64,000 nt of DNA from an uncultured Chloroflexia bacterium (GTDB taxonomy: Bacteria; Chloroflexota; Limnocylindria; Limnocylindrales; CSP1-4). The position numbers and the translations under genes are program-made. Positions 1 to 64,000 of the stretch are shown here, piece by piece (the stretch's first letter is position 1; each line of letters opens with the position of its first letter). The stretch spans positions 64,001 through 128,000 of the forward strand of contig CAVYIM010000003.1 of NCBI GenBank assembly GCA_963768655.1. Direction: 5' to 3'. The notes beneath the pieces were generated by a model. The model was given only the letters and a program-made list of their open reading frames with translations, did not search any database and was not told the DNA's origin.

Positions 1-31
1 TGAAGAGGTGGGCGGGTGAAAGGCCCATCAT
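1..31 (-). CDS. tatA: TatA/E family subunit, 5' fragment running off the window edge
   Basis: Minus strand reads ATG ATG GGC CTT TCA CCC GCC CAC CTC TTC = MMGLSPAHLF, nearly identical to the N-terminus of the TatA at 4311 (GLTPAHL). Preceded by a GAAGGA SD-like sequence. Only 10 codons are visible. Confidence 0.6.
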   Translation of the reverse strand, partial: MMGLSPAHLF

Positions 32-77
32 GTGGTTCCTTCTCTTCCTTGTTTGTCGTCGAGAGCAGCGCCGCTCG

Positions 78-1130
78 TCAGTCGGTCGATTGGGCGGCCC
101 GGAGATCTGCGCCGTGGATTGCCGATCGTAGTCGTTCCGCGGCATCTTCGGCGGTTATGTCGCGCTGAGGCTCGGAAAGAAGCTCGTAGCCGACCATGAA
201 CTTGCGAACCGTCGCCCGCAGCAGCGGCGGATAGAAGTGGGCGTGGAGCTGCCAGTGAGGACGGTCGGCGCCGTCGAACGGCGCCTGGTGCCATCCCATC
301 GAGTAGGGGAACGGTGCCTCGAACAGCCCGTCGTAGCCGCGCAGCAGCCCGATGAGCCGCTCGGCCAGGGAGTCGCGGGCGCGATCGTCGAGCTCCGGAA
401 GCCGCGAGACGGGCCGTCGCGGGATGAGCAATGTCTCGAACGGCCACGTTGCCCAGTACGGGACGAGGGTCAGCCAGTCATCGTCGCTTTCGAGCACCCT
501 GGGCCCACCGGCCTCCTGGTCGGCATAGTCGAGCAAGAGCCGCCGGCCGGTGGCCTCGAAGTGGCGTCGCCCGGTCGCGTCCTCCTTCTCGGCCTCCCGC
601 GGGAGAGCGTCCCCGGCCCAGATCTGGCCGTGCGGATGCGGGTTCGAGGCCCCCATGGCCGAGCCGCGATTCTCGAAGACCTGGACCCACTCGAATTGTT
701 CGCCGAGAGACGTCGTCTGGTTTGCCCACAGATCCACGACGGTCCGCACCTGGCCGGCGCTCATTCGCGACAGGCTCAAGTCGTGGCGCGGCGAGAAGCA
801 GATGACCCGGCAGGTGCCGCGTTCGCTCTCCGCACGGAGCAGGCCGTCGTGTACCGACACGCCCGGCAAGTCCGGTCGCAGGGCGGCGAAGTCGTTGGTA
901 AACACGAAGGTGGAGCCATATGCCGGGTTCCGTTCACCATTGGCCCGCGTGTTGCCCGGGCACAGGTAGCACGACGGGTCGTATTCGGGCAGGTCCACTG
1001 GCTGAGGCACTTCTTCGCGGCCGAGCCACGGGCGGCTCGTCCGTTCAGCCGAAACCAGCAGCCACTCGTCGGTGAGGGCGTTGTATCGACGATGCGGTTG
1101 TGACAGGAGGGCAGCCGCGGACAGGTCCAT
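78..1130 (-). CDS. galT: Galactose-1-phosphate uridylyltransferase
   Basis: [18 protein letters not shown], the catalytic [18 protein letters not shown] (HPH) motif and [21 protein letters not shown]. Start taken at the ATG of MDLS. Confidence 0.96.
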
Positions 1131-1380
1131 GCTCAAGCCTGCCCTTCGAGGATGCGCAAACCGGCGAGCCGGCCTTGCCCAACATGGATGGATGGGACAG
1201 CGCGTGCCGTGGACAGTTCGTCGACACGCTCACTGGTAACGGCCGGAGGCCGCCTGGTTGGAGCGGGTCTGTGGATGCCCGCTACCGGTACGCGCGCCTG
1301 CTCCGTCTCTCTCTCAAATGGCTCGTGACGCAATCCGTCTCCGGTCAAATGGCGTGCCTATCCGGCCCCGCGCTTTCTCA

Positions 1381-1410
1381 ATCCTGCCGCAGTCAACAGG
1401 TTAAGTCAAC
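1381..1410 (-). promoter_or_regulatory. Putative sigma70 promoter for galT with an overlapping direct repeat
   Basis: Minus strand TTGACT-17 nt-CAGGAT. GTTGACT occurs twice, 13 nt apart, across the -35 and spacer. Confidence 0.4.
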
Positions 1411-1883
1411 GTTTTCCACCAGAATCGCACGCATTCGAGTGTTGCGCCCTGAGGCGTGGGGCGTTCGGAGCGGCCAATCGCCGCGGCTTGTTGGTTCCTG
1501 TTGAAGCCGAGCCAGCGATTCGGCAGTCGACGGGGAAGAGCAATGCGTCTTCCACGAGCCATGTGGCGATGGGGTCTCGGCGCATGGCCCGGCGTCGCGA
1601 CGCCCCTCCGCTCCTATGCTGGGACCACGTCGAATCTGGTCGTTTTCTGGCACCCCTACTCCCGCAACGACAGGGGCAGTTCGCTGCCTTACGTGCGCAG
1701 GAGTCCAAAGAAGGCCGATCGACCCTTCGTCTCGTGACGTGGCCGACGAACCGCCGACGCGGCGGGATCGTCGGCGATCAGCGGGGCACACGCCAGTGAG
1801 GATCCCTACTATTGCGCCTCACTTTGGACACGATCCTGCTCTATGACGACGGTTGGTTAACCCGGGCACGGTCTTGGTTCTCA

Positions 1884-3338
1884 TCAGACCTTCGAGTAGA
1901 TCGGGATGTAGCCGAGAGAGTTCCCCGTGGAATCGAAGACCTGGATCTTCTTGACGACCGACCCCACGGGGCCGCTGGCCTCCAGGGCGTTCGGGCAGGT
2001 GAAAGTAATCGCCAATCCTGTGTCGTCTTTGAAGTCTGCGGCACCGTTGCTCGAGAGGTGGACGGTGCCAACCATCAGGTTGCGCCCCTGGTACAGGTGC
2101 AATCCGTAATGGGCGTTGCCGTAGGCTCGCAGGCCGTCGAAGAGGACTCCCGTTGTCGAGCCGAGGGTTACGAGACCGTCCGAGGTGCCCGTCTTGTTGT
2201 TTGCCGAGGTGCAGCCGACGACCTGGCCGTTGGTGCAGTTGTTGAGGACGATACCCGAACTGGCGTTGGTCATGCATGTCGCGCCGGTTATGGTGAAGTT
2301 GGTTACGCCGGAGATGTAGACGCCGCGGCCGGCATTCCGGTGGTAGAGGCCGCCGGTGATCGTGATCTCAGTGTTCCCGTATGACCCGCTTATCGCCAGA
2401 CCGTCTCCGCCGCATCCGGTCACGGTGTTCGGTCCGATGGTGATACTCGAGGAGGCGGTGATCTGCGCCACGACGCCTATTCCGCCGTGCGTGCAGCCGG
2501 CGATCGTGTTCCCCTCGGCCAGTCCACCGATGTTGTCACGGAACAGAACGGCCGCGTTGAAGGAACTGAGGAGGACGCCCCCGACAAGCGTGGGGTGAAT
2601 TGTGTTGTTTGCGATGACCGTGCCAACGCACCCGATCCCCGACTCGATGGCGCTGTCGCCGATCTGGGTCAACGTGTTCCCGATCACCATGTTGCCGTGC
2701 GGCGTCGAAGTCGACGCAGTCGATCCCGCCGACCCGGTGAGGAAGATGCCGTCGTGGGTCGTCCCGTTGACCGTGCAGCCGGTCACGAGGTTTCGTTCGA
2801 GGGCGTCCGAGGAGTTTGCCAGAAGGCCAAGGAACACGCCGTAGCCACAGTTAGCGAAAGCAGAGGCCGAGACCACGTTGTCGCTGCCGCCAATGAACTG
2901 GACGCCATGCCCGGAAGCCGGCATGTTCCGAATGTGAACACGTTCTATCCGACACCGGCGGGGGCGCGTACCTTTGACACCCGATGCCAGTCCATTCGGA
3001 GTGTTGGCCTCGTTCCCATCGAGCGTCAGCCCGAGAATGGCGACATCGGCGGCGTCGTCCGGCAGGGCGATGATGTCTGCGGTCATCGCGGGCAGCCGGA
3101 ACAGCGTTGCCCCTGTCCCATGAATGGTCTGGCCCGATAGAGGGATCACGGCGGAGGAGACGCGGTATGTCCCGGCCGGGAAGTGGAGCATCCCGCCCAC
3201 GCCGGCAGCGACGATCGCGGTCCGGATGGCCGCCGTGTCGTCTGTGGTGCCGTCGCCGGCAGCGCCGTAGGAACGGACGCTCGTCCAAGCCGATTCGGGC
3301 GAGGGGTCGTGAGCAGCGAGGTTGCCCTGGAGGGTCAT
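1884..3338 (-). CDS. Right-handed parallel beta-helix protein (pectate lyase 3 / tailspike-like glycan-modifying enzyme)
   Basis: N-terminal SVRSYGAAGDGTTDDTAAIRTAI..HFPAGTY motif followed by many Gly/Asn-rich beta-helix repeats. No signal peptide seen. Confidence 0.85.
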   Translation of the reverse strand: MTLQGNLAAHDPSPESAWTSVRSYGAAGDGTTDDTAAIRTAIVAAGVGGMLHFPAGTYRVSSAVIPLSGQTIHGTGATLFRLPAMTADIIALPDDAADVAILGLTLDGNEANTPNGLASGVKGTRPRRCRIERVHIRNMPASGHGVQFIGGSDNVVSASAFANCGYGVFLGLLANSSDALERNLVTGCTVNGTTHDGIFLTGSAGSTASTSTPHGNMVIGNTLTQIGDSAIESGIGCVGTVIANNTIHPTLVGGVLLSSFNAAVLFRDNIGGLAEGNTIAGCTHGGIGVVAQITASSSITIGPNTVTGCGGDGLAISGSYGNTEITITGGLYHRNAGRGVYISGVTNFTITGATCMTNASSGIVLNNCTNGQVVGCTSANNKTGTSDGLVTLGSTTGVLFDGLRAYGNAHYGLHLYQGRNLMVGTVHLSSNGAADFKDDTGLAITFTCPNALEASGPVGSVVKKIQVFDSTGNSLGYIPIYSKV

Positions 3339-3399
3339 ATCTAGCCTCAAGTTCGGGTGGGCTGGCGAGGATCAAGCCCTCGCTGCGGCTGGGTCTCGC

Positions 3400-3624
3400 G
3401 CACAGGTTCACCGGCGTGTCCAGGTGGAGGGTAACTCGTAGGATCCTCGGCCACTGATGGCCGCGGTCCCATCCGCACATGCGAACTCTGGCTTGGCGAG
3501 CCGGACCGCTCGACTCTTCGCCATCGGCGGTCGTGGTGGTGTCCCAGCCGATGCTGCCGGTATCAGCGGCAACCTGACGGTGCTCGGCCCCTCGAGCGCG
3601 GGCTGGGCTCCGGCATCACCGTGA
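3400..3624 (+). pseudogene. Remnant of an 'RLLDTR...GVPxxAxAVxGNLTV' surface-protein domain
   Basis: 3457-3624 translates to ...ARLFAIGGRGGVPADAAGISGNLTVLGPSSAGW followed by an early stop. An upstream frame gives TRRILGH. Both match a domain typical of actinobacterial and Chloroflexota surface proteins. Confidence 0.55.
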
Positions 3625-3686
3625 GATCGTGGCCATCGACTCCTTCTACCCTCAACTCCGCGGCCGGACACTCCGAGGCCGACCGG

Positions 3687-4100
3687 TCAGTGCGGCCCGA
3701 CCAGCGTTCCGACAACGAGGCCGATGACAACGACGACCGCGACCAGGACGATGAAGATCGGCCACATCGCAACCTCGAACAGTCGGGCGCGCCGTGAAGG
3801 CAGTGGGGCCGCAGCAGCTCGAGCCTCCTCCGCCCGCAGTCGCGAGGCTCGCGTGGCGCTCATGAGCCAGCGGATCGTAACCCCGATCGGCACGAACGCC
3901 ACCGCCACGACTGGGACGGAGAAGATGCCGAGCCAGTGGGCGGCGTAGACCAATGCGACCACGACGACCACCGTGAGCACAACCCAGGCGAGCCGGCCCA
4001 GCGTCGATCGCCGCGAGCGGCCGGTCCGCCGCTCCCAGAGCAGTATCTGGAGCGATAGGGCGGCCGCTCCGAGCGCCGCAATAGCGATCAGCCACTTCAT
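3687..4100 (-). CDS. Hypothetical membrane protein
   Basis: MKWLIAIAALG start and four hydrophobic segments. Confidence 0.75.
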   Translation of the reverse strand: MKWLIAIAALGAAALSLQILLWERRTGRSRRSTLGRLAWVVLTVVVVVALVYAAHWLGIFSVPVVAVAFVPIGVTIRWLMSATRASRLRAEEARAAAAPLPSRRARLFEVAMWPIFIVLVAVVVVIGLVVGTLVGPH

Positions 4101-4310
4101 ATCGGTGCCAAGTCTAGTGTCGAGCCGGGCGGCACCGAGGCCCATGGGCCCACTCTCGGCCTCAGCCGCTCGCCCACAGCCGGCGCTCATCTGCTCCCGG
4201 GGTGTGACTCAGCCGCTCTGGGGGAGTATTGTTTGACACGGCGGTGAAGGTATCTCGACCGCCTCGTAAGACGTGGCCCACGTTACAGTCGGCCCGCAAG
4301 GAGAAACGTC

Positions 4311-4805
4311 ATGCCGTGGGGTCTCACGCCCGCCCACCTCATCATCATTCTCGTGATCGTGCTGATCGTCGTCGGGCCCGGCAAACTGCCGGACACTGGC
4401 GCGGCGCTCGGTAAGGCCCTCCGCGGCTTCAAAGACGCCGTGGAGACAGGCGAGACTCCTCGCGCCGCGACGCCGGACCCGGCCGCTCCGCCGCTCCAGC
4501 CGCAGGCCCCGGTGTACCCGGCGCAGTACGCACCGCCGCAGCCGTACGCGCCCCAGCAGCCAATGCAGCCGTACGCGCCCCAGCAGCCACTGCAGCCGCC
4601 ATACGCGCCCCAGCAGCCACTGCAGCAGCCGTACGCGCCCCAGCAGCAGCCATACGCGCCCCAGCAGCAGCCGTACGCTCAGGCGCCTTACCCGCAGCAG
4701 CCGATGGTGGCTCAACCCTATGCTCCGCCGGCGGGCCAGCCGGCTCCGTTCGTGCCTGCCGATCAGCCGGTTGCGCCGCAGAGTGAGCCGCCCCGCCAGG
4801 GATAA
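4311..4805 (+). CDS. tatA: Twin-arginine translocase TatA/E with a Pro/Gln-rich tail
   Basis: HLIIILVIVLIVVGPGKLPDTGAALGKALRGFK (TM-hinge-amphipathic helix). AAGGAG SD upstream. Confidence 0.92.
   Translation: MPWGLTPAHLIIILVIVLIVVGPGKLPDTGAALGKALRGFKDAVETGETPRAATPDPAAPPLQPQAPVYPAQYAPPQPYAPQQPMQPYAPQQPLQPPYAPQQPLQQPYAPQQQPYAPQQQPYAQAPYPQQPMVAQPYAPPAGQPAPFVPADQPVAPQSEPPRQG
4537..4710 (+). repeat. Imperfect in-frame tandem repeats encoding QPYAPQQ(PL/PM)
   Basis: CAGCCGTACGCGCCCCAGCAGCC and variants repeated about six times inside tatA. Confidence 0.85.
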
Positions 4806-5150
4806 CCCGGCCGATCAGGCGGCTCGCGGGGGGCGGGTCGTCTATTGCCGGCCACCGTTCTGACCAGTTCGCCGCCGAGATCCCACTGGGCCTCCGCCAT
4901 CTGAGAGTGCGAGCGACGGGTCGAGATCGCGGCGCCGGCGGGAGCACCTCGATCATCGACCCGCCTGTGCCACGCATGGCGGCGCGGTGCGCGGTCGCCG
5001 ATCGAGCCTGCTCGAGCCGGGCGGCCACCGCCGTTTAGGCAGCGCGCCACGTGGCGGCCGGCGACGCTCGAGCCAGCAGAGCGCCTGATCTCCGCGGCGC
5101 CCCCTCCTGCGGCGCCAACTCCGCGGCGCCCCCACCTGGGGCAGGTCCTG

Positions 5151-6368
5151 CTAGGGCTGATACAGCTCGGCCGAGTCGTAGACCATGTCCTGGTCCGCCC
5201 CGCCCGCAATCAGGACCTGGCCGTTGGCAAGCGAGGTCGCCGTGTGGTTGCCGCGGGCGTCGTTGAGCGAGCCCGTCGCCGTGAACGACCCGCTGGACGG
5301 ATCGAACAGCTCGGCCGACGCCAGGCCGTTGCCGTCGGCGTCCACGCCGCCGGCCAGCAGGACAAGACCGCTCGGCAGCAAGTTGGCCGTGTGAGCGACC
5401 CGCGTGGTCGTCATCGCGTCCGTGGCCGTGAACGTCCCCGACGTGGGGTCGAACAGCTCGGCGCTCTGGAGGAGCGTCTGGTTGGCGTCTACTCCGCCCG
5501 CCACCAGGACCTGGCCGTTGTTCAGCAGCGTTGCGGTCTGGCCGAATTGCTCGGTCGTCATCGAGCCGGTCGCGGTGAAGGTGCCGGAGTCGGGGTGGTA
5601 GATCTCCGCGGTGGCCAGCGTGTCGCCGTTCTCGTCCTGGCCGCCGGTAAGGAGGACCGTACCGTCCTTCAGGAGCGTGGCTGTCTGGCCCCATCGTCCG
5701 GAAGTCATATTGCCGGTGGGCGTGAAGGTGTTGGTGCTGGGGTCGAAAATCTCGGCCGAGGCGATGCCGTAGTCGTTGACGTCCGCCCCTCCGGCGATGA
5801 GGACCTTGCCGTTCTGGAGGAGCGTGGCCGTCTGGTTCACGCGCCCGACCGACATCTTGCCGACCGTGGTGAACGCGTTCTTGGAGGGGTCGAACGTCTC
5901 GGCGGAGTCGAGCGGCTCGACGCTGTCGTTCTCGCCTCCGGTGATCAGAACCCGGCCATCCTGGAGCACGGTCTCCGTCTGGCCCCAGCGCTCAACCTTC
6001 ATCGATCCGGTGGCGGTGAACTTGCCGGTCTTGGGATCGAAGATCTCGGCCGAAGCCAGAGTGGCGCCGTTGTCGTCCTGGCCGCCCACGATCAGGACCC
6101 GGCCGTCGGGCAGCAGGCCGTCCGTTTGCGACCGGCGCGGGGTCGTCATGGATCCAGTTCGCGTGAACTTGCCTATCGGGATCGCCGAAGGGGTGGCGAC
6201 GGTGCTGGGCGCGGCGGACGTGGAAGACGAGGCGCCTGCGGTCATCGAGGCGGGTGGGGTCATCGAGGGGGTCGGAACGAGGAGATTGGGCGTCGCCGTC
6301 TGGGTGCCACACCCGGCCACAACCAACAGCACGAGCGCAGCGCTCGCAACCCGCGACAACAAGCGCAC
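5151..6368 (-). CDS. Kelch-repeat (galactose oxidase-like propeller) lipoprotein
   Basis: Lipobox LVVAGC, a Ser/Thr/Pro linker, and seven repeats of TGSM..R..QTATLL.DG.VL..GG...SAE.FDP. GGAGG SD before the GTG start. Confidence 0.9.
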   Translation of the reverse strand: MRLLSRVASAALVLLVVAGCGTQTATPNLLVPTPSMTPPASMTAGASSSTSAAPSTVATPSAIPIGKFTRTGSMTTPRRSQTDGLLPDGRVLIVGGQDDNGATLASAEIFDPKTGKFTATGSMKVERWGQTETVLQDGRVLITGGENDSVEPLDSAETFDPSKNAFTTVGKMSVGRVNQTATLLQNGKVLIAGGADVNDYGIASAEIFDPSTNTFTPTGNMTSGRWGQTATLLKDGTVLLTGGQDENGDTLATAEIYHPDSGTFTATGSMTTEQFGQTATLLNNGQVLVAGGVDANQTLLQSAELFDPTSGTFTATDAMTTTRVAHTANLLPSGLVLLAGGVDADGNGLASAELFDPSSGSFTATGSLNDARGNHTATSLANGQVLIAGGADQDMVYDSAELYQP

Positions 6369-6539
6369 GGCTCTTCCTCCACTACGTTTCCACGATCCTC
6401 GGCGCAGGATGCTCCGGCGCGCAACGCCTCCAGTCTACCCAGTCCGCGCTGAGATGAGTTTCCGCCGTGGTTCGGGCCAGGCGAGCCGCCCGCGCCGGGC
6501 GGCCGTGCCCGTGGCTACGACATGGCATACGATCCGGTC

Positions 6540-7652
6540 GTGAGCGAGCCTGCCGCGGACCGCGGCCTTCAGCGGACCCCGATGATCGTCGACTGCGACA
6601 CCGGCATCGACGACAGCCTGGCGCTGCTGTACGGCGTGGCCTCCCCCGACTGCGATCTAGTGGCCGTGACCTGCACCGCCGGCAATGTCGACGCTCGCCA
6701 GGTCGCCGAGAACACCCGCGCAGTGCTCGAGCTGGCCGAGCGTCCGGACGTGGAAGTCGCCATCGGCCGCGAGACGCCCCTCGCCCGCCGGCTCATCACC
6801 ACGCCCGAGACTCATGGGCCGCGTGGCATCGGCTACGCGGAGCTGCCCCCGACTCGCACGCCGCTCTCCCGGCGCTTCGGCCCCGACCTGATCGTCGAGG
6901 AAGCCCGCCGCCGGCCCGGGGAGCTGACCCTCGTGACGCTGGCGCCGCTCACCAACGTGGCGCTGGCCGTCCTGCGCGAACCCGAACTCCCCCGGCTGCT
7001 CCGCCGCGTGGTCATCATGGGCGGCTCCTACCGGTCCGCCGGCAACACCGCGCCCACGACCGAGTGGAACATCAACGTCGACCCTGAGGCGGCCGGGATC
7101 GTCTTCGACGCATTCGGCGCCGAGGGTTCCGACGGAGAGCCGAACGGCCGCTCGACTCGACCGACCGCGCTCGGGCTCGACGTGACCGAACGAGCCAAGC
7201 TTTTGCCAGAGCACCTGGCGCGGCTGGCCGCGCTGGCCGGCTGCGAGCCCGACGGCTCAGTGCGCGGCGCCCCGGGCGCGGGCGGCAGTTCGGGCGCGCG
7301 CTCCATCAACCCGATCATCCGCTACGTCGCCGACGCGCTGCGCTTCTACATGGAGTTCCACAGCCGCTACGACGGCTTCTACGGCGCCTTCATCCACGAC
7401 CCGCTGGCCCTCGCGACGGCGCTGGATCCCACGCTCGTGCGCACCGAGGCCGTAACGGTGGAAGTGGAGCTGGGCGGACGCCTCACAACTGGCGAGACCG
7501 TGACGGACTGGCGCCGCGTGTGGGGCAGGCCACCGAACGTGGACGTGGCGGTGACGGCGGACGCGGGCCGCTTCTTCGAAAGCTTCATCGAGCGGCTCGG
7601 GAGACTGGCGGCGGACTGGGATCCGGGCGCCCAACCGCGGGATCGCGGCTGA
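6540..7652 (+). CDS. Inosine-uridine preferring nucleoside hydrolase
   Basis: DCDTGIDDS, LAPLTNVA, EWNINVDPEAA, GLDVT and HDPL motifs. GTG start chosen 6 nt after TACGAT; the ORF track extends to 6522. Confidence 0.93.
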   Translation: MSEPAADRGLQRTPMIVDCDTGIDDSLALLYGVASPDCDLVAVTCTAGNVDARQVAENTRAVLELAERPDVEVAIGRETPLARRLITTPETHGPRGIGYAELPPTRTPLSRRFGPDLIVEEARRRPGELTLVTLAPLTNVALAVLREPELPRLLRRVVIMGGSYRSAGNTAPTTEWNINVDPEAAGIVFDAFGAEGSDGEPNGRSTRPTALGLDVTERAKLLPEHLARLAALAGCEPDGSVRGAPGAGGSSGARSINPIIRYVADALRFYMEFHSRYDGFYGAFIHDPLALATALDPTLVRTEAVTVEVELGGRLTTGETVTDWRRVWGRPPNVDVAVTADAGRFFESFIERLGRLAADWDPGAQPRDRG

Positions 7653-7779
7653 TCCGCCACGCGACATCACGACGACTGTGGCCCGTTGCACCTGGCGGCC
7701 GGGCACCAGACCTGGCAAGCTTTCGCGGCGCGGCACCCGAGCATCCTGACCTGGCCGCGCCAGATGCCGGAGGTCTTCG

Positions 7780-8976
7780 ATGAGCTTCGATTGGCTGCAC
7801 GTCTGCACGGCTAACGACGCGACGGCGTGCGTGCAACCCGTCCAGGTGGCGTACCTGGCGGCCCTTCTGCTCGGCGTGGTCATCTTCGCCTTCGCCCTGG
7901 CGCGAAGCCGATACTTCCGGACCGCGACCCTGGCCCTCATTCCGGTCGCGATCGCGATCGACATCGCGATGGGCTCGATCGTCGCCTACCTGAAACTGCC
8001 CATCTATCTCGACTCGATCGGCACCGTCCTCGTCGGAGTGCTGTGCGGACCGCTCGCGGGCGCCCTGACCGGTCTCCTGTCTGACCTCATCTGGTCGATC
8101 CTGCCCCTGCCGGGCGGCGGCGGCCCGACGATCGCGTTCTTCGCGCCGGTCGGCGGGGTCATCGGACTGATGGCCGGGTTCTGGGCCGGCCGCGGAGTCT
8201 TCCGACTGCGTTCGGGCGACGAGCGAGTCGGGTCGTTCCTGGCCCTGGCCGCCGGAGTCGCCGCGGCCGCGGTCGCGCTGCTGGCCATCCAGCAGACCGC
8301 CGGCATCCCCAGCGTCAGCGGCACCACCGACGACCAGAACCATTTCGTCCTCATGTCCGTCGCCATCTTGATCGTCGCGGTTCTCGTGGCGCTGGTCTCG
8401 CGACGAACCATCTTTGCCTTCAAGCGGGACGACAGGCGGATCCTGCCTTCGCTCGCCGTCGCGACCGGACTGGCCGCCGGAGTCCTGGCGCTGGCCGTTC
8501 TGCGCCTGCTGTTCGCCCCCGTCGGCTATTTCTCGACGATCAACGGCGACCCTACGTTCCTGAACGGCCTGAACCTGACGGGACTCGCTTTCCCGGATCC
8601 GGCCGCCATGGTCGGCGCCCTCGTAGTTGCCGTCCTGGCCGCTCTGGGCGCCGGCTACTGGGCTTCGCGCGGCGAGAACGCGCGCCTCTTCCCAGTCTGG
8701 ATCGGCGGGCTGACGACGGGTCTGGTAGCGGCGAGCATGTCCGCCCCCATCGCCGCCGGCGTGTTCGGCGGCGTCACCGGCGGCGGCACCGATGCCCTGG
8801 TCGCTCTCTTCCGCACCCTCGGCCTGAACGTCTTCCAGTCGGCGTTCGCCCAGGGGCTGACGAGCGATCCGCTCGACAAGACGATCAGCTACACGGTCGT
8901 CTTCCTGATCCTCGCGGCGCTGCCCGTCTCGGTCCGGACGATGTTCAGCCACGGCGAGGACACGGTCGCCGAGTGA
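7780..8976 (+). CDS. ECF transporter substrate-specific (S) component, enlarged
   Basis: LALIPVAIAI..LKLPIYLDSIGTVLVGVLCGP..GALTG and C-terminal SAPIAAGVFGGVTGGG..SDPLDK. Lies directly upstream of ecfT and ecfA. Confidence 0.85.
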   Translation: MSFDWLHVCTANDATACVQPVQVAYLAALLLGVVIFAFALARSRYFRTATLALIPVAIAIDIAMGSIVAYLKLPIYLDSIGTVLVGVLCGPLAGALTGLLSDLIWSILPLPGGGGPTIAFFAPVGGVIGLMAGFWAGRGVFRLRSGDERVGSFLALAAGVAAAAVALLAIQQTAGIPSVSGTTDDQNHFVLMSVAILIVAVLVALVSRRTIFAFKRDDRRILPSLAVATGLAAGVLALAVLRLLFAPVGYFSTINGDPTFLNGLNLTGLAFPDPAAMVGALVVAVLAALGAGYWASRGENARLFPVWIGGLTTGLVAASMSAPIAAGVFGGVTGGGTDALVALFRTLGLNVFQSAFAQGLTSDPLDKTISYTVVFLILAALPVSVRTMFSHGEDTVAE

Positions 8977-9031
8977 GCGGCCGGACCGGGCCCGAACCGG
9001 CCGACGCTCGACGCACCAGGGCCGCCCCGAC

Positions 9032-9811
9032 GTGAGCGCTCGGGCGACCGGCTACTTCCGTCCGGGCGCTTCGTGGCTCCACCGGCGAAATCCGGTCACC
9101 AAGCTGCTGGCCCTGCTGTGGATCGTGCTGGCGGCCTTTCTGCTGCCCTCGCCGGCGCTCCCGGCGCTCGTCGCCCTCGTGGCGGGCGCCGCCGCTTCGG
9201 CTGGACTGCTGCGGGCGGTCGTCAGGGGCCTGCGGATTCCGGCCCTTCTCTTCGCCTCGATCCTGCTGGTCAATTCGTTCTTCTACCCGGGGGCGCGCGA
9301 CACGATCGTGGCGCTGGGTCCGCTGGCGATCACTCGCGAGGGCCTGATCTTCGGGGTCGTCTCGGCGGGGAGGCTGCTGGTCGCGTTCTCGGCCTCCATC
9401 CTGTTCCTCTTCACGACCCTCGCCGACGACCTCCTCGAGGCGCTCGTCGAGCGGGGGGCGAGCCATCGGATCGCGTTCGTGATCCTCTCTTCGGTTCAGA
9501 TGGTGCCGCGTCTGCAGGGCCGCGCCGGAGCGATCCTCGAAGCGCAGCAGGCCCGCGGCCTGGAGATCGGCGGGTCGCTGCCGCGCCGGGCGAGGGCGCT
9601 GATTCCGCTCGCAGGGCCGCTCCTGCTCGGGTCGCTGATCGACGTCCGCGAGAGGACTTTCGCCCTGGAGGCCCGGGCGTTCGGGGCGCGGCCCGCCCGC
9701 ACCGCCTACCGCCTCGTGCCCGATACCGCGGCCGATCGCGCGCTGCGCTGGCTGATCGTGGCCGCGGCGGCCGGTGTCGTGGCGGTGGCGATCGCGAGGC
9801 CACTCGGATGA
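9032..9811 (+). CDS. ecfT: ECF transporter transmembrane T component
   Basis: SWLHRRNPVTKL, plus the two XRG/XRA coupling motifs AQQARG and ALEARAF. Confidence 0.92.
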   Translation: MSARATGYFRPGASWLHRRNPVTKLLALLWIVLAAFLLPSPALPALVALVAGAAASAGLLRAVVRGLRIPALLFASILLVNSFFYPGARDTIVALGPLAITREGLIFGVVSAGRLLVAFSASILFLFTTLADDLLEALVERGASHRIAFVILSSVQMVPRLQGRAGAILEAQQARGLEIGGSLPRRARALIPLAGPLLLGSLIDVRERTFALEARAFGARPARTAYRLVPDTAADRALRWLIVAAAAGVVAVAIARPLG

Positions 9812-11601
9812 GCGAGGCCGACGCCCGGGCGGCGACGACGCGCCTGCCTCAGGCCAGTGCGGCCACGGCGCGAGTGGCCCTCGATGGAGTCACGGTCCGG
9901 TATCCGGGGCGGAGCGACGCGGCGCTGGAGCTGTCACTGACCGTCGAGGCGGGCGAGCTCGTCGGCGTCGCGGGACGGACCGGCGCGGGCAAGTCGACCC
10001 TGGCTCTTACTGCCGGAGGCTTCGTGCCGCGCGTGGTCCGGGCCCGAGTCGGCGGCACCGTCCAGATTGACGGCGTGGACGCGCTCCGCTCGGACGGCTC
10101 GGATCTGGCGGGTCGGGTCGGGATCGTCTTCTCCACTCCGGCCAACCAGCTCTCGGCCTCGAAGCCGACCGTGCGCGAAGAGCTGGCCTTCGGCCTCGAG
10201 AACCTGGGCGTGCCGCGCTCCGAGATGGACGGGCGGATCGACGAGGTCCTGGACCGATTGGCCATAGCCCATCTCGCGGATCGGGACCCCTTCGCCCTCT
10301 CTGGCGGGGAGCAGCAACGTGTGGCCATCGCCAGCATCGTGGTCATGGGCACGTCCGTGCTGATCCTCGACGAACCCGTGGCCCAGCTCGACCCGGCCGG
10401 GAGCCGCGGAGTGGCGTCGCTCCTGCGCCAGCTCTCCGGCGAGGGGCGGGCGATCCTCTGCGCCGAGCACGACTCCGGGCTCCTGGCCAACACCGACCGT
10501 TGCCTGGTGCTCGAGTCCGGGCGGGCCGTCGCCCTGGACCGGCCGGGCGTCGCGCTTGGGTCGGCCGTGCAGAGGCCGCTCGGCCTGGAGCCGCCGACCA
10601 TCGTTGCCATCGCGGAGTGGGCCGGCCTCCCGCCGGATCGGGCCTTCGATGAGGAGGCCCTGATCGACGCGCTGCGCCGACTGCCGCAGCCCCCATCGGC
10701 CGGCGGCCACGACCGGGCCGGGCCGCCTTCTTCGGACTCGGTCCCCGCCCTCGACTGGTCGCCGCTGCGCCGCGAATCGACGCCGGCGATCGCCGCGCGC
10801 GGAGTGGCCCACCGCTACCCGGGCGGGCCGGAGGTTCTGCATTGCGCCGATCTGGTCGTCCAGCCCGGCGAGACCGTCGCCATCGTCGGCCAGAATGGCT
10901 CTGGCAAGACGACGCTCGTCAAGCACCTCGACGGCCTGCTCCGACCAGATTCGGGCTGTGTCGAGATCGGAGGCTCCGACATCCGATCGATTCCCGTCGG
11001 GACGCTGGCTCGAACGGTCGGATTCGTCTTCCAGAACCCGGACGACCAACTGTTCAATCGATCGGTCGAGCGAGAGGTCGCCTTCGGGCCCCACAACCTC
11101 GGGCTCGAAAGCCGGCTGGCTCGCGAGCTGGTCGGGCGGGCGCTCGAACTGGCCGGCCTCGCGTCCGTTCGAACCGTCAACCCGTATGACCTCGGGCTGT
11201 CGGTGCGCAAGCTCGTGGCTCTAGCCAGCGTGCTGGCGATGGAGCCGCCCGCCCTGGTTCTCGACGAGCCGACGACCGGCCAGGACGGGCCGGGCGTCGC
11301 GCGGATCGGCGGCATCGTCGACGCCTACCGGCGCGCGGGCCGTACCGTGATCGCGATCACTCACGACATGGAGTTCGCGGCCGGCCACTTCGAGCGGATC
11401 GTGGCGATGCGCGAGGGAGAGATCGTCGCGGATGCCTCGCCCGCCGAGATCTTCGTTCCGGGCCGCGAGGCCCTGCTCGCGTCCACCGGGCTGGCGGCCC
11501 CGGTCGCCGCCCGCCTCGGCGCGCGTCTCGGCCTGGGCTCGACGCCCACGCCGTCATCCCTCCTGGCCGCGCTTGGGACGCCGGCGCGCAGTCCGGAGTA
11601 A
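9808..11601 (+). CDS. ECF transporter fused double ATPase
   Basis: Two Walker A motifs (GRTGAGKST, GQNGSGKTT), LSGGEQQR, two LDEP motifs. ATGA overlap with the ecfT stop. Confidence 0.93.
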   Translation: MSEADARAATTRLPQASAATARVALDGVTVRYPGRSDAALELSLTVEAGELVGVAGRTGAGKSTLALTAGGFVPRVVRARVGGTVQIDGVDALRSDGSDLAGRVGIVFSTPANQLSASKPTVREELAFGLENLGVPRSEMDGRIDEVLDRLAIAHLADRDPFALSGGEQQRVAIASIVVMGTSVLILDEPVAQLDPAGSRGVASLLRQLSGEGRAILCAEHDSGLLANTDRCLVLESGRAVALDRPGVALGSAVQRPLGLEPPTIVAIAEWAGLPPDRAFDEEALIDALRRLPQPPSAGGHDRAGPPSSDSVPALDWSPLRRESTPAIAARGVAHRYPGGPEVLHCADLVVQPGETVAIVGQNGSGKTTLVKHLDGLLRPDSGCVEIGGSDIRSIPVGTLARTVGFVFQNPDDQLFNRSVEREVAFGPHNLGLESRLARELVGRALELAGLASVRTVNPYDLGLSVRKLVALASVLAMEPPALVLDEPTTGQDGPGVARIGGIVDAYRRAGRTVIAITHDMEFAAGHFERIVAMREGEIVADASPAEIFVPGREALLASTGLAAPVAARLGARLGLGSTPTPSSLLAALGTPARSPE

Positions 11602-11812
11602 GCGCCGGACAAGCCGCAGGTGATCTGCCGGCGAGATCCTGCCGACGTGGACGATCTCCAGGTAGGCCGATGGGTACGATCCGCGACGCCGGGCGAGAGC
11701 GCGCGTCAAGGTCCTGAATGGCGCTCATCGGGTGGGAATCTTGCAGAAATGGCGCAGAAGGGCGGCGCCTCTCTCGCCCGGCGCGACCGCGGAACGGCTA
11801 GCCTACGAGGCG

Positions 11813-13048
11813 ATGCGCGTACTCGTGCTCAATCCGGGGTCAAGCTCGCTCAAGTCGAGCGTCGTCGAGTCCTCGACCATTCCGGCGGAGGCGGCCGCGA
11901 CCACGCCGGAGGCGCCGGAAGCACCGGCCGCCGCCGTGTCCGCGGTCGGGCCTCTCGCGCCCGCCGCCGTGCCCGCGCCGCTGGCCAGCGTTGATGTGGA
12001 CTGGGGCGTGGACGCCACCGCCGGAAGCGACCCGGCCGACGACATCCGCGGCCTGCTCCGCCGCTACGAGGCAGCGGGAGTTCCGGCCGCCTCGTTCGGC
12101 GCGGTCGGCTACCGCGTCGTACACGGCGGCGAGCGGTTCCGAGAACCCGTGCTCGTCAACCCGGCCGTGATCGAGGAAGTGGACGCACTGCGCAGCCTGG
12201 CCCCGCTTCACAACGGCATCGCCGTGGCCACGATGAAGGCCGGCCTGGCGGCGATCCCGCTGCTCCCCCACGTGGCGGTTTTCGACACGGCATTCCACGC
12301 GACGCTGCCGGAGGACGCCTTCCGCTATCCCGTCCCGGAGCGCTGGCATCGGGAGTGGGGCGTTCGGCGCTACGGCTTCCACGGCATGTCGGTCGAGTGG
12401 TCCACCGAGCGGGCGGCGCAACTACTGGCCCGTCCCGCCGCCGATCTCCGCCTCGTGGTGGCGCACCTGGGGAGCGGTTGCTCGGTAACAGCGACCGATG
12501 GCGGCCGTTCGGTGGCCACGTCGATGGGCCTCACGCCGCTGGAGGGGCTGATGATGGGCACTCGCAGCGGCTCGATCGACCCCGGGATCCTGTTCTACCT
12601 GCTCCGTCACGGCTGGCTCACGCCCTCCGAGCTGGACGGGCAGCTCGAACACCAATCCGGGCTGGCCGGCGTTTCCGCGCGAACGTCCGACGTGCGCCAA
12701 TTGCTGGATCTGGAAGCCGAGGGCGACGAACGCGCCGGCCTGGCTCTCCGCATCTTCGTGCGACGGGCGGCCGAATGCATCGCGGCGGCAGCGACCTCAC
12801 TGCCGGCCCTGGACGCGATCGTCTTCACCGGCGGGATCGGCGAAAACGCGGCGGGGATCCGCGCCCGCATCGTCGCCCGTCTGGCCTCCGTCGGCCTGGC
12901 GCCGATCGCGGACACTGCGGCGCCTTCGGACGCCGTCATCAGCTCGCCGGGTGCCACGCCTGCCGTCTTGAGGGTTGAGGCCCGCGAGGATCTGGTCGTG
13001 GCGCGCGCCGCTGCGCGGCTGGTCGAGGCCGGCGGCCTCTCAGAATAG
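11813..13048 (+). CDS. ackA: Acetate/propionate kinase
   Basis: MRVLVLNPGSSSLK, GYRVVHGG, APLHN, FDTAFH, RRYGFHG, HLGSGCS, TPLEGLMMGTRSG, FTGGIGEN. Confidence 0.95.
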   Translation: MRVLVLNPGSSSLKSSVVESSTIPAEAAATTPEAPEAPAAAVSAVGPLAPAAVPAPLASVDVDWGVDATAGSDPADDIRGLLRRYEAAGVPAASFGAVGYRVVHGGERFREPVLVNPAVIEEVDALRSLAPLHNGIAVATMKAGLAAIPLLPHVAVFDTAFHATLPEDAFRYPVPERWHREWGVRRYGFHGMSVEWSTERAAQLLARPAADLRLVVAHLGSGCSVTATDGGRSVATSMGLTPLEGLMMGTRSGSIDPGILFYLLRHGWLTPSELDGQLEHQSGLAGVSARTSDVRQLLDLEAEGDERAGLALRIFVRRAAECIAAAATSLPALDAIVFTGGIGENAAGIRARIVARLASVGLAPIADTAAPSDAVISSPGATPAVLRVEAREDLVVARAAARLVEAGGLSE

Positions 13049-13137
13049 GGCGCCGCGCATCGGCCCACCGGCCTACCGGCCGACCGGTCGGTGTGAGTGC
13101 CTGCTGATCCTCGGCCGCGCTGGACCGTGGCTGCGTC

Positions 13138-13932
13138 CTACAGTTCGCCGGCCAGCTGAGCGAAGGCCCGCACCAGCGCCTGTCTTGCGGCCATCGACGG
13201 GAAGGGCGCCAGCGGCAACGCATCCGTCACCGAGCCGCCGTCGAAGCGGACCCGGCGAGCCAGCTCGGCCAGGGCCGAGAGATCGGCCAGCTGGCCCTCG
13301 ACGAAGGAGCGCCCAACCACGTCCCCATGACCCGGCACGACCGGCCCGTGCGCCACATCGAGCATCCGGCCGACGGTCCCGGGCCAGTCCAGCGGGTAGG
13401 AGTCCTCGAAGGAGGGCGGGCCGCCTTGCTCGATCAGGTCGCCGGCGAAGACCACGTGCACGTCCGGCACGATCGCGACCACGTCGTTGTCGGTATGACC
13501 GCGGCCGAAATGCGTGAGGGTCACGGGTCGACCGCCGAGCTCCAGGTCCACGCTCTCGCGGAACGTCTTGTCGGGCGGCGTGATGCGTGTCTCCACGTAC
13601 TCCGGCGCGACTTCTGGCATTGCGGCTGCGAGCGCGAACTGGGCGGTTCGACTGTCCTCTCGCAGCCGCGTGGCGCATCGCTCGTGGCCCCATATCTCGG
13701 CGGGGACGAAGGCGTAGTTGCCGAAGGCATGGTCGTAGTGGTGATGTGTGTTCACGACCCGCATTCGTGTGGACGTGATCCAGCGGATCTCGTCCATCAG
13801 CTCGCGGCCCTGGCGCTCCGAGGCCCGCGTGTCGATCACCAGCGAGTCGTTGTCGCCGACGACCAGACCGATCGTGACGTTGTAGTCGGAGTAGCGACGG
13901 ACGAAGACCCGGTCGGCGATCTCGCGCCACAT
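13138..13932 (-). CDS. MBL-fold metallo-hydrolase
   Basis: NTHHHYDHAFGN, GHT, FAGDL and VPGHG motifs. Confidence 0.9.
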   Translation of the reverse strand: MWREIADRVFVRRYSDYNVTIGLVVGDNDSLVIDTRASERQGRELMDEIRWITSTRMRVVNTHHHYDHAFGNYAFVPAEIWGHERCATRLREDSRTAQFALAAAMPEVAPEYVETRITPPDKTFRESVDLELGGRPVTLTHFGRGHTDNDVVAIVPDVHVVFAGDLIEQGGPPSFEDSYPLDWPGTVGRMLDVAHGPVVPGHGDVVGRSFVEGQLADLSALAELARRVRFDGGSVTDALPLAPFPSMAARQALVRAFAQLAGEL

Positions 13933-14374
13933 CCGGGTCGCGCGCGTTACCGCCGGCTTGATGTAGTAGCTCATTGGCTCACCGTGGGCCGCTGGTTGGG
14001 CACGCGCCGGGGATCATCGCGTCGACGCCGGCCCGCACAGATCGCTCCCCTGATGTGTTCTGACCAGAAAGGTACCGCCGATGACCGCCGCCGGCCCCGC
14101 AACGATGGTCCCGCCGAACATAGCCCGAGCGAATGGGCATCGAGTGGGACGGCCCTCGAAGCTCAACCGCCGTGCCAGCGACCAACGATACCCCGATCGA
14201 GCGTTGACCGGCGGGCGCGGAGTCCAGGTTGCGCCCGGCCGCCGTCAGGCCAGCTGGAAAGCACGCGGCACTGGGCGAGTGAACCACCAGGGGCGCAGGT
14301 GATCGACGTAAGGGACGCGAGAACGCCGTGCCGCGGTTTTCGAACCTGTCCGACCTGAGCTGGGTCAGCCCGAC

Positions 14375-14614
14375 TCAGCCGTCGCCGAAGGGGGCAATCG
14401 TCGCGGCGGGGCTGTCACCGGCGGGGCCGGGCGTCGGCGTGGGGGTCACGATCGGAAGAGGCGTCGGCGTGGGCGTCGGAAGAACCACGAATGTGGGCGG
14501 CTGCGGAAGCGCCGTCTGCTGGGGCGGCATCGCCACCGCGACCCCTACCAGGACCACGAGGGCGGTGACGACACCGAGAAGGGCTGCGAAGAAGAAATTG
14601 AAGCGTCGTGCCAT
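14375..14614 (-). CDS. Small membrane-anchored Pro/Thr-rich protein (79 aa)
   Basis: MARRFNFFFAALLGVVTALVVLVGVAVA then PTPTPTP repeats. TAACCT -10 lies 7 nt upstream of the ATG. Confidence 0.7.
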   Translation of the reverse strand: MARRFNFFFAALLGVVTALVVLVGVAVAMPPQQTALPQPPTFVVLPTPTPTPLPIVTPTPTPGPAGDSPAATIAPFGDG

Positions 14615-14827
14615 GCCCTGGAGGTTAGCAGGAATCGGTTTCGTTGGCGACCGGCGTGTCGACCGGCGCCGTCCGCATCGGAGCGAAGTCGCACCGCGGC
14701 CACGCTTGCCCACCCACGGAGCCAGGCCACCCCGCCGGCGAAGCCAGGCCGCAGCCATGTTCCCAGGGTCGTATATCAGGGTCTCACCCGAGGCGGATCG
14801 GCGGTTCGCCTGCTAGGATGCCGGCCA

Positions 14828-15799
14828 ATGCATCGACATCGCTCGCTCGGTCGCACGATCCGGGGCGCGATCCACGGATTGGTTACGTGGCCGTTCCACG
14901 CGCTCGCTTCGATCTTTCGCCCGGTCGGGGCAGCGCTCGCAGCGCTCGCCGGGGAGATCGCCGAACACTCCGGTCCGGTCGCCCGGCTGCTCCGCTGGGT
15001 CGCCAGACAGCTGCGGGGGCTGGTGCGCGATCTGGCCGGGATCCTGACCTCACTCCTCGCCGGAATCGGCGTCTTCCTGGTCGTGGCCGGGCTCTTCAGC
15101 TACTTCTCTCCCCCATACCTATCATCGTCGACCGGCCCCAGCCCCTCGCCGAGCAGCGTCGTCGCGTCCCCCACGCCGGTGCCCTACACCCTCCCGCCCC
15201 TGGCAACGGCGCGACCCTCGGCCTCCGGCAACGCGTCACCCGGCCCCTCCGGCACGAGTACGCTGGGCATCGCCACGCGGGTGGTCATACCCGCGCTCAA
15301 CATCGACGACGCCATCGTCGCCTCTCCCCCCAACGAGCAGTTCCCGCTCTGCAACGTGGCCGAGTACCTGAGCCTCGACAAGGTCTACGCGTATCCCGGA
15401 GCCCCGCAGGCCACCTACATCTACGCCCACGCCCGTGTCAACATGTTCTGGAACCTGCTCGTGCAGTCCAAGGTGAACAACGGTGCCGCCATGATCGGCG
15501 ACTGGGTCGAGGTCTACACGGCCGACGATCAGGACCACGTCTACGTGATCAACCAGGTGATCCGCCACGTCCCTCCGACGACGGCATTCGCGGACCAGGC
15601 GCTTGCCGCCACGACGGATCAGCTCTGGCTGCAGACGTCGGAAGGCCATGCCGACTCATCGACGAAGCTGCAGATCGTCGCCCTGCCGATAGGCGTGTTG
15701 GCCGCGTCCTATGCGGATTCCCACCCCAAGGACAACGCGATCGTCTGCCCGGACGCGCCACTGTGCACGGGGCCGAACCAGGGTGGCTGCCGTCGCTAG
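14828..15799 (+). CDS. Sortase-fold membrane protein with a Cys-to-Ser active-site substitution
   Basis: TM and S/T/P linker, then RVVIPALNID, TYIYAHAR (His), YVINQV and QLWLQTSEG at the position of TLxTC. Confidence 0.8.
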   Translation: MHRHRSLGRTIRGAIHGLVTWPFHALASIFRPVGAALAALAGEIAEHSGPVARLLRWVARQLRGLVRDLAGILTSLLAGIGVFLVVAGLFSYFSPPYLSSSTGPSPSPSSVVASPTPVPYTLPPLATARPSASGNASPGPSGTSTLGIATRVVIPALNIDDAIVASPPNEQFPLCNVAEYLSLDKVYAYPGAPQATYIYAHARVNMFWNLLVQSKVNNGAAMIGDWVEVYTADDQDHVYVINQVIRHVPPTTAFADQALAATTDQLWLQTSEGHADSSTKLQIVALPIGVLAASYADSHPKDNAIVCPDAPLCTGPNQGGCRR

Positions 15800-16006
15800 A
15801 CGGGCGTCAGGGTCGCCGGCGCCAGTCGACCGAGTCCTACCGCCGCAGAATCTCGCCGCGAACCGCAGCAACACTCTGCGGGTCTCGAGTGTCACACGGC
15901 GTGCAAGGAATCCCAGGGGGACGACTTCGATATTCGACCAGGCGTCGAGTTCCTGACGCGGGCAAAGGCGGTGCCCGCGACCACCGAAGGAAGAGGGATC
16001 AAGACA

Positions 16007-17386
16007 ATGGCTCCAGAGTTGCCTGCTCCTGAAGAGGCCCCGCGACCCGGCCGGCTCGTGGACAAGGTCGGGGTCCCGGATCGAACTGGATCCCCAGCAA
16101 ACCCTAGATCGTCATTCGGCTTGCGGACCGCGGCCGGCGCCTTGGCGCTGGTATTGGTCGCGGCCGTGATCCTGGCCGGAGCCTGGCTCCAATTCCAGAC
16201 GAAGGTCTGGGGGGCCCCGAGCCCCAGCGCGACCCCGAGCGCCAGCGCGACCCCGACCGTCGGCGCGACCTCGACCGTCGGCGCGACCACGGGCACCACC
16301 AACAGCCCCACGCCTTCGACATCGCCAACGCTTGGACCCAGCGCCGCGGTCCTCACCGGCACCTTCAGCCCGACCGGCTCGATGGCCACGCCGCTGGTTG
16401 CCCAAACCGCGACATTGCTGACCGACGGTCGCGTCCTGATGGCGGGGGGCAGCCCAGACGGTGCGACCCCGCTAGCTTTCGCCGAACTCTATGACCCAGC
16501 GACCGGCTGGTTCAGCCTGACAGGATCGATGGCCCACGCTCGCTACGGCGCTGCCGCCGCGCGGCTCCTCGATGGTCGCGTCCTGATTGCCGGCGGGGTC
16601 GGCAACGACCTCGCGACGTCCGCATCTGCCGAGTTGTATGACCCAGCGACGGGCAAGTTCAGCCTGACCGGCTCGATGCTCTCCGCACGCGAGAATGGCA
16701 CCGCTACCCTGCTCCCCAACGGGCGCGTGCTGATCGCCGGAGGGAACAGCGAGACGGCGCTCCTTACTCCTGAGCTGTACGACCCGGCGACCGGCAAGTT
16801 CAGCCTGACCGGCTCGATGGTCACGCCACGCAATGAAGATACGGAAACGTTGCTCGCGGACGGCCGCGTCCTCTTCGCCGGAGGCCAGGACGAGTCGCTT
16901 GCGACGCTGGCCTCGGCCGAGATCCTCGACCCCAAGACTGGTAGGTTCAGCGCCACCGGCTCGATGACAACGGCACGCGCGGATGCCACCGCAACGCGGC
17001 TGCCCGACGGCCGCGTACTTATCGCCGGAGGCGTGGGCGATTCAGGAGTACTCGCCTCGGCCGAGCTCTACGACCCCAGGACGGGCAAGTTCAGCGTAAC
17101 CGGCTCGTTGATCACGGCACTCGACGATGCCACCGCAACCCCGCTCCAAGACGCCACGGTTCTGATCGCGGGCGGCCAAGACGCGTCGAATACGCCCACG
17201 GCGTCGGCCGAGCTCTACGACCCGGCGACTGGCACCTTCAGCCAGACAGGCTCGATGACCATGCCGCGAGATGGCCCAACCGCGACGTTGCTCGCGGATG
17301 GCCGCGTCCTGATCGCGGGAGGCAGCCCGTATGGTGGGGGCTATCTCGCTTCCGCCGAACTGTACGACCCGGCGACCGGCGCCTGA
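16007..17386 (+). CDS. Membrane-anchored Kelch-repeat protein
   Basis: One TM helix, a Thr/Ser/Pro linker, and seven TGSM..ATLL.DGRVL.AGG..AELYDP repeats. Confidence 0.9.
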   Translation: MAPELPAPEEAPRPGRLVDKVGVPDRTGSPANPRSSFGLRTAAGALALVLVAAVILAGAWLQFQTKVWGAPSPSATPSASATPTVGATSTVGATTGTTNSPTPSTSPTLGPSAAVLTGTFSPTGSMATPLVAQTATLLTDGRVLMAGGSPDGATPLAFAELYDPATGWFSLTGSMAHARYGAAAARLLDGRVLIAGGVGNDLATSASAELYDPATGKFSLTGSMLSARENGTATLLPNGRVLIAGGNSETALLTPELYDPATGKFSLTGSMVTPRNEDTETLLADGRVLFAGGQDESLATLASAEILDPKTGRFSATGSMTTARADATATRLPDGRVLIAGGVGDSGVLASAELYDPRTGKFSVTGSLITALDDATATPLQDATVLIAGGQDASNTPTASAELYDPATGTFSQTGSMTMPRDGPTATLLADGRVLIAGGSPYGGGYLASAELYDPATGA

Positions 17387-17442
17387 GCCCGAGGGGCTCG
17401 ATCACATTTCAAAGGGTGCACGACGCGGCCACCCTCTGCGGC

Positions 17443-19071
17443 TCAGAAGGCGATCGCTTCGTCATGCGCAGCGTCCTGGGCGGGGCCTTCGCCTTCGCCG
17501 GCGGCGCCTCGTCCTCTCCGGCTTCGAAGCGCCAGGGCCGGGACGACTGCCACGAGCGTGACGGCCGCGGCTACTAGGAAGACGCCGACCAGGATCGATG
17601 CCGCCTTGCTGGCGGCCCAGCTTTCGAGCGCCTGCGCCACCAGCCCGTCGTGCAGCGATCGATCGCGGAGGTACGCCGGAATGTACTGCTTGTACGCATC
17701 GCCCGAGCCGTAGATCTGGTTGGAGATGCGCGTGATCGTGGTCGATCCGAACGCCGTGAGCGCGGCCATGCCGACGGCCATGCCGATCATCCGGGCCACG
17801 GTCACCGTCGCGGATGCGGCCCCGAATGCGGCCCGGCCCGCGGCTTCCACCGCCGCCGTCGACCGCGGCGTGACCGTCAGCCCGAACCCTAGGCCGAAGA
17901 CCGCCGCTGATACGGCGAAGGCGTCGGTCGGCGCCGTCGGGCTCCAGGTCGACATCCACGCCAGGCCGCCGGCGCTCAGCGCCAGACCGACCAGTGTCAT
18001 CAGGCGCAGGGACAGCAGACGGGTCAGGAAACCCGAGAGCAGCGCGCCGACTGCCATGGCCCCGGCCAGCGCGCCCAGCACGACTCGCTGCTCCGCCGGA
18101 CCGCCGTAGAGCACGCGGTCGACGAACACGGCCCCGCCCACGATGGCGGTCGCCATGCCGTAGCCGGTCAGCAGCGAGATCAGCGCGGCCGAGCTGAAGA
18201 CCCGGTCGGCGAATAGCCGCGGGTCCAGGAAGGGGTCGGGCCGGCGCAGGCCGTGGACGATGGCGGCGAGGAGTGAGGCGAGGCCGAGCGCAAGAAGTCC
18301 GCCGATTGCCAGCGCGATGGGCACACCGAAGACATCGTCGCCGCTGCCGATGAGGGTGATCCCGAACAACGTTGCGGCCAGGCCAACCGAAAAGAACAGG
18401 GCTCCGAGCAGATCCAGTCGCGCGGGCACGTGGGGGGTGTCCCAGCCGGAGCTGGCCGCCCACGCGATGGCGAGCCCGCAGATGCCGAAGGGGACGTTGA
18501 CGTAGAAAACCCAGCGCCAGGCCGGCGAGACGGTGCCGACCAGAGGGCCGGAGCTGATCCCCAGCTGCGCCAGGGCGGTATCGGGATGCACGGTCTCCAG
18601 AACCGCGGCCCCGACGAAGGGCCCGGCCGCCATCCCCAGGAAGGTCAACGCGCCGATGATGCCCAGGGCTCGGGGCCGGGCCGGCCCCTCGAAGAGATGC
18701 GAGGCGGCGGCAGTGGCGACGGGGATGATCGCGCCGCCGCCCACGGCCTGGACGAGCCGGGCCGCGATCAGCTGATCCAGGTCCTGCGCGATCCCCGCCA
18801 GGAACGAGCCGATGGTGAAGACGGTGAGGGCCGCCAGGAAGAGGCGGCGAGCGCCCCACGTGTCGGTGAGGCGGCCCGCCAGCGGCATCGTGACGATGTA
18901 GACCAGCAGGTAGCCGTTGATGATCCACGACGCCTTGCGCAGGTCCGTCCAGTTGGCCACGGAGGCCAGGATCTGGGGCAGCGCAACGGCCGTGACCATC
19001 AACTCCAGGCCGGCCAGGAACACGCCGAGGCCGAGCACCGCCAGAAGCACGTAGGAGTAGCGCGGCTGCAT
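17443..19071 (-). CDS. 14-TM MFS transporter, P55/Rv1410c-like
   Basis: WIINGYLLVYIVTMPLAGRLTD, RLVQAVGGG, WRWVFYVNVP and TVARMIGMAVGMAALTAFG. Confidence 0.88.
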   Translation of the reverse strand: MQPRYSYVLLAVLGLGVFLAGLELMVTAVALPQILASVANWTDLRKASWIINGYLLVYIVTMPLAGRLTDTWGARRLFLAALTVFTIGSFLAGIAQDLDQLIAARLVQAVGGGAIIPVATAAASHLFEGPARPRALGIIGALTFLGMAAGPFVGAAVLETVHPDTALAQLGISSGPLVGTVSPAWRWVFYVNVPFGICGLAIAWAASSGWDTPHVPARLDLLGALFFSVGLAATLFGITLIGSGDDVFGVPIALAIGGLLALGLASLLAAIVHGLRRPDPFLDPRLFADRVFSSAALISLLTGYGMATAIVGGAVFVDRVLYGGPAEQRVVLGALAGAMAVGALLSGFLTRLLSLRLMTLVGLALSAGGLAWMSTWSPTAPTDAFAVSAAVFGLGFGLTVTPRSTAAVEAAGRAAFGAASATVTVARMIGMAVGMAALTAFGSTTITRISNQIYGSGDAYKQYIPAYLRDRSLHDGLVAQALESWAASKAASILVGVFLVAAAVTLVAVVPALALRSRRGRGAAGEGEGPAQDAAHDEAIAF

Positions 19072-19196
19072 AGCGGGAGTTTAGGGGAGGCCGCGGCTGA
19101 CCACGGGCTTCCCCGCCCTCTGGCCCCCGGGGTGCGCCGGGGTGCGCCGGCCGCCGCGCCATGACGGTCTCCGCAAACACGGCACAGCATCCGGGC

Positions 19197-19248
19197 TTGA
19201 CACCCGCCACCCCCGCAACCTAGCATCAACCGGCCTTTATATAAGGGC
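19197..19248 (+). promoter_or_regulatory. Sigma70 promoter and ArsR-type operator of the arsR-pgsA operon
   Basis: TTGACA-18 nt-TAGCAT. ATCAA-N6-TTTAT at 19225-19240 (one mismatch to ATCAA-N6-TTGAT). Imperfect palindrome GCCTTTATATAAGGGC at 19233-19248. Confidence 0.6.
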
Positions 19249-19345
19249 TCACTTCCGGGGCGCTGGCCGCCTCGAGAGAGGTACGCGGAGACCCGCCGAA
19301 CGGCAACCCGGACGGGCCCGCACGATAGACAAGAGGCCGCGCACC

Positions 19346-19732
19346 TTGCCCTCCCCAGCGCACATCAGGACCACCGTCGCAACGATCATCGACCAGCCGG
19401 ACGACTTGCGGGAGTTGCGCGTCTTCCACAAGGCGCTCGCCGACGTGAACCGCCTGCGCATCGTCCGAAAGCTCGCCGGGGGGCCGGCAACCGTGGGCGA
19501 GCTGATCGACACCGTCGGTCTGAGCCAGCCCCTGGTGAGCTGGCACATCTCGCGCCTCAAGGCGGCCGGCGTCGTGGAAACCAGGCGAACAGGCCGCGAG
19601 GTCTTCTGCCAGCTCCGACCCAACGTCTTCGACGAAGTGGCCGAACGGCAGCGCACACTGCTCGGCGTGCCGGTCCAGCCCGCACAACCCGCTCAACCGG
19701 CCGAGCCCCCCACGCGGGTGGAGGCGCACTGA
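19346..19732 (+). CDS. ArsR/SmtB family transcriptional regulator
   Basis: FHKALADVNRLRIV..TVGEL..LSQPLVSWHISRLKAAGVV..RRTGREV. TTG start inferred from the upstream AAGAGG. Confidence 0.9.
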   Translation: MPSPAHIRTTVATIIDQPDDLRELRVFHKALADVNRLRIVRKLAGGPATVGELIDTVGLSQPLVSWHISRLKAAGVVETRRTGREVFCQLRPNVFDEVAERQRTLLGVPVQPAQPAQPAEPPTRVEAH

Positions 19733-19735
19733 GCC

Positions 19736-20389
19736 GTGGGCGACCAGTCGTTCGTCTCGCAGAAGACGCGGGCCCGCGTTCGCGGCGCGATCACGCCCAT
19801 CGCCCTCGGCGCCGGTAGGATCGGCCTCACGCCGAACGCCCTGACGGTCATCGGCTTCCTCATCTCTGGCGTGGCCGCCGCGACCGCCGCAGCCCAGCTG
19901 TGGATCCCGGCCGCCGTCCTGGTCATCTTCGGCGGCTCGTTCGACATGCTGGACGGCGGGCTTGCACGCGCCCAGAACCGCGTGACCCGCTTCGGGGCCT
20001 TCCTCGACTCGACCCTGGACCGCTGGGGTGAGGGGGTCGTCTACATAGGCATCGTCGCCGGGGCTTCGGCCGCCGGCTTCGTCACGGGGGCGATCCTGGC
20101 CGCCGCCGCGGCCGTCTGCAGCTTCCAGGTCAGCTATACCCGGGCCAAGGCGGAGAGCCTCAAGCTGCACGGCGAGGTGGGCATCGCGCCCCGCGCCGAG
20201 CGGCTCGTCCTCCTGACCATCGGCCTCGTCGCGGCCGGCCTCGACGGGGGCGTCGTCGCGGGTGCGAGAGGCCAGCTCTGGCTGGCGCTCGGCCTCGGTA
20301 TCATCGCCGCCACCGCCAGCATCACCGCGGTCCAGCGAACCTGGCACGTCCACACTCAGCTGCGCAAAGAGGAGCAAGGAGCACAGTGA
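19736..20389 (+). CDS. pgsA: CDP-alcohol phosphatidyltransferase, phosphatidylinositol-phosphate synthase-like
   Basis: TPNALT, DMLDGGLAR..FGAFLDSTLDR, VSYTRAKAES and RAER (PIP-synthase-type motifs). Context includes patA and pimA. Confidence 0.9.
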   Translation: MGDQSFVSQKTRARVRGAITPIALGAGRIGLTPNALTVIGFLISGVAAATAAAQLWIPAAVLVIFGGSFDMLDGGLARAQNRVTRFGAFLDSTLDRWGEGVVYIGIVAGASAAGFVTGAILAAAAAVCSFQVSYTRAKAESLKLHGEVGIAPRAERLVLLTIGLVAAGLDGGVVAGARGQLWLALGLGIIAATASITAVQRTWHVHTQLRKEEQGAQ

Positions 20390-20435
20390 GCGTCAACACC
20401 AGCGGCGACGCCGCGACCGCCAGGGTCGAGGCCAG

Positions 20436-21683
20436 GTGACACAGGAACGTCTGGCCGTCGGCGCTGAGGTCGGCGACGGCGTCGGTCCTGCCGGGGCCGC
20501 CACCTCCACCCGTGCCGGCGACACCTCCGATCTTCCCACCGGGGCGGGGTCGGTTCGATCTCGCCCCGCGCAGCCCGGCAAGGCCGGGCCCCGACCAGAG
20601 AACGGCGCGGCCACGAAGAAGTTCGAGGCGCCCCACCGCCTGGAGAAGGAGACTTTCCTCACCCACGTCGCGGGCGTCACGCTGCTGAGCTTCTGGCGGA
20701 CCTCGTCCTGGGTCATCGGCCACCTCCCCGCCGGCCCGACGTATCGCGTCGGCGGCTGGGTGGCGATGATCGGCTACGCAGCGAGTCCCCAGCGCCGTCG
20801 CTGGCTGCGAGCCAACTTCGGGCACGTGCTCGGCGTGTCGCCCAAGGACAAGGCCGCCGGCCGCCTCGCTCGCGCCGCCTACCGCAACTACGCCCGCTAC
20901 GTCATGGAACTCATGCGCCTGCCGTGGCTCAAGCCCGACAAGGTCGATCTAATCCTCGAGGTCAAGAGCCTCGAGAAGTTCCTGGAGATCTACCGCGCAT
21001 CCAAGGGCGTGGTCCTGGTGGCCGCCCATCTCGGCAACAACGAGGCGGCCGCGGCCGGCTTCGCCAAGCAGGGCCTGGAGATCAACGTCGTCGGCGACGA
21101 CAGCTCGTACCGCGAGCTGTACGAGCTGTTCGAGCGCCAGCGGGAAAGCTGGGGCGTCAAGATGATCTCGTGGCGCAACCTGCGCGGCGTCTACGGCGCC
21201 CTGCGGCGCCACGAAGGCCTCGTCCTGCTGGTCGACTGGGGCTACCGAGAGGACGGCATCCCCGTCAAGATGTTCGGCGCCTGGACGACGCTCCCGGCCG
21301 GCCCCGCGATCCTGGCGGCCAAGCACGGCTCGACCATCGTGCCTTTCTCCATCAATCGACTACCGAACGGCACGTTCCGGGCGGCGGCGGACGATCCGAT
21401 CCACGTCGCATCGAACTCGCCGGCCGACCTGGCCCGCGCGACGCAGGAAATCGCGACCGCCCTGGAGGGCCACATCGCCCCCGCACCGGAGCAGTGGTAC
21501 ATCTTCAAGCCGATCTGGCCGGAGACCGCCGCAGAGGCGGCCGCTCTCGAGGCGCGGCATGCCGCGGCCATGGCGGCCGAAGCGACGGAGAACGGCACTC
21601 GAGGCGGCGGCGCCGGTCCCGCCGAGGACGCCGACGCTTCCGAAGGCAGGGCCGGCAAGCCACGGGGGCACAAGGGTAGATGA
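20436..21683 (+). CDS. PIM/lipid A-type lysophospholipid acyltransferase (PatA-like) 1
   Basis: YARYVMELMRLP, AHLGNNE, LPAGPAILA, APEQWYIFKPIW. GTG start inferred. Confidence 0.85.
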   Translation: MTQERLAVGAEVGDGVGPAGAATSTRAGDTSDLPTGAGSVRSRPAQPGKAGPRPENGAATKKFEAPHRLEKETFLTHVAGVTLLSFWRTSSWVIGHLPAGPTYRVGGWVAMIGYAASPQRRRWLRANFGHVLGVSPKDKAAGRLARAAYRNYARYVMELMRLPWLKPDKVDLILEVKSLEKFLEIYRASKGVVLVAAHLGNNEAAAAGFAKQGLEINVVGDDSSYRELYELFERQRESWGVKMISWRNLRGVYGALRRHEGLVLLVDWGYREDGIPVKMFGAWTTLPAGPAILAAKHGSTIVPFSINRLPNGTFRAAADDPIHVASNSPADLARATQEIATALEGHIAPAPEQWYIFKPIWPETAAEAAALEARHAAAMAAEATENGTRGGGAGPAEDADASEGRAGKPRGHKGR

Positions 21684-22777
21684 ACATCGAGGCGCCCCCG
21701 TCGACCGCGCCTGCGCCCGCCCACCCGGCCGATCCCGCGCCAGAGACCGCCACGCCGGGCTCGCCGGCCGGCTCCGGAGCCGCCTCCCGGTCGGGCCCGG
21801 CCACGCACCGCGGCCTGCGCCGGCGCGTGGCCGACCGGGCGGTCGCCACCCTCGTGATCGGCGCCATGGAGCTGATTCGGCGCATGCCGGACGCCCCGCT
21901 GTGGTGGCTCGGCAACGCTGCGGGCAACATCGAGTACCGGGCCGCCCGCAGCCGCCGCGACGAAGCGCGCCGCAACCTGCGCCGCGTGGCGGAGTGGATG
22001 GCCGCGCACGGCGTGGGGGACGAGAAGTACCATCGCGCGGCCACGGACCCACGCGCCCTCGAGGCGATCGTCCGATCGGCCTTCCGCCATCATGCCCACT
22101 ACTACATCGAGCTGGCGCGGGCGCCCCGCTTCGACGTCCACTACCTGGAGAAGCGGCTCGTCATCGAGACGCCGGACGAAGTCGAAGCGGCCCTCGCCGA
22201 GCGCAAGGCGCTGATTCTCGTGGGTCTCCATTTCGGCACGATCGAGCTGCCCGGGTTCCTCGCCCTTCATCGCCTGGGCCAGGTCGTCGCCCCGATGGAA
22301 TCGCTTCGCAATGAGCGCATCCAGGCCTACATGAAGAGGACTCGGGGCGTCATCGGCGTCCGCATCCTGACCATCGAAGAGGCAGGCCCCGAGCTGCTGG
22401 CGGTCCTTCGCCGCAACGAGCCGATCGGGATCATCGCCGACCGCGATCTGACCGGCAGCGGGCTCGCGGTCGAGCTCTTTGGCGCGAAGACGAAGATTCC
22501 GGCAGGACCGGCCCTGCTGGCCACCGAGACGGGCGCGCCGGCCTACGTTTCGGGCGTGTGGCGGGTGGGCCCGGGACGCTATCGTGGCGTCCTCTGGCCG
22601 GTTCCGACACCCGGGGGGTTGAGCCGGCGGGAGCGGAGCCGGTCGATGGTTCTGGAAGAGGCGCGGCTGTTCGAGCGCGTGATAGCCGCCGCGCCAGAGC
22701 AGTGGCTGGCAGTCTTTCACCCCATCTGGCCCGATCTGCGGCGGGCGCGAGAGACCGACACGGGAGAAGCCCGGTGA
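21680..22777 (+). CDS. PatA-like acyltransferase 2
   Basis: LHFGTIE, IADRDLTGSGLAVELFG, PAGPALLA, PEQWLAVFHPIW. ATGA coupling to the upstream gene. Confidence 0.87.
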   Translation: MNIEAPPSTAPAPAHPADPAPETATPGSPAGSGAASRSGPATHRGLRRRVADRAVATLVIGAMELIRRMPDAPLWWLGNAAGNIEYRAARSRRDEARRNLRRVAEWMAAHGVGDEKYHRAATDPRALEAIVRSAFRHHAHYYIELARAPRFDVHYLEKRLVIETPDEVEAALAERKALILVGLHFGTIELPGFLALHRLGQVVAPMESLRNERIQAYMKRTRGVIGVRILTIEEAGPELLAVLRRNEPIGIIADRDLTGSGLAVELFGAKTKIPAGPALLATETGAPAYVSGVWRVGPGRYRGVLWPVPTPGGLSRRERSRSMVLEEARLFERVIAAAPEQWLAVFHPIWPDLRRARETDTGEAR

Positions 22778-23784
22778 ACCTGGCCGACGGATCGCCCCAG
22801 GGCTCGCTCGATAGACCCTGCCCGGACGCGCGCGCCGGCAAGGCCGACGTGCACATCCATTCCATCGCGTCCGATGGCACCGCCTCGGCTGCCCAGATCC
22901 TTGACTACGCCGAGAACCACACGGATCTGGACCTGATAGCCATCGCCGACCACGAGCGAATTGAGGCCGCGATCGAATGCCAGCGCCTGGCCCGAGAGCG
23001 CGGCACTCGCGTCCAGGTCGTCGTCGCCGAGGAGGTGACGACCCGCAGCGGGCATATCCTCGGCGTCTTCCTGCAGGCTCGCCTGAAGCGCGGCCAGCTT
23101 CTCGAGACGACGGTCGCGGAGATCCACGAGCAGGGCGGCCTGGCGATCGTGCCTCATCCCTTCTCCGCGTTCACCCTGGGGCTGCGCAAGCACGCCATCA
23201 TGCGCGTCCACCTTTCGAAGGATCCGCTCGTCTACTGGGACGCCCTGGAGGGCTACAACCCCTCGACCGCGGGGCGATACGGACGCGCCGCCACCGCCCG
23301 CATCGCCGCGGAGCTGGGGCTGCCGCTGGTAGGCAACAGCGATGCCCATACCCTCGACACGATCGGCGACGGCCACACGCTCTTCCCCGGCAGCACCGCG
23401 GAGGATTACCGCGCGGCGGTCCTGGCCGGGACGACGGATGGCAGCTGCATCACCTGGGGCCCGGCGCGCGAGGTCATGATCTACGGCCGCCAGGTCCGAA
23501 AGCAGGCCCACGACGTCTCGCGCTGGGGCCGGCGGAACCTGCTGCGCGACGATGCGCCGCGCGACCTGGGCGTCCCGGCCGATCAGCTCGAGTTGCAGCG
23601 CGAACGAGAGCGGCGCTATCTCCTGGAGCGCGAGGCGCGCCAGCTGGCCGAACGCCCGACCGCCGGAACGACCGGCCGCGAGACTGAGCGCGGCCTGGCT
23701 CGCCGCCTGCATGCCCTTCGCCAGAGCCGCGCCCGATCCAGTGCCGCCGCGCGCCGCCACGAGGTCGAGGAGCCGCCCGCATGA
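22774..23784 (+). CDS. PHP-family metal-dependent phosphoesterase
   Basis: DVHIHSIASDG, IADHE, EEVTT..GH, PHP and GNSDAH. GTGA and ATGA overlaps on both sides. Confidence 0.9.
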   Translation: MNLADGSPQGSLDRPCPDARAGKADVHIHSIASDGTASAAQILDYAENHTDLDLIAIADHERIEAAIECQRLARERGTRVQVVVAEEVTTRSGHILGVFLQARLKRGQLLETTVAEIHEQGGLAIVPHPFSAFTLGLRKHAIMRVHLSKDPLVYWDALEGYNPSTAGRYGRAATARIAAELGLPLVGNSDAHTLDTIGDGHTLFPGSTAEDYRAAVLAGTTDGSCITWGPAREVMIYGRQVRKQAHDVSRWGRRNLLRDDAPRDLGVPADQLELQRERERRYLLEREARQLAERPTAGTTGRETERGLARRLHALRQSRARSSAAARRHEVEEPPA

Positions 23785-24965
23785 AGATCGGGCTCGTGAC
23801 TCCCTACGTCTACCCGATTCCCGGCGGAGTCAACGAGCACGTCCGCTTCCTGTACGAGAACCTCCGCCTGCGCGGCCACGACGTCCGAATCATCACCAGC
23901 AGCCACGGCCTGCAGCGCTCCTCCGAAGGCGACGTGATCCGCATCGGCAAGGGCTTCAGCATGCCGAGCAACGGCTCTGTGGGCACGATCACGGTTTCGC
24001 CGCGCTACGTCTCCCAGGTGAAGCGCGTGCTGGAGCAGGAGCGCTTCGACCTGCTTCATTTCCACGAGCCGTTCGTGCCGTTCCTCTCGCTGGTCGTGCT
24101 GCGCCAGTCGACCAGCGTCAACATAGCCACTTTCCACGCCTACGCCGGGTTCTCGCCGGCGATGGAGCTCGGCAGCAAGACGCTGAAAGGCTACGCCGCG
24201 CGGCTGCACGGCCGCATCGCGGTCAGCGCCGCGGCCCGCCACTTCGTGGATCGCTTCTTCCCGGGCGACTACAAGGTCATCCCCAACGGCGTGAACACGG
24301 GCCGCTTCCGGCGCGCTGTGCCGATCGCCCGCTGGCAGGACGGGACGCCGAACGTGCTCTTCGTCGGCCGCCTCGAGGACCGCAAGGGCCTGCCGCATCT
24401 GCTCAAGGCTTTCCGGCTGATCCGCAAGAGCGGCCTGGAGGCGCGCCTGCTCGTGGTCGGGTCGGGGCCGCAGGAGCGGGAGGCACGGCGTTACGTCATG
24501 ACTCGCGGCCTCCAGAACGTGGAATTCCTGGGGCGGGTGAGCGACGACGAGAAGGCGCAGCTGTTCAGGACGGCAGACGTGTTCGTCTCTCCGGCCACGG
24601 GCCGCGAGTCGTTCGGGATCGTTCTGCTCGAGGCCATGGCCGCCGGCGCCCCGATCGTCTGCAGCGACATCCACGGCTACAAGGGCGTGGTGCAGCGCGG
24701 CCGCCAGGCCATCCTGGTGCCGCCCCGCGACTCCAAGGCGCTGGCTGCGGGAATCACCGAGCTGCTCACGGATCGGGAGCTGCGAGCCCGCCTCGGCGCG
24801 AGCGGCCAGGCCCGGGCCGAGCAATTCAGCTGGGAGCGCGTCACGGCCAAGGTCGAGGAGTACTACGGTTTCGTCATCCGCCGGCTCGCCGCCCAGGACC
24901 AGCTGCCGGCCGGGTTCGCGGCCGAGATCCCGCTCCCACCCCGGCCGGGAGCTCCTGAGGACTGA
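23781..24965 (+). CDS. pimA: GT4 phosphatidylinositol alpha-mannosyltransferase (PimA-like)
   Basis: MKIGLVTPY..PGGV, NGSV, HFHEP, ATFH, RIAVS, IPNG, RKG and ESFGIVLLEAMAAG. Confidence 0.88.
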   Translation: MKIGLVTPYVYPIPGGVNEHVRFLYENLRLRGHDVRIITSSHGLQRSSEGDVIRIGKGFSMPSNGSVGTITVSPRYVSQVKRVLEQERFDLLHFHEPFVPFLSLVVLRQSTSVNIATFHAYAGFSPAMELGSKTLKGYAARLHGRIAVSAAARHFVDRFFPGDYKVIPNGVNTGRFRRAVPIARWQDGTPNVLFVGRLEDRKGLPHLLKAFRLIRKSGLEARLLVVGSGPQEREARRYVMTRGLQNVEFLGRVSDDEKAQLFRTADVFVSPATGRESFGIVLLEAMAAGAPIVCSDIHGYKGVVQRGRQAILVPPRDSKALAAGITELLTDRELRARLGASGQARAEQFSWERVTAKVEEYYGFVIRRLAAQDQLPAGFAAEIPLPPRPGAPED

Positions 24966-25027
24966 GCCGGCCGGCCTCCCGAGTCGGCTCCGGCCTCCTG
25001 GGAGACTCCCATGAGTCCCCGGCCGCC

Positions 25028-28000
25028 TCAGGATGTAGGAGCCTCGTCTGGCGCGTCCGCGGGTTCGGCTGCCGCTCCGGCTGCCGCTCCGTCCGCCGGT
25101 TCGCCGGCGGAGTGGCCGGCGCCGCCATCCTCCGCGCCCGGACCGGCGAGCAGCCGCTGGTGGCGGCGGTAGCCGGCGACGACGCGCTGGCCCCAGGCCA
25201 CGTATCCGGCCATCAGCGCCACGCCCAGAGCCGCAACCGAGACTATGAGCGCGGCGCCGCCGATGAGCTGCACGGTCTGCGACGCCTGCAGGTTGTCGGC
25301 GAACTGGAAGCCGTAGAACCAGGTCGGCAGGATGGCGTCGTAGACGTTGAGCAGCAGGTTCGGCATGGGCAGGGCCGACAGGTCCGGATAGAGCAGGGCG
25401 AACGCCACCACGGCGAAGATGCAGATCCCCAGAACCAGCCGGCGCGAATCCCGGGCGGTGATGGCGAGAATGCCCAGGCACACGCCCAACACCGCCATGA
25501 CCAGCGCCAGCAGGTCGGGCGGCAGGGCGGCCTGGAAGATCACGTCGCGCGGACCGTTGGCGCCGAGCCAGAGGATCAAGGCTCCGGCCACGGCCACAGG
25601 GAAGACCAGCTGGATGATCCAGCTTCGATCTTCATCGTTCTGCTCGGGCGATCGGCGCTCGAGGCGGATCAGCGTCAGGGCGAGCACGGCCAGTGCGCCC
25701 AGGAGGACCAGCGCTATCAGGAAGATGCGCGCCTCGACCGTGAGCGTGCCCGTGACCGAACCGCAGGCCGTGTTCCCGAAGTAGTTCGTCACATCGACGC
25801 GGGCGAGGGTACAGAGCGGGTACTTCGCGATCCACAGGACAGCCGGAACCATCGCCGCCCCGACGGCGGCGGCGCGAGCCAGAAGCCACGTTCGCCGCGA
25901 CGGCCCATGCCACAGTTCGGCCAGGAAGTACGCCAGGCCTAACAGGAAGAACGGCAGGGCCGTGTAGAAGTGGTACTGGAACGCGGCCCGGTCGATGCGG
26001 GCCCACGACAGCCATTGCCAGAGGAACGCCATGGCTATGAGGGCCAGCCCCAGGCTGCGCCGTTTGAAGGCCTGCCAGCAGACGAAGGCCATGCCCGGGA
26101 TGGCCAGCCACCACAGCACCGGGTTGCCGCCGTCGTGGATCCACGAACCGATGTCCGGGCCGTAGCTGACACTCTCGAACCAGACCGGCTTCAGATCCAG
26201 TGGCCAGGCCCACCACGGCGAGCTGGCGGCATGCTGAGCGCGCAGATCGTTGTGGTACGCGTACATCTGCTCGGTCAGCTGCATCAGCGTCTGGCCGGTG
26301 TGGCCCGGCGGCCAGGCGTTCGTGCAGTAGGTGTTCGCATCGGTCGTCACCGTGTTCCAGCACATCAGGATGGGCAACGGGCCGCTATCCGCCGTCTCCT
26401 GATGCCACGGCACCGCCCACGGGATGTACAGGGCGACGTAAACGACCAGCGGCAGGATCAGCAGGCTGGCGACCATCCACGCCGCCGGCAGTCCGAAGCC
26501 TGAACCGAGGCGCAGCCAACCCTCCGGCGCCGGCGCGGGCGGTTCGGCGAAGGACGCGGGATCGTCCGGGCTGGGCGGGACGGCCAGCGGCCCGAAGCCC
26601 TTCTTGCCGACGAGCCAGAAGCCGAACGCGATGACGGGGGCGAGGACGAGGCCGCCCGCGATGCCGCGCGAGGCTACGTAGAACAGGATGCCCTGCAGGG
26701 GGACGAAGTCGAGGATGCCCACTATCAGCCAGCCGAGACCGGCCACGACGCCGATCCCGAGCGGAGCGACGACCGCGAACCAGAACTCCTGCTTGGTCCA
26801 GGCGATCGGGTGGTAGGCGTTCACGGCGGCCGCGACCGCGGTCGCCATGAGCATGATCAAGAAGAACGTGTAGTCCGGGCCGCCGTTCTGGTCGGGCGAG
26901 GGGTAGTACCTCATCGCCCAGTAGAAGATCGGCAGGCTGATCAGGGCCCCGACCGCCACGAAGAGCACCCTGTCGGGCGTCGTCCGGGCCCGCACCATGG
27001 CGTACCACACGCCGCCCACCAGGACCGCCAGGCCCAGGCCGAGAGTGAGCAGGAGAGCGGCGACGTTCCCGGTTCCGGGCAGGGTCTGCATCTCCGCGAT
27101 CGCGTTCCAGCCCAGGATTCCCGTCCCGGCGACCAGACCCATGATGGTCAGGAGCCGTCCCAGCGCCGATCGGATGAAGATCAGGATGCCGATGCTCGCG
27201 ATGGCGTACAGGGCCACCCACTTGGACGCCAGGGCCAGGCCCAGCACAAGCCCCACCAGTGGCATTCCGATCCAGAAGGTCAACCACGACCGGCGATCGT
27301 TCTTCGCGCCGAGCCAGATGTACGCGAATATGAGATAGGCCAGTAACAGGAAGCCGCCGACATACGTGTCGTTCATGGCGATGCGCGACTGGGCGAAGAA
27401 CATCCCGTCCACGCAGGAGAAGAGGGCCACGAGCACGCCGACCGAGCGGCGGCGGAAGAGGAGCCGCGCCAGCAGGTAGAGGCAGACCGCCATCAACGCC
27501 CCGAACAGGACCCCGACGATCCGCCAGGCGAAGGCGAACTGGCCGATGTCGACCTGGGCCATGTCGCCGTTGGACGCGACGGCAAGCAGATCCTGGCGGT
27601 CGGTGTTGGGCTGGTCCGGCGTCGAGTCCGCCCCGATCGCGACTGGATCGAACGGCAGCTTCGCGTCCGAGAACACGGCGTTGCCGTTGCTCTCGATCGC
27701 GTAGACCGTCCAGCCCGAGCCGTCGGGGGTCTGGCCGAGAGCCTGCGTGATCTGAGTCGCGCTGTCGAAGACGACCTTGGTGACCGGCCCGGGCATCACG
27801 CTGAGCTCCTGATCGGGGTCCGCTGAGATGGTCGCGTCGCCCGAGTCGTTCACGTCGATCAGCAGGATCGAGGAGCCCACCGCGACATACCACTCCTGTG
27901 TAGTGGCGTTCCGCATCGTGGAGTCGATCGCGATCGAGGTCGCCGGGTGGTCGCGGATGGCGATGCCGGGCAGCTGGCCGTCGGCGATGAATTGCTGCAG

Positions 28001-31000
28001 CGAGCTGATCTCGCCCGGCGTGAGGGTCCCGAGGTCGATCGGCTGTTCGACTGCGGAGCCGGCCGCCGCGTTCAGCTCCGTCTCGACCTGCGACGGATCC
28101 TCACCAACCGTGGAGGCGATCGTCTGGGCTTCCGCGGACACGTCCATGGACTGGCTGGCCGTCGGCGTCCGAACGACCGATGCCGTGTTGATCGTCGAGG
28201 TCACGGCGAGAGTCCGCACGTCCATGATGCCGACGCCGTCGCCGTACGCGACCACCACCTCCGGATCATCCGACCTGATGGCGATGCCCGGTAGCTGGCT
28301 GGCGTCGATGAGCGTCTGGAGGGCGCTGATCTGGTCGTCCGAGAGAATGCCCAGGTCGATGACGGTGTCCAGCCCGGAGTTCGCCGGCGAGCTCAACGCC
28401 GCCTCGACATCTTCCGCCGTCATGCCCACCGCCGAGGCGATGGCCTTGGCTTCCGCCGACAGGCTGGCCGCCGGGATCGAGGTCGGGGTCCGCACCACCG
28501 CGGTCGTGGTTGAGCTGAGCGGGGCGAAATCGGCGGCGCCATCCAGCGTTTCGCGGGCCAGGATCTTGCCCGTGCCATCGGTCGATACGATCGTTCCGGT
28601 GGCGTCGACGGCCAGGATCAGCGGCGGCGAGTCGGCGTAGATCTTGACGATCGGAAAGCCCGTCTGGGTCGAGAGCTCGGTCGGCGGTGTGGGCGCGCTC
28701 GCCGCGCCGAGGCGGACATCGTCGAGCTGGAACATGTCGATCCGCCAGATCCGGCCGTCCGATGTCCCGACGTACAGGTCGCCCGTGTCGGCGGCGATGG
28801 ACAACGCGGATGCTCCGGGGATCTGGTATGTCGCCTCGACCGCTCGCGTCTGGAGGTCGTAGGCGATCACCTCCGTGCCCGTGGCAACGTAGAGGCGATC
28901 GCCCAGGCGCGCGTCGGGGTTGGAGCGGGGGTCGGTCGGGGAGCCCGAGTCGTCAGGCAGGATCCTCGGCTCGACGACCGCGTCTTTCACCGGCACGTCG
29001 AGGTTGCTCGTGGCCGTGACCTTGTCGTCTGAGAAGAGGACCAGTCCGCCGGCGATGGCGTACTTGGCCAGCATCGGGTGAGTCCACTCGTAGATGTCGT
29101 GGCGGATGCCATACCGCCAGTCCTGCAGGAACTCAGTGGCGGTGCGGGCGTGGTAGACCTCGTCGAAGTACATCTGGTCCGGCTCGTCGAGGCGATAGAC
29201 ACGCATCGAGAGAATCACGATGACCAGGGCCACGACGACCCAGAGGTCGAGCTTGTCGAAGCGGCCCTTGGGCTCGGTCGCAAGAGAAGCCGAGCGATCC
29301 GGCATCGTCGACGAGCGGCTCAGCCATCGCCAGGCCGACATCACGAAGCCAGGCACGAATTCGGGCTCCTCGCCCGCTGGCTCGTCGTAGCCCTCGTAGT
29401 CGTCGTAGACGGCCATCTCGCCGCCGGAGGCCCCTTCGCCGGAGGGCGCGCCCGAAGCCGGCGTCCCGCCGCCCGCTGGGGCCTCGGCGGCCCATTTCAT
29501 TTCGGGCTCAGGGCGAGAGTCAGGCCGAGAGTCGGGCCGGAACTGGGCCCGGCGGGCCGCTCCTTCCGACGCCCACCCCGGCCCCGCGAGGGCCTGCGGC
29601 CCCATGAGCGGCCCTGGCCAAAGGCGCTGCGGCCCCGGCTCGCCGCCCGCCCTTGCCAATTCCCAGGCCAGCATCCGCACGGCCCGGGTGCGCATCTGCG
29701 TCAGGGCCCACAAGAGGGCGAGGCCGGTGACGACGCCCGAAAGAGCGATCGGCCAGATCAGGCCGGCCCACTCCGCGGACTTGAGGAAGTTGCCCCAGTC
29801 GCCGAGCAACCCCGAGATCGGGCCGGCCACCCCAGGAGCGCCCTGCACGCCGGGGATGCCCTGATACTCGACCAGGACGGCCAGCAGGTTGGCGGCGTTG
29901 ACCACCGCCAGCGCGGCATATGCGACGCTCCAGCGCCACGACACCGCCAGAAGGATCGCTCCAACCGCGAAGAACGGGAACAGGTAGCGCTCATGGGCTC
30001 GAGTCGGGACCACGAAGAAGGCAATGGCGAGGATCGCGAGCGCGACCGCGATCGAGAGGCGGTCGTCGCGCCAGGCCGCCCAGGCGCTCACCCCGACCAT
30101 GATGGCCACCAGGAAGCCGTCGCCGACGATCCAGGCGGGAAGACCGCCGATGGGCTGGCCGGCGAGGAGGAACAGGATCGCGACCACCGCGACCGTGCAA
30201 CCGATCGCCACCGCACGCAGCTCGGACGGCAGCGAGAATGGGGGCTTGCCGGGTGCCGACGCCGTCCAGGGCTCCGATTCGAGTGGAGCGGCTGCAGGCG
30301 CGGCGCCGGCGCCCCCCTCCGACGGCCCGGGAGCCTCTGCCCGATCCGTCGCCCCGGCGTGGGTCCAGGCGACGGCGGCGACGGCGACCAGCACGAGGAT
30401 AGCGACCGCCATCACGACAAGGACGCGGGCCGAGAACGGCCCGACGCTGAAGTACGGCTGGGCGGCGCCGTTGTCGTACACGAGGGCGTCGTGGATCCAG
30501 CCCAGGCTCTGGTCCATGGCGCCGCCGGTTCCGTAGCCCACCAGCGCCCAGGGGTTGTAGGCGTTGAGCGTCAGGTACGGGTACTCGCCGAAAGTGTCGA
30601 TGATGTGGTTGGCGATCGATCCGAAGGCCATCGCCGCGAAGCCCATGACGGTGGCCGCAGCGGCGGCGGCCGCGGCGAGTTCGCGGTTCGCGGCTGAGAC
30701 CAGCTCGGACCGCATGACCAGCAGATAGACGCCCAGGCCGGCGATCAGTCCCGCGGGTAACGTCAGAAGGCCTTGAGGCGTGGCCAGCCGCCCGGCAAGT
30801 CCGACGAAGTCGAGGCCCGTGAATGGCAGGCAGACCAGGGCGCCGGCGGCCAATCCCGACGCGATGGACGTCAGCACTCGCCCGGGATCGGGCCGGCCCT
30901 CGCGCGGCGCCAGCGAGCGCCGGAGGATGACGAAGCCGACGAGAACACCGAGGATGCCGAGCTGGATCTTCGTCAGCGCCGCAACCACGGCCAGGGCCGC

Positions 31001-31555
31001 GGCGAGCTCACGGCGATCCCGCAGGAGCTCGCGCAGGCCCAGGAGCATGAAGAGCGAGCCGACCACATCCGCCTGGCCCCAGATCGCGCTGTTGAACCAG
31101 GTGATGGGGTTGAACAGCACGATCGCGGCCGCGCAGACGGCCCGCCGTCGAGACGCACCCAGCTCCTGCGTCATGACGAAGACGACCCAGGCAAGAGCCA
31201 GGTCCGTGAAGATCGGGATCAGCTTGATCGATTGGTCATCGATGCCGCCGAACGGCGAGAAGATCAGGCCCTGGACCCACAGGAAGATCAGGTAGACGGG
31301 TGGGTAGTCCAGAAAGCCGGCTCTGTCGTAGAACCCGATGGGTCCCTGCGCTACGAGCTGGCTGCTCCAACCCCGAAACGAACCGAGGTCGGAAGGGAAA
31401 CCCGACCCCGGAACCAAAACGTATGCGATGATGAGTCGGAGGGCCAGACCCAGGAGGAGAAGGACGACGATGGCGAGAACAGAGGTATGGACACCACTCG
31501 TTCCCGCCGGCGCGTTCCCCCGCGGGCTGGCCTCTCGCGTGCTCGGGCCTGCCAA
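25028..31555 (-). CDS. Giant double GT-C protein: ALG6/PIG-M-like mannosyltransferase fused to a PMT (GT39)-like protein mannosyltransferase with an extracytoplasmic insertion
   Basis: N-terminal domain: DYPP, NSAIWGQAD, LNAYNPW, HERY. C-terminal domain: MYFDEVYHAR, EWTHPMLAK, WR, QSRIAMND, ALASKW, H.ASSPWWAWPLDLKPVW, GNP and FQYHF. Exact start uncertain. Confidence 0.88.
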   Translation of the reverse strand: MAGPSTREASPRGNAPAGTSGVHTSVLAIVVLLLLGLALRLIIAYVLVPGSGFPSDLGSFRGWSSQLVAQGPIGFYDRAGFLDYPPVYLIFLWVQGLIFSPFGGIDDQSIKLIPIFTDLALAWVVFVMTQELGASRRRAVCAAAIVLFNPITWFNSAIWGQADVVGSLFMLLGLRELLRDRRELAAALAVVAALTKIQLGILGVLVGFVILRRSLAPREGRPDPGRVLTSIASGLAAGALVCLPFTGLDFVGLAGRLATPQGLLTLPAGLIAGLGVYLLVMRSELVSAANRELAAAAAAAATVMGFAAMAFGSIANHIIDTFGEYPYLTLNAYNPWALVGYGTGGAMDQSLGWIHDALVYDNGAAQPYFSVGPFSARVLVVMAVAILVLVAVAAVAWTHAGATDRAEAPGPSEGGAGAAPAAAPLESEPWTASAPGKPPFSLPSELRAVAIGCTVAVVAILFLLAGQPIGGLPAWIVGDGFLVAIMVGVSAWAAWRDDRLSIAVALAILAIAFFVVPTRAHERYLFPFFAVGAILLAVSWRWSVAYAALAVVNAANLLAVLVEYQGIPGVQGAPGVAGPISGLLGDWGNFLKSAEWAGLIWPIALSGVVTGLALLWALTQMRTRAVRMLAWELARAGGEPGPQRLWPGPLMGPQALAGPGWASEGAARRAQFRPDSRPDSRPEPEMKWAAEAPAGGGTPASGAPSGEGASGGEMAVYDDYEGYDEPAGEEPEFVPGFVMSAWRWLSRSSTMPDRSASLATEPKGRFDKLDLWVVVALVIVILSMRVYRLDEPDQMYFDEVYHARTATEFLQDWRYGIRHDIYEWTHPMLAKYAIAGGLVLFSDDKVTATSNLDVPVKDAVVEPRILPDDSGSPTDPRSNPDARLGDRLYVATGTEVIAYDLQTRAVEATYQIPGASALSIAADTGDLYVGTSDGRIWRIDMFQLDDVRLGAASAPTPPTELSTQTGFPIVKIYADSPPLILAVDATGTIVSTDGTGKILARETLDGAADFAPLSSTTTAVVRTPTSIPAASLSAEAKAIASAVGMTAEDVEAALSSPANSGLDTVIDLGILSDDQISALQTLIDASQLPGIAIRSDDPEVVVAYGDGVGIMDVRTLAVTSTINTASVVRTPTASQSMDVSAEAQTIASTVGEDPSQVETELNAAAGSAVEQPIDLGTLTPGEISSLQQFIADGQLPGIAIRDHPATSIAIDSTMRNATTQEWYVAVGSSILLIDVNDSGDATISADPDQELSVMPGPVTKVVFDSATQITQALGQTPDGSGWTVYAIESNGNAVFSDAKLPFDPVAIGADSTPDQPNTDRQDLLAVASNGDMAQVDIGQFAFAWRIVGVLFGALMAVCLYLLARLLFRRRSVGVLVALFSCVDGMFFAQSRIAMNDTYVGGFLLLAYLIFAYIWLGAKNDRRSWLTFWIGMPLVGLVLGLALASKWVALYAIASIGILIFIRSALGRLLTIMGLVAGTGILGWNAIAEMQTLPGTGNVAALLLTLGLGLAVLVGGVWYAMVRARTTPDRVLFVAVGALISLPIFYWAMRYYPSPDQNGGPDYTFFLIMLMATAVAAAVNAYHPIAWTKQEFWFAVVAPLGIGVVAGLGWLIVGILDFVPLQGILFYVASRGIAGGLVLAPVIAFGFWLVGKKGFGPLAVPPSPDDPASFAEPPAPAPEGWLRLGSGFGLPAAWMVASLLILPLVVYVALYIPWAVPWHQETADSGPLPILMCWNTVTTDANTYCTNAWPPGHTGQTLMQLTEQMYAYHNDLRAQHAASSPWWAWPLDLKPVWFESVSYGPDIGSWIHDGGNPVLWWLAIPGMAFVCWQAFKRRSLGLALIAMAFLWQWLSWARIDRAAFQYHFYTALPFFLLGLAYFLAELWHGPSRRTWLLARAAAVGAAMVPAVLWIAKYPLCTLARVDVTNYFGNTACGSVTGTLTVEARIFLIALVLLGALAVLALTLIRLERRSPEQNDEDRSWIIQLVFPVAVAGALILWLGANGPRDVIFQAALPPDLLALVMAVLGVCLGILAITARDSRRLVLGICIFAVVAFALLYPDLSALPMPNLLLNVYDAILPTWFYGFQFADNLQASQTVQLIGGAALIVSVAALGVALMAGYVAWGQRVVAGYRRHQRLLAGPGAEDGGAGHSAGEPADGAAAGAAAEPADAPDEAPTS
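27953..28498 (-). repeat. Two diverged 75-aa internal repeats in the giant GT (28274-28498 and 27953-28177)
   Basis: Both read VVRTPT..SAEA..IAS.VG...IDLG.L...IS.LQ..I...QLPGIAIR. Confidence 0.85.
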
Positions 31556-31584
31556 CCGAAACGGCCTCCTGGACGAGCGCTGAG

Positions 31585-33435
31585 GTGGAGGGGAGTATAA
31601 CCCAGGCCACGCCTGGGGACGGCGGATCGGCCACTCCCGCCGCCGAGCCGGCGGGCGGAGCGCCCGGCGGCGCCTCCGACGCCCGGGACGAGAAGGTGCG
31701 CCCTGCGCCCTTCCTCTGGGGCATCGCCCTCGTCGTCCTGTGCCTGATCGTGTTCGTCTTCACGAACCCGAACCGCGAGAACCCGTACATCCACTTCGTC
31801 TGGCAGGCTCAGGCCTGGCTCGACGGGCAGACCTCGATCGCGACCCACGTTCAGCCGTCGGCGACCTCGCCGGGCAATTCCTGGTATCAGGACTTCCAGC
31901 CGATCCTCGACGCCAGCGGCAACGACACCAACCGCGGCAACCTTCCATTCCCGCCGCTCCCGGCACTGGTCCTGCTGCCGTTCGTCGCCGTGTGGCACCT
32001 GTTCACCAACGAGCAGCTCCTAGCCACGATCTTCGCCGCGCTGGACGTTGGGATTGCCTATTGGGTCCTGGGCTACCTGCCGATCCGACAGGAGGTGCGC
32101 CGTCTGACCGTGTTGTTCCTCGGCCTGGGCACGGTCCTCTGGTACGCGGCCGCCATCGGCAGCACCTGGTTCTGGGCCCACATCGTCGCCATCGGCTGCC
32201 TGCTGGCGGCGATCGGATTCGCGTTATCGGCCGACCGCGGCGCCGCCGAGCCGCGGCCCCTCGCAGATGAGATCGCCGCGGCTCGGCCTGCGGCGTGGCC
32301 CGGCCGCTGGCGATCGGCGGCGGCAGTCGTCGTCCTGGGCGTGCTCGGCGAGCTGCTATTCCAGCTGGCCGGGGCCGGCACGGCAACGGCCACGGTCGCC
32401 GGCGTGGGCGTGCTCCTGGCGATCGGGGCCGCCATCCTGGCCCTCGCCGTGTCCGGCGGGCGCGGTGTTCTGGTGCCGCTCGTCGCCGTCGTCGCCGTCG
32501 TCGGCGGCGTACCGGCGGCCCTCGTCCTCGGAGCCGGGAACCCGCAGGCGCTGGCGGCGTTGGACGCCGCGGTCCTGGTGCTGGTCGTCGTGCTGTTGAT
32601 CGTGGCCCGCGTTCGACCCGAGTCGACGGAGCGGGCGGTGACCGCCTTCTGGGATGCCCTGGAGAGGCCGGATACTCGCCAGCTGGCCGCCGGGCTGCTG
32701 TTCGGCCTCGCCTGCACCGCGCGGCTGACGATCGTCTTCGGCTTCCCGTTCCTGCTCCTGGTGGGCGGCGGCGGCACCTGGTTGCGGCGCGGCCTGCTGG
32801 CCGGTGCCGGAGCGGCGGTCCCGCTCGTGGCGCTGCTCGTCTACACGTACGCGCAGACGGGGCACCTGTTCAACCCCGTATACGACTACCTGTATCAGCA
32901 AGAGCTCGGGTACACGTTTCTCAACTACAACGCGAACTGGTCGATCGAGGACCTGCGCTACGTGCCGCAGAACCTGATGATCATGCTGTTCAACACGCCC
33001 CTGATCATGCCCAACCAGTATCCCTGGTCGTCAGATCTGCTCTGCCAGGGCGGGGCCGCGCGCGGGTTGTTCGACAAGTCCTGCCCGATCGCGGTCCCGA
33101 ACTGGGTCGGCAACAGCGTCATCCTGACCAGTCCGGCCTACCTGCTCGCCCCGCTGGCCTTCATCCCGGCCCTGTGGCGCAAGCTCGACCGCGTGACGGT
33201 GGGCGCCGCCATCGCCGTCGCGGCGATTGCGTTCGTCAACCTCATGCACTTCAGCCAGGGCTGGGTTCAGTTCGGCTACCGTTTCAGCAACGACTTCGCG
33301 CCGTTCGCCATCCTGCTGGTCGCGCTCGGTGCGAACCGCCTCGGCCGCTACTGGTGGGTGCTCCTGCCGTTCGTAGCCGCTTCGATCGCCATCAACCTGT
33401 GGGGCACCGTCTGGGGAGTGATGCTTGGCTGGTGA
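31585..33435 (+). CDS. Multi-pass membrane protein, probable GT-C glycosyltransferase
   Basis: FVWQAQAWLDGQ, FPPLPAL, GSTWFWAH and GWVQFGYRFSNDF, with many TM helices. Start uncertain. Confidence 0.75.
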   Translation: MEGSITQATPGDGGSATPAAEPAGGAPGGASDARDEKVRPAPFLWGIALVVLCLIVFVFTNPNRENPYIHFVWQAQAWLDGQTSIATHVQPSATSPGNSWYQDFQPILDASGNDTNRGNLPFPPLPALVLLPFVAVWHLFTNEQLLATIFAALDVGIAYWVLGYLPIRQEVRRLTVLFLGLGTVLWYAAAIGSTWFWAHIVAIGCLLAAIGFALSADRGAAEPRPLADEIAAARPAAWPGRWRSAAAVVVLGVLGELLFQLAGAGTATATVAGVGVLLAIGAAILALAVSGGRGVLVPLVAVVAVVGGVPAALVLGAGNPQALAALDAAVLVLVVVLLIVARVRPESTERAVTAFWDALERPDTRQLAAGLLFGLACTARLTIVFGFPFLLLVGGGGTWLRRGLLAGAGAAVPLVALLVYTYAQTGHLFNPVYDYLYQQELGYTFLNYNANWSIEDLRYVPQNLMIMLFNTPLIMPNQYPWSSDLLCQGGAARGLFDKSCPIAVPNWVGNSVILTSPAYLLAPLAFIPALWRKLDRVTVGAAIAVAAIAFVNLMHFSQGWVQFGYRFSNDFAPFAILLVALGANRLGRYWWVLLPFVAASIAINLWGTVWGVMLGW

Positions 33436-35296
33436 AGATCCGCATCGAATCGATGGCTCGCCGGAGGTGACTCAACCCTCCAGCCGAACCGAGACGATCC
33501 GGCTTCGCGTCGAGCGGGCCGGCCTAAATCGCGATCTGGCGGCGGCCGCTCTGGCGCCGCTCGTCGCGGCCGCGGCGACGCTTGCGCTCGTCATTCCGAC
33601 TCTCGCCCCGGGCGTCCTCTCCTGGGACACCGCCGAGTTCCAGGCCGTTGCGCCGGTGCTCGGCACCGCCCATCCCACCGGCTACCCGGCTTACGTGATC
33701 CTGGGCTTCCTCGCCTCGCACCTGCTGCCCTTCGGCGACCCGGCCTATCGGATGAACCTGCTCCAGGCCATCCTGGCGGCCGGAGCCGTGGCCGGCACCG
33801 TGGCCGTGGTCCAGTACCTGACGGGGATGCGCTGGGTGGCCCTGGCCACCGGGCTCCTGCTCCTGATCATGCCCACCTGGTCGCCCACCTCGGTCAGCTT
33901 CCCGGACGGCACCCAGTTCACGACGAGTCCGTTCTTCTGGCGCCTCTCCACTCACGCCGACCCGCACATGTTCCATCTCGCGCTGGTGGCGCTGATCTTC
34001 CTGCTGCTGCTCGTCTGGGAGAGACGGCGGACTGACCGCTACCCCGAGAAGCGCCGCCGATCGGACCGCTGGCTGGTGGCCGCGGCGTTCGTCTACGGCG
34101 TGGCCGTCGCCAACCATTCTCTGGCCCTGCTGCTGCCGCCGGCGATAGGCCTGTTCGTTCTCACCGTGGCGCCGCGGATCGTCCTCGAGTGGCGCCTCAT
34201 CCTCAAGTGCGCGGCCGTCCTGGGCGTGACCGTAGTCGTGCTGTTCCTGGAGCTGCCGATCCGCGCGGCCATGAACGCGCCACTGGTTTACGGCCATCCG
34301 GACACGTGGAGCGGCTTCCAGTACGTCGTCCTGGCCGAGCAGTTCCGAGGCAGCCTCTCGGATCCGCTGGGCGATCTCGGGGTCAAGTACGCGGCGGTGA
34401 TGAATCTCCTCTCGAGCTGGCTGGGGCCGCTTGCATTCCTGGCCGCGATCGGATTGGGGACGAGCCTGGTGCGACGGCCACGCTACGTCCTGCTGAGCGG
34501 ACTCGCGGCGGTGGCAACCGCGGGTTTCTCGGCCGCGTACGCGAACGCGGACATCGAGCGGTACTACCTGGTGCCTCTCTTCGTGGCCTTCACTTTCGTG
34601 GGCCTGGGGCTGGCCGACGCCTTGTCCCTGGGCGTGTGGCTGATCGGCTCGGCCGGGCAGAGGGTCGTGGGGCGCGCGGCTCCGGCAGCCGTGCCAGAGG
34701 AAGGCCCCTCCGCCGCCTCCGACGTCGCACCGCCGGACGCCTCGGCCGCACCGGAGGCCGCAACCGAGGTTGCCGTCGGCGGGCCTACCCGAAACAATGA
34801 CCGCCGGAACGGGCAGGCATTGCTGCTGGTCGAGATCGTCGCGGCCATCGTCCTCGTCGCGGCCGGCATGACAATAGTCCCCGCGCGCCAGATGGTGCCC
34901 AGCAACAACCAGGGCGCAGTGAGTGAAACCGACCAGACCGGCCCCGGAATCTGGATGCGAGCCGTGCTCGCCCCGCCCGATCAGGGCGGTCTCCCGGCGA
35001 ACTCGGTGATCGTGAGCTGGTGGAGCGACTCGACGACCCTCTGGTATGGCCAGAAGGTCGAAGGCCTGCGCCCGGACATCTTCATAGTCGATGACCGCAC
35101 TCGCCTGGACGACAATCTCGGCGACGTGTGGGATGTCGTCGACCGTTATCTCGGCCAGCGACCGGTCTTCCTCGATCGTCTGGAAGGTGGCGTCGACGGG
35201 ATGGACGCCTTGAGCCAGATGTACAACTTGCAGGAATTCCCGCTGACCAACGGGGGCTCGATCGCCGAGGTCATCAGCAAGAAGGTCACGCCGTGA
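33425..35296 (+). CDS. DUF2723 / TMEM260-like protein O-mannosyltransferase
   Basis: TLAPGVLSWDTAEFQAVAPVLGTAHPTGYPAY and PAYRMNLL are the DUF2723 signature. Confidence 0.88.
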   Translation: MAGEDPHRIDGSPEVTQPSSRTETIRLRVERAGLNRDLAAAALAPLVAAAATLALVIPTLAPGVLSWDTAEFQAVAPVLGTAHPTGYPAYVILGFLASHLLPFGDPAYRMNLLQAILAAGAVAGTVAVVQYLTGMRWVALATGLLLLIMPTWSPTSVSFPDGTQFTTSPFFWRLSTHADPHMFHLALVALIFLLLLVWERRRTDRYPEKRRRSDRWLVAAAFVYGVAVANHSLALLLPPAIGLFVLTVAPRIVLEWRLILKCAAVLGVTVVVLFLELPIRAAMNAPLVYGHPDTWSGFQYVVLAEQFRGSLSDPLGDLGVKYAAVMNLLSSWLGPLAFLAAIGLGTSLVRRPRYVLLSGLAAVATAGFSAAYANADIERYYLVPLFVAFTFVGLGLADALSLGVWLIGSAGQRVVGRAAPAAVPEEGPSAASDVAPPDASAAPEAATEVAVGGPTRNNDRRNGQALLLVEIVAAIVLVAAGMTIVPARQMVPSNNQGAVSETDQTGPGIWMRAVLAPPDQGGLPANSVIVSWWSDSTTLWYGQKVEGLRPDIFIVDDRTRLDDNLGDVWDVVDRYLGQRPVFLDRLEGGVDGMDALSQMYNLQEFPLTNGGSIAEVISKKVTP

Positions 35297-36168
35297 GCGC
35301 AGCCGAAGAAACGCACAAGTCCGGCCCGACGGCCCCCGCCCCGGCCCCCGCCCCGGCCCCGGCCCCCGCCCCCGCCCCCGCCCCGGCCCCGGCCCCGGCC
35401 CCCGCCCCCGCCCCCGCCCCGAAGGTCGCCGAGCTGTCGCTCTTCTTCCCCGCCCACAACGAGGAGGCGAACCTCGAGGCCCTCGTCGACGAGGCGCTGG
35501 CGACGCTGCCCTCACTGGCGACCAGGTTCGAGGTGATCGCGGTCGACGACGGCTCGAAGGACCGGACGCCTGCCATCGCCGACGACCTGGCGAAGCGCCA
35601 TCCGGACGTCTTCCGCGTGGTCCACCACCCGATCAACCTCGGCTACGGGGCCGCGCTTCGATCCGGCTTCCGAGCAGCCCGCTACGACCTGATCGCCTTC
35701 ATCGACGGCGACCGCCAGTTCAAAGTCATCGACGTCGGCCGCTTGACGGCTCGGATAGTCGCGTCCGATTCTCCGGATGTCGTCGTGGGCTTCCGTCTCC
35801 ACCGCGCCGACCCACCGATCCGGCGCTGGTACGCCCGCGTCTACCGCTTCTCGAACCGCGTCTTCTTCGGTGTCCGCGTCCACGACATCGACTGCGCCTG
35901 CAAGCTCTTCAAACGCGCGGCCCTGGAGCCCATCAGAGTGGCCTCGGGCGGCGCCTTCTTCACCGCCGAACTCCTGATCAAGCTGCGCTTCGAAGGCCGC
36001 CGCGTCGCCGAGGTAGGCGTGCCGCACTATCCGCGGACGGCCGGCTCGCCCACCGGCGCGAAGCCGAGAGTGGTCTTGCGGGCAGTCCGCGACTTCTGGT
36101 CGCTGCGCATCCGCCTATGGCTGGGCCGGTCGAAGGGCATGCGCCGCGGCGAGGCGATGCTCGGCTAG
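35293..36168 (+). CDS. GT2 polyprenol-phosphate sugar (mannose/glucose) synthase, DPM1/Ppm1-like
   Basis: FFPAHNEE, VDDGSKD, NLGYGAAL.SG, DGDRQF, DIDCACKL and HYPR. GTGA overlap with the upstream gene. Confidence 0.9.
   Translation: MSAAEETHKSGPTAPAPAPAPAPAPAPAPAPAPAPAPAPAPAPKVAELSLFFPAHNEEANLEALVDEALATLPSLATRFEVIAVDDGSKDRTPAIADDLAKRHPDVFRVVHHPINLGYGAALRSGFRAARYDLIAFIDGDRQFKVIDVGRLTARIVASDSPDVVVGFRLHRADPPIRRWYARVYRFSNRVFFGVRVHDIDCACKLFKRAALEPIRVASGGAFFTAELLIKLRFEGRRVAEVGVPHYPRTAGSPTGAKPRVVLRAVRDFWSLRIRLWLGRSKGMRRGEAMLG
35332..35421 (+). repeat. 6-bp tandem repeat (GCCCCS)15 encoding (Ala-Pro)15
   Basis: 90 nt of GCC CCC/CCG units near the GT2 N-terminus. Confidence 0.95.
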
Positions 36169-36216
36169 AGACGGCCGACCGGGCCGGCTGCTGCGTGCAG
36201 CGGGCGCCCCCGAGGG

Positions 36217-36729
36217 CTACTCCGTCGTTCCGGGACCCTCGCGGTGGCCCTCTTCGAGATCCACGTCCAGCGAGTTGACGAACTCGCGGAAGACTTCGAG
36301 CTTCTCGTCGACGTGTGCCTCCGGCTCGACGCCGGCCTTGTCCAGGACCGCCTCGGAGGCGAAGATCCGGACTCCGGTCCGAACCGCCAGTGCAAGCGAA
36401 TCCGACGGTCGGGCATCCACCTCGAAGGTCTGGCCGTCCAGCTCGACTTCGAGCGTGGCGTGGTACGTCTCCTCGGCCAGGCTGGAGATGATCACCCGCC
36501 GAAGCTTCGCCCCAAGCGCGGTCAAGGTGGATACGAACAGGTCGTGCGTGAGCGGTCGCTCGGGAGTCACGCCCTGCAGGCGCGTGGCGATGGCATTGGC
36601 CTCCCACGGGCCGATCCAGATCGGAAGATAACGGTCCCGCTCCGTCTCCTTGAGGAGAACGACGTGCTGGCTGGAGAGCATGTGGACCCGGACGCTCTCG
36701 ACGACGACCTCGACCAGCGAGTCTGCCAT
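36217..36729 (-). CDS. Bifunctional nuclease family protein (DUF151)
   Basis: RYLPIWIGPWEANAIA, RPLTHDL and DARPSD. Confidence 0.92.
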   Translation of the reverse strand: MADSLVEVVVESVRVHMLSSQHVVLLKETERDRYLPIWIGPWEANAIATRLQGVTPERPLTHDLFVSTLTALGAKLRRVIISSLAEETYHATLEVELDGQTFEVDARPSDSLALAVRTGVRIFASEAVLDKAGVEPEAHVDEKLEVFREFVNSLDVDLEEGHREGPGTTE

Positions 36730-36801
36730 GGCCGGATTATCCCACTACCCGTTCGCCCTCGCGCCGGGCCCCTGGCTCCGCCCGCGAACCGGCCGGGCCG
36801 C

Positions 36802-39084
36802 TCAGGGCTTCTTGGTGGCCTTGGGCTTGGCCGTCGGCAGGGGCGTCGGGGAGGGGCTGGCGCTCGGCGACGGCGTCGGGGAGGGGCTCGGCGAGGCGCT
36901 GACCGCCGACCCGGTCCCAAGCGGAGCACTCAGGAGGTTACCGCTCTCGATCCAGTAGAGCGTCGGATTCGAACCGTTCGGACCGGTCTCGACGAACATC
37001 GCCTGCAGAGCGGAAAAGTACGGCGACGTGGCCGGCAGGACGAACTCCTGCACGTACGTCCCGTTGATCTTCGTGACCGATACGATCCGCCGGCCGACGC
37101 CGTCGTAGGAGTAGAGGTTGCCCTGGTCGGGGTTGTCGTTGTCGGCGGAGATCCTCGTGTAGAAGGGCGCCGAGGGTCGTATGACGGTGTCGCCCGGCGG
37201 GTCGGCCGTCCAGTTCTTGATCTCCTCGCCGGAGTCGAACCGCCTGATCACCCCGTCATCGGCCAGATAGACGCTGCCATCGATGTACATGTCGTCGACC
37301 TGGGACACGTTCAGGTTCTGGCCGGTCAGGTAGTTAGCTTCGGACTGGGCGTAGTAGCCGGTTCCGTCGCTCGACTCCGGATACTTCAGGACCTGCCCAG
37401 CCGACGGAACCACCACGTAAAGGGAGTATTGGCCCAGGTTGTAGTTGGTCAGGAACGTTCCGATCGCCCGGACGTTGGATCCCCACGTTCCCGAGTCCGT
37501 GACGGTGATCTCGAACAGCGTGCCCTCACCGACTCCCCCAGCCGCCGCGGGCCGCCAGCGCCACAGGTTGTTGGCCTGGTCGAGGATCAGGACGTCCTTG
37601 CCGCCCGTGGTGAGCAGGCGGGGCATGCCGAAGGTGCCGCCGCTCGCCGGTTGCTCGCCCTGGACCGCCACTGCCACTTGGGCCCGCGTCTGTAGATCGA
37701 CCCGGAAGACGGTTTCGTCGGTCTGGTCGATGACGTACGCCCCGCCGTCCGGACCGAGCACGAGCCCCGTCAGCTGGTCGCTTCCGAATGAGAGGACGAC
37801 CTGCGGGTGGATCACGACGACGTGGTAGAGAGTGTCGAGATCGCCGACGACGTCGCTGGTGAGTCCGGCCAAGGCGTCGGCCGAGTAGCCTTGCGCGGCG
37901 ACCTGGAGGTTCCGGTACGCATCTTCGAGATACGACTTGGCGGTCGGCGGATCGCTCAGCAGGAGGTCGCGGCCACTGCCGTGGACCGCGAACCAGTCGC
38001 TCTGCGCTTGCAGGTAGGCGGCCTGGAGGCGGTTCTGCAGATCGGTGCCCATTTCGCGGCGAGTGCCGGCCAGGTACCAGAGCGAGGTTCCGACGACCGT
38101 CAGGACGAGCAGCAGGCCGACAACGGCGCTCGCGACGCGGCGCTGGCGCTCGCGCTGGACGGCGATAGGAGTGACCCGGACCCGCTGGACCGGCCGCCGC
38201 GGCATCCGGTCGAAGAGGCCGTAGACGCTGTGGCGGAGCATGCCGTCCGCCGTGCGCTGGACCTGCTTGGCCGTGTGCTGGACCGTCGACACGCTCTCGA
38301 CGACCGAGTCGGCCATCGGGATCGGCGAATGATCCGGCACTCCGGCCAGCGAGTCGCTCGGCCAGACCGGCTTCAGCGGCTGGCTCTTCTGGGTGACCGG
38401 CACCTCGTCCGCCTCGAGGGCGAGCATGCCGTCACCGCCCGCCACGCCCAGGCCACCGCCGGCCAGCTGGCGATGGATCTGGTCGATCGCGACCTGCGGG
38501 TGCAGCTGGATCACCGCGTCCTGGATCGGCGCCAGGCCGATCCGGCGCGTAGCGTTGGGAGAAATGAGGATGATGCTGTCGCCGGCCAGCAAATCGCCGT
38601 GCCAGACTTCGGGGTCGGTGCCGTCCTCGCAGGGCAGCCCGCTGGCCGGGTTGGGCGCGGGCAGAGTCAGCAGCCTGGCCTCACGGACCAGGTACGCCTC
38701 GGCCGGTCCCACGGTCGCAACGTAGAGCTCGTTGCTCCTGACCACGGCCAGCGCGATTCCGATTGGGCCGCCCTCGCCCTGCTTGGCGACCAGCCGCTCC
38801 GTGACGCGAAGCTCGCGGTTCGCCGCCCTGATGGCCTTCTTGAGGCAGACGGTGATGCCGGCCGACTCGTCGTAGTAGTACTCGTGCCGGACGCGCTCGG
38901 CGACCATGTTCGTCGCAGACCGAAGCTCACCCCCACCCTCGCCCGTGACGACCAGATAGAGGTTGCCCTTCGTCCGGGTCGTCGACCCGATGCTGGGCTC
39001 CACTACCAGGACCGTGTCTGGAGAGTCGGGCGGTCGCTGCGACTCGGCCACGAGGCCGAGCTTCATTTCAAGGCGGACGGTCAT
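36802..39084 (-). CDS. Bitopic protein: degenerate PP2C-like domain, TM helix, extracellular beta-propeller
   Basis: PP2C fold landmarks (KGNLYLVVTGEGG, AIRAAN, LYVATVGPAEAYLVR, GDSIILISPN), a central TM helix, propeller-like repeats and an SP/TP-rich tail. Confidence 0.75.
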   Translation of the reverse strand: MTVRLEMKLGLVAESQRPPDSPDTVLVVEPSIGSTTRTKGNLYLVVTGEGGGELRSATNMVAERVRHEYYYDESAGITVCLKKAIRAANRELRVTERLVAKQGEGGPIGIALAVVRSNELYVATVGPAEAYLVREARLLTLPAPNPASGLPCEDGTDPEVWHGDLLAGDSIILISPNATRRIGLAPIQDAVIQLHPQVAIDQIHRQLAGGGLGVAGGDGMLALEADEVPVTQKSQPLKPVWPSDSLAGVPDHSPIPMADSVVESVSTVQHTAKQVQRTADGMLRHSVYGLFDRMPRRPVQRVRVTPIAVQRERQRRVASAVVGLLLVLTVVGTSLWYLAGTRREMGTDLQNRLQAAYLQAQSDWFAVHGSGRDLLLSDPPTAKSYLEDAYRNLQVAAQGYSADALAGLTSDVVGDLDTLYHVVVIHPQVVLSFGSDQLTGLVLGPDGGAYVIDQTDETVFRVDLQTRAQVAVAVQGEQPASGGTFGMPRLLTTGGKDVLILDQANNLWRWRPAAAGGVGEGTLFEITVTDSGTWGSNVRAIGTFLTNYNLGQYSLYVVVPSAGQVLKYPESSDGTGYYAQSEANYLTGQNLNVSQVDDMYIDGSVYLADDGVIRRFDSGEEIKNWTADPPGDTVIRPSAPFYTRISADNDNPDQGNLYSYDGVGRRIVSVTKINGTYVQEFVLPATSPYFSALQAMFVETGPNGSNPTLYWIESGNLLSAPLGTGSAVSASPSPSPTPSPSASPSPTPLPTAKPKATKKP

Positions 39085-39134
39085 GACGACTGCTAGCGGC
39101 GGATGTGAATCTGTCCGGGATCAGCAGGTGGCGA

Positions 39135-39482
39135 TTATACGTGCCTCACCGCGACGCGAAGCTGGCGCACGGGGCTGCGCGTTGCCGAACGCAGTGCCGC
39201 CACCAGCTCCGGCGTGCGGAGCCGCAGCTCCTGGGCCACGATCGGCTCGTCGACTTCGACCGTGACTACGCCCTGCGACAGGGCCACGATCCTGCAGGCC
39301 CCGACCGCAGGCGGGATCCGCTCGGCCACGATCCTCTGCCAGGCGGTCATCGCCCCGGCAAGCTCCAACTCGTCTTCCAGGCCGAGCCGGCGGGCGGCGT
39401 CGGGCAGCAGGTCGCCCAGCCGCTCCATACCCCGACGCTCGGGCCGGCCGTTCTCGCCGCGGTCACCGCGCTGCCCGCTCAA
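39135..39482 (-). CDS. DUF721 / DciA family protein
   Basis: MERLGDLL..AWQRIV..GVVTVEVDEPIVAQEL, immediately after recF. TTGA overlap; alternative ATG at 39428. Confidence 0.82.
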   Translation of the reverse strand: MSGQRGDRGENGRPERRGMERLGDLLPDAARRLGLEDELELAGAMTAWQRIVAERIPPAVGACRIVALSQGVVTVEVDEPIVAQELRLRTPELVAALRSATRSPVRQLRVAVRHV

Positions 39483-40717
39483 GCTCCGCTCTCCTCGATC
39501 CGGGTACCCTCGAGGTCCGCCACCACCCGCCAGGCGCGCGCCTGCCGTCGCAGATCCGGATCCAGATCTTCCGGCACGGTGGTCGTGACCAGCGCCTGGG
39601 GCAGCTCGGCGATGCGCCGGACCAGGTGGCCGCGGCGAAGCGGATCGAGCTCGCTGAAGACGTCGTCGAGCAGGAGCAGGGGAGGGCGGCCATCGAGAAC
39701 TGTGAGAAGGTCCAGTTCGGCCAGCTTGAGGGCCAGGATGGCCGTCCGTTGCTGGCCGCGCGAGGCGAACGTGGTGAGGTCGCGGCCGCCGATGCTGAAG
39801 ATCAGGTCGTCGCGGTGCGGGCCCACCAGCGTGGCTCCGTTCCATGCCTCCTTCTCGGCCGTTTCGGCCAGCCGGCGGGCCAGCGCGTCCCGCGACGACT
39901 CCCCGGGGAGCAGCGGCGCGTTCGTGGCGTAGGCCAGCGCCAGCGGCTCTTCAGCAGGGGCGATCTCACGGTGAGCGGCCGCCAGAGGCGCTGTGAGCAA
40001 CTCCAGGAGGCGCAGCCGCGCCGCCACTATCGCGGCGCCCGAGGCCAGGAACGGTTCGTCCCAGTAGCGCAGCTGGGCGCGGTCGGCCTCGCCGTCGCGG
40101 ATCTGCCTCAGGAGGCTGTTGCGCTGGGACAGGGCCCGGGTGTACGTGGACAGGTGCGACGCGTACATCGGATCGTGCGGCGCGGCGAGCTGATCGAGCA
40201 CGGCCCGCCGCAGGGTCGGCGGGCCGACGACGAGGAGCATGTCCTCGGGGGCGAAGAGAACAGTGCGAAGGTGTTCAGCAAGCGCTGCGGGGCGGCGAGG
40301 CACACCGTTCACCTGGATGCGTTTGCGGCCGCCGGCCTGGAGAGATACGTCGAGCCCGATGCCCGCCGGCAGCGGACGGTCGAGCTCGGCTGGCATCGAC
40401 CCGGGTCCGGCCTCAGGCGACTCGGGCGCGATAGATTGGTCCGGAGGCCCCCCGGCGGCCGCGGCCCCCACCACTCCCTCGACGCGGAGGAAGTCGGTTC
40501 CCCACCTGATCAGCTGGGCATCGTCCCCGGTCCGGTGGGAGCGGCCCAACGCCAGCAGCACAATCGCCTCGAGCAGCGTCGTCTTCCCGGACGCGTTCGG
40601 GCCCCAGATGAGCTGCGGCCCGGGGCCCAGAGTCAGGTCCAGCGAGGCATAGCCCCGAAAATTCCGGACGGCAATCGAGCGCAGCAGCGTTGGGGGCCTG
40701 GACCGGAGTGGGACCAT
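39479..40717 (-). CDS. recF: DNA replication and repair protein RecF
   Basis: RNFRGY, GPNASGKT, SHR, GPHRDD, ASRGQQR and LLLDDVFSELD. Confidence 0.95.
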   Translation of the reverse strand: MVPLRSRPPTLLRSIAVRNFRGYASLDLTLGPGPQLIWGPNASGKTTLLEAIVLLALGRSHRTGDDAQLIRWGTDFLRVEGVVGAAAAGGPPDQSIAPESPEAGPGSMPAELDRPLPAGIGLDVSLQAGGRKRIQVNGVPRRPAALAEHLRTVLFAPEDMLLVVGPPTLRRAVLDQLAAPHDPMYASHLSTYTRALSQRNSLLRQIRDGEADRAQLRYWDEPFLASGAAIVAARLRLLELLTAPLAAAHREIAPAEEPLALAYATNAPLLPGESSRDALARRLAETAEKEAWNGATLVGPHRDDLIFSIGGRDLTTFASRGQQRTAILALKLAELDLLTVLDGRPPLLLLDDVFSELDPLRRGHLVRRIAELPQALVTTTVPEDLDPDLRRQARAWRVVADLEGTRIEESGA

Positions 40718-40917
40718 GCGGTCCTGAACCCGGATCCGCGGACCGCTGCTCGCATCATGCTCGGTCAGCCGGCTCATCCTCTTGGCTCCTGCCCGCCGCG
40801 CTCAGGCGTTCTTCGAGCGCGATCGCCCTGGCACTGGTGGCGGCACCGGCCCGCACTCGCCACAGCGGCCACATGCGGCGCTGGTCCGCCGGATCCGGGC
40901 TTGGAGATCTGCGACTC

Positions 40918-42036
40918 CTAGGAAGTCGTCTTGACGGGCATGACGACGTGCACGTAATCCGCGTCGTCGACCGGCCGGAAGACGCCGGGCGATAGAGGCC
41001 CATTCAGCTCGATCGAGAATTGCTCGGCCGGAACGTTCGACAGGACGTCGACGAGGTATTTGGCGTTGAAGGCAATCGTGGTGCCGTCACCTTCGACCTG
41101 CGCCTCGACTTCGCTGCGGTTGTCGCCGATGTCGGCCGCGGCGCTCACCGTAAGGCCCGTCGCCGCCTCCTTGCCGATGTGGAGCTTGACGATGTTCGCC
41201 GATGAGAAGGCGATGAAGCCGGCCAGTCGAACCGCCTTGAGCAGTTGGTCGCGGTCGACCGTGGCGGTCGTGGTGTGGCTCTTGGGCAACACCTGCTGGT
41301 AGTTGGGGAATTGCCCATCGATCAGGCGACTCACCAGATCGATGCCTTCGACATGGAATAGGATCTGGTTGCGGCTCGGTGACAGCACGACGTTGACAGG
41401 ATCGTCGGCCTCTGACAGTACCCGGCCCAGCGCATCGAGCGAACGAGCCGGGATGACGATGCTCGTCTCTTCGACGGGGTCGAGGATAGTGATGGTCTTG
41501 ACTGCGATGCGGTAGTTGTCGGCCGCCGCCAGGGTGAGTTGGGTGCCCTCGAAACGAGCCAGGACGCCGGTCAGGATCGGTCTGGCCTCGTCAGTAGCTG
41601 CGGCGAAGGTCACTTCCGTCAAAGCCTTGTGCAGGACGTTCTGAGCGATCCTGGTCGTCGGTCTGTCACCTGCGGTTGGGATCGCCGGAAACTCCTCGGC
41701 ATCAATCCCCTTGACGCGAGTCTCGAACGGCCCAGCGTGGATGTACAGGGTTTCCTGGGCCTGGAGCTCGAGGTCGACTCGCTCGTTGGCCGGCAATCCG
41801 GCAACGATGTCCGCCAAGAGCCGCGCAGGAGTGGTCGTCGCTCCGGCGACCTCGATCTTGCCGGGCACCCAGTAGGTGATCCCGATCTCGAGGTTGGTGG
41901 CGGTCAGCTTGAGGCCACCATCCTCAGTTCGAAGAAGGACGTTGTTGAGGACGGGCAGGGTGCTCCGCGTCGGAACGGCGCGGCTGACGACCTGGAGACC
42001 TCGAGCCAGGTTCTCCTGCATGACCGAGAGTTTCAC
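40918..42036 (-). CDS. dnaN: DNA polymerase III beta clamp
   Basis: STLPVLNNVLL, ATNLE, RPILTG, SRLIDGQFPNY and VVMPV. Confidence 0.97.
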   Translation of the reverse strand: MKLSVMQENLARGLQVVSRAVPTRSTLPVLNNVLLRTEDGGLKLTATNLEIGITYWVPGKIEVAGATTTPARLLADIVAGLPANERVDLELQAQETLYIHAGPFETRVKGIDAEEFPAIPTAGDRPTTRIAQNVLHKALTEVTFAAATDEARPILTGVLARFEGTQLTLAAADNYRIAVKTITILDPVEETSIVIPARSLDALGRVLSEADDPVNVVLSPSRNQILFHVEGIDLVSRLIDGQFPNYQQVLPKSHTTTATVDRDQLLKAVRLAGFIAFSSANIVKLHIGKEAATGLTVSAAADIGDNRSEVEAQVEGDGTTIAFNAKYLVDVLSNVPAEQFSIELNGPLSPGVFRPVDDADYVHVVMPVKTTS

Positions 42037-42099
42037 TTCGGCTTTACTCCCCTGACGTCGGGCATGGCGGGCCAGATCGGGTGATGGCTGACGGGCAGC

Positions 42100-42410
42100 G
42101 ATCCTACTCCCGGTTGATTGTCCATCTATCTTCTCATCCCGTCATCACCATCATCATGGTGTGGAGGATGTGAATCTGCTGCGCGGCCACGCTCAGGTAG
42201 CCGGTGGAGGGACTGCCCGGGTAAGTGGATGGGTTACGTCGAATTGGGGATTCTCGTCAGTCGGACGGTGGATGAATCGGTCAGGCAGCCCCCGGCGATC
42301 CGCCTGGATTGGTGATTCAATCACCCCTGCGTTCGCTGCGCCCGCAGGATTTCTCCACATCGGATGGGGGTTATCCACGCAACGAGGCACCTTATCCACC
42401 GGGCGGGCCG
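42100..42410. other. Replication origin oriC
   Basis: DnaA-box-like 9-mers TTCTCCACA (42351), TTATCCACG (42371) and TTATCCACC (42392). Reverse boxes at 42267-42275, 42160-42168 and 42169-42177; the last two are tandem and abut a (CAT)n trio-like tract. Located upstream of dnaN. Confidence 0.85.
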
Positions 42411-42490
42411 GACCCGATCTCCAGACAGCGTACGAGCGAGACCGGGAAGGTGTCCAGCTGGCACTCCAGGGGTCCAGCTCTCTGGAGCAG

Positions 42491-44011
42491 TCAGCGTCGG
42501 TTGGCAGCGCGCATCGCCAGCCGCCACGCCATCGCTATGGTCGGTCTGCTGGTCGAGAAGAGAATAAGTGAGCACACGGCGCCGTAGGCGATGGTTGCCA
42601 CGATTGTCGCCACGATGGCGGTGGCGGACGCCTGGCTCGACCAGTGCAGGGGCAGCCAGGCGCTGGTGCCGTTGAGGGCGGCCGTTCCTGCGAGGGTCGC
42701 GAGAAGGCCGGCGGCCAGCATCAACAGGAACCGCTTCCAGGTCAGCCGAATCATGTCCCGCGCCAGCCAGATCGCCGCAAACAGGCCGGCCGCCGCTCCT
42801 GCCAGGAATCCTACCGCCGAGCCTGGAAGGCCCAGCAACACCAGGCCCGACGTGTACGCCAGGAGCGCACACGCAGTCGCCGCGAAGGAGATAGACAGGC
42901 CTCTTCGTGACTCACCCCTCGCAAAGACCGCCTGACGCAGATACCGCGTCGGGAACCTGATCAGCGTTCCCAGGCAGATGATCTGTACCAGGAAGATAGC
43001 GGGTGTCCATTGGCCGCCGAACACGAGCGGTATCAAGACCGGGGCCATGGCCACTATCCAGCACTGGATTGGGATGACGAGGAGGGCGGTCAGAAGGATC
43101 GCCGACTCCAGGGCACGAGTCTGCTGGTCCCGATTTCCCTGCAGTCGAGCGAACGCAGGAAAGGCGATCTGGGCGACGATTTCGTCGATGCTGGCGATCG
43201 TGAGAGCTATTCGAACGGCGAACTGGATCAGCCCGGCCGACGCGGCTCCGCACGCGACGGCGGCCAGAGTGGACAGAGGAGCGTCGCGCAGCGTGATCAG
43301 AAGATCGCTGATCTGGAATCCCAACCCGAATCCGAGCAGTCTCGCAAGGCTGCGCCGCTCGATACCCACATGAGGCCAATGGCGCCAGGCCAGGTTGACC
43401 GCGATCGAGCCGATCGTGAGCTGCGCGAGGCCGGCCACCACGAACGCCCACGCCCCAACTCCCCAGAAGGCCAGGGCCACGGCGACGGCATAGAAGGTGA
43501 TCATCTGGAGCACATCCGCGGTGGCCAGCGGCCCGAATCGGAGATGGCGTTCCATCATGTCCTCAGGTAGAGATTGCAGACTCGCCGCGATCAGACCCAG
43601 GGACAAGACCCTGAACATCCACTCGGCATCGGAAGGTAGGCCCGAGATGAGTGTCCTGGCGGCCGGCGCCACCACCCAGATCGCGATCACCGCCACGACG
43701 GTGATGCATTGCTGGACGGTCCAGACGGTTCGCATCTGCTCGGGCGTTGGCTCGTCGGCCTGCTGGACGAGGGCGGCTCCGAGCCCGAAGTCGCCGATGG
43801 TGACGCAGATCGAAACCACGAAAGAGACAATTCCGTAAACGCCGAAGTCCGATGGCGAAAGAAGCCGAGCGAGGACGATCGTCCCGACAAATGTCAGCCC
43901 GCGCAGGATGACGCTCCGAATGGCGAGCTGAAGCGCAGCGTGAGTACTGCTGCGACCAAGGTCATGCCAGAGCTGAGCCCCATCGTCGCCCATCCCCGTC
44001 GCTCTGGTCAT
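42491..44011 (-). CDS. Wzx/PST-family oligosaccharide flippase
   Basis: LARLLSPSDFG, DFGLGAALVQ, FPAFARLQ and 12-14 hydrophobic segments. Confidence 0.92.
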   Translation of the reverse strand: MTRATGMGDDGAQLWHDLGRSSTHAALQLAIRSVILRGLTFVGTIVLARLLSPSDFGVYGIVSFVVSICVTIGDFGLGAALVQQADEPTPEQMRTVWTVQQCITVVAVIAIWVVAPAARTLISGLPSDAEWMFRVLSLGLIAASLQSLPEDMMERHLRFGPLATADVLQMITFYAVAVALAFWGVGAWAFVVAGLAQLTIGSIAVNLAWRHWPHVGIERRSLARLLGFGLGFQISDLLITLRDAPLSTLAAVACGAASAGLIQFAVRIALTIASIDEIVAQIAFPAFARLQGNRDQQTRALESAILLTALLVIPIQCWIVAMAPVLIPLVFGGQWTPAIFLVQIICLGTLIRFPTRYLRQAVFARGESRRGLSISFAATACALLAYTSGLVLLGLPGSAVGFLAGAAAGLFAAIWLARDMIRLTWKRFLLMLAAGLLATLAGTAALNGTSAWLPLHWSSQASATAIVATIVATIAYGAVCSLILFSTSRPTIAMAWRLAMRAANRR

Positions 44012-45135
44012 CGAACCCACAACAGGCGGCGCATGAAAGTCCTGGCCAGCACGTAGAGCGGCCGGAGTGGTCCGTGAACTCGGCGCTGGCCGATGCCATA
44101 CCGCCTGTAGTACCAGGCCATCAACGCTGCCGATGCCCGGTACCGCGCAATCGACAGGCCGCGGACGATCCGGCGACGGCTCGGCTCGATTGCTGGTATC
44201 CGGGCGTACTCGGCGATCACCTCTTCATAAACGCCAACGAGCTTGTGCGTCGCCAGTTCGAGGCCGCACTCAGCTCGGACCATGTCCCGAACCCGCCCGG
44301 CATCTTCCGCGTCGTAGCGCTCTATCTGGCGCAGGACACCATCCCAGGTGAGTGGCTCGGCAAGCGCCTGGAACCCAAAGTTGAGCGGGCGCAGACGTGC
44401 GAACTCCTCGGACGTGACCATGGGTCCCAGTCCTCCGAAGTCGCACAGGATCACGGCCCGCCCCACGGCCATCGCCTCCATGGCGGCCTTGGCCTTGGCA
44501 AAGACCAGGTCGTAATGGGCGAGGACCCGTTCCGGTCGATCTGAGGCCCGCCTAACTCCGCGGCCGATGACGTCCAGGTTCAGGCTCAGGCGTCGGCACG
44601 CCTCCGTGATTGCGGGCAGATGCGTGTCGGGCGTCGCGTAGTTGCTGAAGATCAGGGCACTGCCCGGCTGGGCCGGCAGTTGCGGTCCGCATTCGAAGCG
44701 GCGCAGATCGACGAAGTTCAGCTGGAGTCCTGTAGCCGCGGCCGGCGCTCCCGCGCTGCGCAACCGCTCCACACACAGCTCACTGACGCCAAAGTAGCGC
44801 CTGATTCGAGGATTGGGTGCGGGGACCGACCATGGATCCGAGTGGTTGTGGCAAAAGGCGATTGCGGGCACATCCGGAAACCGCAGGAGGGCGCCCTGAA
44901 CCAGGGGTCGGTGATTACCGTGGATGATGTCCGGCCGATCGTGGATCCGCCACAGACTGTCGGCTACTTCCACTCCCTCGGCCTCGAGGTCGTCGCTCGC
45001 GCGTCCCATGAGCCAGGTGTAAACGATCGGCCTGTGTCCCATGCGCTTCAGCTCGAGGGCCAGGTCGCGAGTGTAGACGACAGTTCCACTGGGCCAGTCC
45101 ATGCAGATGTTGGTGAGGAGGATGGTCAGGCCCAA
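44008..45135 (-). CDS. GT-B (GT4-like) glycosyltransferase
   Basis: TILLTN..SGTVVYTRDLA.EL..MGH, PDIIHGNH, NFVD and EAMAVGRAV. Start ambiguous (TTG 45135 or CTG 45129). Confidence 0.8.
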   Translation of the reverse strand: MGLTILLTNICMDWPSGTVVYTRDLALELKRMGHRPIVYTWLMGRASDDLEAEGVEVADSLWRIHDRPDIIHGNHRPLVQGALLRFPDVPAIAFCHNHSDPWSVPAPNPRIRRYFGVSELCVERLRSAGAPAAATGLQLNFVDLRRFECGPQLPAQPGSALIFSNYATPDTHLPAITEACRRLSLNLDVIGRGVRRASDRPERVLAHYDLVFAKAKAAMEAMAVGRAVILCDFGGLGPMVTSEEFARLRPLNFGFQALAEPLTWDGVLRQIERYDAEDAGRVRDMVRAECGLELATHKLVGVYEEVIAEYARIPAIEPSRRRIVRGLSIARYRASAALMAWYYRRYGIGQRRVHGPLRPLYVLARTFMRRLLWVR

Positions 45136-45172
45136 TGTTGCCCGCCGGGCTGTGAGGCCGGACGATTGGCGC

Positions 45173-45664
45173 TCATATGATGTGGTCGCTTGGGACGATG
45201 CCGATGACCCGTGCTGGATTGCCCACAACAATCGTTCGATCCGGCACATCCCGTGTCACCACCGACCCGGCGCCCACCAGGGCGTTCTCCCCGACCGTGA
45301 TACCCGGCAGCAGGACGCTGCCCCCTCCGACTCGCGCGGCCCTGAGGATCCTGGGCGCGGCTTTCTCCCAGGTCAGGTTCGGCCTGCGATGGACGATCCG
45401 TTTGTCGTTCATGGTTATCACGCGCGGCCCGCAGAAGACCTCATCTTCGATGACGACGCCGCGAGTGACGTATACGCCGCTCTGGAGCGAAACGTGGTCG
45501 CCGATGACCACGTCGCCCTCGATGTCGACGTACGAGCCAACCGTGCACTCTCGACCGATGATCGTGCTGCTCCGGATCATCACGAAGTTGCCGAGTCGCG
45601 TGCCCTCGCCGATTTCGACGTCGGGGAAGATCACGCAGTACTGACCCTGACGTGAAGGCGCCAT
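45173..45664 (-). CDS. Hexapeptide-repeat sugar O/N-acetyltransferase
   Basis: Left-handed beta-helix repeats (VEIGEG, IIGREC, VIGDHV, VIEDEVFCGP) and VGAGSVVTRDVP..VVGNPAR. GGGAGG SD upstream. Confidence 0.92.
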   Translation of the reverse strand: MAPSRQGQYCVIFPDVEIGEGTRLGNFVMIRSSTIIGRECTVGSYVDIEGDVVIGDHVSLQSGVYVTRGVVIEDEVFCGPRVITMNDKRIVHRRPNLTWEKAAPRILRAARVGGGSVLLPGITVGENALVGAGSVVTRDVPDRTIVVGNPARVIGIVPSDHII

Positions 45665-45957
45665 CTGCTTCCTCCCACACTCTCCGGACGGTCGAGTCTC
45701 TCGCCTGCAACTATGTGGGGCCTGGGTCATTCCGCCCGGGTGGCATTGTCCTTGCCCGCAGCAGCCCGGGGTGAGGGTTGCGGCGACGGTGATTGGGTCG
45801 GCCTGTGGGAGCGATGGAGGACGAGTCGATCGTCGACGTTTGCCCGACCGGGATGGTCCCGCCGCGCGACAGGTCAGACAGCGGCCTGGGAACCCGCGTC
45901 GAGCCGCCGAGCCCGCCTGATAGAGCGTCCTGATCGAGTGACCCGCGCGAGGCCGAC

Positions 45958-47355
45958 CTATTCCGCGTAGATCAGTTCCCGCACCGCGGCCAGCTCCCGC
46001 CGCAATTCGTCGTTGATGCCCATTTCGCGGTTGATCTTGTCGCAGGCGTGCAGGACCGTGGAATGGTCCCGGCCGCCAAGCTCGGCCCCGATGCGGAGCA
46101 GCGAGACGTCGGTCTCCTCGCGCATCAGGAACATCGCGATCTGGCGCGGCACCACGATCGCCTTGTCCCGCTTCTGACCCTTCAGAGCCTCGATCTGGAC
46201 GCCGTAGTAGTCGGACACCGCACGAGTGATCCGTTCCGGCGTGACCTGGCGTTTCTTGGGGTTGTAGAGGACGTTCGACAGGACCGCCTGGGCCAGTTCG
46301 ATCGTGATCGGCACCGCCCCCATGCTGGCGTAGGCGACGATCCGATTGAGCGCGCCTTCGAGCTCCCGGATGTTGCTGACGACCTTGCGGGCGATGAACT
46401 CGAGCACGTCCGAGCTGACCGGCACAGCCTGCTCTTCCGCCTTGGCGCGAAGGATGGCGATGCGCGTCTCCAGGTCCGGCGCGGTCAGGTCCGCGATGAG
46501 GCCCCATTCGAAGCGACTGCGGAGACGCTCCTCCAGCGTCAGGATCGCCTTGGGCGGTCGATCCGACGACAGCACGATCTGCTTGCCGTCCTCGTGGATG
46601 GCATTGAACGTGTGGAAGAACTCCTCCTGGGTCCGCTCCTTGTCCGCGATGAACTGGATGTCGTCGATGAGGAGGAGGTCGATCCGGCGGTAGCGAGCCC
46701 GGAACTCGTCGATCTTGCCCTGCTGAATGCTGGTGATGAACTCGTTGGTGAACTTCTCGCTGGTCGCGTACACGACGCGCTTGCGCGGATAGCGGGCGAT
46801 CACCGCGTTGCCGATGGCATGCATCAGATGGGTCTTGCCCAGGCCTACGCCGCCGTAGAGGAAGAGCGGGTTGTAGGCGTGGCCGGGCCGCTCCGCGACC
46901 GAGAGGCTGGCTGCGTGGGCCAGGCGGTTCGCCGACCCGACGATGAAGTTCGAGAAGGTGTAGCGCGCGTTGATGTTGCTGGCCGCCCCCTCTGGCGCCC
47001 CAACGCGCGTGGCCTCGACCCGGACGGCCTGCGAAAGAGCCGGCGCCGAGCCGTTGCCTGTGGCTGCGCCGTTCGGGCCGTTGCCTGGGGCGGCGCCGGC
47101 TGTCTCGCCGGCCGGGCGAACGACGAACTCGACCTGGACGCTGTAGCCGACGATGCGGGCCAACGTCTGCGAGATCAGGGATCGGTAGCGCGTCTCCAGC
47201 CAATCCTTGGCGAAGCCGTTGGGGACGGCGATCCGAAAGTGGTTGTCGTCTACGTCGACGAGCACCGTGTCGCGGAGCCACGTTTCGAAATTGGCCGGAG
47301 ACAGCGAAACCTGAAGCTCTCCGAGTGCTGCGCGCCAGACTTGTTTTGCGTCCAT
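45958..47355 (-). CDS. dnaA: Chromosomal replication initiator DnaA
   Basis: YNPLFLYGGVGLGKTHL, LLIDDIQF, RLRSRFEWGL, NIRELEGAL and GGRDHSTV. Confidence 0.98.
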   Translation of the reverse strand: MDAKQVWRAALGELQVSLSPANFETWLRDTVLVDVDDNHFRIAVPNGFAKDWLETRYRSLISQTLARIVGYSVQVEFVVRPAGETAGAAPGNGPNGAATGNGSAPALSQAVRVEATRVGAPEGAASNINARYTFSNFIVGSANRLAHAASLSVAERPGHAYNPLFLYGGVGLGKTHLMHAIGNAVIARYPRKRVVYATSEKFTNEFITSIQQGKIDEFRARYRRIDLLLIDDIQFIADKERTQEEFFHTFNAIHEDGKQIVLSSDRPPKAILTLEERLRSRFEWGLIADLTAPDLETRIAILRAKAEEQAVPVSSDVLEFIARKVVSNIRELEGALNRIVAYASMGAVPITIELAQAVLSNVLYNPKKRQVTPERITRAVSDYYGVQIEALKGQKRDKAIVVPRQIAMFLMREETDVSLLRIGAELGGRDHSTVLHACDKINREMGINDELRRELAAVRELIYAE

Positions 47356-47661
47356 CGAGGCAGGCTTGGTCCCAAGAGACGAAGATGGATAGCCAGAATC
47401 GTGACGGACGCCCGCTTCCGCTTTCACCTTCCGGCGCCGTGAGGTCGACCGATCAGGCTCTCCTCCGGAGCAGTCTGCCGGTCCTCACGGTCCCTCCGGG
47501 CCGTGGCCCTGGGGTTGTCTGGCGCCGCGGGCCGCCGAAGAATAGCACCGCCCCGGCGGCCCCGGCAAGGCTTCGGCCCGATCCGAATCGTATACTCCCG
47601 GGGAGTATCGGGCGCCCGACCCTCCGCGGCGGCGTAACTGGGGCCGGCGCGGCCTCATCGT

Positions 47662-47691
47662 TTGACACTCCGTGTGTCACGTTCATATAAT
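47662..47691 (+). promoter_or_regulatory. Consensus sigma70 promoter of the rpmH operon
   Basis: TTGACA-18 nt-TATAAT. Confidence 0.8.
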
Positions 47692-47794
47692 CCGCCGGCA
47701 GACGCGCTGAAGCGCTCTTGTGGCGCCAGGCGCGTTCGCGTGCCTTTCGGGGTATCCTGACCCCGAGGCCGAATGGAGAGACACCCGCCGTCCG

Positions 47795-47929
47795 ATGAAG
47801 CAGACCTATCAGCCCAAGAAGCGGCATCGCGCAAAAGAGCACGGCTTCCGCGCCCGGATGAAGACTACCGGGGGACGTCGCGTGCTGGCCGCACGCCGCG
47901 CCCACGGCCGCAAGAAGCTCACGGTCTGA
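47795..47929 (+). CDS. rpmH: 50S ribosomal protein L34
   Basis: [44 protein letters not shown]. Confidence 0.97.
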
Positions 47930-47964
47930 CGGCGGACCGCGGCCACAACTCGCCGCGGCTGGTG

Positions 47965-48300
47965 ATGCTCTCCAGCCCGGAGGACTTCGCCGCACTGCAG
48001 GGTCAAGGATCGGTCAGGTCCAATCCCCTGCTCGTCGTCCGAATCCGCCGGAATGACCTCGAGGAGACGCGTTTCGGGCTCTCGACTGGACGCAAGCTCG
48101 GCGGAGCGGTCGTCCGGAACCGAGTGCGCCGGCGACTCCGGGAGGCGCTAAGGGTGATGGCGCCCTCGTTCCGGCCCGGCTGGGACGTTCTGATCATCGC
48201 CCGACAGCCCGTCATCGCCGCAGACTACCAGGCGTTGACGGGGGCCCTGCACAGTCTCCTCCGCCGAGGAGGCGTTCTCGGAGGGCGGACCGTCACGTGA
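47965..48300 (+). CDS. rnpA: Ribonuclease P protein component
   Basis: [25 protein letters not shown] motif. The start may instead be CTG 47926. Confidence 0.94.
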
Positions 48301-48503
48301 AAACGGTCGGCATCGGGCTCATAAGGCTCTACCGCCGCCTCTTCGCCTGGCGCCCGTCGGTCTGTCGCTATGAGCCGACCTGTTCGGTCTATACCGAGCA
48401 GGCGATCGCCAAATACGGTCTATTCCGAGGGAGCTGGATGGGAATGCGTCGAATTGCTCGCTGCCACCCGTGGAGTCGCGGTGGCTACGACCCTGTTCGC
48501 TAG
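48297..48503 (+). CDS. yidD: Membrane protein insertion efficiency factor
   Basis: [23 protein letters not shown]. Confidence 0.95.
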
Positions 48504-48504
48504 C

Positions 48505-49752
48505 ATGAGCTCTCGAAAGCGCATGCCCATCTCCCGGGCACGCTGGCTCGTGCTCGGGCTGTTCGTCGTGCTCGTCGCGCTCGCCGTGGTGGCATGCGCC
48601 GACGCGGGCACGGCCGGCTCCAGCTCGGGACCGTCGGCCGGCGCCGCCGCCTCGGCGATCGCTTCGCCTGGAACCAGTGGGTTGCCCGCGACCTCTCCGT
48701 CCCCCAGCCCCACGCCCGCGCCACTGGAGGCGGCCGCCCCGACCGACCCGTTCAGCTTCCTCAGCTGGCTCTTCACGCCCATCTTCCAGGCCCTCTTCAT
48801 CCTGCTGACCTGGCTGTACGTGATCACGGGCAATGTCCTGATAGCGATCGTGCTCCTGACGCTGATCATCCGGTTGGCGACCGTCAAGCTCTCGGCCCGC
48901 CAGCTCGCCTCCCAGCAGCGCATGATGCGTTTGCAGCCCGAGCTCAAGAGCCTGCAAAAAGAGCTCCAGCGGCGCTACAAGGGCGATCGCCAGGCCGTAT
49001 ATCAAGCCCAGCAGGAGTTCTACAAGGAACGAGGCGTCAGCCCGACCGCCGGCTGCCTGCCGAGCGTGCTGCAGATGGGGATGCTCATCCCCATGTACTC
49101 GGTCATCCGCATCGGACTGACCAACTTCGATCCAAATGCGATGCTGAGCGTCTTCGGCCAGAAGGTCGTGCCGCTCACGTGCCCGAACCCCGCCCACTAC
49201 GTGGCCGGCGTGCTGGACAAGTCCCTGCCGTGCATCAACACGGTCATCGCGGGCATCGACATGGGCAAGGAGCAGGTCCTCTTCAACCTCCCGGTGTTCG
49301 GCGTCTTCACCCTGGGAGTGAGCGCCCTAGCTCTCGCCGCCGCGGCCGTCCAGATGGTCCAGAGCCGGATGATGATGCCGCCGAACGCCGAGAACGATCC
49401 CTCGGCCAGCACCCAGCGCAGCATGATGATCTTCATGCCCCTTATCTCGATCCTGTACGGCGGGATCCTCCCCGCCGGCTTGTTCATCTACTGGATCACG
49501 ACTTCGCTGTTCTCGGTCGTGCAGCAGTTCCTGATCGTCGGATGGGGCGCGTTGTTCCCGATCTTCGGACGGACCCCGGGATTCGCGCGAAACTACACAC
49601 CAAGGTTCCCGGTCACCATGCCCGAGCCAGTGAACGCAGGCAAGTCGCTGGCCGCAACCCGGTACAAGCCGGAGGAGCGGTGGGCATCGGCGGCCTCAAC
49701 GGTTCGGCCAAATACGCACCGGCGATCGAGCCGGCGAGGGAGACGACGCTGA
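48505..49752 (+). CDS. yidC: Membrane protein insertase YidC with a lipoprotein-like signal
   Basis: AIVLLTLIIRL, LQPELK, GCLP.VLQM and LPAGLFIYW..QQ. LAVVAC lipobox. Confidence 0.95.
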   Translation: MSSRKRMPISRARWLVLGLFVVLVALAVVACADAGTAGSSSGPSAGAAASAIASPGTSGLPATSPSPSPTPAPLEAAAPTDPFSFLSWLFTPIFQALFILLTWLYVITGNVLIAIVLLTLIIRLATVKLSARQLASQQRMMRLQPELKSLQKELQRRYKGDRQAVYQAQQEFYKERGVSPTAGCLPSVLQMGMLIPMYSVIRIGLTNFDPNAMLSVFGQKVVPLTCPNPAHYVAGVLDKSLPCINTVIAGIDMGKEQVLFNLPVFGVFTLGVSALALAAAAVQMVQSRMMMPPNAENDPSASTQRSMMIFMPLISILYGGILPAGLFIYWITTSLFSVVQQFLIVGWGALFPIFGRTPGFARNYTPRFPVTMPEPVNAGKSLAATRYKPEERWASAASTVRPNTHRRSSRRGRRR

Positions 49753-49753
49753 C

Positions 49754-50890
49754 ATGAGTAGCTTCCGCGACGCATACCGCGAGTTCACCGGCAAGACCCC
49801 AGAGGAGGCCCTCAAGGCGGCTCGCGACGAATTCGGTGTGGACCTGAACGAGCTCGACTTCGAGATCCTGACGCCCGGCAGCCGCGGCGTCCTTGGCATG
49901 GGCGCCGAGCCGGCCCGCGTCCTTGCGGCGCCCCGATCCGCGCTCGGCGGCTCCGCCCCCAAGCGTGAGGCCGCGGCCCAGGTTCCGCTGCCGCCCCCGC
50001 CCGCCCGCGACCGCGACCGCGAGGATCGCCCACGTCACGACCGCGGCTTCGACCGTGGCGGCCGTCCCGCGTGGGGCGACCGGGGCGGTGAGCGCGGTGG
50101 CTTCGATCGAGACCGCGGCGGCGATCGCGGCGGCGATCGCGCCCCGGGTGGCTTCGATCGAGACCGCAGTCCGCGACCGCCCCGCCCCGAAGGCGCTCCG
50201 ATGCGCGGTGGATCGCCCCGCCCGGGTGGCGGTCGTCCGGACCGTGGTCCCGGCGGCGGGCAATTCGACCGCGACCGTGGCCGCCGCCCCGACGGTGGAG
50301 CGCGCCCCCCGCGCCCGGATGGCCGGCCTGCACCGCAGGCCGCGCTGACCGCCAAGGAGCTCGAGGAAGTGGCGGCCGCGCGCGTCGCCCCGCCCATCGA
50401 GCGGCCCGAGTCCGCCGAGGTCACGCCCGAGGCCATGGCCGCGGCCAAGGAGATCCTCGAGAACCTCATGGCCCAGCTCGATTTCCACGTTCGCGTGGAG
50501 ATCAAGGCCGGCGAGACGAACCGCCTCAACGTGGTCGGCGAGGGTGCCGAGAAGGAATTGCTCGGCGCGCTGATCGGGCGCAAGGGCGAACGGCTCTCCG
50601 CTCTGCAGCACCTCGTGAATCTCCTGCTGTCGAAGAAGGTCGGCGAGTGGACGCGAATCCTCGTCGACGTGGAGGACTATCGCGGCCGTCGCGAGCGTCA
50701 ACTCCGCGACCTGGCCAATCGCGCCGCCGAGCGCGTGCTGGAAACTGGCAAGATGCTCCAGCTCGAGCCGATGCCGGCACTCGAAAGGCGCTGGATCCAC
50801 CTCGCCCTGCGCGACCACGACAAGGTGGCCACGCAATCAATCGGCGAAGAGCCAAATCGTCGCGTGGTGGTGCTCCCACGAGAGCTCTAG
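49754..50890 (+). CDS. jag: RNA-binding protein Jag/EloR/KhpB
   Basis: Jag_N (FTGKTPEEA..G..GMG), KH (LIGRKGERL.ALQ) and R3H (LEPMPALERRWIH..GEEPNR) domains. Confidence 0.95.
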   Translation: MSSFRDAYREFTGKTPEEALKAARDEFGVDLNELDFEILTPGSRGVLGMGAEPARVLAAPRSALGGSAPKREAAAQVPLPPPPARDRDREDRPRHDRGFDRGGRPAWGDRGGERGGFDRDRGGDRGGDRAPGGFDRDRSPRPPRPEGAPMRGGSPRPGGGRPDRGPGGGQFDRDRGRRPDGGARPPRPDGRPAPQAALTAKELEEVAAARVAPPIERPESAEVTPEAMAAAKEILENLMAQLDFHVRVEIKAGETNRLNVVGEGAEKELLGALIGRKGERLSALQHLVNLLLSKKVGEWTRILVDVEDYRGRRERQLRDLANRAAERVLETGKMLQLEPMPALERRWIHLALRDHDKVATQSIGEEPNRRVVVLPREL

Positions 50891-51130
50891 ACAATTCCAG
50901 CCCGGGCATCGACCGGCGATCGTCGTTGAGCCAGTCTCGGGCTGCGGGCTCCCTCTTTGGGGAGTAGCAAACGATATCGGCACGCTCAATTATCATGTGG
51001 ACGACGGCGTCACGGAGGCGCCAGGTCGTGCGTCTATCGCGCGGCCGGGCGTGACCTCCCGGTCTAACCAGCCCCTGCCGTCCAGCGCCGCCCCCACCAC
51101 GAACCAATCGGCGCGACAGAAGGAACGATT

Positions 51131-53395
51131 ATGACCTGGGACACCCGCGAGCCAAGGAACCAAGCCAAGCCCGGTGCGTCGCAGCCTCAGGGCTGGGACG
51201 GCCCGAGCTGGTGGGACGAATCGGGCACTCCGGCCCGGAAGACGGCGTCAGCGGTCCGTTCTGCTCCGACCGGACAGTCGATCCGCGGTACCGCCACCAC
51301 GTTGCCGCCCACCAACGGTTCCGGCAACGGCTCAAACGGGTCGGCCGCGATGGCGAAGGCCGGGGCTGTGGGGGCCAGTCGCGCCAGGTCTCGCTCGACG
51401 TCTCGGCCGCGCTCCGGGGTGACCACCGCCACCTTGCGGTTCGTGGTCGGTTTCAGCCTTGGAGTGTTCGGCGCACTCATCCTTGCCACCGTCGCCGTCC
51501 TCGGTCTTACGCGGGCGTACGACGGCAAGATCATGCCCGGTGTTCACGCGGGAACGGTGGATGTTTCGGGGCTCACCCGGGACGAGGCGATCGCCGCCAT
51601 CGATTCCGCGTATGCGTCCCTTGGCCAGGGCCAGGTCACGATCACCACGCCGACCGGGACCGGCACCATCACTTACGCGGACGCCGGGCGAGGCCCCGAC
51701 TCCGCCGCCATGGCGGATGCGGCTCTGTCGGTCGGCCACGGCGACAACCCCGTTTCCAGCGTCACCTCTGCCATCCGCACCTTCGCGGGTGGCGTCGACA
51801 TCCCGGTGATCGTCAAGCTGGATCCGATGGCCCTCGAGACCAGGCTCCACGAGATAACGGGCTCGACCCAGGACCCGCCCACGGACGCCAGCGTCGCCGT
51901 CAACGGCACCAACTTCACAGTCGTCCCTGGCACGGCTGGCCGCGGCCTCGATGAGACCACCATCGCGACCGGACTGATCGACCAGCTGGCCAGTCCCGAT
52001 GCCCCAAGCCAGGTTCAGGTCGGTGGCAAGTTCATCACCGTCCAGCCGAACGTGACCGACGCGGACGCCCAGGCGGCAATCGACAGCGCCAACAAGATGT
52101 CGGTCGATGTCACGTTGACGTACGACACCAAGACCTGGACGATCGACGCGGCAACCATCCGCAGCTGGATCATCTTCGGCGACCGAAGCGACGGAACCTA
52201 CGGCCCGGTGATCAATCCGGCGCTGGTCAAGACCTACGTCAGTACTCTGTCGTCGGACGTCAACGTCGCTCCCGTCGAGCCCAACGTCATCTACACAAGT
52301 GACAAGCCGACGGGTGTCACCGCCGGCAAGGCCGGCGTCACGCTCGACGTGGACGGCACTTCCCAGGCCATCGAGGCCTACCTGGACGATCTCGCGACGG
52401 GGACCGCGAATTCGAGCACCACCGTGGCGCTCGTCGCGGACGTGACCCAGCCGACGCTCACCAACAACCCCACGCTCACCGGCTTCGTGATCATCGGCGA
52501 CTGGCACGTCACGTACTTCCCCGGTGAGTCCAACGGCTACGGGGTGAACATCGCCCTGCCGGCCAGCATTCTGAACGGCCAGGTGGTCGCCCCCGGCGCC
52601 CAGTTCAACTTCCTGGATCGCGTCGGGCCGATCAGCCTGGCCACCGGCTGGAAGATGGGCGGCGTCATCCTGAACGGGGCGAGCAACCACACCGGCGCCG
52701 TCGGCGGCGGCATCTGCTCGGCATCCACGACCATGTTCAACGCCGCGGCGCGGGCGGGCCTGGAGATCGACGAGCGGCACGCGCACTTCTACTACATCAA
52801 CCGCTACCCCGTCGGTCTCGACGCGACCGTCTACTCCAACGGCACGACCACCTGGAACCTGCGCTGGACCAACGACACTCCGTACCCGATCGTCATCAGG
52901 GCCTTCGTGACCGGCGGCTCAACGAAGAAGAACATCTGGGTGCAGCTGTGGAGCCTGCCGAACGGGCGCGTCACTACCTTCTCACCGACGAATCCCGTCG
53001 AAACCAACGTGGTCAAGGCCACCGACACCACCGAGTACGTTTCCGCCCTGCCGCCCGGCGAGAAGAGTCCCTACCGCTTCGAGTATCCGACGAACGGTTT
53101 CAACACCGTCGTGACCCGCACGGTCAAGGACTCGACCGGCGCCATCATCCACTCCGACACGTGGTATTCCAAGTACGGCGTGGTGAACGGCCTGCTGGCG
53201 TACAAGGGCACGCCACCGCCGTCGAAGTCGCCGACGCCGACCCCGGGCGCGCCCACGCCGACGCCGAAGTCGCCGACGCCGACGCCCGCGCCCACGCCCA
53301 CGCCCACGTCCTCCGCCCTTCTCCCGCTGACATTTCTCCCGCTGCTGGTCCTGCTGGTGCCGGTCCTGCGGCAGCGGCGGCTCCTCCGCAAGTAG
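51131..53395 (+). CDS. VanW family cell-wall protein with YoaR/PG-binding repeats
   Basis: GKIMPGVHAGTVDVSGLTRDEA, LNGQVVAPGAQFNF, GGGICSASTT.FNA, ERHAH..Y.RYPVGLDAT. N-terminal TM and a hydrophobic/basic C-terminal tail. Confidence 0.92.
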   Translation: MTWDTREPRNQAKPGASQPQGWDGPSWWDESGTPARKTASAVRSAPTGQSIRGTATTLPPTNGSGNGSNGSAAMAKAGAVGASRARSRSTSRPRSGVTTATLRFVVGFSLGVFGALILATVAVLGLTRAYDGKIMPGVHAGTVDVSGLTRDEAIAAIDSAYASLGQGQVTITTPTGTGTITYADAGRGPDSAAMADAALSVGHGDNPVSSVTSAIRTFAGGVDIPVIVKLDPMALETRLHEITGSTQDPPTDASVAVNGTNFTVVPGTAGRGLDETTIATGLIDQLASPDAPSQVQVGGKFITVQPNVTDADAQAAIDSANKMSVDVTLTYDTKTWTIDAATIRSWIIFGDRSDGTYGPVINPALVKTYVSTLSSDVNVAPVEPNVIYTSDKPTGVTAGKAGVTLDVDGTSQAIEAYLDDLATGTANSSTTVALVADVTQPTLTNNPTLTGFVIIGDWHVTYFPGESNGYGVNIALPASILNGQVVAPGAQFNFLDRVGPISLATGWKMGGVILNGASNHTGAVGGGICSASTTMFNAAARAGLEIDERHAHFYYINRYPVGLDATVYSNGTTTWNLRWTNDTPYPIVIRAFVTGGSTKKNIWVQLWSLPNGRVTTFSPTNPVETNVVKATDTTEYVSALPPGEKSPYRFEYPTNGFNTVVTRTVKDSTGAIIHSDTWYSKYGVVNGLLAYKGTPPPSKSPTPTPGAPTPTPKSPTPTPAPTPTPTSSALLPLTFLPLLVLLVPVLRQRRLLRK

Positions 53396-53446
53396 GCGGT
53401 TCTCACCCAGACACGGCACGAGCCGGCGCGAACAGCGCCGGCTCCT

Positions 53447-54808
53447 CTATTTGGGCGCGACCCGGGCGGCCGCGGCGTCGGTGGCCGTAGCCCCCGTCGC
53501 GGGCGTGACTCCGGCGGCCGTGGCCCCGGCGGCAGCCGTAGCTCGATCGCCCTGCCCCGCCTCGTAGCCCAGCAACTGCGGGAAGCGCCGCAGCACCGCG
53601 GCCAGGCCCACCAGGCACAGCACGCCACCGGAGACCACCGAGAACTGCGGCCCGGCGATGGCGGAGACGGCCGCCGCCTCGGCGTCGCCCAGGCGCGGTC
53701 CGCTCGTGACCACCAGTGTGTGGATCGACATCAGGCGGCCCCGCAGCGGGTCTGGCGTCTCGAGCTGGACGATCGTGGAGCGCAGCACGGCGCTGATGAC
53801 GTCGGCGCCGCCCGCCGCGGCCAGGCACAGCAGCGCCAGCGGGAAGCTCGCCGCCAGGAGGCCGAAGGCGGCGATCGCGGCGCCCCAGCCGGCCACGGAC
53901 ACCGCCACTCCCCGCCCGGGGTGCCGAGCGTGGGCCGTCCAGCCGGTCAGCGCCGAGCCCACCAGCGCGCCCAGGGCCGGCGCCGCGGTCAGCAGCCCGT
54001 AGCCGGCCGTGCCCACGTTGAAGACCGTAAGGGCGAGCTGCGGGAAGAGCGAGCTCGGCATGCCGAAGATCATCGCGTCGAGGTCTATGACGAAGGTGGC
54101 CAGCACGATCTTGCGCGATCGGGCGAAGCGGAGCCCCTCGGCCACGGAACGGAGACTCGGGCGGGGGGCCTCGGGGTGAGGCGGGATCGGGGCGATCAGC
54201 AGGGCCCCCGCGATCGCGGCCATGAACGTCGCCACGTCGAACGAGAAGGCCCAGCCCGCTCCGGCCAGCGCGACGAGGACGCCGCCGAAAACCGGCCCGA
54301 CGACGGAGACGGTCTGGGAGCTGAGCGAGTTGACGGCGATGGCGGCCTGGAGCCGCTCCCTGGGGACGAGCCTCGGGATCGCTGACGAACGCGTTGGGGC
54401 GTCCACGGCGCCGATCCCGGCGGCCACGAAGGCAACGACGTAGAAGCCCCACAGCGGCGGGGCGGGCAGGAACGCCAGGAAGGCCAGCATGGCGCTGGTT
54501 GCCGCCAGGCTCACCTGAGTGACGAGCAGCAGCTTGCGCCGGTCGACGGCGTCGGCAACAGCGCCGCCGCCGAGTGCGAAGACGAGAATCGGGACCAGCT
54601 GGATGATCGCCAGCAGGCCGATCGCAAGGGGATTCCTCGTCAAATTCCAGAGTTCGAGCGGCAGGACGACGATGGTGACCTGCCGGCCGACGCCGCTGAC
54701 CAGCTGGCCGAGCCACATCATCCGGAAGTCGCGGTCGCGCCTGACCGGTTCCAGATCGACCAGCAGGCCCCGCAGTCGCGTGCGTCGGGTCGGAGGCTTG
54801 AGGGACAT
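53447..54808 (-). CDS. MFS transporter (EntS/DUF894-like)
   Basis: RDFRMMWLGQLVS, GAVADAVDRRK, TPDPLRGR and GPRLGD. Start inferred from TATCCT 7 nt upstream. Confidence 0.9.
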   Translation of the reverse strand: MSLKPPTRRTRLRGLLVDLEPVRRDRDFRMMWLGQLVSGVGRQVTIVVLPLELWNLTRNPLAIGLLAIIQLVPILVFALGGGAVADAVDRRKLLLVTQVSLAATSAMLAFLAFLPAPPLWGFYVVAFVAAGIGAVDAPTRSSAIPRLVPRERLQAAIAVNSLSSQTVSVVGPVFGGVLVALAGAGWAFSFDVATFMAAIAGALLIAPIPPHPEAPRPSLRSVAEGLRFARSRKIVLATFVIDLDAMIFGMPSSLFPQLALTVFNVGTAGYGLLTAAPALGALVGSALTGWTAHARHPGRGVAVSVAGWGAAIAAFGLLAASFPLALLCLAAAGGADVISAVLRSTIVQLETPDPLRGRLMSIHTLVVTSGPRLGDAEAAAVSAIAGPQFSVVSGGVLCLVGLAAVLRRFPQLLGYEAGQGDRATAAAGATAAGVTPATGATATDAAAARVAPK

Positions 54809-54997
54809 GGCGCGAAGGATATGCGACGTCTGTCGAGCCGACACGATGCGGCGGGGTCGAGCGTCTGAAGGCTCGCCCCGACGACTTGCCGCCGGGAACA
54901 GCGGGGGCGGGCTTGATCATCGGGTCAAGAGGAACGAGACTCCCTGCAGCACGCGGGGCAGGCCTGCAGGGGCTCAATCGGCGACAGGGAGGCCGAG

Positions 54998-56851
54998 ATG
55001 AAGTCGGGCTTGGGCAAGGGCGGTCCAAATCGGGATCGGGCCTATTACGAGCCTCCACGGTCTGCCATCGGGCGGATCGAGGCCCACATCGAGGAGATCC
55101 GGGGCGACGAGCCCGAGCCGGCGCCGCCTCCGACGAGGCGAATGGCACTCAGCCGAGTGGTATTGCGCCACCGTCCGGCGCTTGCTGCCGGTCTGGGCGC
55201 GATAGCGGTGCTCGTTGCCGTGGTGGTCATGGGCCCCGGCCTTCGTTCCCATCAGGCGACCCAGCCGACACTCGGCCCGGCGGCGACCCCGGCGGAGATC
55301 GCGCTCGTCACTGAGGTTCCGACGCCGCTCCCGTCTGTGAACGACCTGACTGCGCCCAGCCCCACTTTGTTGCCGACGCCGACCCTGACGCCGTCTCCAA
55401 CGCCGATCCTGATCTGGACTGCAGCCCCGCGGTGGACGCCTCCACCCACGCCGAACCCCACGCCTACGCCGAAGCCCACACCAGCGCCCACGCCGTGGAT
55501 GGCGAAGGGCTGGCCGGTAGCCCTACCAAATGGTGTCTTGAGTGTCGACAGTTACGAGTACTCCTCGGGCGACATGGTGGTCGGCCCGGATGGCACGGTC
55601 TACATCCCCACCATTGCCGCGCTCAGCTCCACGGGCCATTCCCGCAGCGGGTGGCTCCGGTTGCCGGATGGCGACTACGGAACGCCCGTCGCATTTGGGA
55701 CGGACGGCACGATCTACGCGACCGACTACGACAACAGCAGCACGGACACGGGGTCGCTCTACTCCTTTGCCGCGGACGGGAAGTCGCACGCCGGTTGGCC
55801 GATTACCGTCGGCACTCAGGCGACATTCGAGGCGGGACCGTCGGGCAGCGTGTATGTCTTCGACGATGACGGAACCTCGTACACCGTCACCGTGCTGGCT
55901 CCGACCGGCAAGACCATCGCGACGTGGACCCTCGGCGCCGACGCGACCGGCACGTGCGGAAATGTGATCCGGCCGGACGGGACTCTGCTCTACGCGTATT
56001 CCCCGGACAATTCGGGCACCGACTGCGAAGTGGATGTCTACGGCCCGACCGGCAACCGCCTGTCCAAGAGCCCGGCCCGAGGTTGGGACGGACTGACGAT
56101 GGCTCCCGACGGCACAGTCGTCGCGGTGGGCTACGACATGGAGCCATACGACAGCTCGGTCGTCGCCCAGACCCGGGTGGCCGTGATCGGGGCCGACGGT
56201 CTTCCGGCGGCAGGCTGGCCCATCGCCCTGCAGGGGAAAGCCTCAGCCCCGTCGTTCGGGCCGGACGGGACCATGTACCTGGCTCTGGCGGGCGTCGGCA
56301 CGTCGCCGTCCCAGGTCGTTGCCTACGATGCGGCCGGGGCCGTCAAGACTGGCTGGCCGACCGACCTACCCTCGGGCTATGGGCCATTCGCCGGCGGCGA
56401 GGCGCCCGTGATCGGGAACGACGGGACCGTCTACGAGGCAGCGACCAAGAGTGATTGGACGGGCGTGGTGGTGGCGTTCGATCCTTCGGGCAAAGTCCTG
56501 CCAGGGTGGCCCTATGTGCTTCCCCAGGCCTTCTCCAATTTCGACGGCGGGAGCCCGTCGTGGGGCGGGCCGGACATGGTGAACCCGGGTCCGATGTTCG
56601 CCCCATCGTCGTCGGGCGGGGGCCTGCTCTACCTGGCCCTCGACGGGGAGGCGGTGGCGCTGGGCCACGACGGGAAAGTGGCTTCGGGCTGGCCGTACAT
56701 GCTGCCCGGTAAGGATGAGGATTCCTGCTACTGGGAGCAGTGGGCGGCCATGCCGGATGGGGGACTGGTTCTGGTAACCGAAACCGGGACGGACCAGGGC
56801 ACCGAGACTGACGTGCTGCGCCTGACACCGGCCGGCACGTTGCTCCACTGA
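54998..56851 (+). CDS. Membrane-anchored beta-propeller protein with GWP repeats
   Basis: TM helix, PT-rich stalk, and repeated G.DGTVY and (A/P)GWP motifs. Confidence 0.8.
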   Translation: MKSGLGKGGPNRDRAYYEPPRSAIGRIEAHIEEIRGDEPEPAPPPTRRMALSRVVLRHRPALAAGLGAIAVLVAVVVMGPGLRSHQATQPTLGPAATPAEIALVTEVPTPLPSVNDLTAPSPTLLPTPTLTPSPTPILIWTAAPRWTPPPTPNPTPTPKPTPAPTPWMAKGWPVALPNGVLSVDSYEYSSGDMVVGPDGTVYIPTIAALSSTGHSRSGWLRLPDGDYGTPVAFGTDGTIYATDYDNSSTDTGSLYSFAADGKSHAGWPITVGTQATFEAGPSGSVYVFDDDGTSYTVTVLAPTGKTIATWTLGADATGTCGNVIRPDGTLLYAYSPDNSGTDCEVDVYGPTGNRLSKSPARGWDGLTMAPDGTVVAVGYDMEPYDSSVVAQTRVAVIGADGLPAAGWPIALQGKASAPSFGPDGTMYLALAGVGTSPSQVVAYDAAGAVKTGWPTDLPSGYGPFAGGEAPVIGNDGTVYEAATKSDWTGVVVAFDPSGKVLPGWPYVLPQAFSNFDGGSPSWGGPDMVNPGPMFAPSSSGGGLLYLALDGEAVALGHDGKVASGWPYMLPGKDEDSCYWEQWAAMPDGGLVLVTETGTDQGTETDVLRLTPAGTLLH

Positions 56852-56860
56852 GCGTCGCTG

Positions 56861-57583
56861 CTAATCGGTCCTCCGGCGCGCCAGGACGATCGAGACGCAG
56901 ACGAACCACAGCAGCAAGCTCAGGAGCGACGCCCATTCGAGCAGCGGCACAGTCCAGATCGCACTGCGCCCGATGATGTGCGCGTCCGGGTCGACCGGTC
57001 GATAGGTCGAATAGACCGCCAGGAAGACGAAGAAGATGGCGACCGAGATCGCGCCCGGGACGAGGAGCCAGCGCGGAAGGCCCGACTGTCGGTGCCGGGC
57101 GAGCCAGACGCTGAAGACGGCCACGACGATCCAGCCGGTGCAGAAGAAGACGCCCGAGACCAGGCGATGAACGGCGTGGGTGTCCATCGGGAAGATGCCG
57201 ACGAGCGCGCCGGAGGTGCCGGCCACGATCCCCGCCAGCATGAGCGCGGGGCGGTAGCGGCCCGTCAGGCGGCGCGACAGGATCAGCAGGAACAGGCCCA
57301 GGCCGATGGCACCTATCACGATCCCGGCGTTGAACACCGGCGCCAGCTGCGACCGGCCCGTCTCGCCCAGCTCGGAGATGAAATGGTTCAGCGGCGAGTA
57401 GCCCTCGCCGGCGTACCCGACGTACGGGATTGCCGTGACAAGCGCGCCGAGCAGGATCACCGTCGAGCCGGCGACGCCCAGAAGTCCAGCACTGCGCGGC
57501 GACACGTGGAAGGGATCGCTTCTACCAGCCGCGGCCCGAGCCGCCTGGCCTGCTCCCCCGTCCGTCGCCTCAGGCAAAGACAT
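56861..57583 (-). CDS. DUF998 family membrane protein
   Basis: GYSPLNHFISELGE, GIFPMD..H and LLEW. Confidence 0.85.
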   Translation of the reverse strand: MSLPEATDGGAGQAARAAAGRSDPFHVSPRSAGLLGVAGSTVILLGALVTAIPYVGYAGEGYSPLNHFISELGETGRSQLAPVFNAGIVIGAIGLGLFLLILSRRLTGRYRPALMLAGIVAGTSGALVGIFPMDTHAVHRLVSGVFFCTGWIVVAVFSVWLARHRQSGLPRWLLVPGAISVAIFFVFLAVYSTYRPVDPDAHIIGRSAIWTVPLLEWASLLSLLLWFVCVSIVLARRRTD

Positions 57584-57909
57584 CCACCAACTGGCCCAGC
57601 TGGCTGCCCGAGGTCGAGGCGGTTTCGCGGTAGCGCGACAGCGGATCCCAGCCGGAGAGAGCCCGTCGCAGCACGGGCGTGGGATCGAGCGTGAAGTCGG
57701 CTGCGGCGGTGGGCTGTTCGGCCGACCGTAGCGCCTCGAAGGCGACGTTCGCCCGGCTCATCGCCTCGCTCGTGGCGGGGTTGACGTCCGGATGTAGGTG
57801 GCGGACGAGGATTCGGTAGGCGCCCTGGACGGCCTCGAAATCCAGCCGAGGGATCGAGCCCGAACGTCCGATAGTGATCGAGCGTGGAGAGCGCCAGGGT
57901 TGAGGCCAT
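57570..57909 (-). pseudogene. Frameshifted small J-domain (DnaJ-like) gene
   Basis: The first frame gives DHYRTFGLDPSA. The +1 frame continues FEAVQGAYRILVRHLHPDVNP..MSRANVAFEAL (HPD at 57786-57794). Shift near 57843. Confidence 0.8.
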
Positions 57910-58231
57910 CACCACTTCCGGCAGGGGAAAAGCAGATCCGATTCCCTGTATTCAGAGCTTACCAGAGCGCCCCCGACAAAGGGTCCGCCAGATGCCGTAG
58001 GTCCCCGATCGAACCGGTTAAGCGGTGCCTTCACGCTCCAGCCGGACCGACCCGAAGACAGGTCAGCCGGATCCACGGTGTGGGCTTAGGGGGCCGATTG
58101 ACAACCCGAACTTAATATGCAGAGGGTTTGATCGGGCGTGCGACCAGACCATACTCGGCCCACGCCGGCCATTGCTGAAACCAGCCCCGGCTCGGGGATG
58201 GGCCGCTTCGCCGGCGGGGGAGGTGAAACAG

Positions 58232-58741
58232 ATGACAGGTCCCGCACCCACCACGGGCCGCACCACCACCGGCCGTGGTCCACGACGGCGCAGTGCCGCC
58301 GCCAGCGCCGCTCCCGCAGCCGCGCCCATGGCTCCGGTAGCTGCTCCTGCTCCTGCCGTCCCAACGAACTCGGTCATGATTCCTGCCACGGTCGTGGCAA
58401 CTCCGGTCGCGCCGGTCGTGCATGCCCCTCGCGAATACATGGCCGTCTTGTACGGCTTGATCGTCGTGGTCGCCGGTTTCGCGACCATTCTCATCGCGCT
58501 GTGGCTGGTCTTGATCAACATCAAGAGTCTCACCGACCCGACAGCCTTCCTGGGCATGATCGTGATCGCGATTGCCGGCCTGGGCGGCGCCTTCTTCGGC
58601 GTTGCCCTCGGATTGCAGGGCGTAGTGAACGCGAACAAGGAGCGAGCGGCTGCGGAGGCGGCCAAGGACGTCGTGCAGCAACGCGCCGAGCGCTACCTCG
58701 CCAACCTCGACCCGGAGGTCGCCAAGACCCTCGTCAAGTAG
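58232..58741 (+). CDS. Hypothetical membrane protein (two TM helices, Ala/Pro-rich N-terminus)
   Basis: Strong GGAGGTGA SD and two hydrophobic helices. Confidence 0.8.
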   Translation: MTGPAPTTGRTTTGRGPRRRSAAASAAPAAAPMAPVAAPAPAVPTNSVMIPATVVATPVAPVVHAPREYMAVLYGLIVVVAGFATILIALWLVLINIKSLTDPTAFLGMIVIAIAGLGGAFFGVALGLQGVVNANKERAAAEAAKDVVQQRAERYLANLDPEVAKTLVK

Positions 58742-58849
58742 CCGAGCGATCGGCTGCCCCAGTGTCACCGACGCCAGGCCCGTCCCGTCCGTGGCCTGGC
58801 GTTTCGGTGTCCGGCGACCGGCCGGGCGCCCCACAGTCGCGGGCAAGAA

Positions 58850-59221
58850 TGGTGGAGATGGGGGAGAGTCGAACTCCCCGTCCAGAAACCTTCGCCGGAG
58901 ACCACTACGAGCGTGTCCGGTGATTTGTCGTCGATCGCCCGGCCGACCATCGGCAGCCTGCCGAGCGCTCCAGTCACGTTCCCTTTCGGGCTTTGATTCC
59001 GGCTACGCGACGCTACCCGGAATCGCACCTCCGCTCAATGACGCTTCCACAGCCCACGGAGGTGAGGCTGCTTCCACGTTCACCTTACTGCCTAAGCAGC
59101 GAGGGCGAAAGCAGGCTGGCTGTTGCCAGTTACTTCGTTTGGGCTCCTTATTACGAGGCCTGGAGTCCAACCTCGGCTCGCGTTCTCCGGTAACCGGCCC
59201 CTGTCGAAACCACGCATCCCC
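58850..59221 (-). ncRNA. ssrA: tmRNA
   Basis: 5' GGGGATGCGTGGTTTCGAC and 3' TTCGACT..CATCTCCACCA with a G3-U pair. Tag frame after GTAACT reads GNSQPAFALAA-stop. TACAAT -10 at 59251-59256. Downstream of smpB. Confidence 0.96.
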
Positions 59222-59304
59222 ACAGGTGCCGCTGCTACCAGCGCCCGCGGATTGTACAGCGCCCTCCCCGAAGGTCAACACGGCCGGCGGCTTCGAACCC
59301 CCGG

Positions 59305-59793
59305 TCAGTTCGTCTCGAGCTTGACCCTGGAAGCGGCCAGCCTTCGGAAGGCCTCGAGCCCGGCCGGATCGAACGCTCGCTCGGGCAGGATGAATACTTG
59401 CGAGTGGCGCGCCATCACCAGGAAGGAGCCCCTGCTCTCGCGCAGCCGGTCGATGGCCTCCCATGCGACGTCCACGTCGGTGGCCCCATGAGTGAAGTGC
59501 AGGCCGGCATCGTCGACGAACACCTCGACGGTCTGCTGCACCAGCGACTTCCTGGACCGCAGAGTCAGCCACGTGAAGGGCACGGCGTAGTAGCCGGACA
59601 GCAAGGCGACGGCCAGCATGAGCTCGATGGCGACCGGAACCAGATAGGGCAGACTCAGAAAGGCCAGGAGCAGTGCCAGGACGGCGAAACCGGTTGAGAA
59701 CCTGGTCCCCCGGTTGAGGGCCGGGACGTGGCTCAGGTACTCGCGCATCGACGTTCGGTAGCTACCCGTGATATGCGGCGTCTCTGTCGCCAT
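59305..59793 (-). CDS. YcxB-family membrane protein
   Basis: Two TM helices, then GLHF..VAWEAI..RES..FILPERAF. GGAGG SD upstream. Confidence 0.8.
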   Translation of the reverse strand: MATETPHITGSYRTSMREYLSHVPALNRGTRFSTGFAVLALLLAFLSLPYLVPVAIELMLAVALLSGYYAVPFTWLTLRSRKSLVQQTVEVFVDDAGLHFTHGATDVDVAWEAIDRLRESRGSFLVMARHSQVFILPERAFDPAGLEAFRRLAASRVKLETN

Positions 59794-59879
59794 CGATCCT
59801 CCTGTTGCCCCGCCGGCAGGGCGTGCTGGCGACGCCGGCCGCGTTGCCGCCGGCCGGGCTTTCTTCGCCCGTCTCGTTT

Positions 59880-60356
59880 TCACCGCCGCTCCCGGCCGCG
59901 GTCGGCGTCGGCCATGGCCCGCTCGACTTCCCGGCGGGAGTCGCGCTCGGCGATGTCGCGGCGGCGATCGTGGAGTTGCTTGCCGCGGGCCAGGCCGATC
60001 TCGAGCTTGGCCCGGCCGCGGCCGGTGATGTACATCTTGAGTGGGACCAGCGTGAGGCCCTTCGATTTCGTCTTGATCAGCAGGGCCAGGATCTGGTCGT
60101 GGTGGAGCAGCAGCTTGCGGTTCCGCTTGGGCTCGTGGTTGTAGCGATTGCCGGTGTCCCACGGCGAGATGTTCGCGCCGACAAGCCAGGCCTCGCCGTT
60201 CTCGATGCGCGCGTAAGCCTCGGCCAGACTCACCTTGCCGGCCCGAACCGACTTGATCTCGGTCCCGGTCAGGGCGATGCCGGCCTCGAACGAATCCTCG
60301 ATCGTGTACTCGTGGCGCGCTCTTCGGTTCTGGGCGACGGTCTTCTCTTCGCCCAC
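59880..60356 (-). CDS. smpB: SsrA-binding protein
   Basis: NRRARHEY..EAGIALTGTEIKSVR, RKLLLH and GLARGK..DRR. Confidence 0.97.
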   Translation of the reverse strand: MGEEKTVAQNRRARHEYTIEDSFEAGIALTGTEIKSVRAGKVSLAEAYARIENGEAWLVGANISPWDTGNRYNHEPKRNRKLLLHHDQILALLIKTKSKGLTLVPLKMYITGRGRAKLEIGLARGKQLHDRRRDIAERDSRREVERAMADADRGRERR

Positions 60357-60457
60357 GTGGGGCTCCTCGGGTTTGACGGCCCGGCGGCCGGACATTCGGA
60401 GGTTAGCGGAAGGGCCGATCTCGGGGCGGTCGAAATCGTCATCCGGCTCAGGACGCA

Positions 60458-60487
60458 CGAATGCCGGCCCCGAAGGACCGGCATTCG
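60458..60487 (-). terminator. GC-rich hairpin with a cUUCGg loop, probable terminator
   Basis: Minus strand CGAATGCCGGTCC-TTCG-GGGCCGGCATTCG (13 bp, one G-U pair). No long U tract. Confidence 0.65.
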
Positions 60488-60597
60488 GTTTGCGTTATGT
60501 CACCACCCGTCAGGGCCGTGCCTAGAGCTCAGCTCCTGACGAGGTGGTGCAGCGCGTCGGCAAGTCCTTTGACACTGCACATCACCTCCTTTCGTTC
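60458..60597 (-). ncRNA. Candidate ~140-nt structured small RNA / sORF transcript
   Basis: TACCAT -10 (60604-60609), then GAAAGGAGGTGAT, a 17-codon GTG ORF, a 14-bp bulged hairpin and a terminator-like hairpin. Confidence 0.55.
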
Positions 60598-60700
60598 TCG
60601 CGCATGGTATCGGTGCCGGCCAAAAGGCGCAACAGCGGGTCACCCGGTGGGCGAGGTGTGGTCGTGGGCGCGCGCGAGATGGCCGGGGCGTCGAGCAGGG

Positions 60701-62191
60701 CTAGCTCGCGGTCGGCGCGGGACTCGGGTTTTGCGTCGCGCTCGGCGATGGGCTGCCGCTGGGCGCCGGACTCCCGGTAGGTGAGGCCGTGGTCTCGGGC
60801 GGGTAACCGAGCGCGACCAGGCCGGCGTCGAGCACCGGATCCGTGCCGGCCCGGGCCCCATTGATCGTGGCGTCAACGTCCGGCGTGAGCCCCTTGCCCT
60901 GGATCCAGACTTTGTCCGGCGTGAGCCAGCGGGCCACCGTCAGGTGGATGCCGCCGTCGTTATTGGGAAGAGGCAGCCACTCCTGCACGACGCCCTTGCC
61001 GTAGGTCTTCGTGCCGATCAGGGGCGCCCGACCGCGGGCCTGCAAGGCTCCGGCCAGGATCTCCGCCGCCGAGGCGGTGTTGCCGTCCACCAGCACGACC
61101 AGCTTGTTCGCGGGATCGGTGGCACGGCCGCCGGGGTTGGCGTCGATCTCGGTCTCCGCGCCGCTCGCATCCTGCTGGTAGACGATCGCTCCGGACGGAA
61201 TGAACTCGCTGGCGATCTTCACCGCGTCCGGGACGTAGCCGCCGCCGTTGCCGCGGAGGTCGAGGATGAAGGAGTGCTGTCCGGCCGCGAGAGCGTTCTT
61301 GAGCGCCAGATCGAATTGCGAGGCGGCAGGATCGTTGATCCCGCTCACCGACATGTAGGCGACGGCGCCGTTGGCCAGCGTCTTTAAATCGACCTCACAC
61401 TGGTTGTAGATCGTGCGCACGATCGAGCGCTGGATAGTGGTGGTGCCGCGCAGCAGGCCGAGCGTAACCGAAGTGTCGTTGGGGCCCTTGATCAGTGCCG
61501 TGGCCGCGTCGATCGTGAGCCCGTCCAGGGAAGTGCCGCCGACCGAGACGATGACGTCGCCGGCCTGAATCCCGGCCGTCGCGGCGGGCGATCCGCAGAC
61601 CGGCGCGACGACGGCCAGCTCGCAGCCGTTGCCGATCGCCGAGCAGGTGATGCCTGAGGAGGGGTCGATCGGCTGGAGCTGAACTTCGACGCCGATTCCC
61701 TGGGCCTGGCCTCCGACGCTGAGCAGCGAGCTCTCGAAGTCGGACGGAGCCTGGTAGTACGACCAGGGGTCGTTGAGGCTCTGCATCATCCCGTTTATGG
61801 CGGCCTGGACGAGCTGATCCGCGGAGGGCTTGGGGGACCCGGCGTAGTCCTTCTGGATCAGCGAATAGACGTCCCAGAACGGGTCGAACTGGGCTTCCTG
61901 CGAGGCGGGCGTGCCCGGCGTGGTCGCCACCCGCGCCCCGAGAGTGTAGCCACCGACGAACAGGGCGCTGCCGACCAGGATGGCCACGATGAGCAAGCCC
62001 AGGCGCGAAGGTTCGAAGGTCCGAAGCATGCGAGCCTGGGCGTCGGGGGCGAAGTCGGTCGCCAGCGCGCTCTCTCGGTCGTCCTCCCGAGTCGATGGCG
62101 GCTCCGGCGAGCGGCCGGACGTCGGCCCTGTCGCCGGCCGATCTGCCGGATCAGGTTGGTCGCGGTGGCGGGAGTTCTTCGGCGCGGGCAT
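60701..62191 (-). CDS. ctpA: S41 carboxyl-terminal processing protease with PDZ domain
   Basis: SLNDPWS, GIQAGD, DLRGNGGG, TASAAEILAGALQ and GTKTYGKGVVQ. Confidence 0.93.
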   Translation of the reverse strand: MPAPKNSRHRDQPDPADRPATGPTSGRSPEPPSTREDDRESALATDFAPDAQARMLRTFEPSRLGLLIVAILVGSALFVGGYTLGARVATTPGTPASQEAQFDPFWDVYSLIQKDYAGSPKPSADQLVQAAINGMMQSLNDPWSYYQAPSDFESSLLSVGGQAQGIGVEVQLQPIDPSSGITCSAIGNGCELAVVAPVCGSPAATAGIQAGDVIVSVGGTSLDGLTIDAATALIKGPNDTSVTLGLLRGTTTIQRSIVRTIYNQCEVDLKTLANGAVAYMSVSGINDPAASQFDLALKNALAAGQHSFILDLRGNGGGYVPDAVKIASEFIPSGAIVYQQDASGAETEIDANPGGRATDPANKLVVLVDGNTASAAEILAGALQARGRAPLIGTKTYGKGVVQEWLPLPNNDGGIHLTVARWLTPDKVWIQGKGLTPDVDATINGARAGTDPVLDAGLVALGYPPETTASPTGSPAPSGSPSPSATQNPSPAPTAS

Positions 62192-62237
62192 GGAATCGAA
62201 CCTCGAGATCTAGGTGCGGGCCGGGCGCGATGCCGGG

Positions 62238-63119
62238 TCAGCGCTTCAGGTAGCTGCGTACGGACACGTAGGAACCGATGAAACCGATCCCGACGCCCGT
62301 TCCCAGCACCATGAGGGCCACGTTCTGGCCGACCATTGCGGTGGCCTGAACGGGCAGGACGTTGAAGAAGCTCGACAGCAGGCTGGCGACGGGAGCCTGA
62401 ACCAGCAGCAACAGGCCGATGGTGATGATCGCCCCCAGGAGCCCGACGAAGGCGCCCTCGAAGACGAACGGCCAGCGAATGAAGGCGTCGGAGGCGCCGA
62501 CAAGACGCATGATCTCGATCTCCTCGGCGCGCGCGACCACGGCCAGCCGGATCGTGTTCACGATGATGAACAGTACAGTCAGGCCGACGATCACCAGGAC
62601 CACGATCCCGACGGTGCTCACGACGTTGATGACCGAGGTCATCTGACTGACCGTCTTGGCGATGTCCTGAACGCTGTCGATCGCCGCCTGGCCGCGCAGG
62701 TAGGTGGCCACGTCCACGTAGTCGCTGGGGTCGCGCAGGCTGATTTCGAACGAGGCCGGCAGCGGGTTGTTCGCCAGAGTGTCGACCAGATTCGCCACCT
62801 CGGGCTCGCGCGCCTGGAAGTCCTTGAGGGCCTGGTCCTTGGAGATGTAGGTGACGGTCGCGACCTCGGGCATGGCCTGCAGCTCGGACGTGAGCTGCGC
62901 GACGTCCTGGGCGGTCGCCGAATCGTTGAGGTAGGCGACGACCTGGACTTCGCCCTGGACGTAGTTGAGGGTGGCGTTCAGGCCGAAGTAGAGGATGACC
63001 ACGCCGCTCAGCAGCGTGAGCATCAGGACCATCGAGGCGGTGGCCGCGAGGCTCATCAGGGAGTTGCGCCAGAAACCCTGCCAGGCTCGTTTGAGGCTGA
63101 ACGCAACGAAGGCGATCAC
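62238..63119 (-). CDS. ftsX: Cell division permease FtsX
   Basis: WRNSLMS, NPLPASF and NTIRLAVVARAEEIEIMRLVGASDAFIRWPFVFEG. Confidence 0.96.
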   Translation of the reverse strand: MIAFVAFSLKRAWQGFWRNSLMSLAATASMVLMLTLLSGVVILYFGLNATLNYVQGEVQVVAYLNDSATAQDVAQLTSELQAMPEVATVTYISKDQALKDFQAREPEVANLVDTLANNPLPASFEISLRDPSDYVDVATYLRGQAAIDSVQDIAKTVSQMTSVINVVSTVGIVVLVIVGLTVLFIIVNTIRLAVVARAEEIEIMRLVGASDAFIRWPFVFEGAFVGLLGAIITIGLLLLVQAPVASLLSSFFNVLPVQATAMVGQNVALMVLGTGVGIGFIGSYVSVRSYLKR

Positions 63120-63902
63120 TCAGTCCTCCGGGTGGTAGGCGGCGCCCGTCTCGTCGCGAACGACGCGGCCGTCCTCGAGGCCGACCACTCTCTTGCGGAG
63201 GGCGGTGACCACCTCGGCATTGTGGGTCGCCATCATCACCGTGACGCCCATCTCGTTGATGCGCAGCAGCAGCTGGATGATCTCCCAGCTGATGAGCGGG
63301 TCGAGATTCCCGGTCGGTTCGTCGGCGATGAAGAGGTGCGGGTCGTGGACGAGGGCGCGGGCGATGGCGGTGCGCTGCTGCTCGCCGCCGGAAAGCTCGG
63401 ACGGCCGCTGGTCCGCCTGCGCGGAGAGACCGACGACGCGCAGGACGCGTTCCACCGCGGGCTTGATCCGAGCCCGAGGCGTGCCGGTAACCTCCAGGGC
63501 GAAGGCCACGTTGTCGCGCACCGACTTGTTGGGCAGAAGCTTGAAGTCCTGGAAGACGATGCCGATGCGGCGCCGGATCTTGGGGACGTCCCGGCGGCGG
63601 AGTCGGGCCAGGTCGCGACCTTCGAGCATGACCTTGCCCCGGGTCGGCAGCTCTTCTCGGATGAGGAGGCGGATCAGGGTGGACTTGCCGGCGCCCGACG
63701 GACCGACGAGGAAGACGAAGTCGCCCTCCGGAACCGAGAGGTTCACATCGCGAAGCGCCGACTTGCCGTTGGGGTAGGTCTTGGTGACGCCGCGAAGGGC
63801 GAGGACGGGAGTGCCGTCCGCCACGGGGTCGGTCGGATGAGGCCTGGCCACGGCTGGCCGGCCGGGCGGACCGGAGGTGGATCCGGAAAGTGCCGAGCTC
63901 AC
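63120..63902 (-). CDS. ftsE: Cell division ATP-binding protein FtsE
   Basis: GPSGAGKST, RRIGIVFQDFKLL, LSGGEQQR, ADEPTGNLD and ATH. Adjacent to ftsX. Confidence 0.96.
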   Translation of the reverse strand: MSSALSGSTSGPPGRPAVARPHPTDPVADGTPVLALRGVTKTYPNGKSALRDVNLSVPEGDFVFLVGPSGAGKSTLIRLLIREELPTRGKVMLEGRDLARLRRRDVPKIRRRIGIVFQDFKLLPNKSVRDNVAFALEVTGTPRARIKPAVERVLRVVGLSAQADQRPSELSGGEQQRTAIARALVHDPHLFIADEPTGNLDPLISWEIIQLLLRINEMGVTVMMATHNAEVVTALRKRVVGLEDGRVVRDETGAAYHPED

Positions 63903-64000
63903 ACTGCGAGGCTAGCACCGATGACGTCGTCCGGCAGGTTGCCGACGCGCCCGAAGCGTGGCTCGGCGCGGCGAGCTACAGCAGCGCCAGGCCCGACGGC

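Follow-up and report, generated by a model that had tools for sequence, protein, structure and literature searches.

Two putative envelope units in a conserved locus of Candidatus Limnocylindria: an inositol-lipid mannosylation operon and a GT-C gene set with a probable fused protein O-mannosyltransferase

The mycobacterial pgsA1-patA-pimA operon (Rv2612c-Rv2609c) encodes a PIP synthase, a PatA-type acyltransferase and PimA together with the LemA/NUDIX protein Rv2609c, and PimA is its most constrained gene; to our knowledge, no enzyme has yet been identified for the PIP phosphatase step in mycobacteria. The yeast Pmt1-Pmt2 heterodimer combines two GT39 modules with MIR domains, which are beta-trefoils sitting in loop 5. 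A mycobacterial Pmt complex has been proposed in a preprint, partly as a predicted model; according to the accessible part of its text, it comprises Pmt (Rv1002c), a GT87-like protein (Rv0051), an eight-bladed periplasmic beta-propeller that lies over the active site (Rv3212) and a small DivIVA-like protein (Rv1209), and GT87-GT39 fusions occur in Paenibacillus (10.64898/2026.07.15.738315).

We analysed a window of 64,000 nucleotides, the whole stretch of DNA examined here, whose source organism is Candidatus Limnocylindria (Chloroflexota), in agreement with the non-actinobacterial origin expected in the first-pass annotation. Families were assigned by Pfam and NCBIfam profile scans, in which the N-terminal third of a giant ORF was also scanned alone. 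The eleven genes named previously were all recovered intact and on the same strands between positions 17443 and 36168. The GC content across the region is even, at 0.68-0.72, so that the locus does not have the character of a compositional island. Stop/start overlaps were found at four junctions, each of 4 nt, namely PatA1/PatA2 (ATGA, position 21680), PatA2/PHP (GTGA, 22774), PHP/GT4 (ATGA, 23781) and TMEM260-like/GT2 (GTGA, 35293), while PgsA and PatA1 overlap by 128 nt if PatA1 starts at 20262 and are 46 nt apart if it starts at 20436. The ArsR stop and the PgsA start are spaced by 3 nt, and ORF9 and the TMEM260-like gene share 11 nt. Two gene boundaries were corrected, the PHP start to 22774 (336 aa) and the GT2 start to 35293 (291 aa). 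The lipid genes and the GT-C genes form two units that are transcribed separately, in convergent and divergent orientation.

The first gene of the lipid unit encodes an ArsR/SmtB-family regulator (19142..19732, + strand; HTH_5 46 bits, NF033788 73 bits vs a cut-off of 55) with its HTH at residues 96-165. Similarity in distant loci starts only at residue 61-70, and the protein is probably shorter than its ORF, with the real start downstream, e.g., at TTG 19346; a promoter-like site at 19197-19226 scored no better than chance. The following gene codes for a PgsA1-type CDP-alcohol phosphatidyltransferase of 217 aa (19736..20389, + strand; CDP-OH_P_transf 61 bits), assigned as a PIP synthase, in which the motif D70xxDGxxARx8GxxxDxxxD95 is fully present and whose top PDB matches were mycobacterial PgsA1 (6h53, 83 bits). 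Two PatA-like acyltransferases come next. PatA1 (20262..21683, alternative start 20436, + strand; Lip_A_acyltrans 124 bits) found PRK07920, a PIM acyltransferase family, as its top NCBIfam match (135 bits, below the cut-off of 209), and its only PDB matches were PatA, with the catalytic His aligned and the PatA Glu facing an Asp. PatA2 (21680..22777, + strand; Lip_A_acyltrans 104 bits, PRK07920 126 bits) likewise matched only PatA structures in the PDB. It is an ancient paralogue of PatA1, with 27% identity, and retains the His and the Asp; of the 39 loci that could be judged, 38 have two distinct PatA genes.

The last gene of the unit encodes a GT4 protein of 394 aa (23781..24965, + strand; Glycos_transf_1 146 bits), a PimA orthologue and thus a putative phosphatidylinositol (PI) alpha-mannosyltransferase, as its homologues are annotated by JGI. 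It aligns with the PimA nucleotide-sugar motifs GGV and ESFG...E, and no other gene of the region is as conserved (median identity of 79% vs 76% for dnaN). The operon might instead yield another inositol glycolipid, built with a sugar other than mannose or on an anchor other than diacylglycerol, in place of phosphatidylinositol mannosides (PIMs). The best NCBIfam matches of PgsA, archaeal AIP synthase with 145 bits ahead of bacterial PIP synthase with 131 (cut-offs of 180 and 170, both missed), would fit such a product, as would the GT4 protein, which matched no PimA equivalog and had EpsE and MSMEG_0565-type families as its top NCBIfam matches. However, the GT4 protein matched the PimA structures (4n9w, 2gej) with 206 bits across residues 1-364, compared with 80 bits for the next family and 57-80 bits for MshA, BshA and PimB structures; moreover, PatA is the sole structural family for both acyltransferases and the operon make-up mirrors pgsA-patA-pimA. 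We consider this alternative very unlikely. In gene content, the core of the unit was found to be orthologous to the PIM operon of mycobacteria, as originally proposed, although the NCBIfam equivalog cut-offs for PIP synthase, PatA and also Pmt were all missed. The two operons agree in that PimA is under the strongest constraint; unlike in mycobacteria, the host belongs to the Chloroflexota, PatA is present as two paralogues and an ArsR regulator stands at the head of the operon.

A further difference is a PHP-family metal-dependent phosphoesterase of 336 aa (22774..23784, + strand; PHP_C 40 bits), which replaces the LemA/NUDIX protein Rv2609c and whose gene overlaps both its neighbours by 4 nt. 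The protein scored 61 bits for the CehA/McbA domain, below the cut-off of 80, and its metal ligands HxH, DHE, E86, H94, H128 and DxH192 are kept across 16 orthologues. The enzyme is a candidate PIP phosphatase. A comparable arrangement is found in the Bacteroides inositol-lipid cluster, which combines a dedicated PIP phosphatase with an inositol-phosphate synthase and with a PIP synthase that carries the motif seen in PgsA here, but the phosphatase is PgpA-like rather than of the PHP family and the cluster is without PimA or PatA (PMC9246714). No inositol-phosphate synthase was found in the window. Among 31 related loci, 26 have an inositol-1-phosphate synthase gene placed between pgsA and patA1 and the other five have none there, so that most relatives carry this enzyme inside the operon, differently from mycobacteria. 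The earlier statement that inositol-mannoside lipids are reported from some Chloroflexota could not be traced to any paper in our literature search; for this phylum, PI was found reported in one cultured Ktedonobacteria species.

The giant protein of 2175 aa had been described as a double GT-C enzyme, and both a GT87-like domain and a PMT core were indeed recognised. Residues 1-621 (29693..31555, - strand) form a GT-C domain with about 12 TM segments, for which the N-terminal third of the ORF, scanned by itself, gave a Pfam GT87 score of 26.8 bits vs a cut-off of 25; this sequence-based assignment is marginal. Four of 22 homologues match GT87 at E<=0.01, PF09594 occurs in 16 of 120 shorter homologues among the matches listed, and some shorter homologues are named "GT87 family", "DUF2029" or "Gpi18-like" at their source. 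The domain profile found no PDB match at E<=10, and all of 49 sequences share D56, F60, Y88, Q161, D163 and K196. A poorly conserved low-complexity linker without TM segment follows (residues 622-763; 29267..29692, - strand), which is presumably cytoplasmic given the topology.

Residues 764-830 (29066..29266, - strand) contain TM1 and the start of loop 1 of the PMT part, including the catalytic DE motif F797 D798 E799, invariant in 24 sequences and again in 42. The PMT profile is split by a beta-propeller-like insert in extracytoplasmic loop 1 (residues 831-1336; 27548..29065, - strand), with positions 2-61 before and 82-199 after it; positions 2-61 align to the region of residues 764-830 in 11 of 42 members. 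The insert was found in all 41 mapped orthologues with a span of 417-584 aa, measured over residues 765-1345 and so counting in TM1 and the DE stretch. Its weak, sub-threshold Pfam matches are all of beta-propeller type (PQQ_2 in 12/42, Beta-prop_EML_2 in 11/42), and it shows weak internal repeats (hhalign 34-76%) and contains a duplicated helical unit. The PMT (GT39) membrane core and the C-terminal 4-TM region occupy residues 1337-2175 (25028..27547, - strand), with 43.5 bits for PMT and 28.2 bits for PMT_4TMC, the latter below its cut-off of 32.4; all 22 homologues examined match PMT and 21 match PMT_4TMC. Profile comparisons between the GT-C modules returned probabilities of only 6-29%. 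The fusion of the GT87-like domain to the PMT core, retained in 24 aligned full-length homologues, argues for a single coupled function.

A promoter/leader element precedes the giant gene (31556..31605, - strand), made up of a -10-like hexamer and a conserved 15-mer, with AGGAGG lying 9 nt ahead of the TTG start. It is conserved in a DNA alignment of 25 sequences and occurs once in the window, where no copy was expected. An exact 14-mer of the element was present in 28 of 64 loci, in one copy each and always upstream of the giant gene, and no conserved RNA fold was detected for it (-0.45 kcal/mol).

The architecture of the giant protein matches three of the four components of the mycobacterial complex as given in the accessible preprint text, namely the GT39 enzyme with its DE motif, the membrane partner of GT87 type and, by the catalytic loop, the periplasmic domain of beta-propeller type. 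Here all three are joined in one chain, the propeller-like part, set beside Rv3212 by description, lies inside loop 1 instead of being a separate protein, and the DivIVA-like component was not seen. The mycobacterial partner is said in that text to lack catalytic residues, whereas the GT87-like domain has a conserved loop-1 Asp. With the yeast heterodimer, as far as the accessible sources describe it, the giant protein shares paired GT-C modules and an extra extracytoplasmic domain near the active site, but the partner module is GT87-like and not a second GT39, and the extra domain is propeller-like and placed in loop 1. The giant protein is therefore best read, from its domain make-up, as probably a single-chain protein O-mannosyltransferase holoenzyme rather than a lipomannan enzyme such as PimE plus a PMT.

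The latter reading belongs to a proposal in which the whole region is one pathway: acylated PIMs would be flipped by the MFS protein and elongated outside by the GT87-like domain, acting as PimE does, and by ORF9 into a lipomannan-like lipoglycan, while PMT and the TMEM260-like protein glycosylate proteins in parallel. Characterised GT87 enzymes, e.g., PimE, a polyprenol-phosphate-mannose-dependent alpha-1,2-mannosyltransferase, use PI-anchored mannolipids, according to the accessible part of the source (PMC12041525). The N-terminal domain resembles PimE as described there in its match to Pfam GT87, which is marginal, in its roughly 12 TM segments, in an Asp conserved just behind TM1 and in a Lys conserved at about position 196, and its invariant residues are close in number to D58, Y62, Y92, Q163 and K195 of PimE (PMC12041525), a correspondence of numbering and not of alignment. 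Nevertheless, the domain is fused to PMT and has no sequence-level match to any PDB chain, and the pairing of GT87 with GT39 is now specifically explained by the Pmt partner of the preprint. A PimB-like enzyme was searched for and not found, and the window showed no marker of LpqW, MptA or MptB type.

The transporter is a DHA2-type MFS protein of 542 aa with about 14 TM segments (17443..19071, - strand; Pfam MFS_1 116 bits). Its best NCBIfam match was efflux_EmrB (DHA2), with 192 bits and below the cut-off of 230, and the designation "P55-like" found no support. Of the 24 non-paralogue loci long enough to show it, 15 have the pump on the far side of ArsR, and its distance from ArsR varies from 145 to 1787 nt (17 loci); it is linked to the locus only loosely.

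ORF9 (31585..33435, + strand) is a polytopic membrane protein of an unnamed family and a putative GT-C; no family model establishes it as the fourth GT-C enzyme that it had been taken for. No Pfam family matched it at E<=5, one of 41 orthologues weakly matches GT87, and 11 of 18 relatives match NF047440 (LA_3751/LA_3752 putative glycosyltransferase family) far below the cut-off. The family counts 2432 representatives at E<=1e-3, and Q102-D103 in the first loop are invariant. The start is probably GTG 31696 and not 31585; the codons with which the longer ORF opens are the conserved promoter/leader element read on the opposite strand.

The adjacent gene encodes a TMEM260-like (DUF2723) GT-C with a C-terminal soluble domain (33425..35296, + strand; Pfam 100 bits vs a cut-off of 24.2), in which D68, H83, D556 and D557 are invariant in 31 orthologues. 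Human TMEM260 is reportedly a protein O-mannosyltransferase. Its D52 and H67 are essential according to the accessible text of a preprint (10.64898/2026.03.17.711096), and D68/H83 show the same 15-residue spacing, with a soluble domain after the membrane core in both proteins. The bacterial protein differs in having no TPR, so that acceptor recognition must differ from that of human TMEM260, and its gene overlaps the upstream unnamed GT-C-like gene and the downstream donor-synthase gene. The latter codes for a soluble GT2 of 291 aa of the polyprenol-phosphate-sugar synthase type (35293..36168, + strand; Glycos_transf_2 105 bits), without TM segment and with an (AP)n tail at the N-terminus. All of 25 orthologues share the DDGS and DGD motifs, and the best PDB matches were ArnC, DPM synthase and GtrB. 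The presence of a donor-synthase-type GT2 and of PMT- and TMEM260-type GT-Cs, as proposed at the outset, was thus confirmed; the sugar specificity of these enzymes is not readable from sequence. As for Ppm1/Ppm2 of Actinobacteria in the accessible text of the sources, a soluble GT2 synthase is coupled to, and directly downstream of, a membrane-protein gene (PMC3460810, PMC5882110), and Ppm1 requires the membrane protein encoded upstream (PMC3460810); here the upstream partner is a TMEM260-like GT-C and not an Lnt-type acyltransferase, and the sugar specificity is putative.

The neighbourhood survey showed that the cluster is conserved class-wide, so that the lack of conservation named in the first-pass annotation as grounds for refuting it was not seen. 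Gene order is kept in related loci of public genomes in which the identity of the giant protein falls as low as 35%, and this recurrence places the arrangement far beyond chance. With five paralogue loci left out of the counts, lipid genes were present in 44/45 (GT4), 41/41 (PHP), 39/39 (PatA2) and 25/27 (PgsA) loci. ArsR was found in 25/27 loci, and the genes of the GT-C unit in 44/48 (ORF9), 40/42 (TMEM260-like) and 40/40 (GT2). The two units adjoin in every non-paralogue locus with enough flank, which would favour a single pathway. However, synteny runs on through dnaN, recF, a 760-aa unknown protein and a nuclease gene (BFN 40/40, recF 35/37), and the adjacency of the units is no stronger than that with dnaN or recF. 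The functional link of the region into one system, as first suggested, would rest on synteny, which dnaN, recF and the nuclease gene share equally. Considering also the loosely linked pump and the lack of a family assignment for ORF9, we regard the single pathway as rather unlikely.

The same synteny, together with the separate transcription of the units, would suit unrelated neighbours in a conserved origin-proximal block, where the operon supplies bulk PI/PIM lipids and the GT-C genes serve another acceptor (wall polysaccharide or S-layer), possibly with a non-mannose sugar. The GT2 protein is compatible with this, being closest to ArnC and PpgS-type enzymes but far under every cut-off. On the other hand, PMT with its invariant DE and the TMEM260-like protein with its D/H pair come from families in which the characterised enzymes are protein mannosyltransferases, and the fusion of the GT87-like domain to the PMT core speaks for coupled function. 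We judge this explanation improbable.

The reading we prefer, and hold to be reasonably probable, is that of two envelope units, a PI to acyl-PIM operon and a GT-C set with a fused Pmt holoenzyme and a donor synthase. Gene content, motifs, the fused architecture and conservation are direct observations, and substrates, the identity of the sugar, the role of PHP and a transfer of PIMs to the GT-C enzymes are inferred from them. The genes arsR-pgsA-patA1-patA2-PHP-pimA would form one translationally coupled operon working at the cytoplasmic face. PgsA would join CDP-diacylglycerol and inositol phosphate into PIP, the PHP phosphoesterase may remove the phosphate to give PI, and PimA would convert PI and GDP-mannose into PIM1, to which the two deeply diverged PatA paralogues would attach acyl chains, perhaps at two different positions. 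The second unit would act at the outer face. Its soluble GT2, which may dock to its upstream partner as Ppm1 does to Ppm2, would make a polyprenol-phosphate-hexose, most likely mannose, for consumption by the GT-C enzymes, and PIMs might also be handed over to these. In the giant protein, the GT39 PMT core with its DE motif would mannosylate secreted proteins, while the predicted propeller-like insert in loop 1 could form a cap over the active site and thereby choose between acceptors. The N-terminal GT87-like domain would take the role of a Pmt2/Rv0051-like partner; as it keeps the conserved loop-1 Asp, unlike the mycobacterial partner, it may itself be active, e.g., by elongating from the first mannose. 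A second GT-C pair of this kind may be formed by ORF9 and the TMEM260-like protein. An uncultured group from soil and freshwater apparently makes mannose-bearing inositol lipids, which until now have been linked to tuberculosis-type bacteria.

The genes of the region 17443-36168 were called from the listed ORFs, their GC at third codon positions and family scans, and the ORFs and family scans confirmed the gene set that the first-pass annotation had observed there, with all the named genes intact. An MFS transporter gene on the minus strand is followed on the plus strand by genes for an ArsR protein, a CDP-alcohol phosphatidyltransferase (PgsA), two Lip_A_acyltrans proteins (PatA1 and PatA2), a PHP phosphoesterase and a GT4 glycosyltransferase (23781-24965). 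An ORF of 2175 codons on the minus strand (25028-31555), hereafter the giant gene, comes next, and the plus strand then carries ORF9 (31585-33435), coding for a membrane protein of 616 aa, a TMEM260-like gene (33425-35296) and a GT2 gene. Boundaries were corrected for the PHP (22774-23784, plus) and GT2 (35293-36168, plus) genes, and ORF9 probably starts at 31696. The arsR gene is probably shorter than its ORF (19142-19732); in the encoded sequence the HTH starts at residue 96, and distant loci are similar from residue 61-70 onward. The same ORF contains a TTGACA-18-TAGCAT site, which was at chance level. Stop and start codons overlap by 4 nt at four junctions and by 11 nt at one. This arranges the plus-strand genes into two operons with translational coupling; between them stands the giant gene, whose direction converges with that of the first operon and diverges from that of the second. 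The G+C content is about 69% in the window, with no compositional break at the region, and the window lies at the replication origin; dnaA, dnaN, recF, yidC and jag were all found. Rfam and tRNA scans of the region returned no match, and promoter and terminator scans gave hits at chance level.

The first operon was interpreted by comparison with solved mycobacterial enzymes. Residues 1-364 of the GT4 protein matched PimA (4n9w, 2gej) with 206 bits, while the next family reached 80 bits, and its GGV and E-x7-E nucleotide-sugar stretches align with those of PimA. GT4 is also the most conserved gene of the region, with a median identity of 79% and a minimum of 72% (median for DnaN, 76%). Many metagenome homologues at 85-95% identity already bear the automatic name PI alpha-mannosyltransferase, so the assignment of this gene as PimA is not new. 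PgsA scored 61 bits against the Pfam CDP-OH_P_transf family (cut-off 22) and carries the complete motif DxxDGxxAR...GxxxDxxxD from D70 to D95, the PIP-synthase motif given in PMC9246714. Among solved structures it is nearest to mycobacterial PgsA1, and it misses the cut-offs of the NCBIfam equivalogs NF045883 (131 bits versus 170) and NF040950 (145 bits versus 180). A second GT4 (44008-45249) had no PDB match by sequence, and there was thus no sign of a PimB-like enzyme. This GT4-like protein, which had no NCBIfam match either, is encoded together with a flippase of the MOP family (160 bits to PRK10459, under its cut-off) between dnaN and dnaA (42491-45249, minus), an unusual place for glycan genes.

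PatA1 and PatA2 matched Pfam Lip_A_acyltrans with 124 and 104 bits, and neither acyltransferase matched any PDB sequence other than PatA. In what we take to be the catalytic residues of PatA, a His and an acidic Glu partner, PatA1 aligns the His and has Asp in place of Glu, and PatA2 keeps His and Asp. The top NCBIfam match of both proteins was PRK07920, but their scores, 135 and 126 bits, stay below its cut-off of 209. As the two paralogues are 27% identical and both retain these residues, their duplication must be ancient; two distinct patA genes were found in 38 related loci from public genomes, a single one in locus L046, and two further loci were cut off. Every NCBIfam equivalog cut-off was missed by the proteins of this operon, which appear to be diverged family members and not close orthologues. 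The assignment of the operon to the route from PI to acylated PIM is nonetheless strong for one made from sequence, and this part of the first-pass interpretation stands on the PimA, PatA and PgsA matches. In its accessible text, the paper on PimE describes as unknown both the enzyme that puts the extra acyl chain on inositol and the PIM flippase (PMC12041525); the second PatA paralogue would be a candidate for that acyltransferase.

Two further genes bear on inositol lipid synthesis. A myo-inositol-1-phosphate synthase gene (Pfam, 121 bits) lies between pgsA and patA1 in 26 of the 31 related loci spanning both genes, for example at 19176-20345 of locus L007, and its copies are 80-93% identical between loci. 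It is absent from this position in the window (20389-20700) and in loci L001, L002, L003, L010 and L060, and no copy occurs within the whole 64-kb window, so that it must reside elsewhere in the genome or have been lost. PatA1 of the window instead bears a low-complexity N-terminal extension. The PHP protein keeps all the usual metal ligands in 16 orthologues, together with a conserved basic, helix-like C-terminal stretch, and its reading frame overlaps its neighbours on both sides. Since the PIP-to-PI phosphatase is PgpA-like in Bacteroides (PMC9246714) and the mycobacterial enzyme is called "as-yet unidentified" and "long-sought" in the text available of preprint 10.64898/2026.07.15.738315, where EphE is proposed as one candidate, we propose from its operon position and enzyme class that the PHP protein may be the PIP phosphatase of the Limnocylindria lineage.

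The distribution of the locus was assessed starting from the giant protein, for which 869 relatives were found at E<=1e-3 among 8000 scored candidates. The 120 relatives listed are mostly 2000-2200 aa long, and their source names, where given, are Candidatus Limnocylindrales or Chloroflexi. A scan of one genome per species returned at least 619 matching stretches, 609 of them confirmed, and the best 80 matches gave 64 related loci, 62 of which carry a Chloroflexota-type label; Limnocylindria is a class of this phylum. The neighbourhood survey that had been suggested as a check was performed by comparing 20 window proteins with the 64 loci by tblastn, and it revealed one gene order in the related loci. 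On one strand lie dnaN, recF, a gene for a 760-aa unknown protein, a nuclease-domain gene, GT2, the TMEM260-like gene and ORF9; the giant gene follows on the opposite strand, and then GT4, PHP, patA2, patA1, pgsA and arsR. This order is kept at giant-protein identities as low as 35%. The 760-aa protein (36802-39084, minus) has one TM segment and no family, its sole match being a weak PP2C-type one (E 1.7e-4), and it is as syntenic as the glycosyltransferase genes (38 of 39 loci).

Presence was counted in loci with enough flanking sequence, leaving out five loci where a PMT-only paralogue of the giant gene sits among other neighbours (L025, L028, L041, L050 and L063). GT4 was present in 44 of 45 loci, the single miss (L021) being a 4-kb contig, and PHP, PatA2 and GT2 in all of 41, 39 and 40 loci, respectively; PgsA was found in 25 of 27, ORF9 in 44 of 48 and the TMEM260-like gene in 40 of 42. 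Housekeeping neighbours are equally syntenic (nuclease gene 40/40, recF 35/37), and adjacency of the operons is therefore not by itself evidence of one pathway; that the lipid operon is functionally tied to the GT-C genes is a hypothesis.

The MFS gene was present in only 15 of 24 loci, at variable distance. It had been labelled P55-like, a name that found no support: the models that it matched were generic DHA2 efflux ones only. A role of the pump as PIM flippase, whose support was limited to occasional adjacency, was dropped. Directly upstream of it is a gene for a weak sortase-domain protein, which together with two Kelch-repeat proteins is possibly secreted (the group lies at 5151-6368, 14828-15799 and 15971-17386); the second Kelch-repeat protein contains 147-bp tandem repeats at 16621-17324. 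A metallo-beta-lactamase-fold protein (13138-13974, minus) matched best the NCBIfam quinoprotein-relay zinc metallohydrolase model (110 bits versus 280) and more weakly class B beta-lactamase models, all below cut-off. Elsewhere in the window, a tmRNA gene (Rfam, 128 bits) adjoins smpB (58850-59221 and 59880-60458).

The layout of the giant protein was derived from a hydropathy scan and alignments. Residues 1-621 contain about 12 TM segments and are followed by a low-complexity linker (622-763), one TM segment (764-791), a soluble stretch (792-1336) that opens with the invariant F-D-E-V-Y-H of PMT loop 1, and two TM-rich parts (1337-1717 and 1863-2122). The PMT domain scored 43.5 bits (cut-off 22.7) and was matched by all 22 homologues, and D798-E799 is invariant in two alignments, of 24 and 42 sequences. 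PMT_4TMC reached 28.2 bits against a cut-off of 32.4 in the giant protein and was matched by 21 of 22 homologues at E<=0.01, and the NCBIfam Pmt equivalog NF058602 gave 24.9 bits against 800. The match to the Pfam PMT profile falls into two pieces, with positions 2-61 aligning ahead of the soluble stretch (seen in 11 of 42 orthologues) and positions 82-199 behind it, which implies that a domain of about 500 aa has been inserted into the catalytic loop. Known PMTs have a contiguous loop 1, whereas that of the giant protein is broken by this insert.

The insert was found in all 41 mapped orthologues, the mapped region, which includes TM1 and the DE stretch, measuring 417-584 aa. Its matches stayed below threshold, and almost all were to families of beta-propellers: PQQ_2 was matched by 12 of 42 sequences (best E 2.9e-5), Beta-prop_EML_2 by 11 of 42. 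Internal repeats were weak, with hhalign probabilities of 34-76% between blade-like pieces, and about seven blade-like units were recognized by eye. Within the insert, the window protein carries two tandem copies of a helical unit of about 105 aa (27854-28480, residues 1026-1234), with 98.9% hhalign probability between them, against one copy in the consensus of 24 homologues. Short GT87-PMT fusions devoid of the insert were considered and rejected, as the homologous protein P0358 is a partial protein of the same architecture that keeps a shorter insert. The PMT-only paralogues (1425-1589 aa) also keep the propeller-like insert and have a small N-terminal region of 3-4 TM segments in place of the GT87-like domain; they adjoin an ECF sigma factor gene in four of five loci (L063 8438-9019, L050 8526-9086, L025 2631-3188, L041 14188-14685). 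Within a subclade they share 50-74% identity with the PMT half of the fused genes, which suggests that they arose by later duplication.

The N-terminal domain, when scanned alone, matched Pfam GT87 (PF09594) with 26.8 bits against a cut-off of 25, a match that was not listed in the full-length scan. GT87 was matched at E<=0.01 by four of 22 giant-protein homologues, two of them above 25 bits, and PF09594 was present in 16 of the 120 shorter homologues listed, some of which are named "glycosyltransferase 87 family", "DUF2029" or "Gpi18-like" at source. Against the PDB, sequence searches returned no match for the single domain, nor for a 49-sequence profile at E<=10. All 49 sequences share D56, F60, Y88, Q161, D163 and K196, of which D56 falls just after TM1. 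The functional residues of PimE are, in the accessible text of PMC12041525, D58, Y62, Y92, Q163 and K195; D58, which sits at the tip of the first periplasmic loop, is the catalytic Asp. The invariant positions are numerically close to these, a comparison of position numbers that is no more than suggestive. As the loop-1 Asp is conserved, the GT87-like half may be active. Extension of the first mannose by this half is one possibility.

These features were compared with the Pmt complex of mycobacteria, which preprint 10.64898/2026.07.15.738315, in its accessible text, proposes from AlphaFold3 modelling and an M. smegmatis pull-down. According to the same text, the complex comprises a GT87-family protein lacking catalytic residues that pairs with Pmt as Pmt2 does with Pmt1, a periplasmic beta-propeller protein of eight blades that sits over the active site of Pmt, in a position like that of the MIR domains, and a small DivIVA-family protein; it also mentions Paenibacillus, where some GT39 enzymes occur as fusions with a GT87 enzyme. 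The mycobacterial members are separate proteins, whereas the giant protein joins GT87-like, GT39 and propeller-like parts in one chain; moreover, its GT87-like domain keeps the loop-1 Asp, unlike the mycobacterial GT87 partner. Because these three parts share one chain, the best available reading is that the giant protein would be a fused Pmt holoenzyme, the propeller part being drawn from the sub-threshold matches and weak repeats. The earlier description of the giant as a "double GT-C" is recast accordingly in part: next to the PMT stands a second, putative GT-C module of marginal GT87 likeness, and the latter need not be a PimE-type lipid mannosyltransferase. In the literature searched, this preprint was alone in treating GT39, GT87, a beta-propeller and an O-mannosyltransferase together, and no description of a triple GT87-propeller-GT39 fusion was found.

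Upstream of the giant gene, an element of about 45 bp (31556-31605, minus; for example, 9950-9993 in the related locus L001) is more conserved than the surrounding coding sequence, and this conservation spans loci whose giant proteins are just 35-40% identical. It occurs once per locus and consists of a -10-like hexamer, the 15-mer CCACCTCAGCGCTCG and AGGAGG, and it may represent a promoter plus operator. An RNA element was rejected, as no consensus structure was obtained (-0.45 kcal/mol, 3 pairs). The apparent conservation of the first codons of ORF9 is explained by their overlap with this element.

Finally, the second operon was analyzed. The TMEM260-like protein matched Pfam PF11028 with 100 bits (cut-off 24.2), and its D68 and H83, invariant in 31 sequences, have the same spacing as D52 and H67 of human TMEM260, to which they were matched by that spacing and not by alignment; D52 and H67 are essential in the human protein according to the text available of preprint 10.64898/2026.03.17.711096. 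The protein ends at residue 623 with a soluble C-terminal domain bearing an invariant D556-D557. Human TMEM260 has luminal Rossmann-like and TPR acceptor-binding domains, whereas family matches at E<=5 included no TPR domain in the window protein.

The GT2 protein (Pfam, 105 bits) has no TM segment, and its D86 and its DxD motif D138-G-D140 are shared by all of 25 sequences. Its best PDB matches by sequence are ArnC, an archaeal DPM synthase and GtrB, which places it with the polyprenol-phosphate-sugar synthases of the DPM1/Ppm1/GtrB/ArnC type; it reaches no NCBIfam equivalog, the best being PpgS (59 bits versus 370). Its start lies inside a GTGA overlap with the TMEM260-like gene, relative to which its frame is -1. 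Directly past this coupled start, a GCCCCC hexanucleotide repeat of 14.8 copies (35332-35420) encodes an Ala-Pro tail at the N-terminus, which is shorter and variable in orthologues. Soluble Ppm1 depends on a membrane protein encoded just upstream, as stated in the accessible text of PMC3460810, and by analogy the GT2 could be docked on its upstream TMEM260-like partner.

The family of ORF9 is extensive and has no name; it counts 2432 representatives at E<=1e-3, 1331 at <=1e-10 and 304 at <=1e-30, and ORF9 found no match among Pfam families. Its kin gave faint matches to GT87, in one of 41 orthologues (E 5e-4) and one of 19 relatives (28.7 bits), and 11 of 18 relatives matched NCBIfam NF047440, all far below cut-off. 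By hhalign, the probabilities were 6% and 24% for ORF9 against the other GT-C modules; the values among the GT-C modules (6%, 24% and 29%) are too weak for homology, and the loop-1 acidic motifs are nonetheless in register. The topology of ORF9 and an invariant Q-D in its first loop are compatible with a putative GT-C enzyme. The homologous protein P0392 (1298 aa) was considered as a fusion of ORF9 and the TMEM260-like protein and rejected, since its partial matches are joined by an Arg/Ser-rich sequence of out-of-frame appearance; the most likely origin of P0392 is an erroneous ORF call that spans neighbouring genes.

PIMs have been described, in the source text available, as unique to mycobacteria and related Corynebacterineae, and are ascribed to Actinobacteria in the accessible text of preprint 10.64898/2026.07.15.738315. 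No paper on PIM, lipomannan or O-mannosylation in Chloroflexota was found, and none of the three is mentioned in the Limnocylindria genomics paper PMC13212565. PI is a reported major lipid of one cultured species of Ktedonobacteria, according to the accessible text of PMC12453558. The new points are the class-wide locus and the triple fusion, neither of which was found in print.

One joint reading would have the Limnocylindria, in its wording an abundant uncultured class, make acylated PIMs, with the PHP protein as PIP phosphatase and the second PatA as acyltransferase for the extra chain; the giant protein would then be the whole Pmt machine fused, with the beta-propeller as gatekeeper and an active GT87 half extending the mannose attached by PMT. 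We consider it rather unlikely that this reading holds in full; if true, it would provide evidence of the Rosetta-stone type for the mycobacterial Pmt complex. The gene fusion itself would be independent evidence that GT87-like, propeller-like and GT39 parts work together, which bears on the proposed complex, and the giant protein would offer a single-gene object for structural work. The lipid operon offers testable candidates for two open mycobacterial steps, the PIP phosphatase and the second acyltransferase, and a complete, strongly constrained PIM-core operon in another phylum would widen the distribution of PIMs and supply an outgroup against which to trace how the pathway arose.
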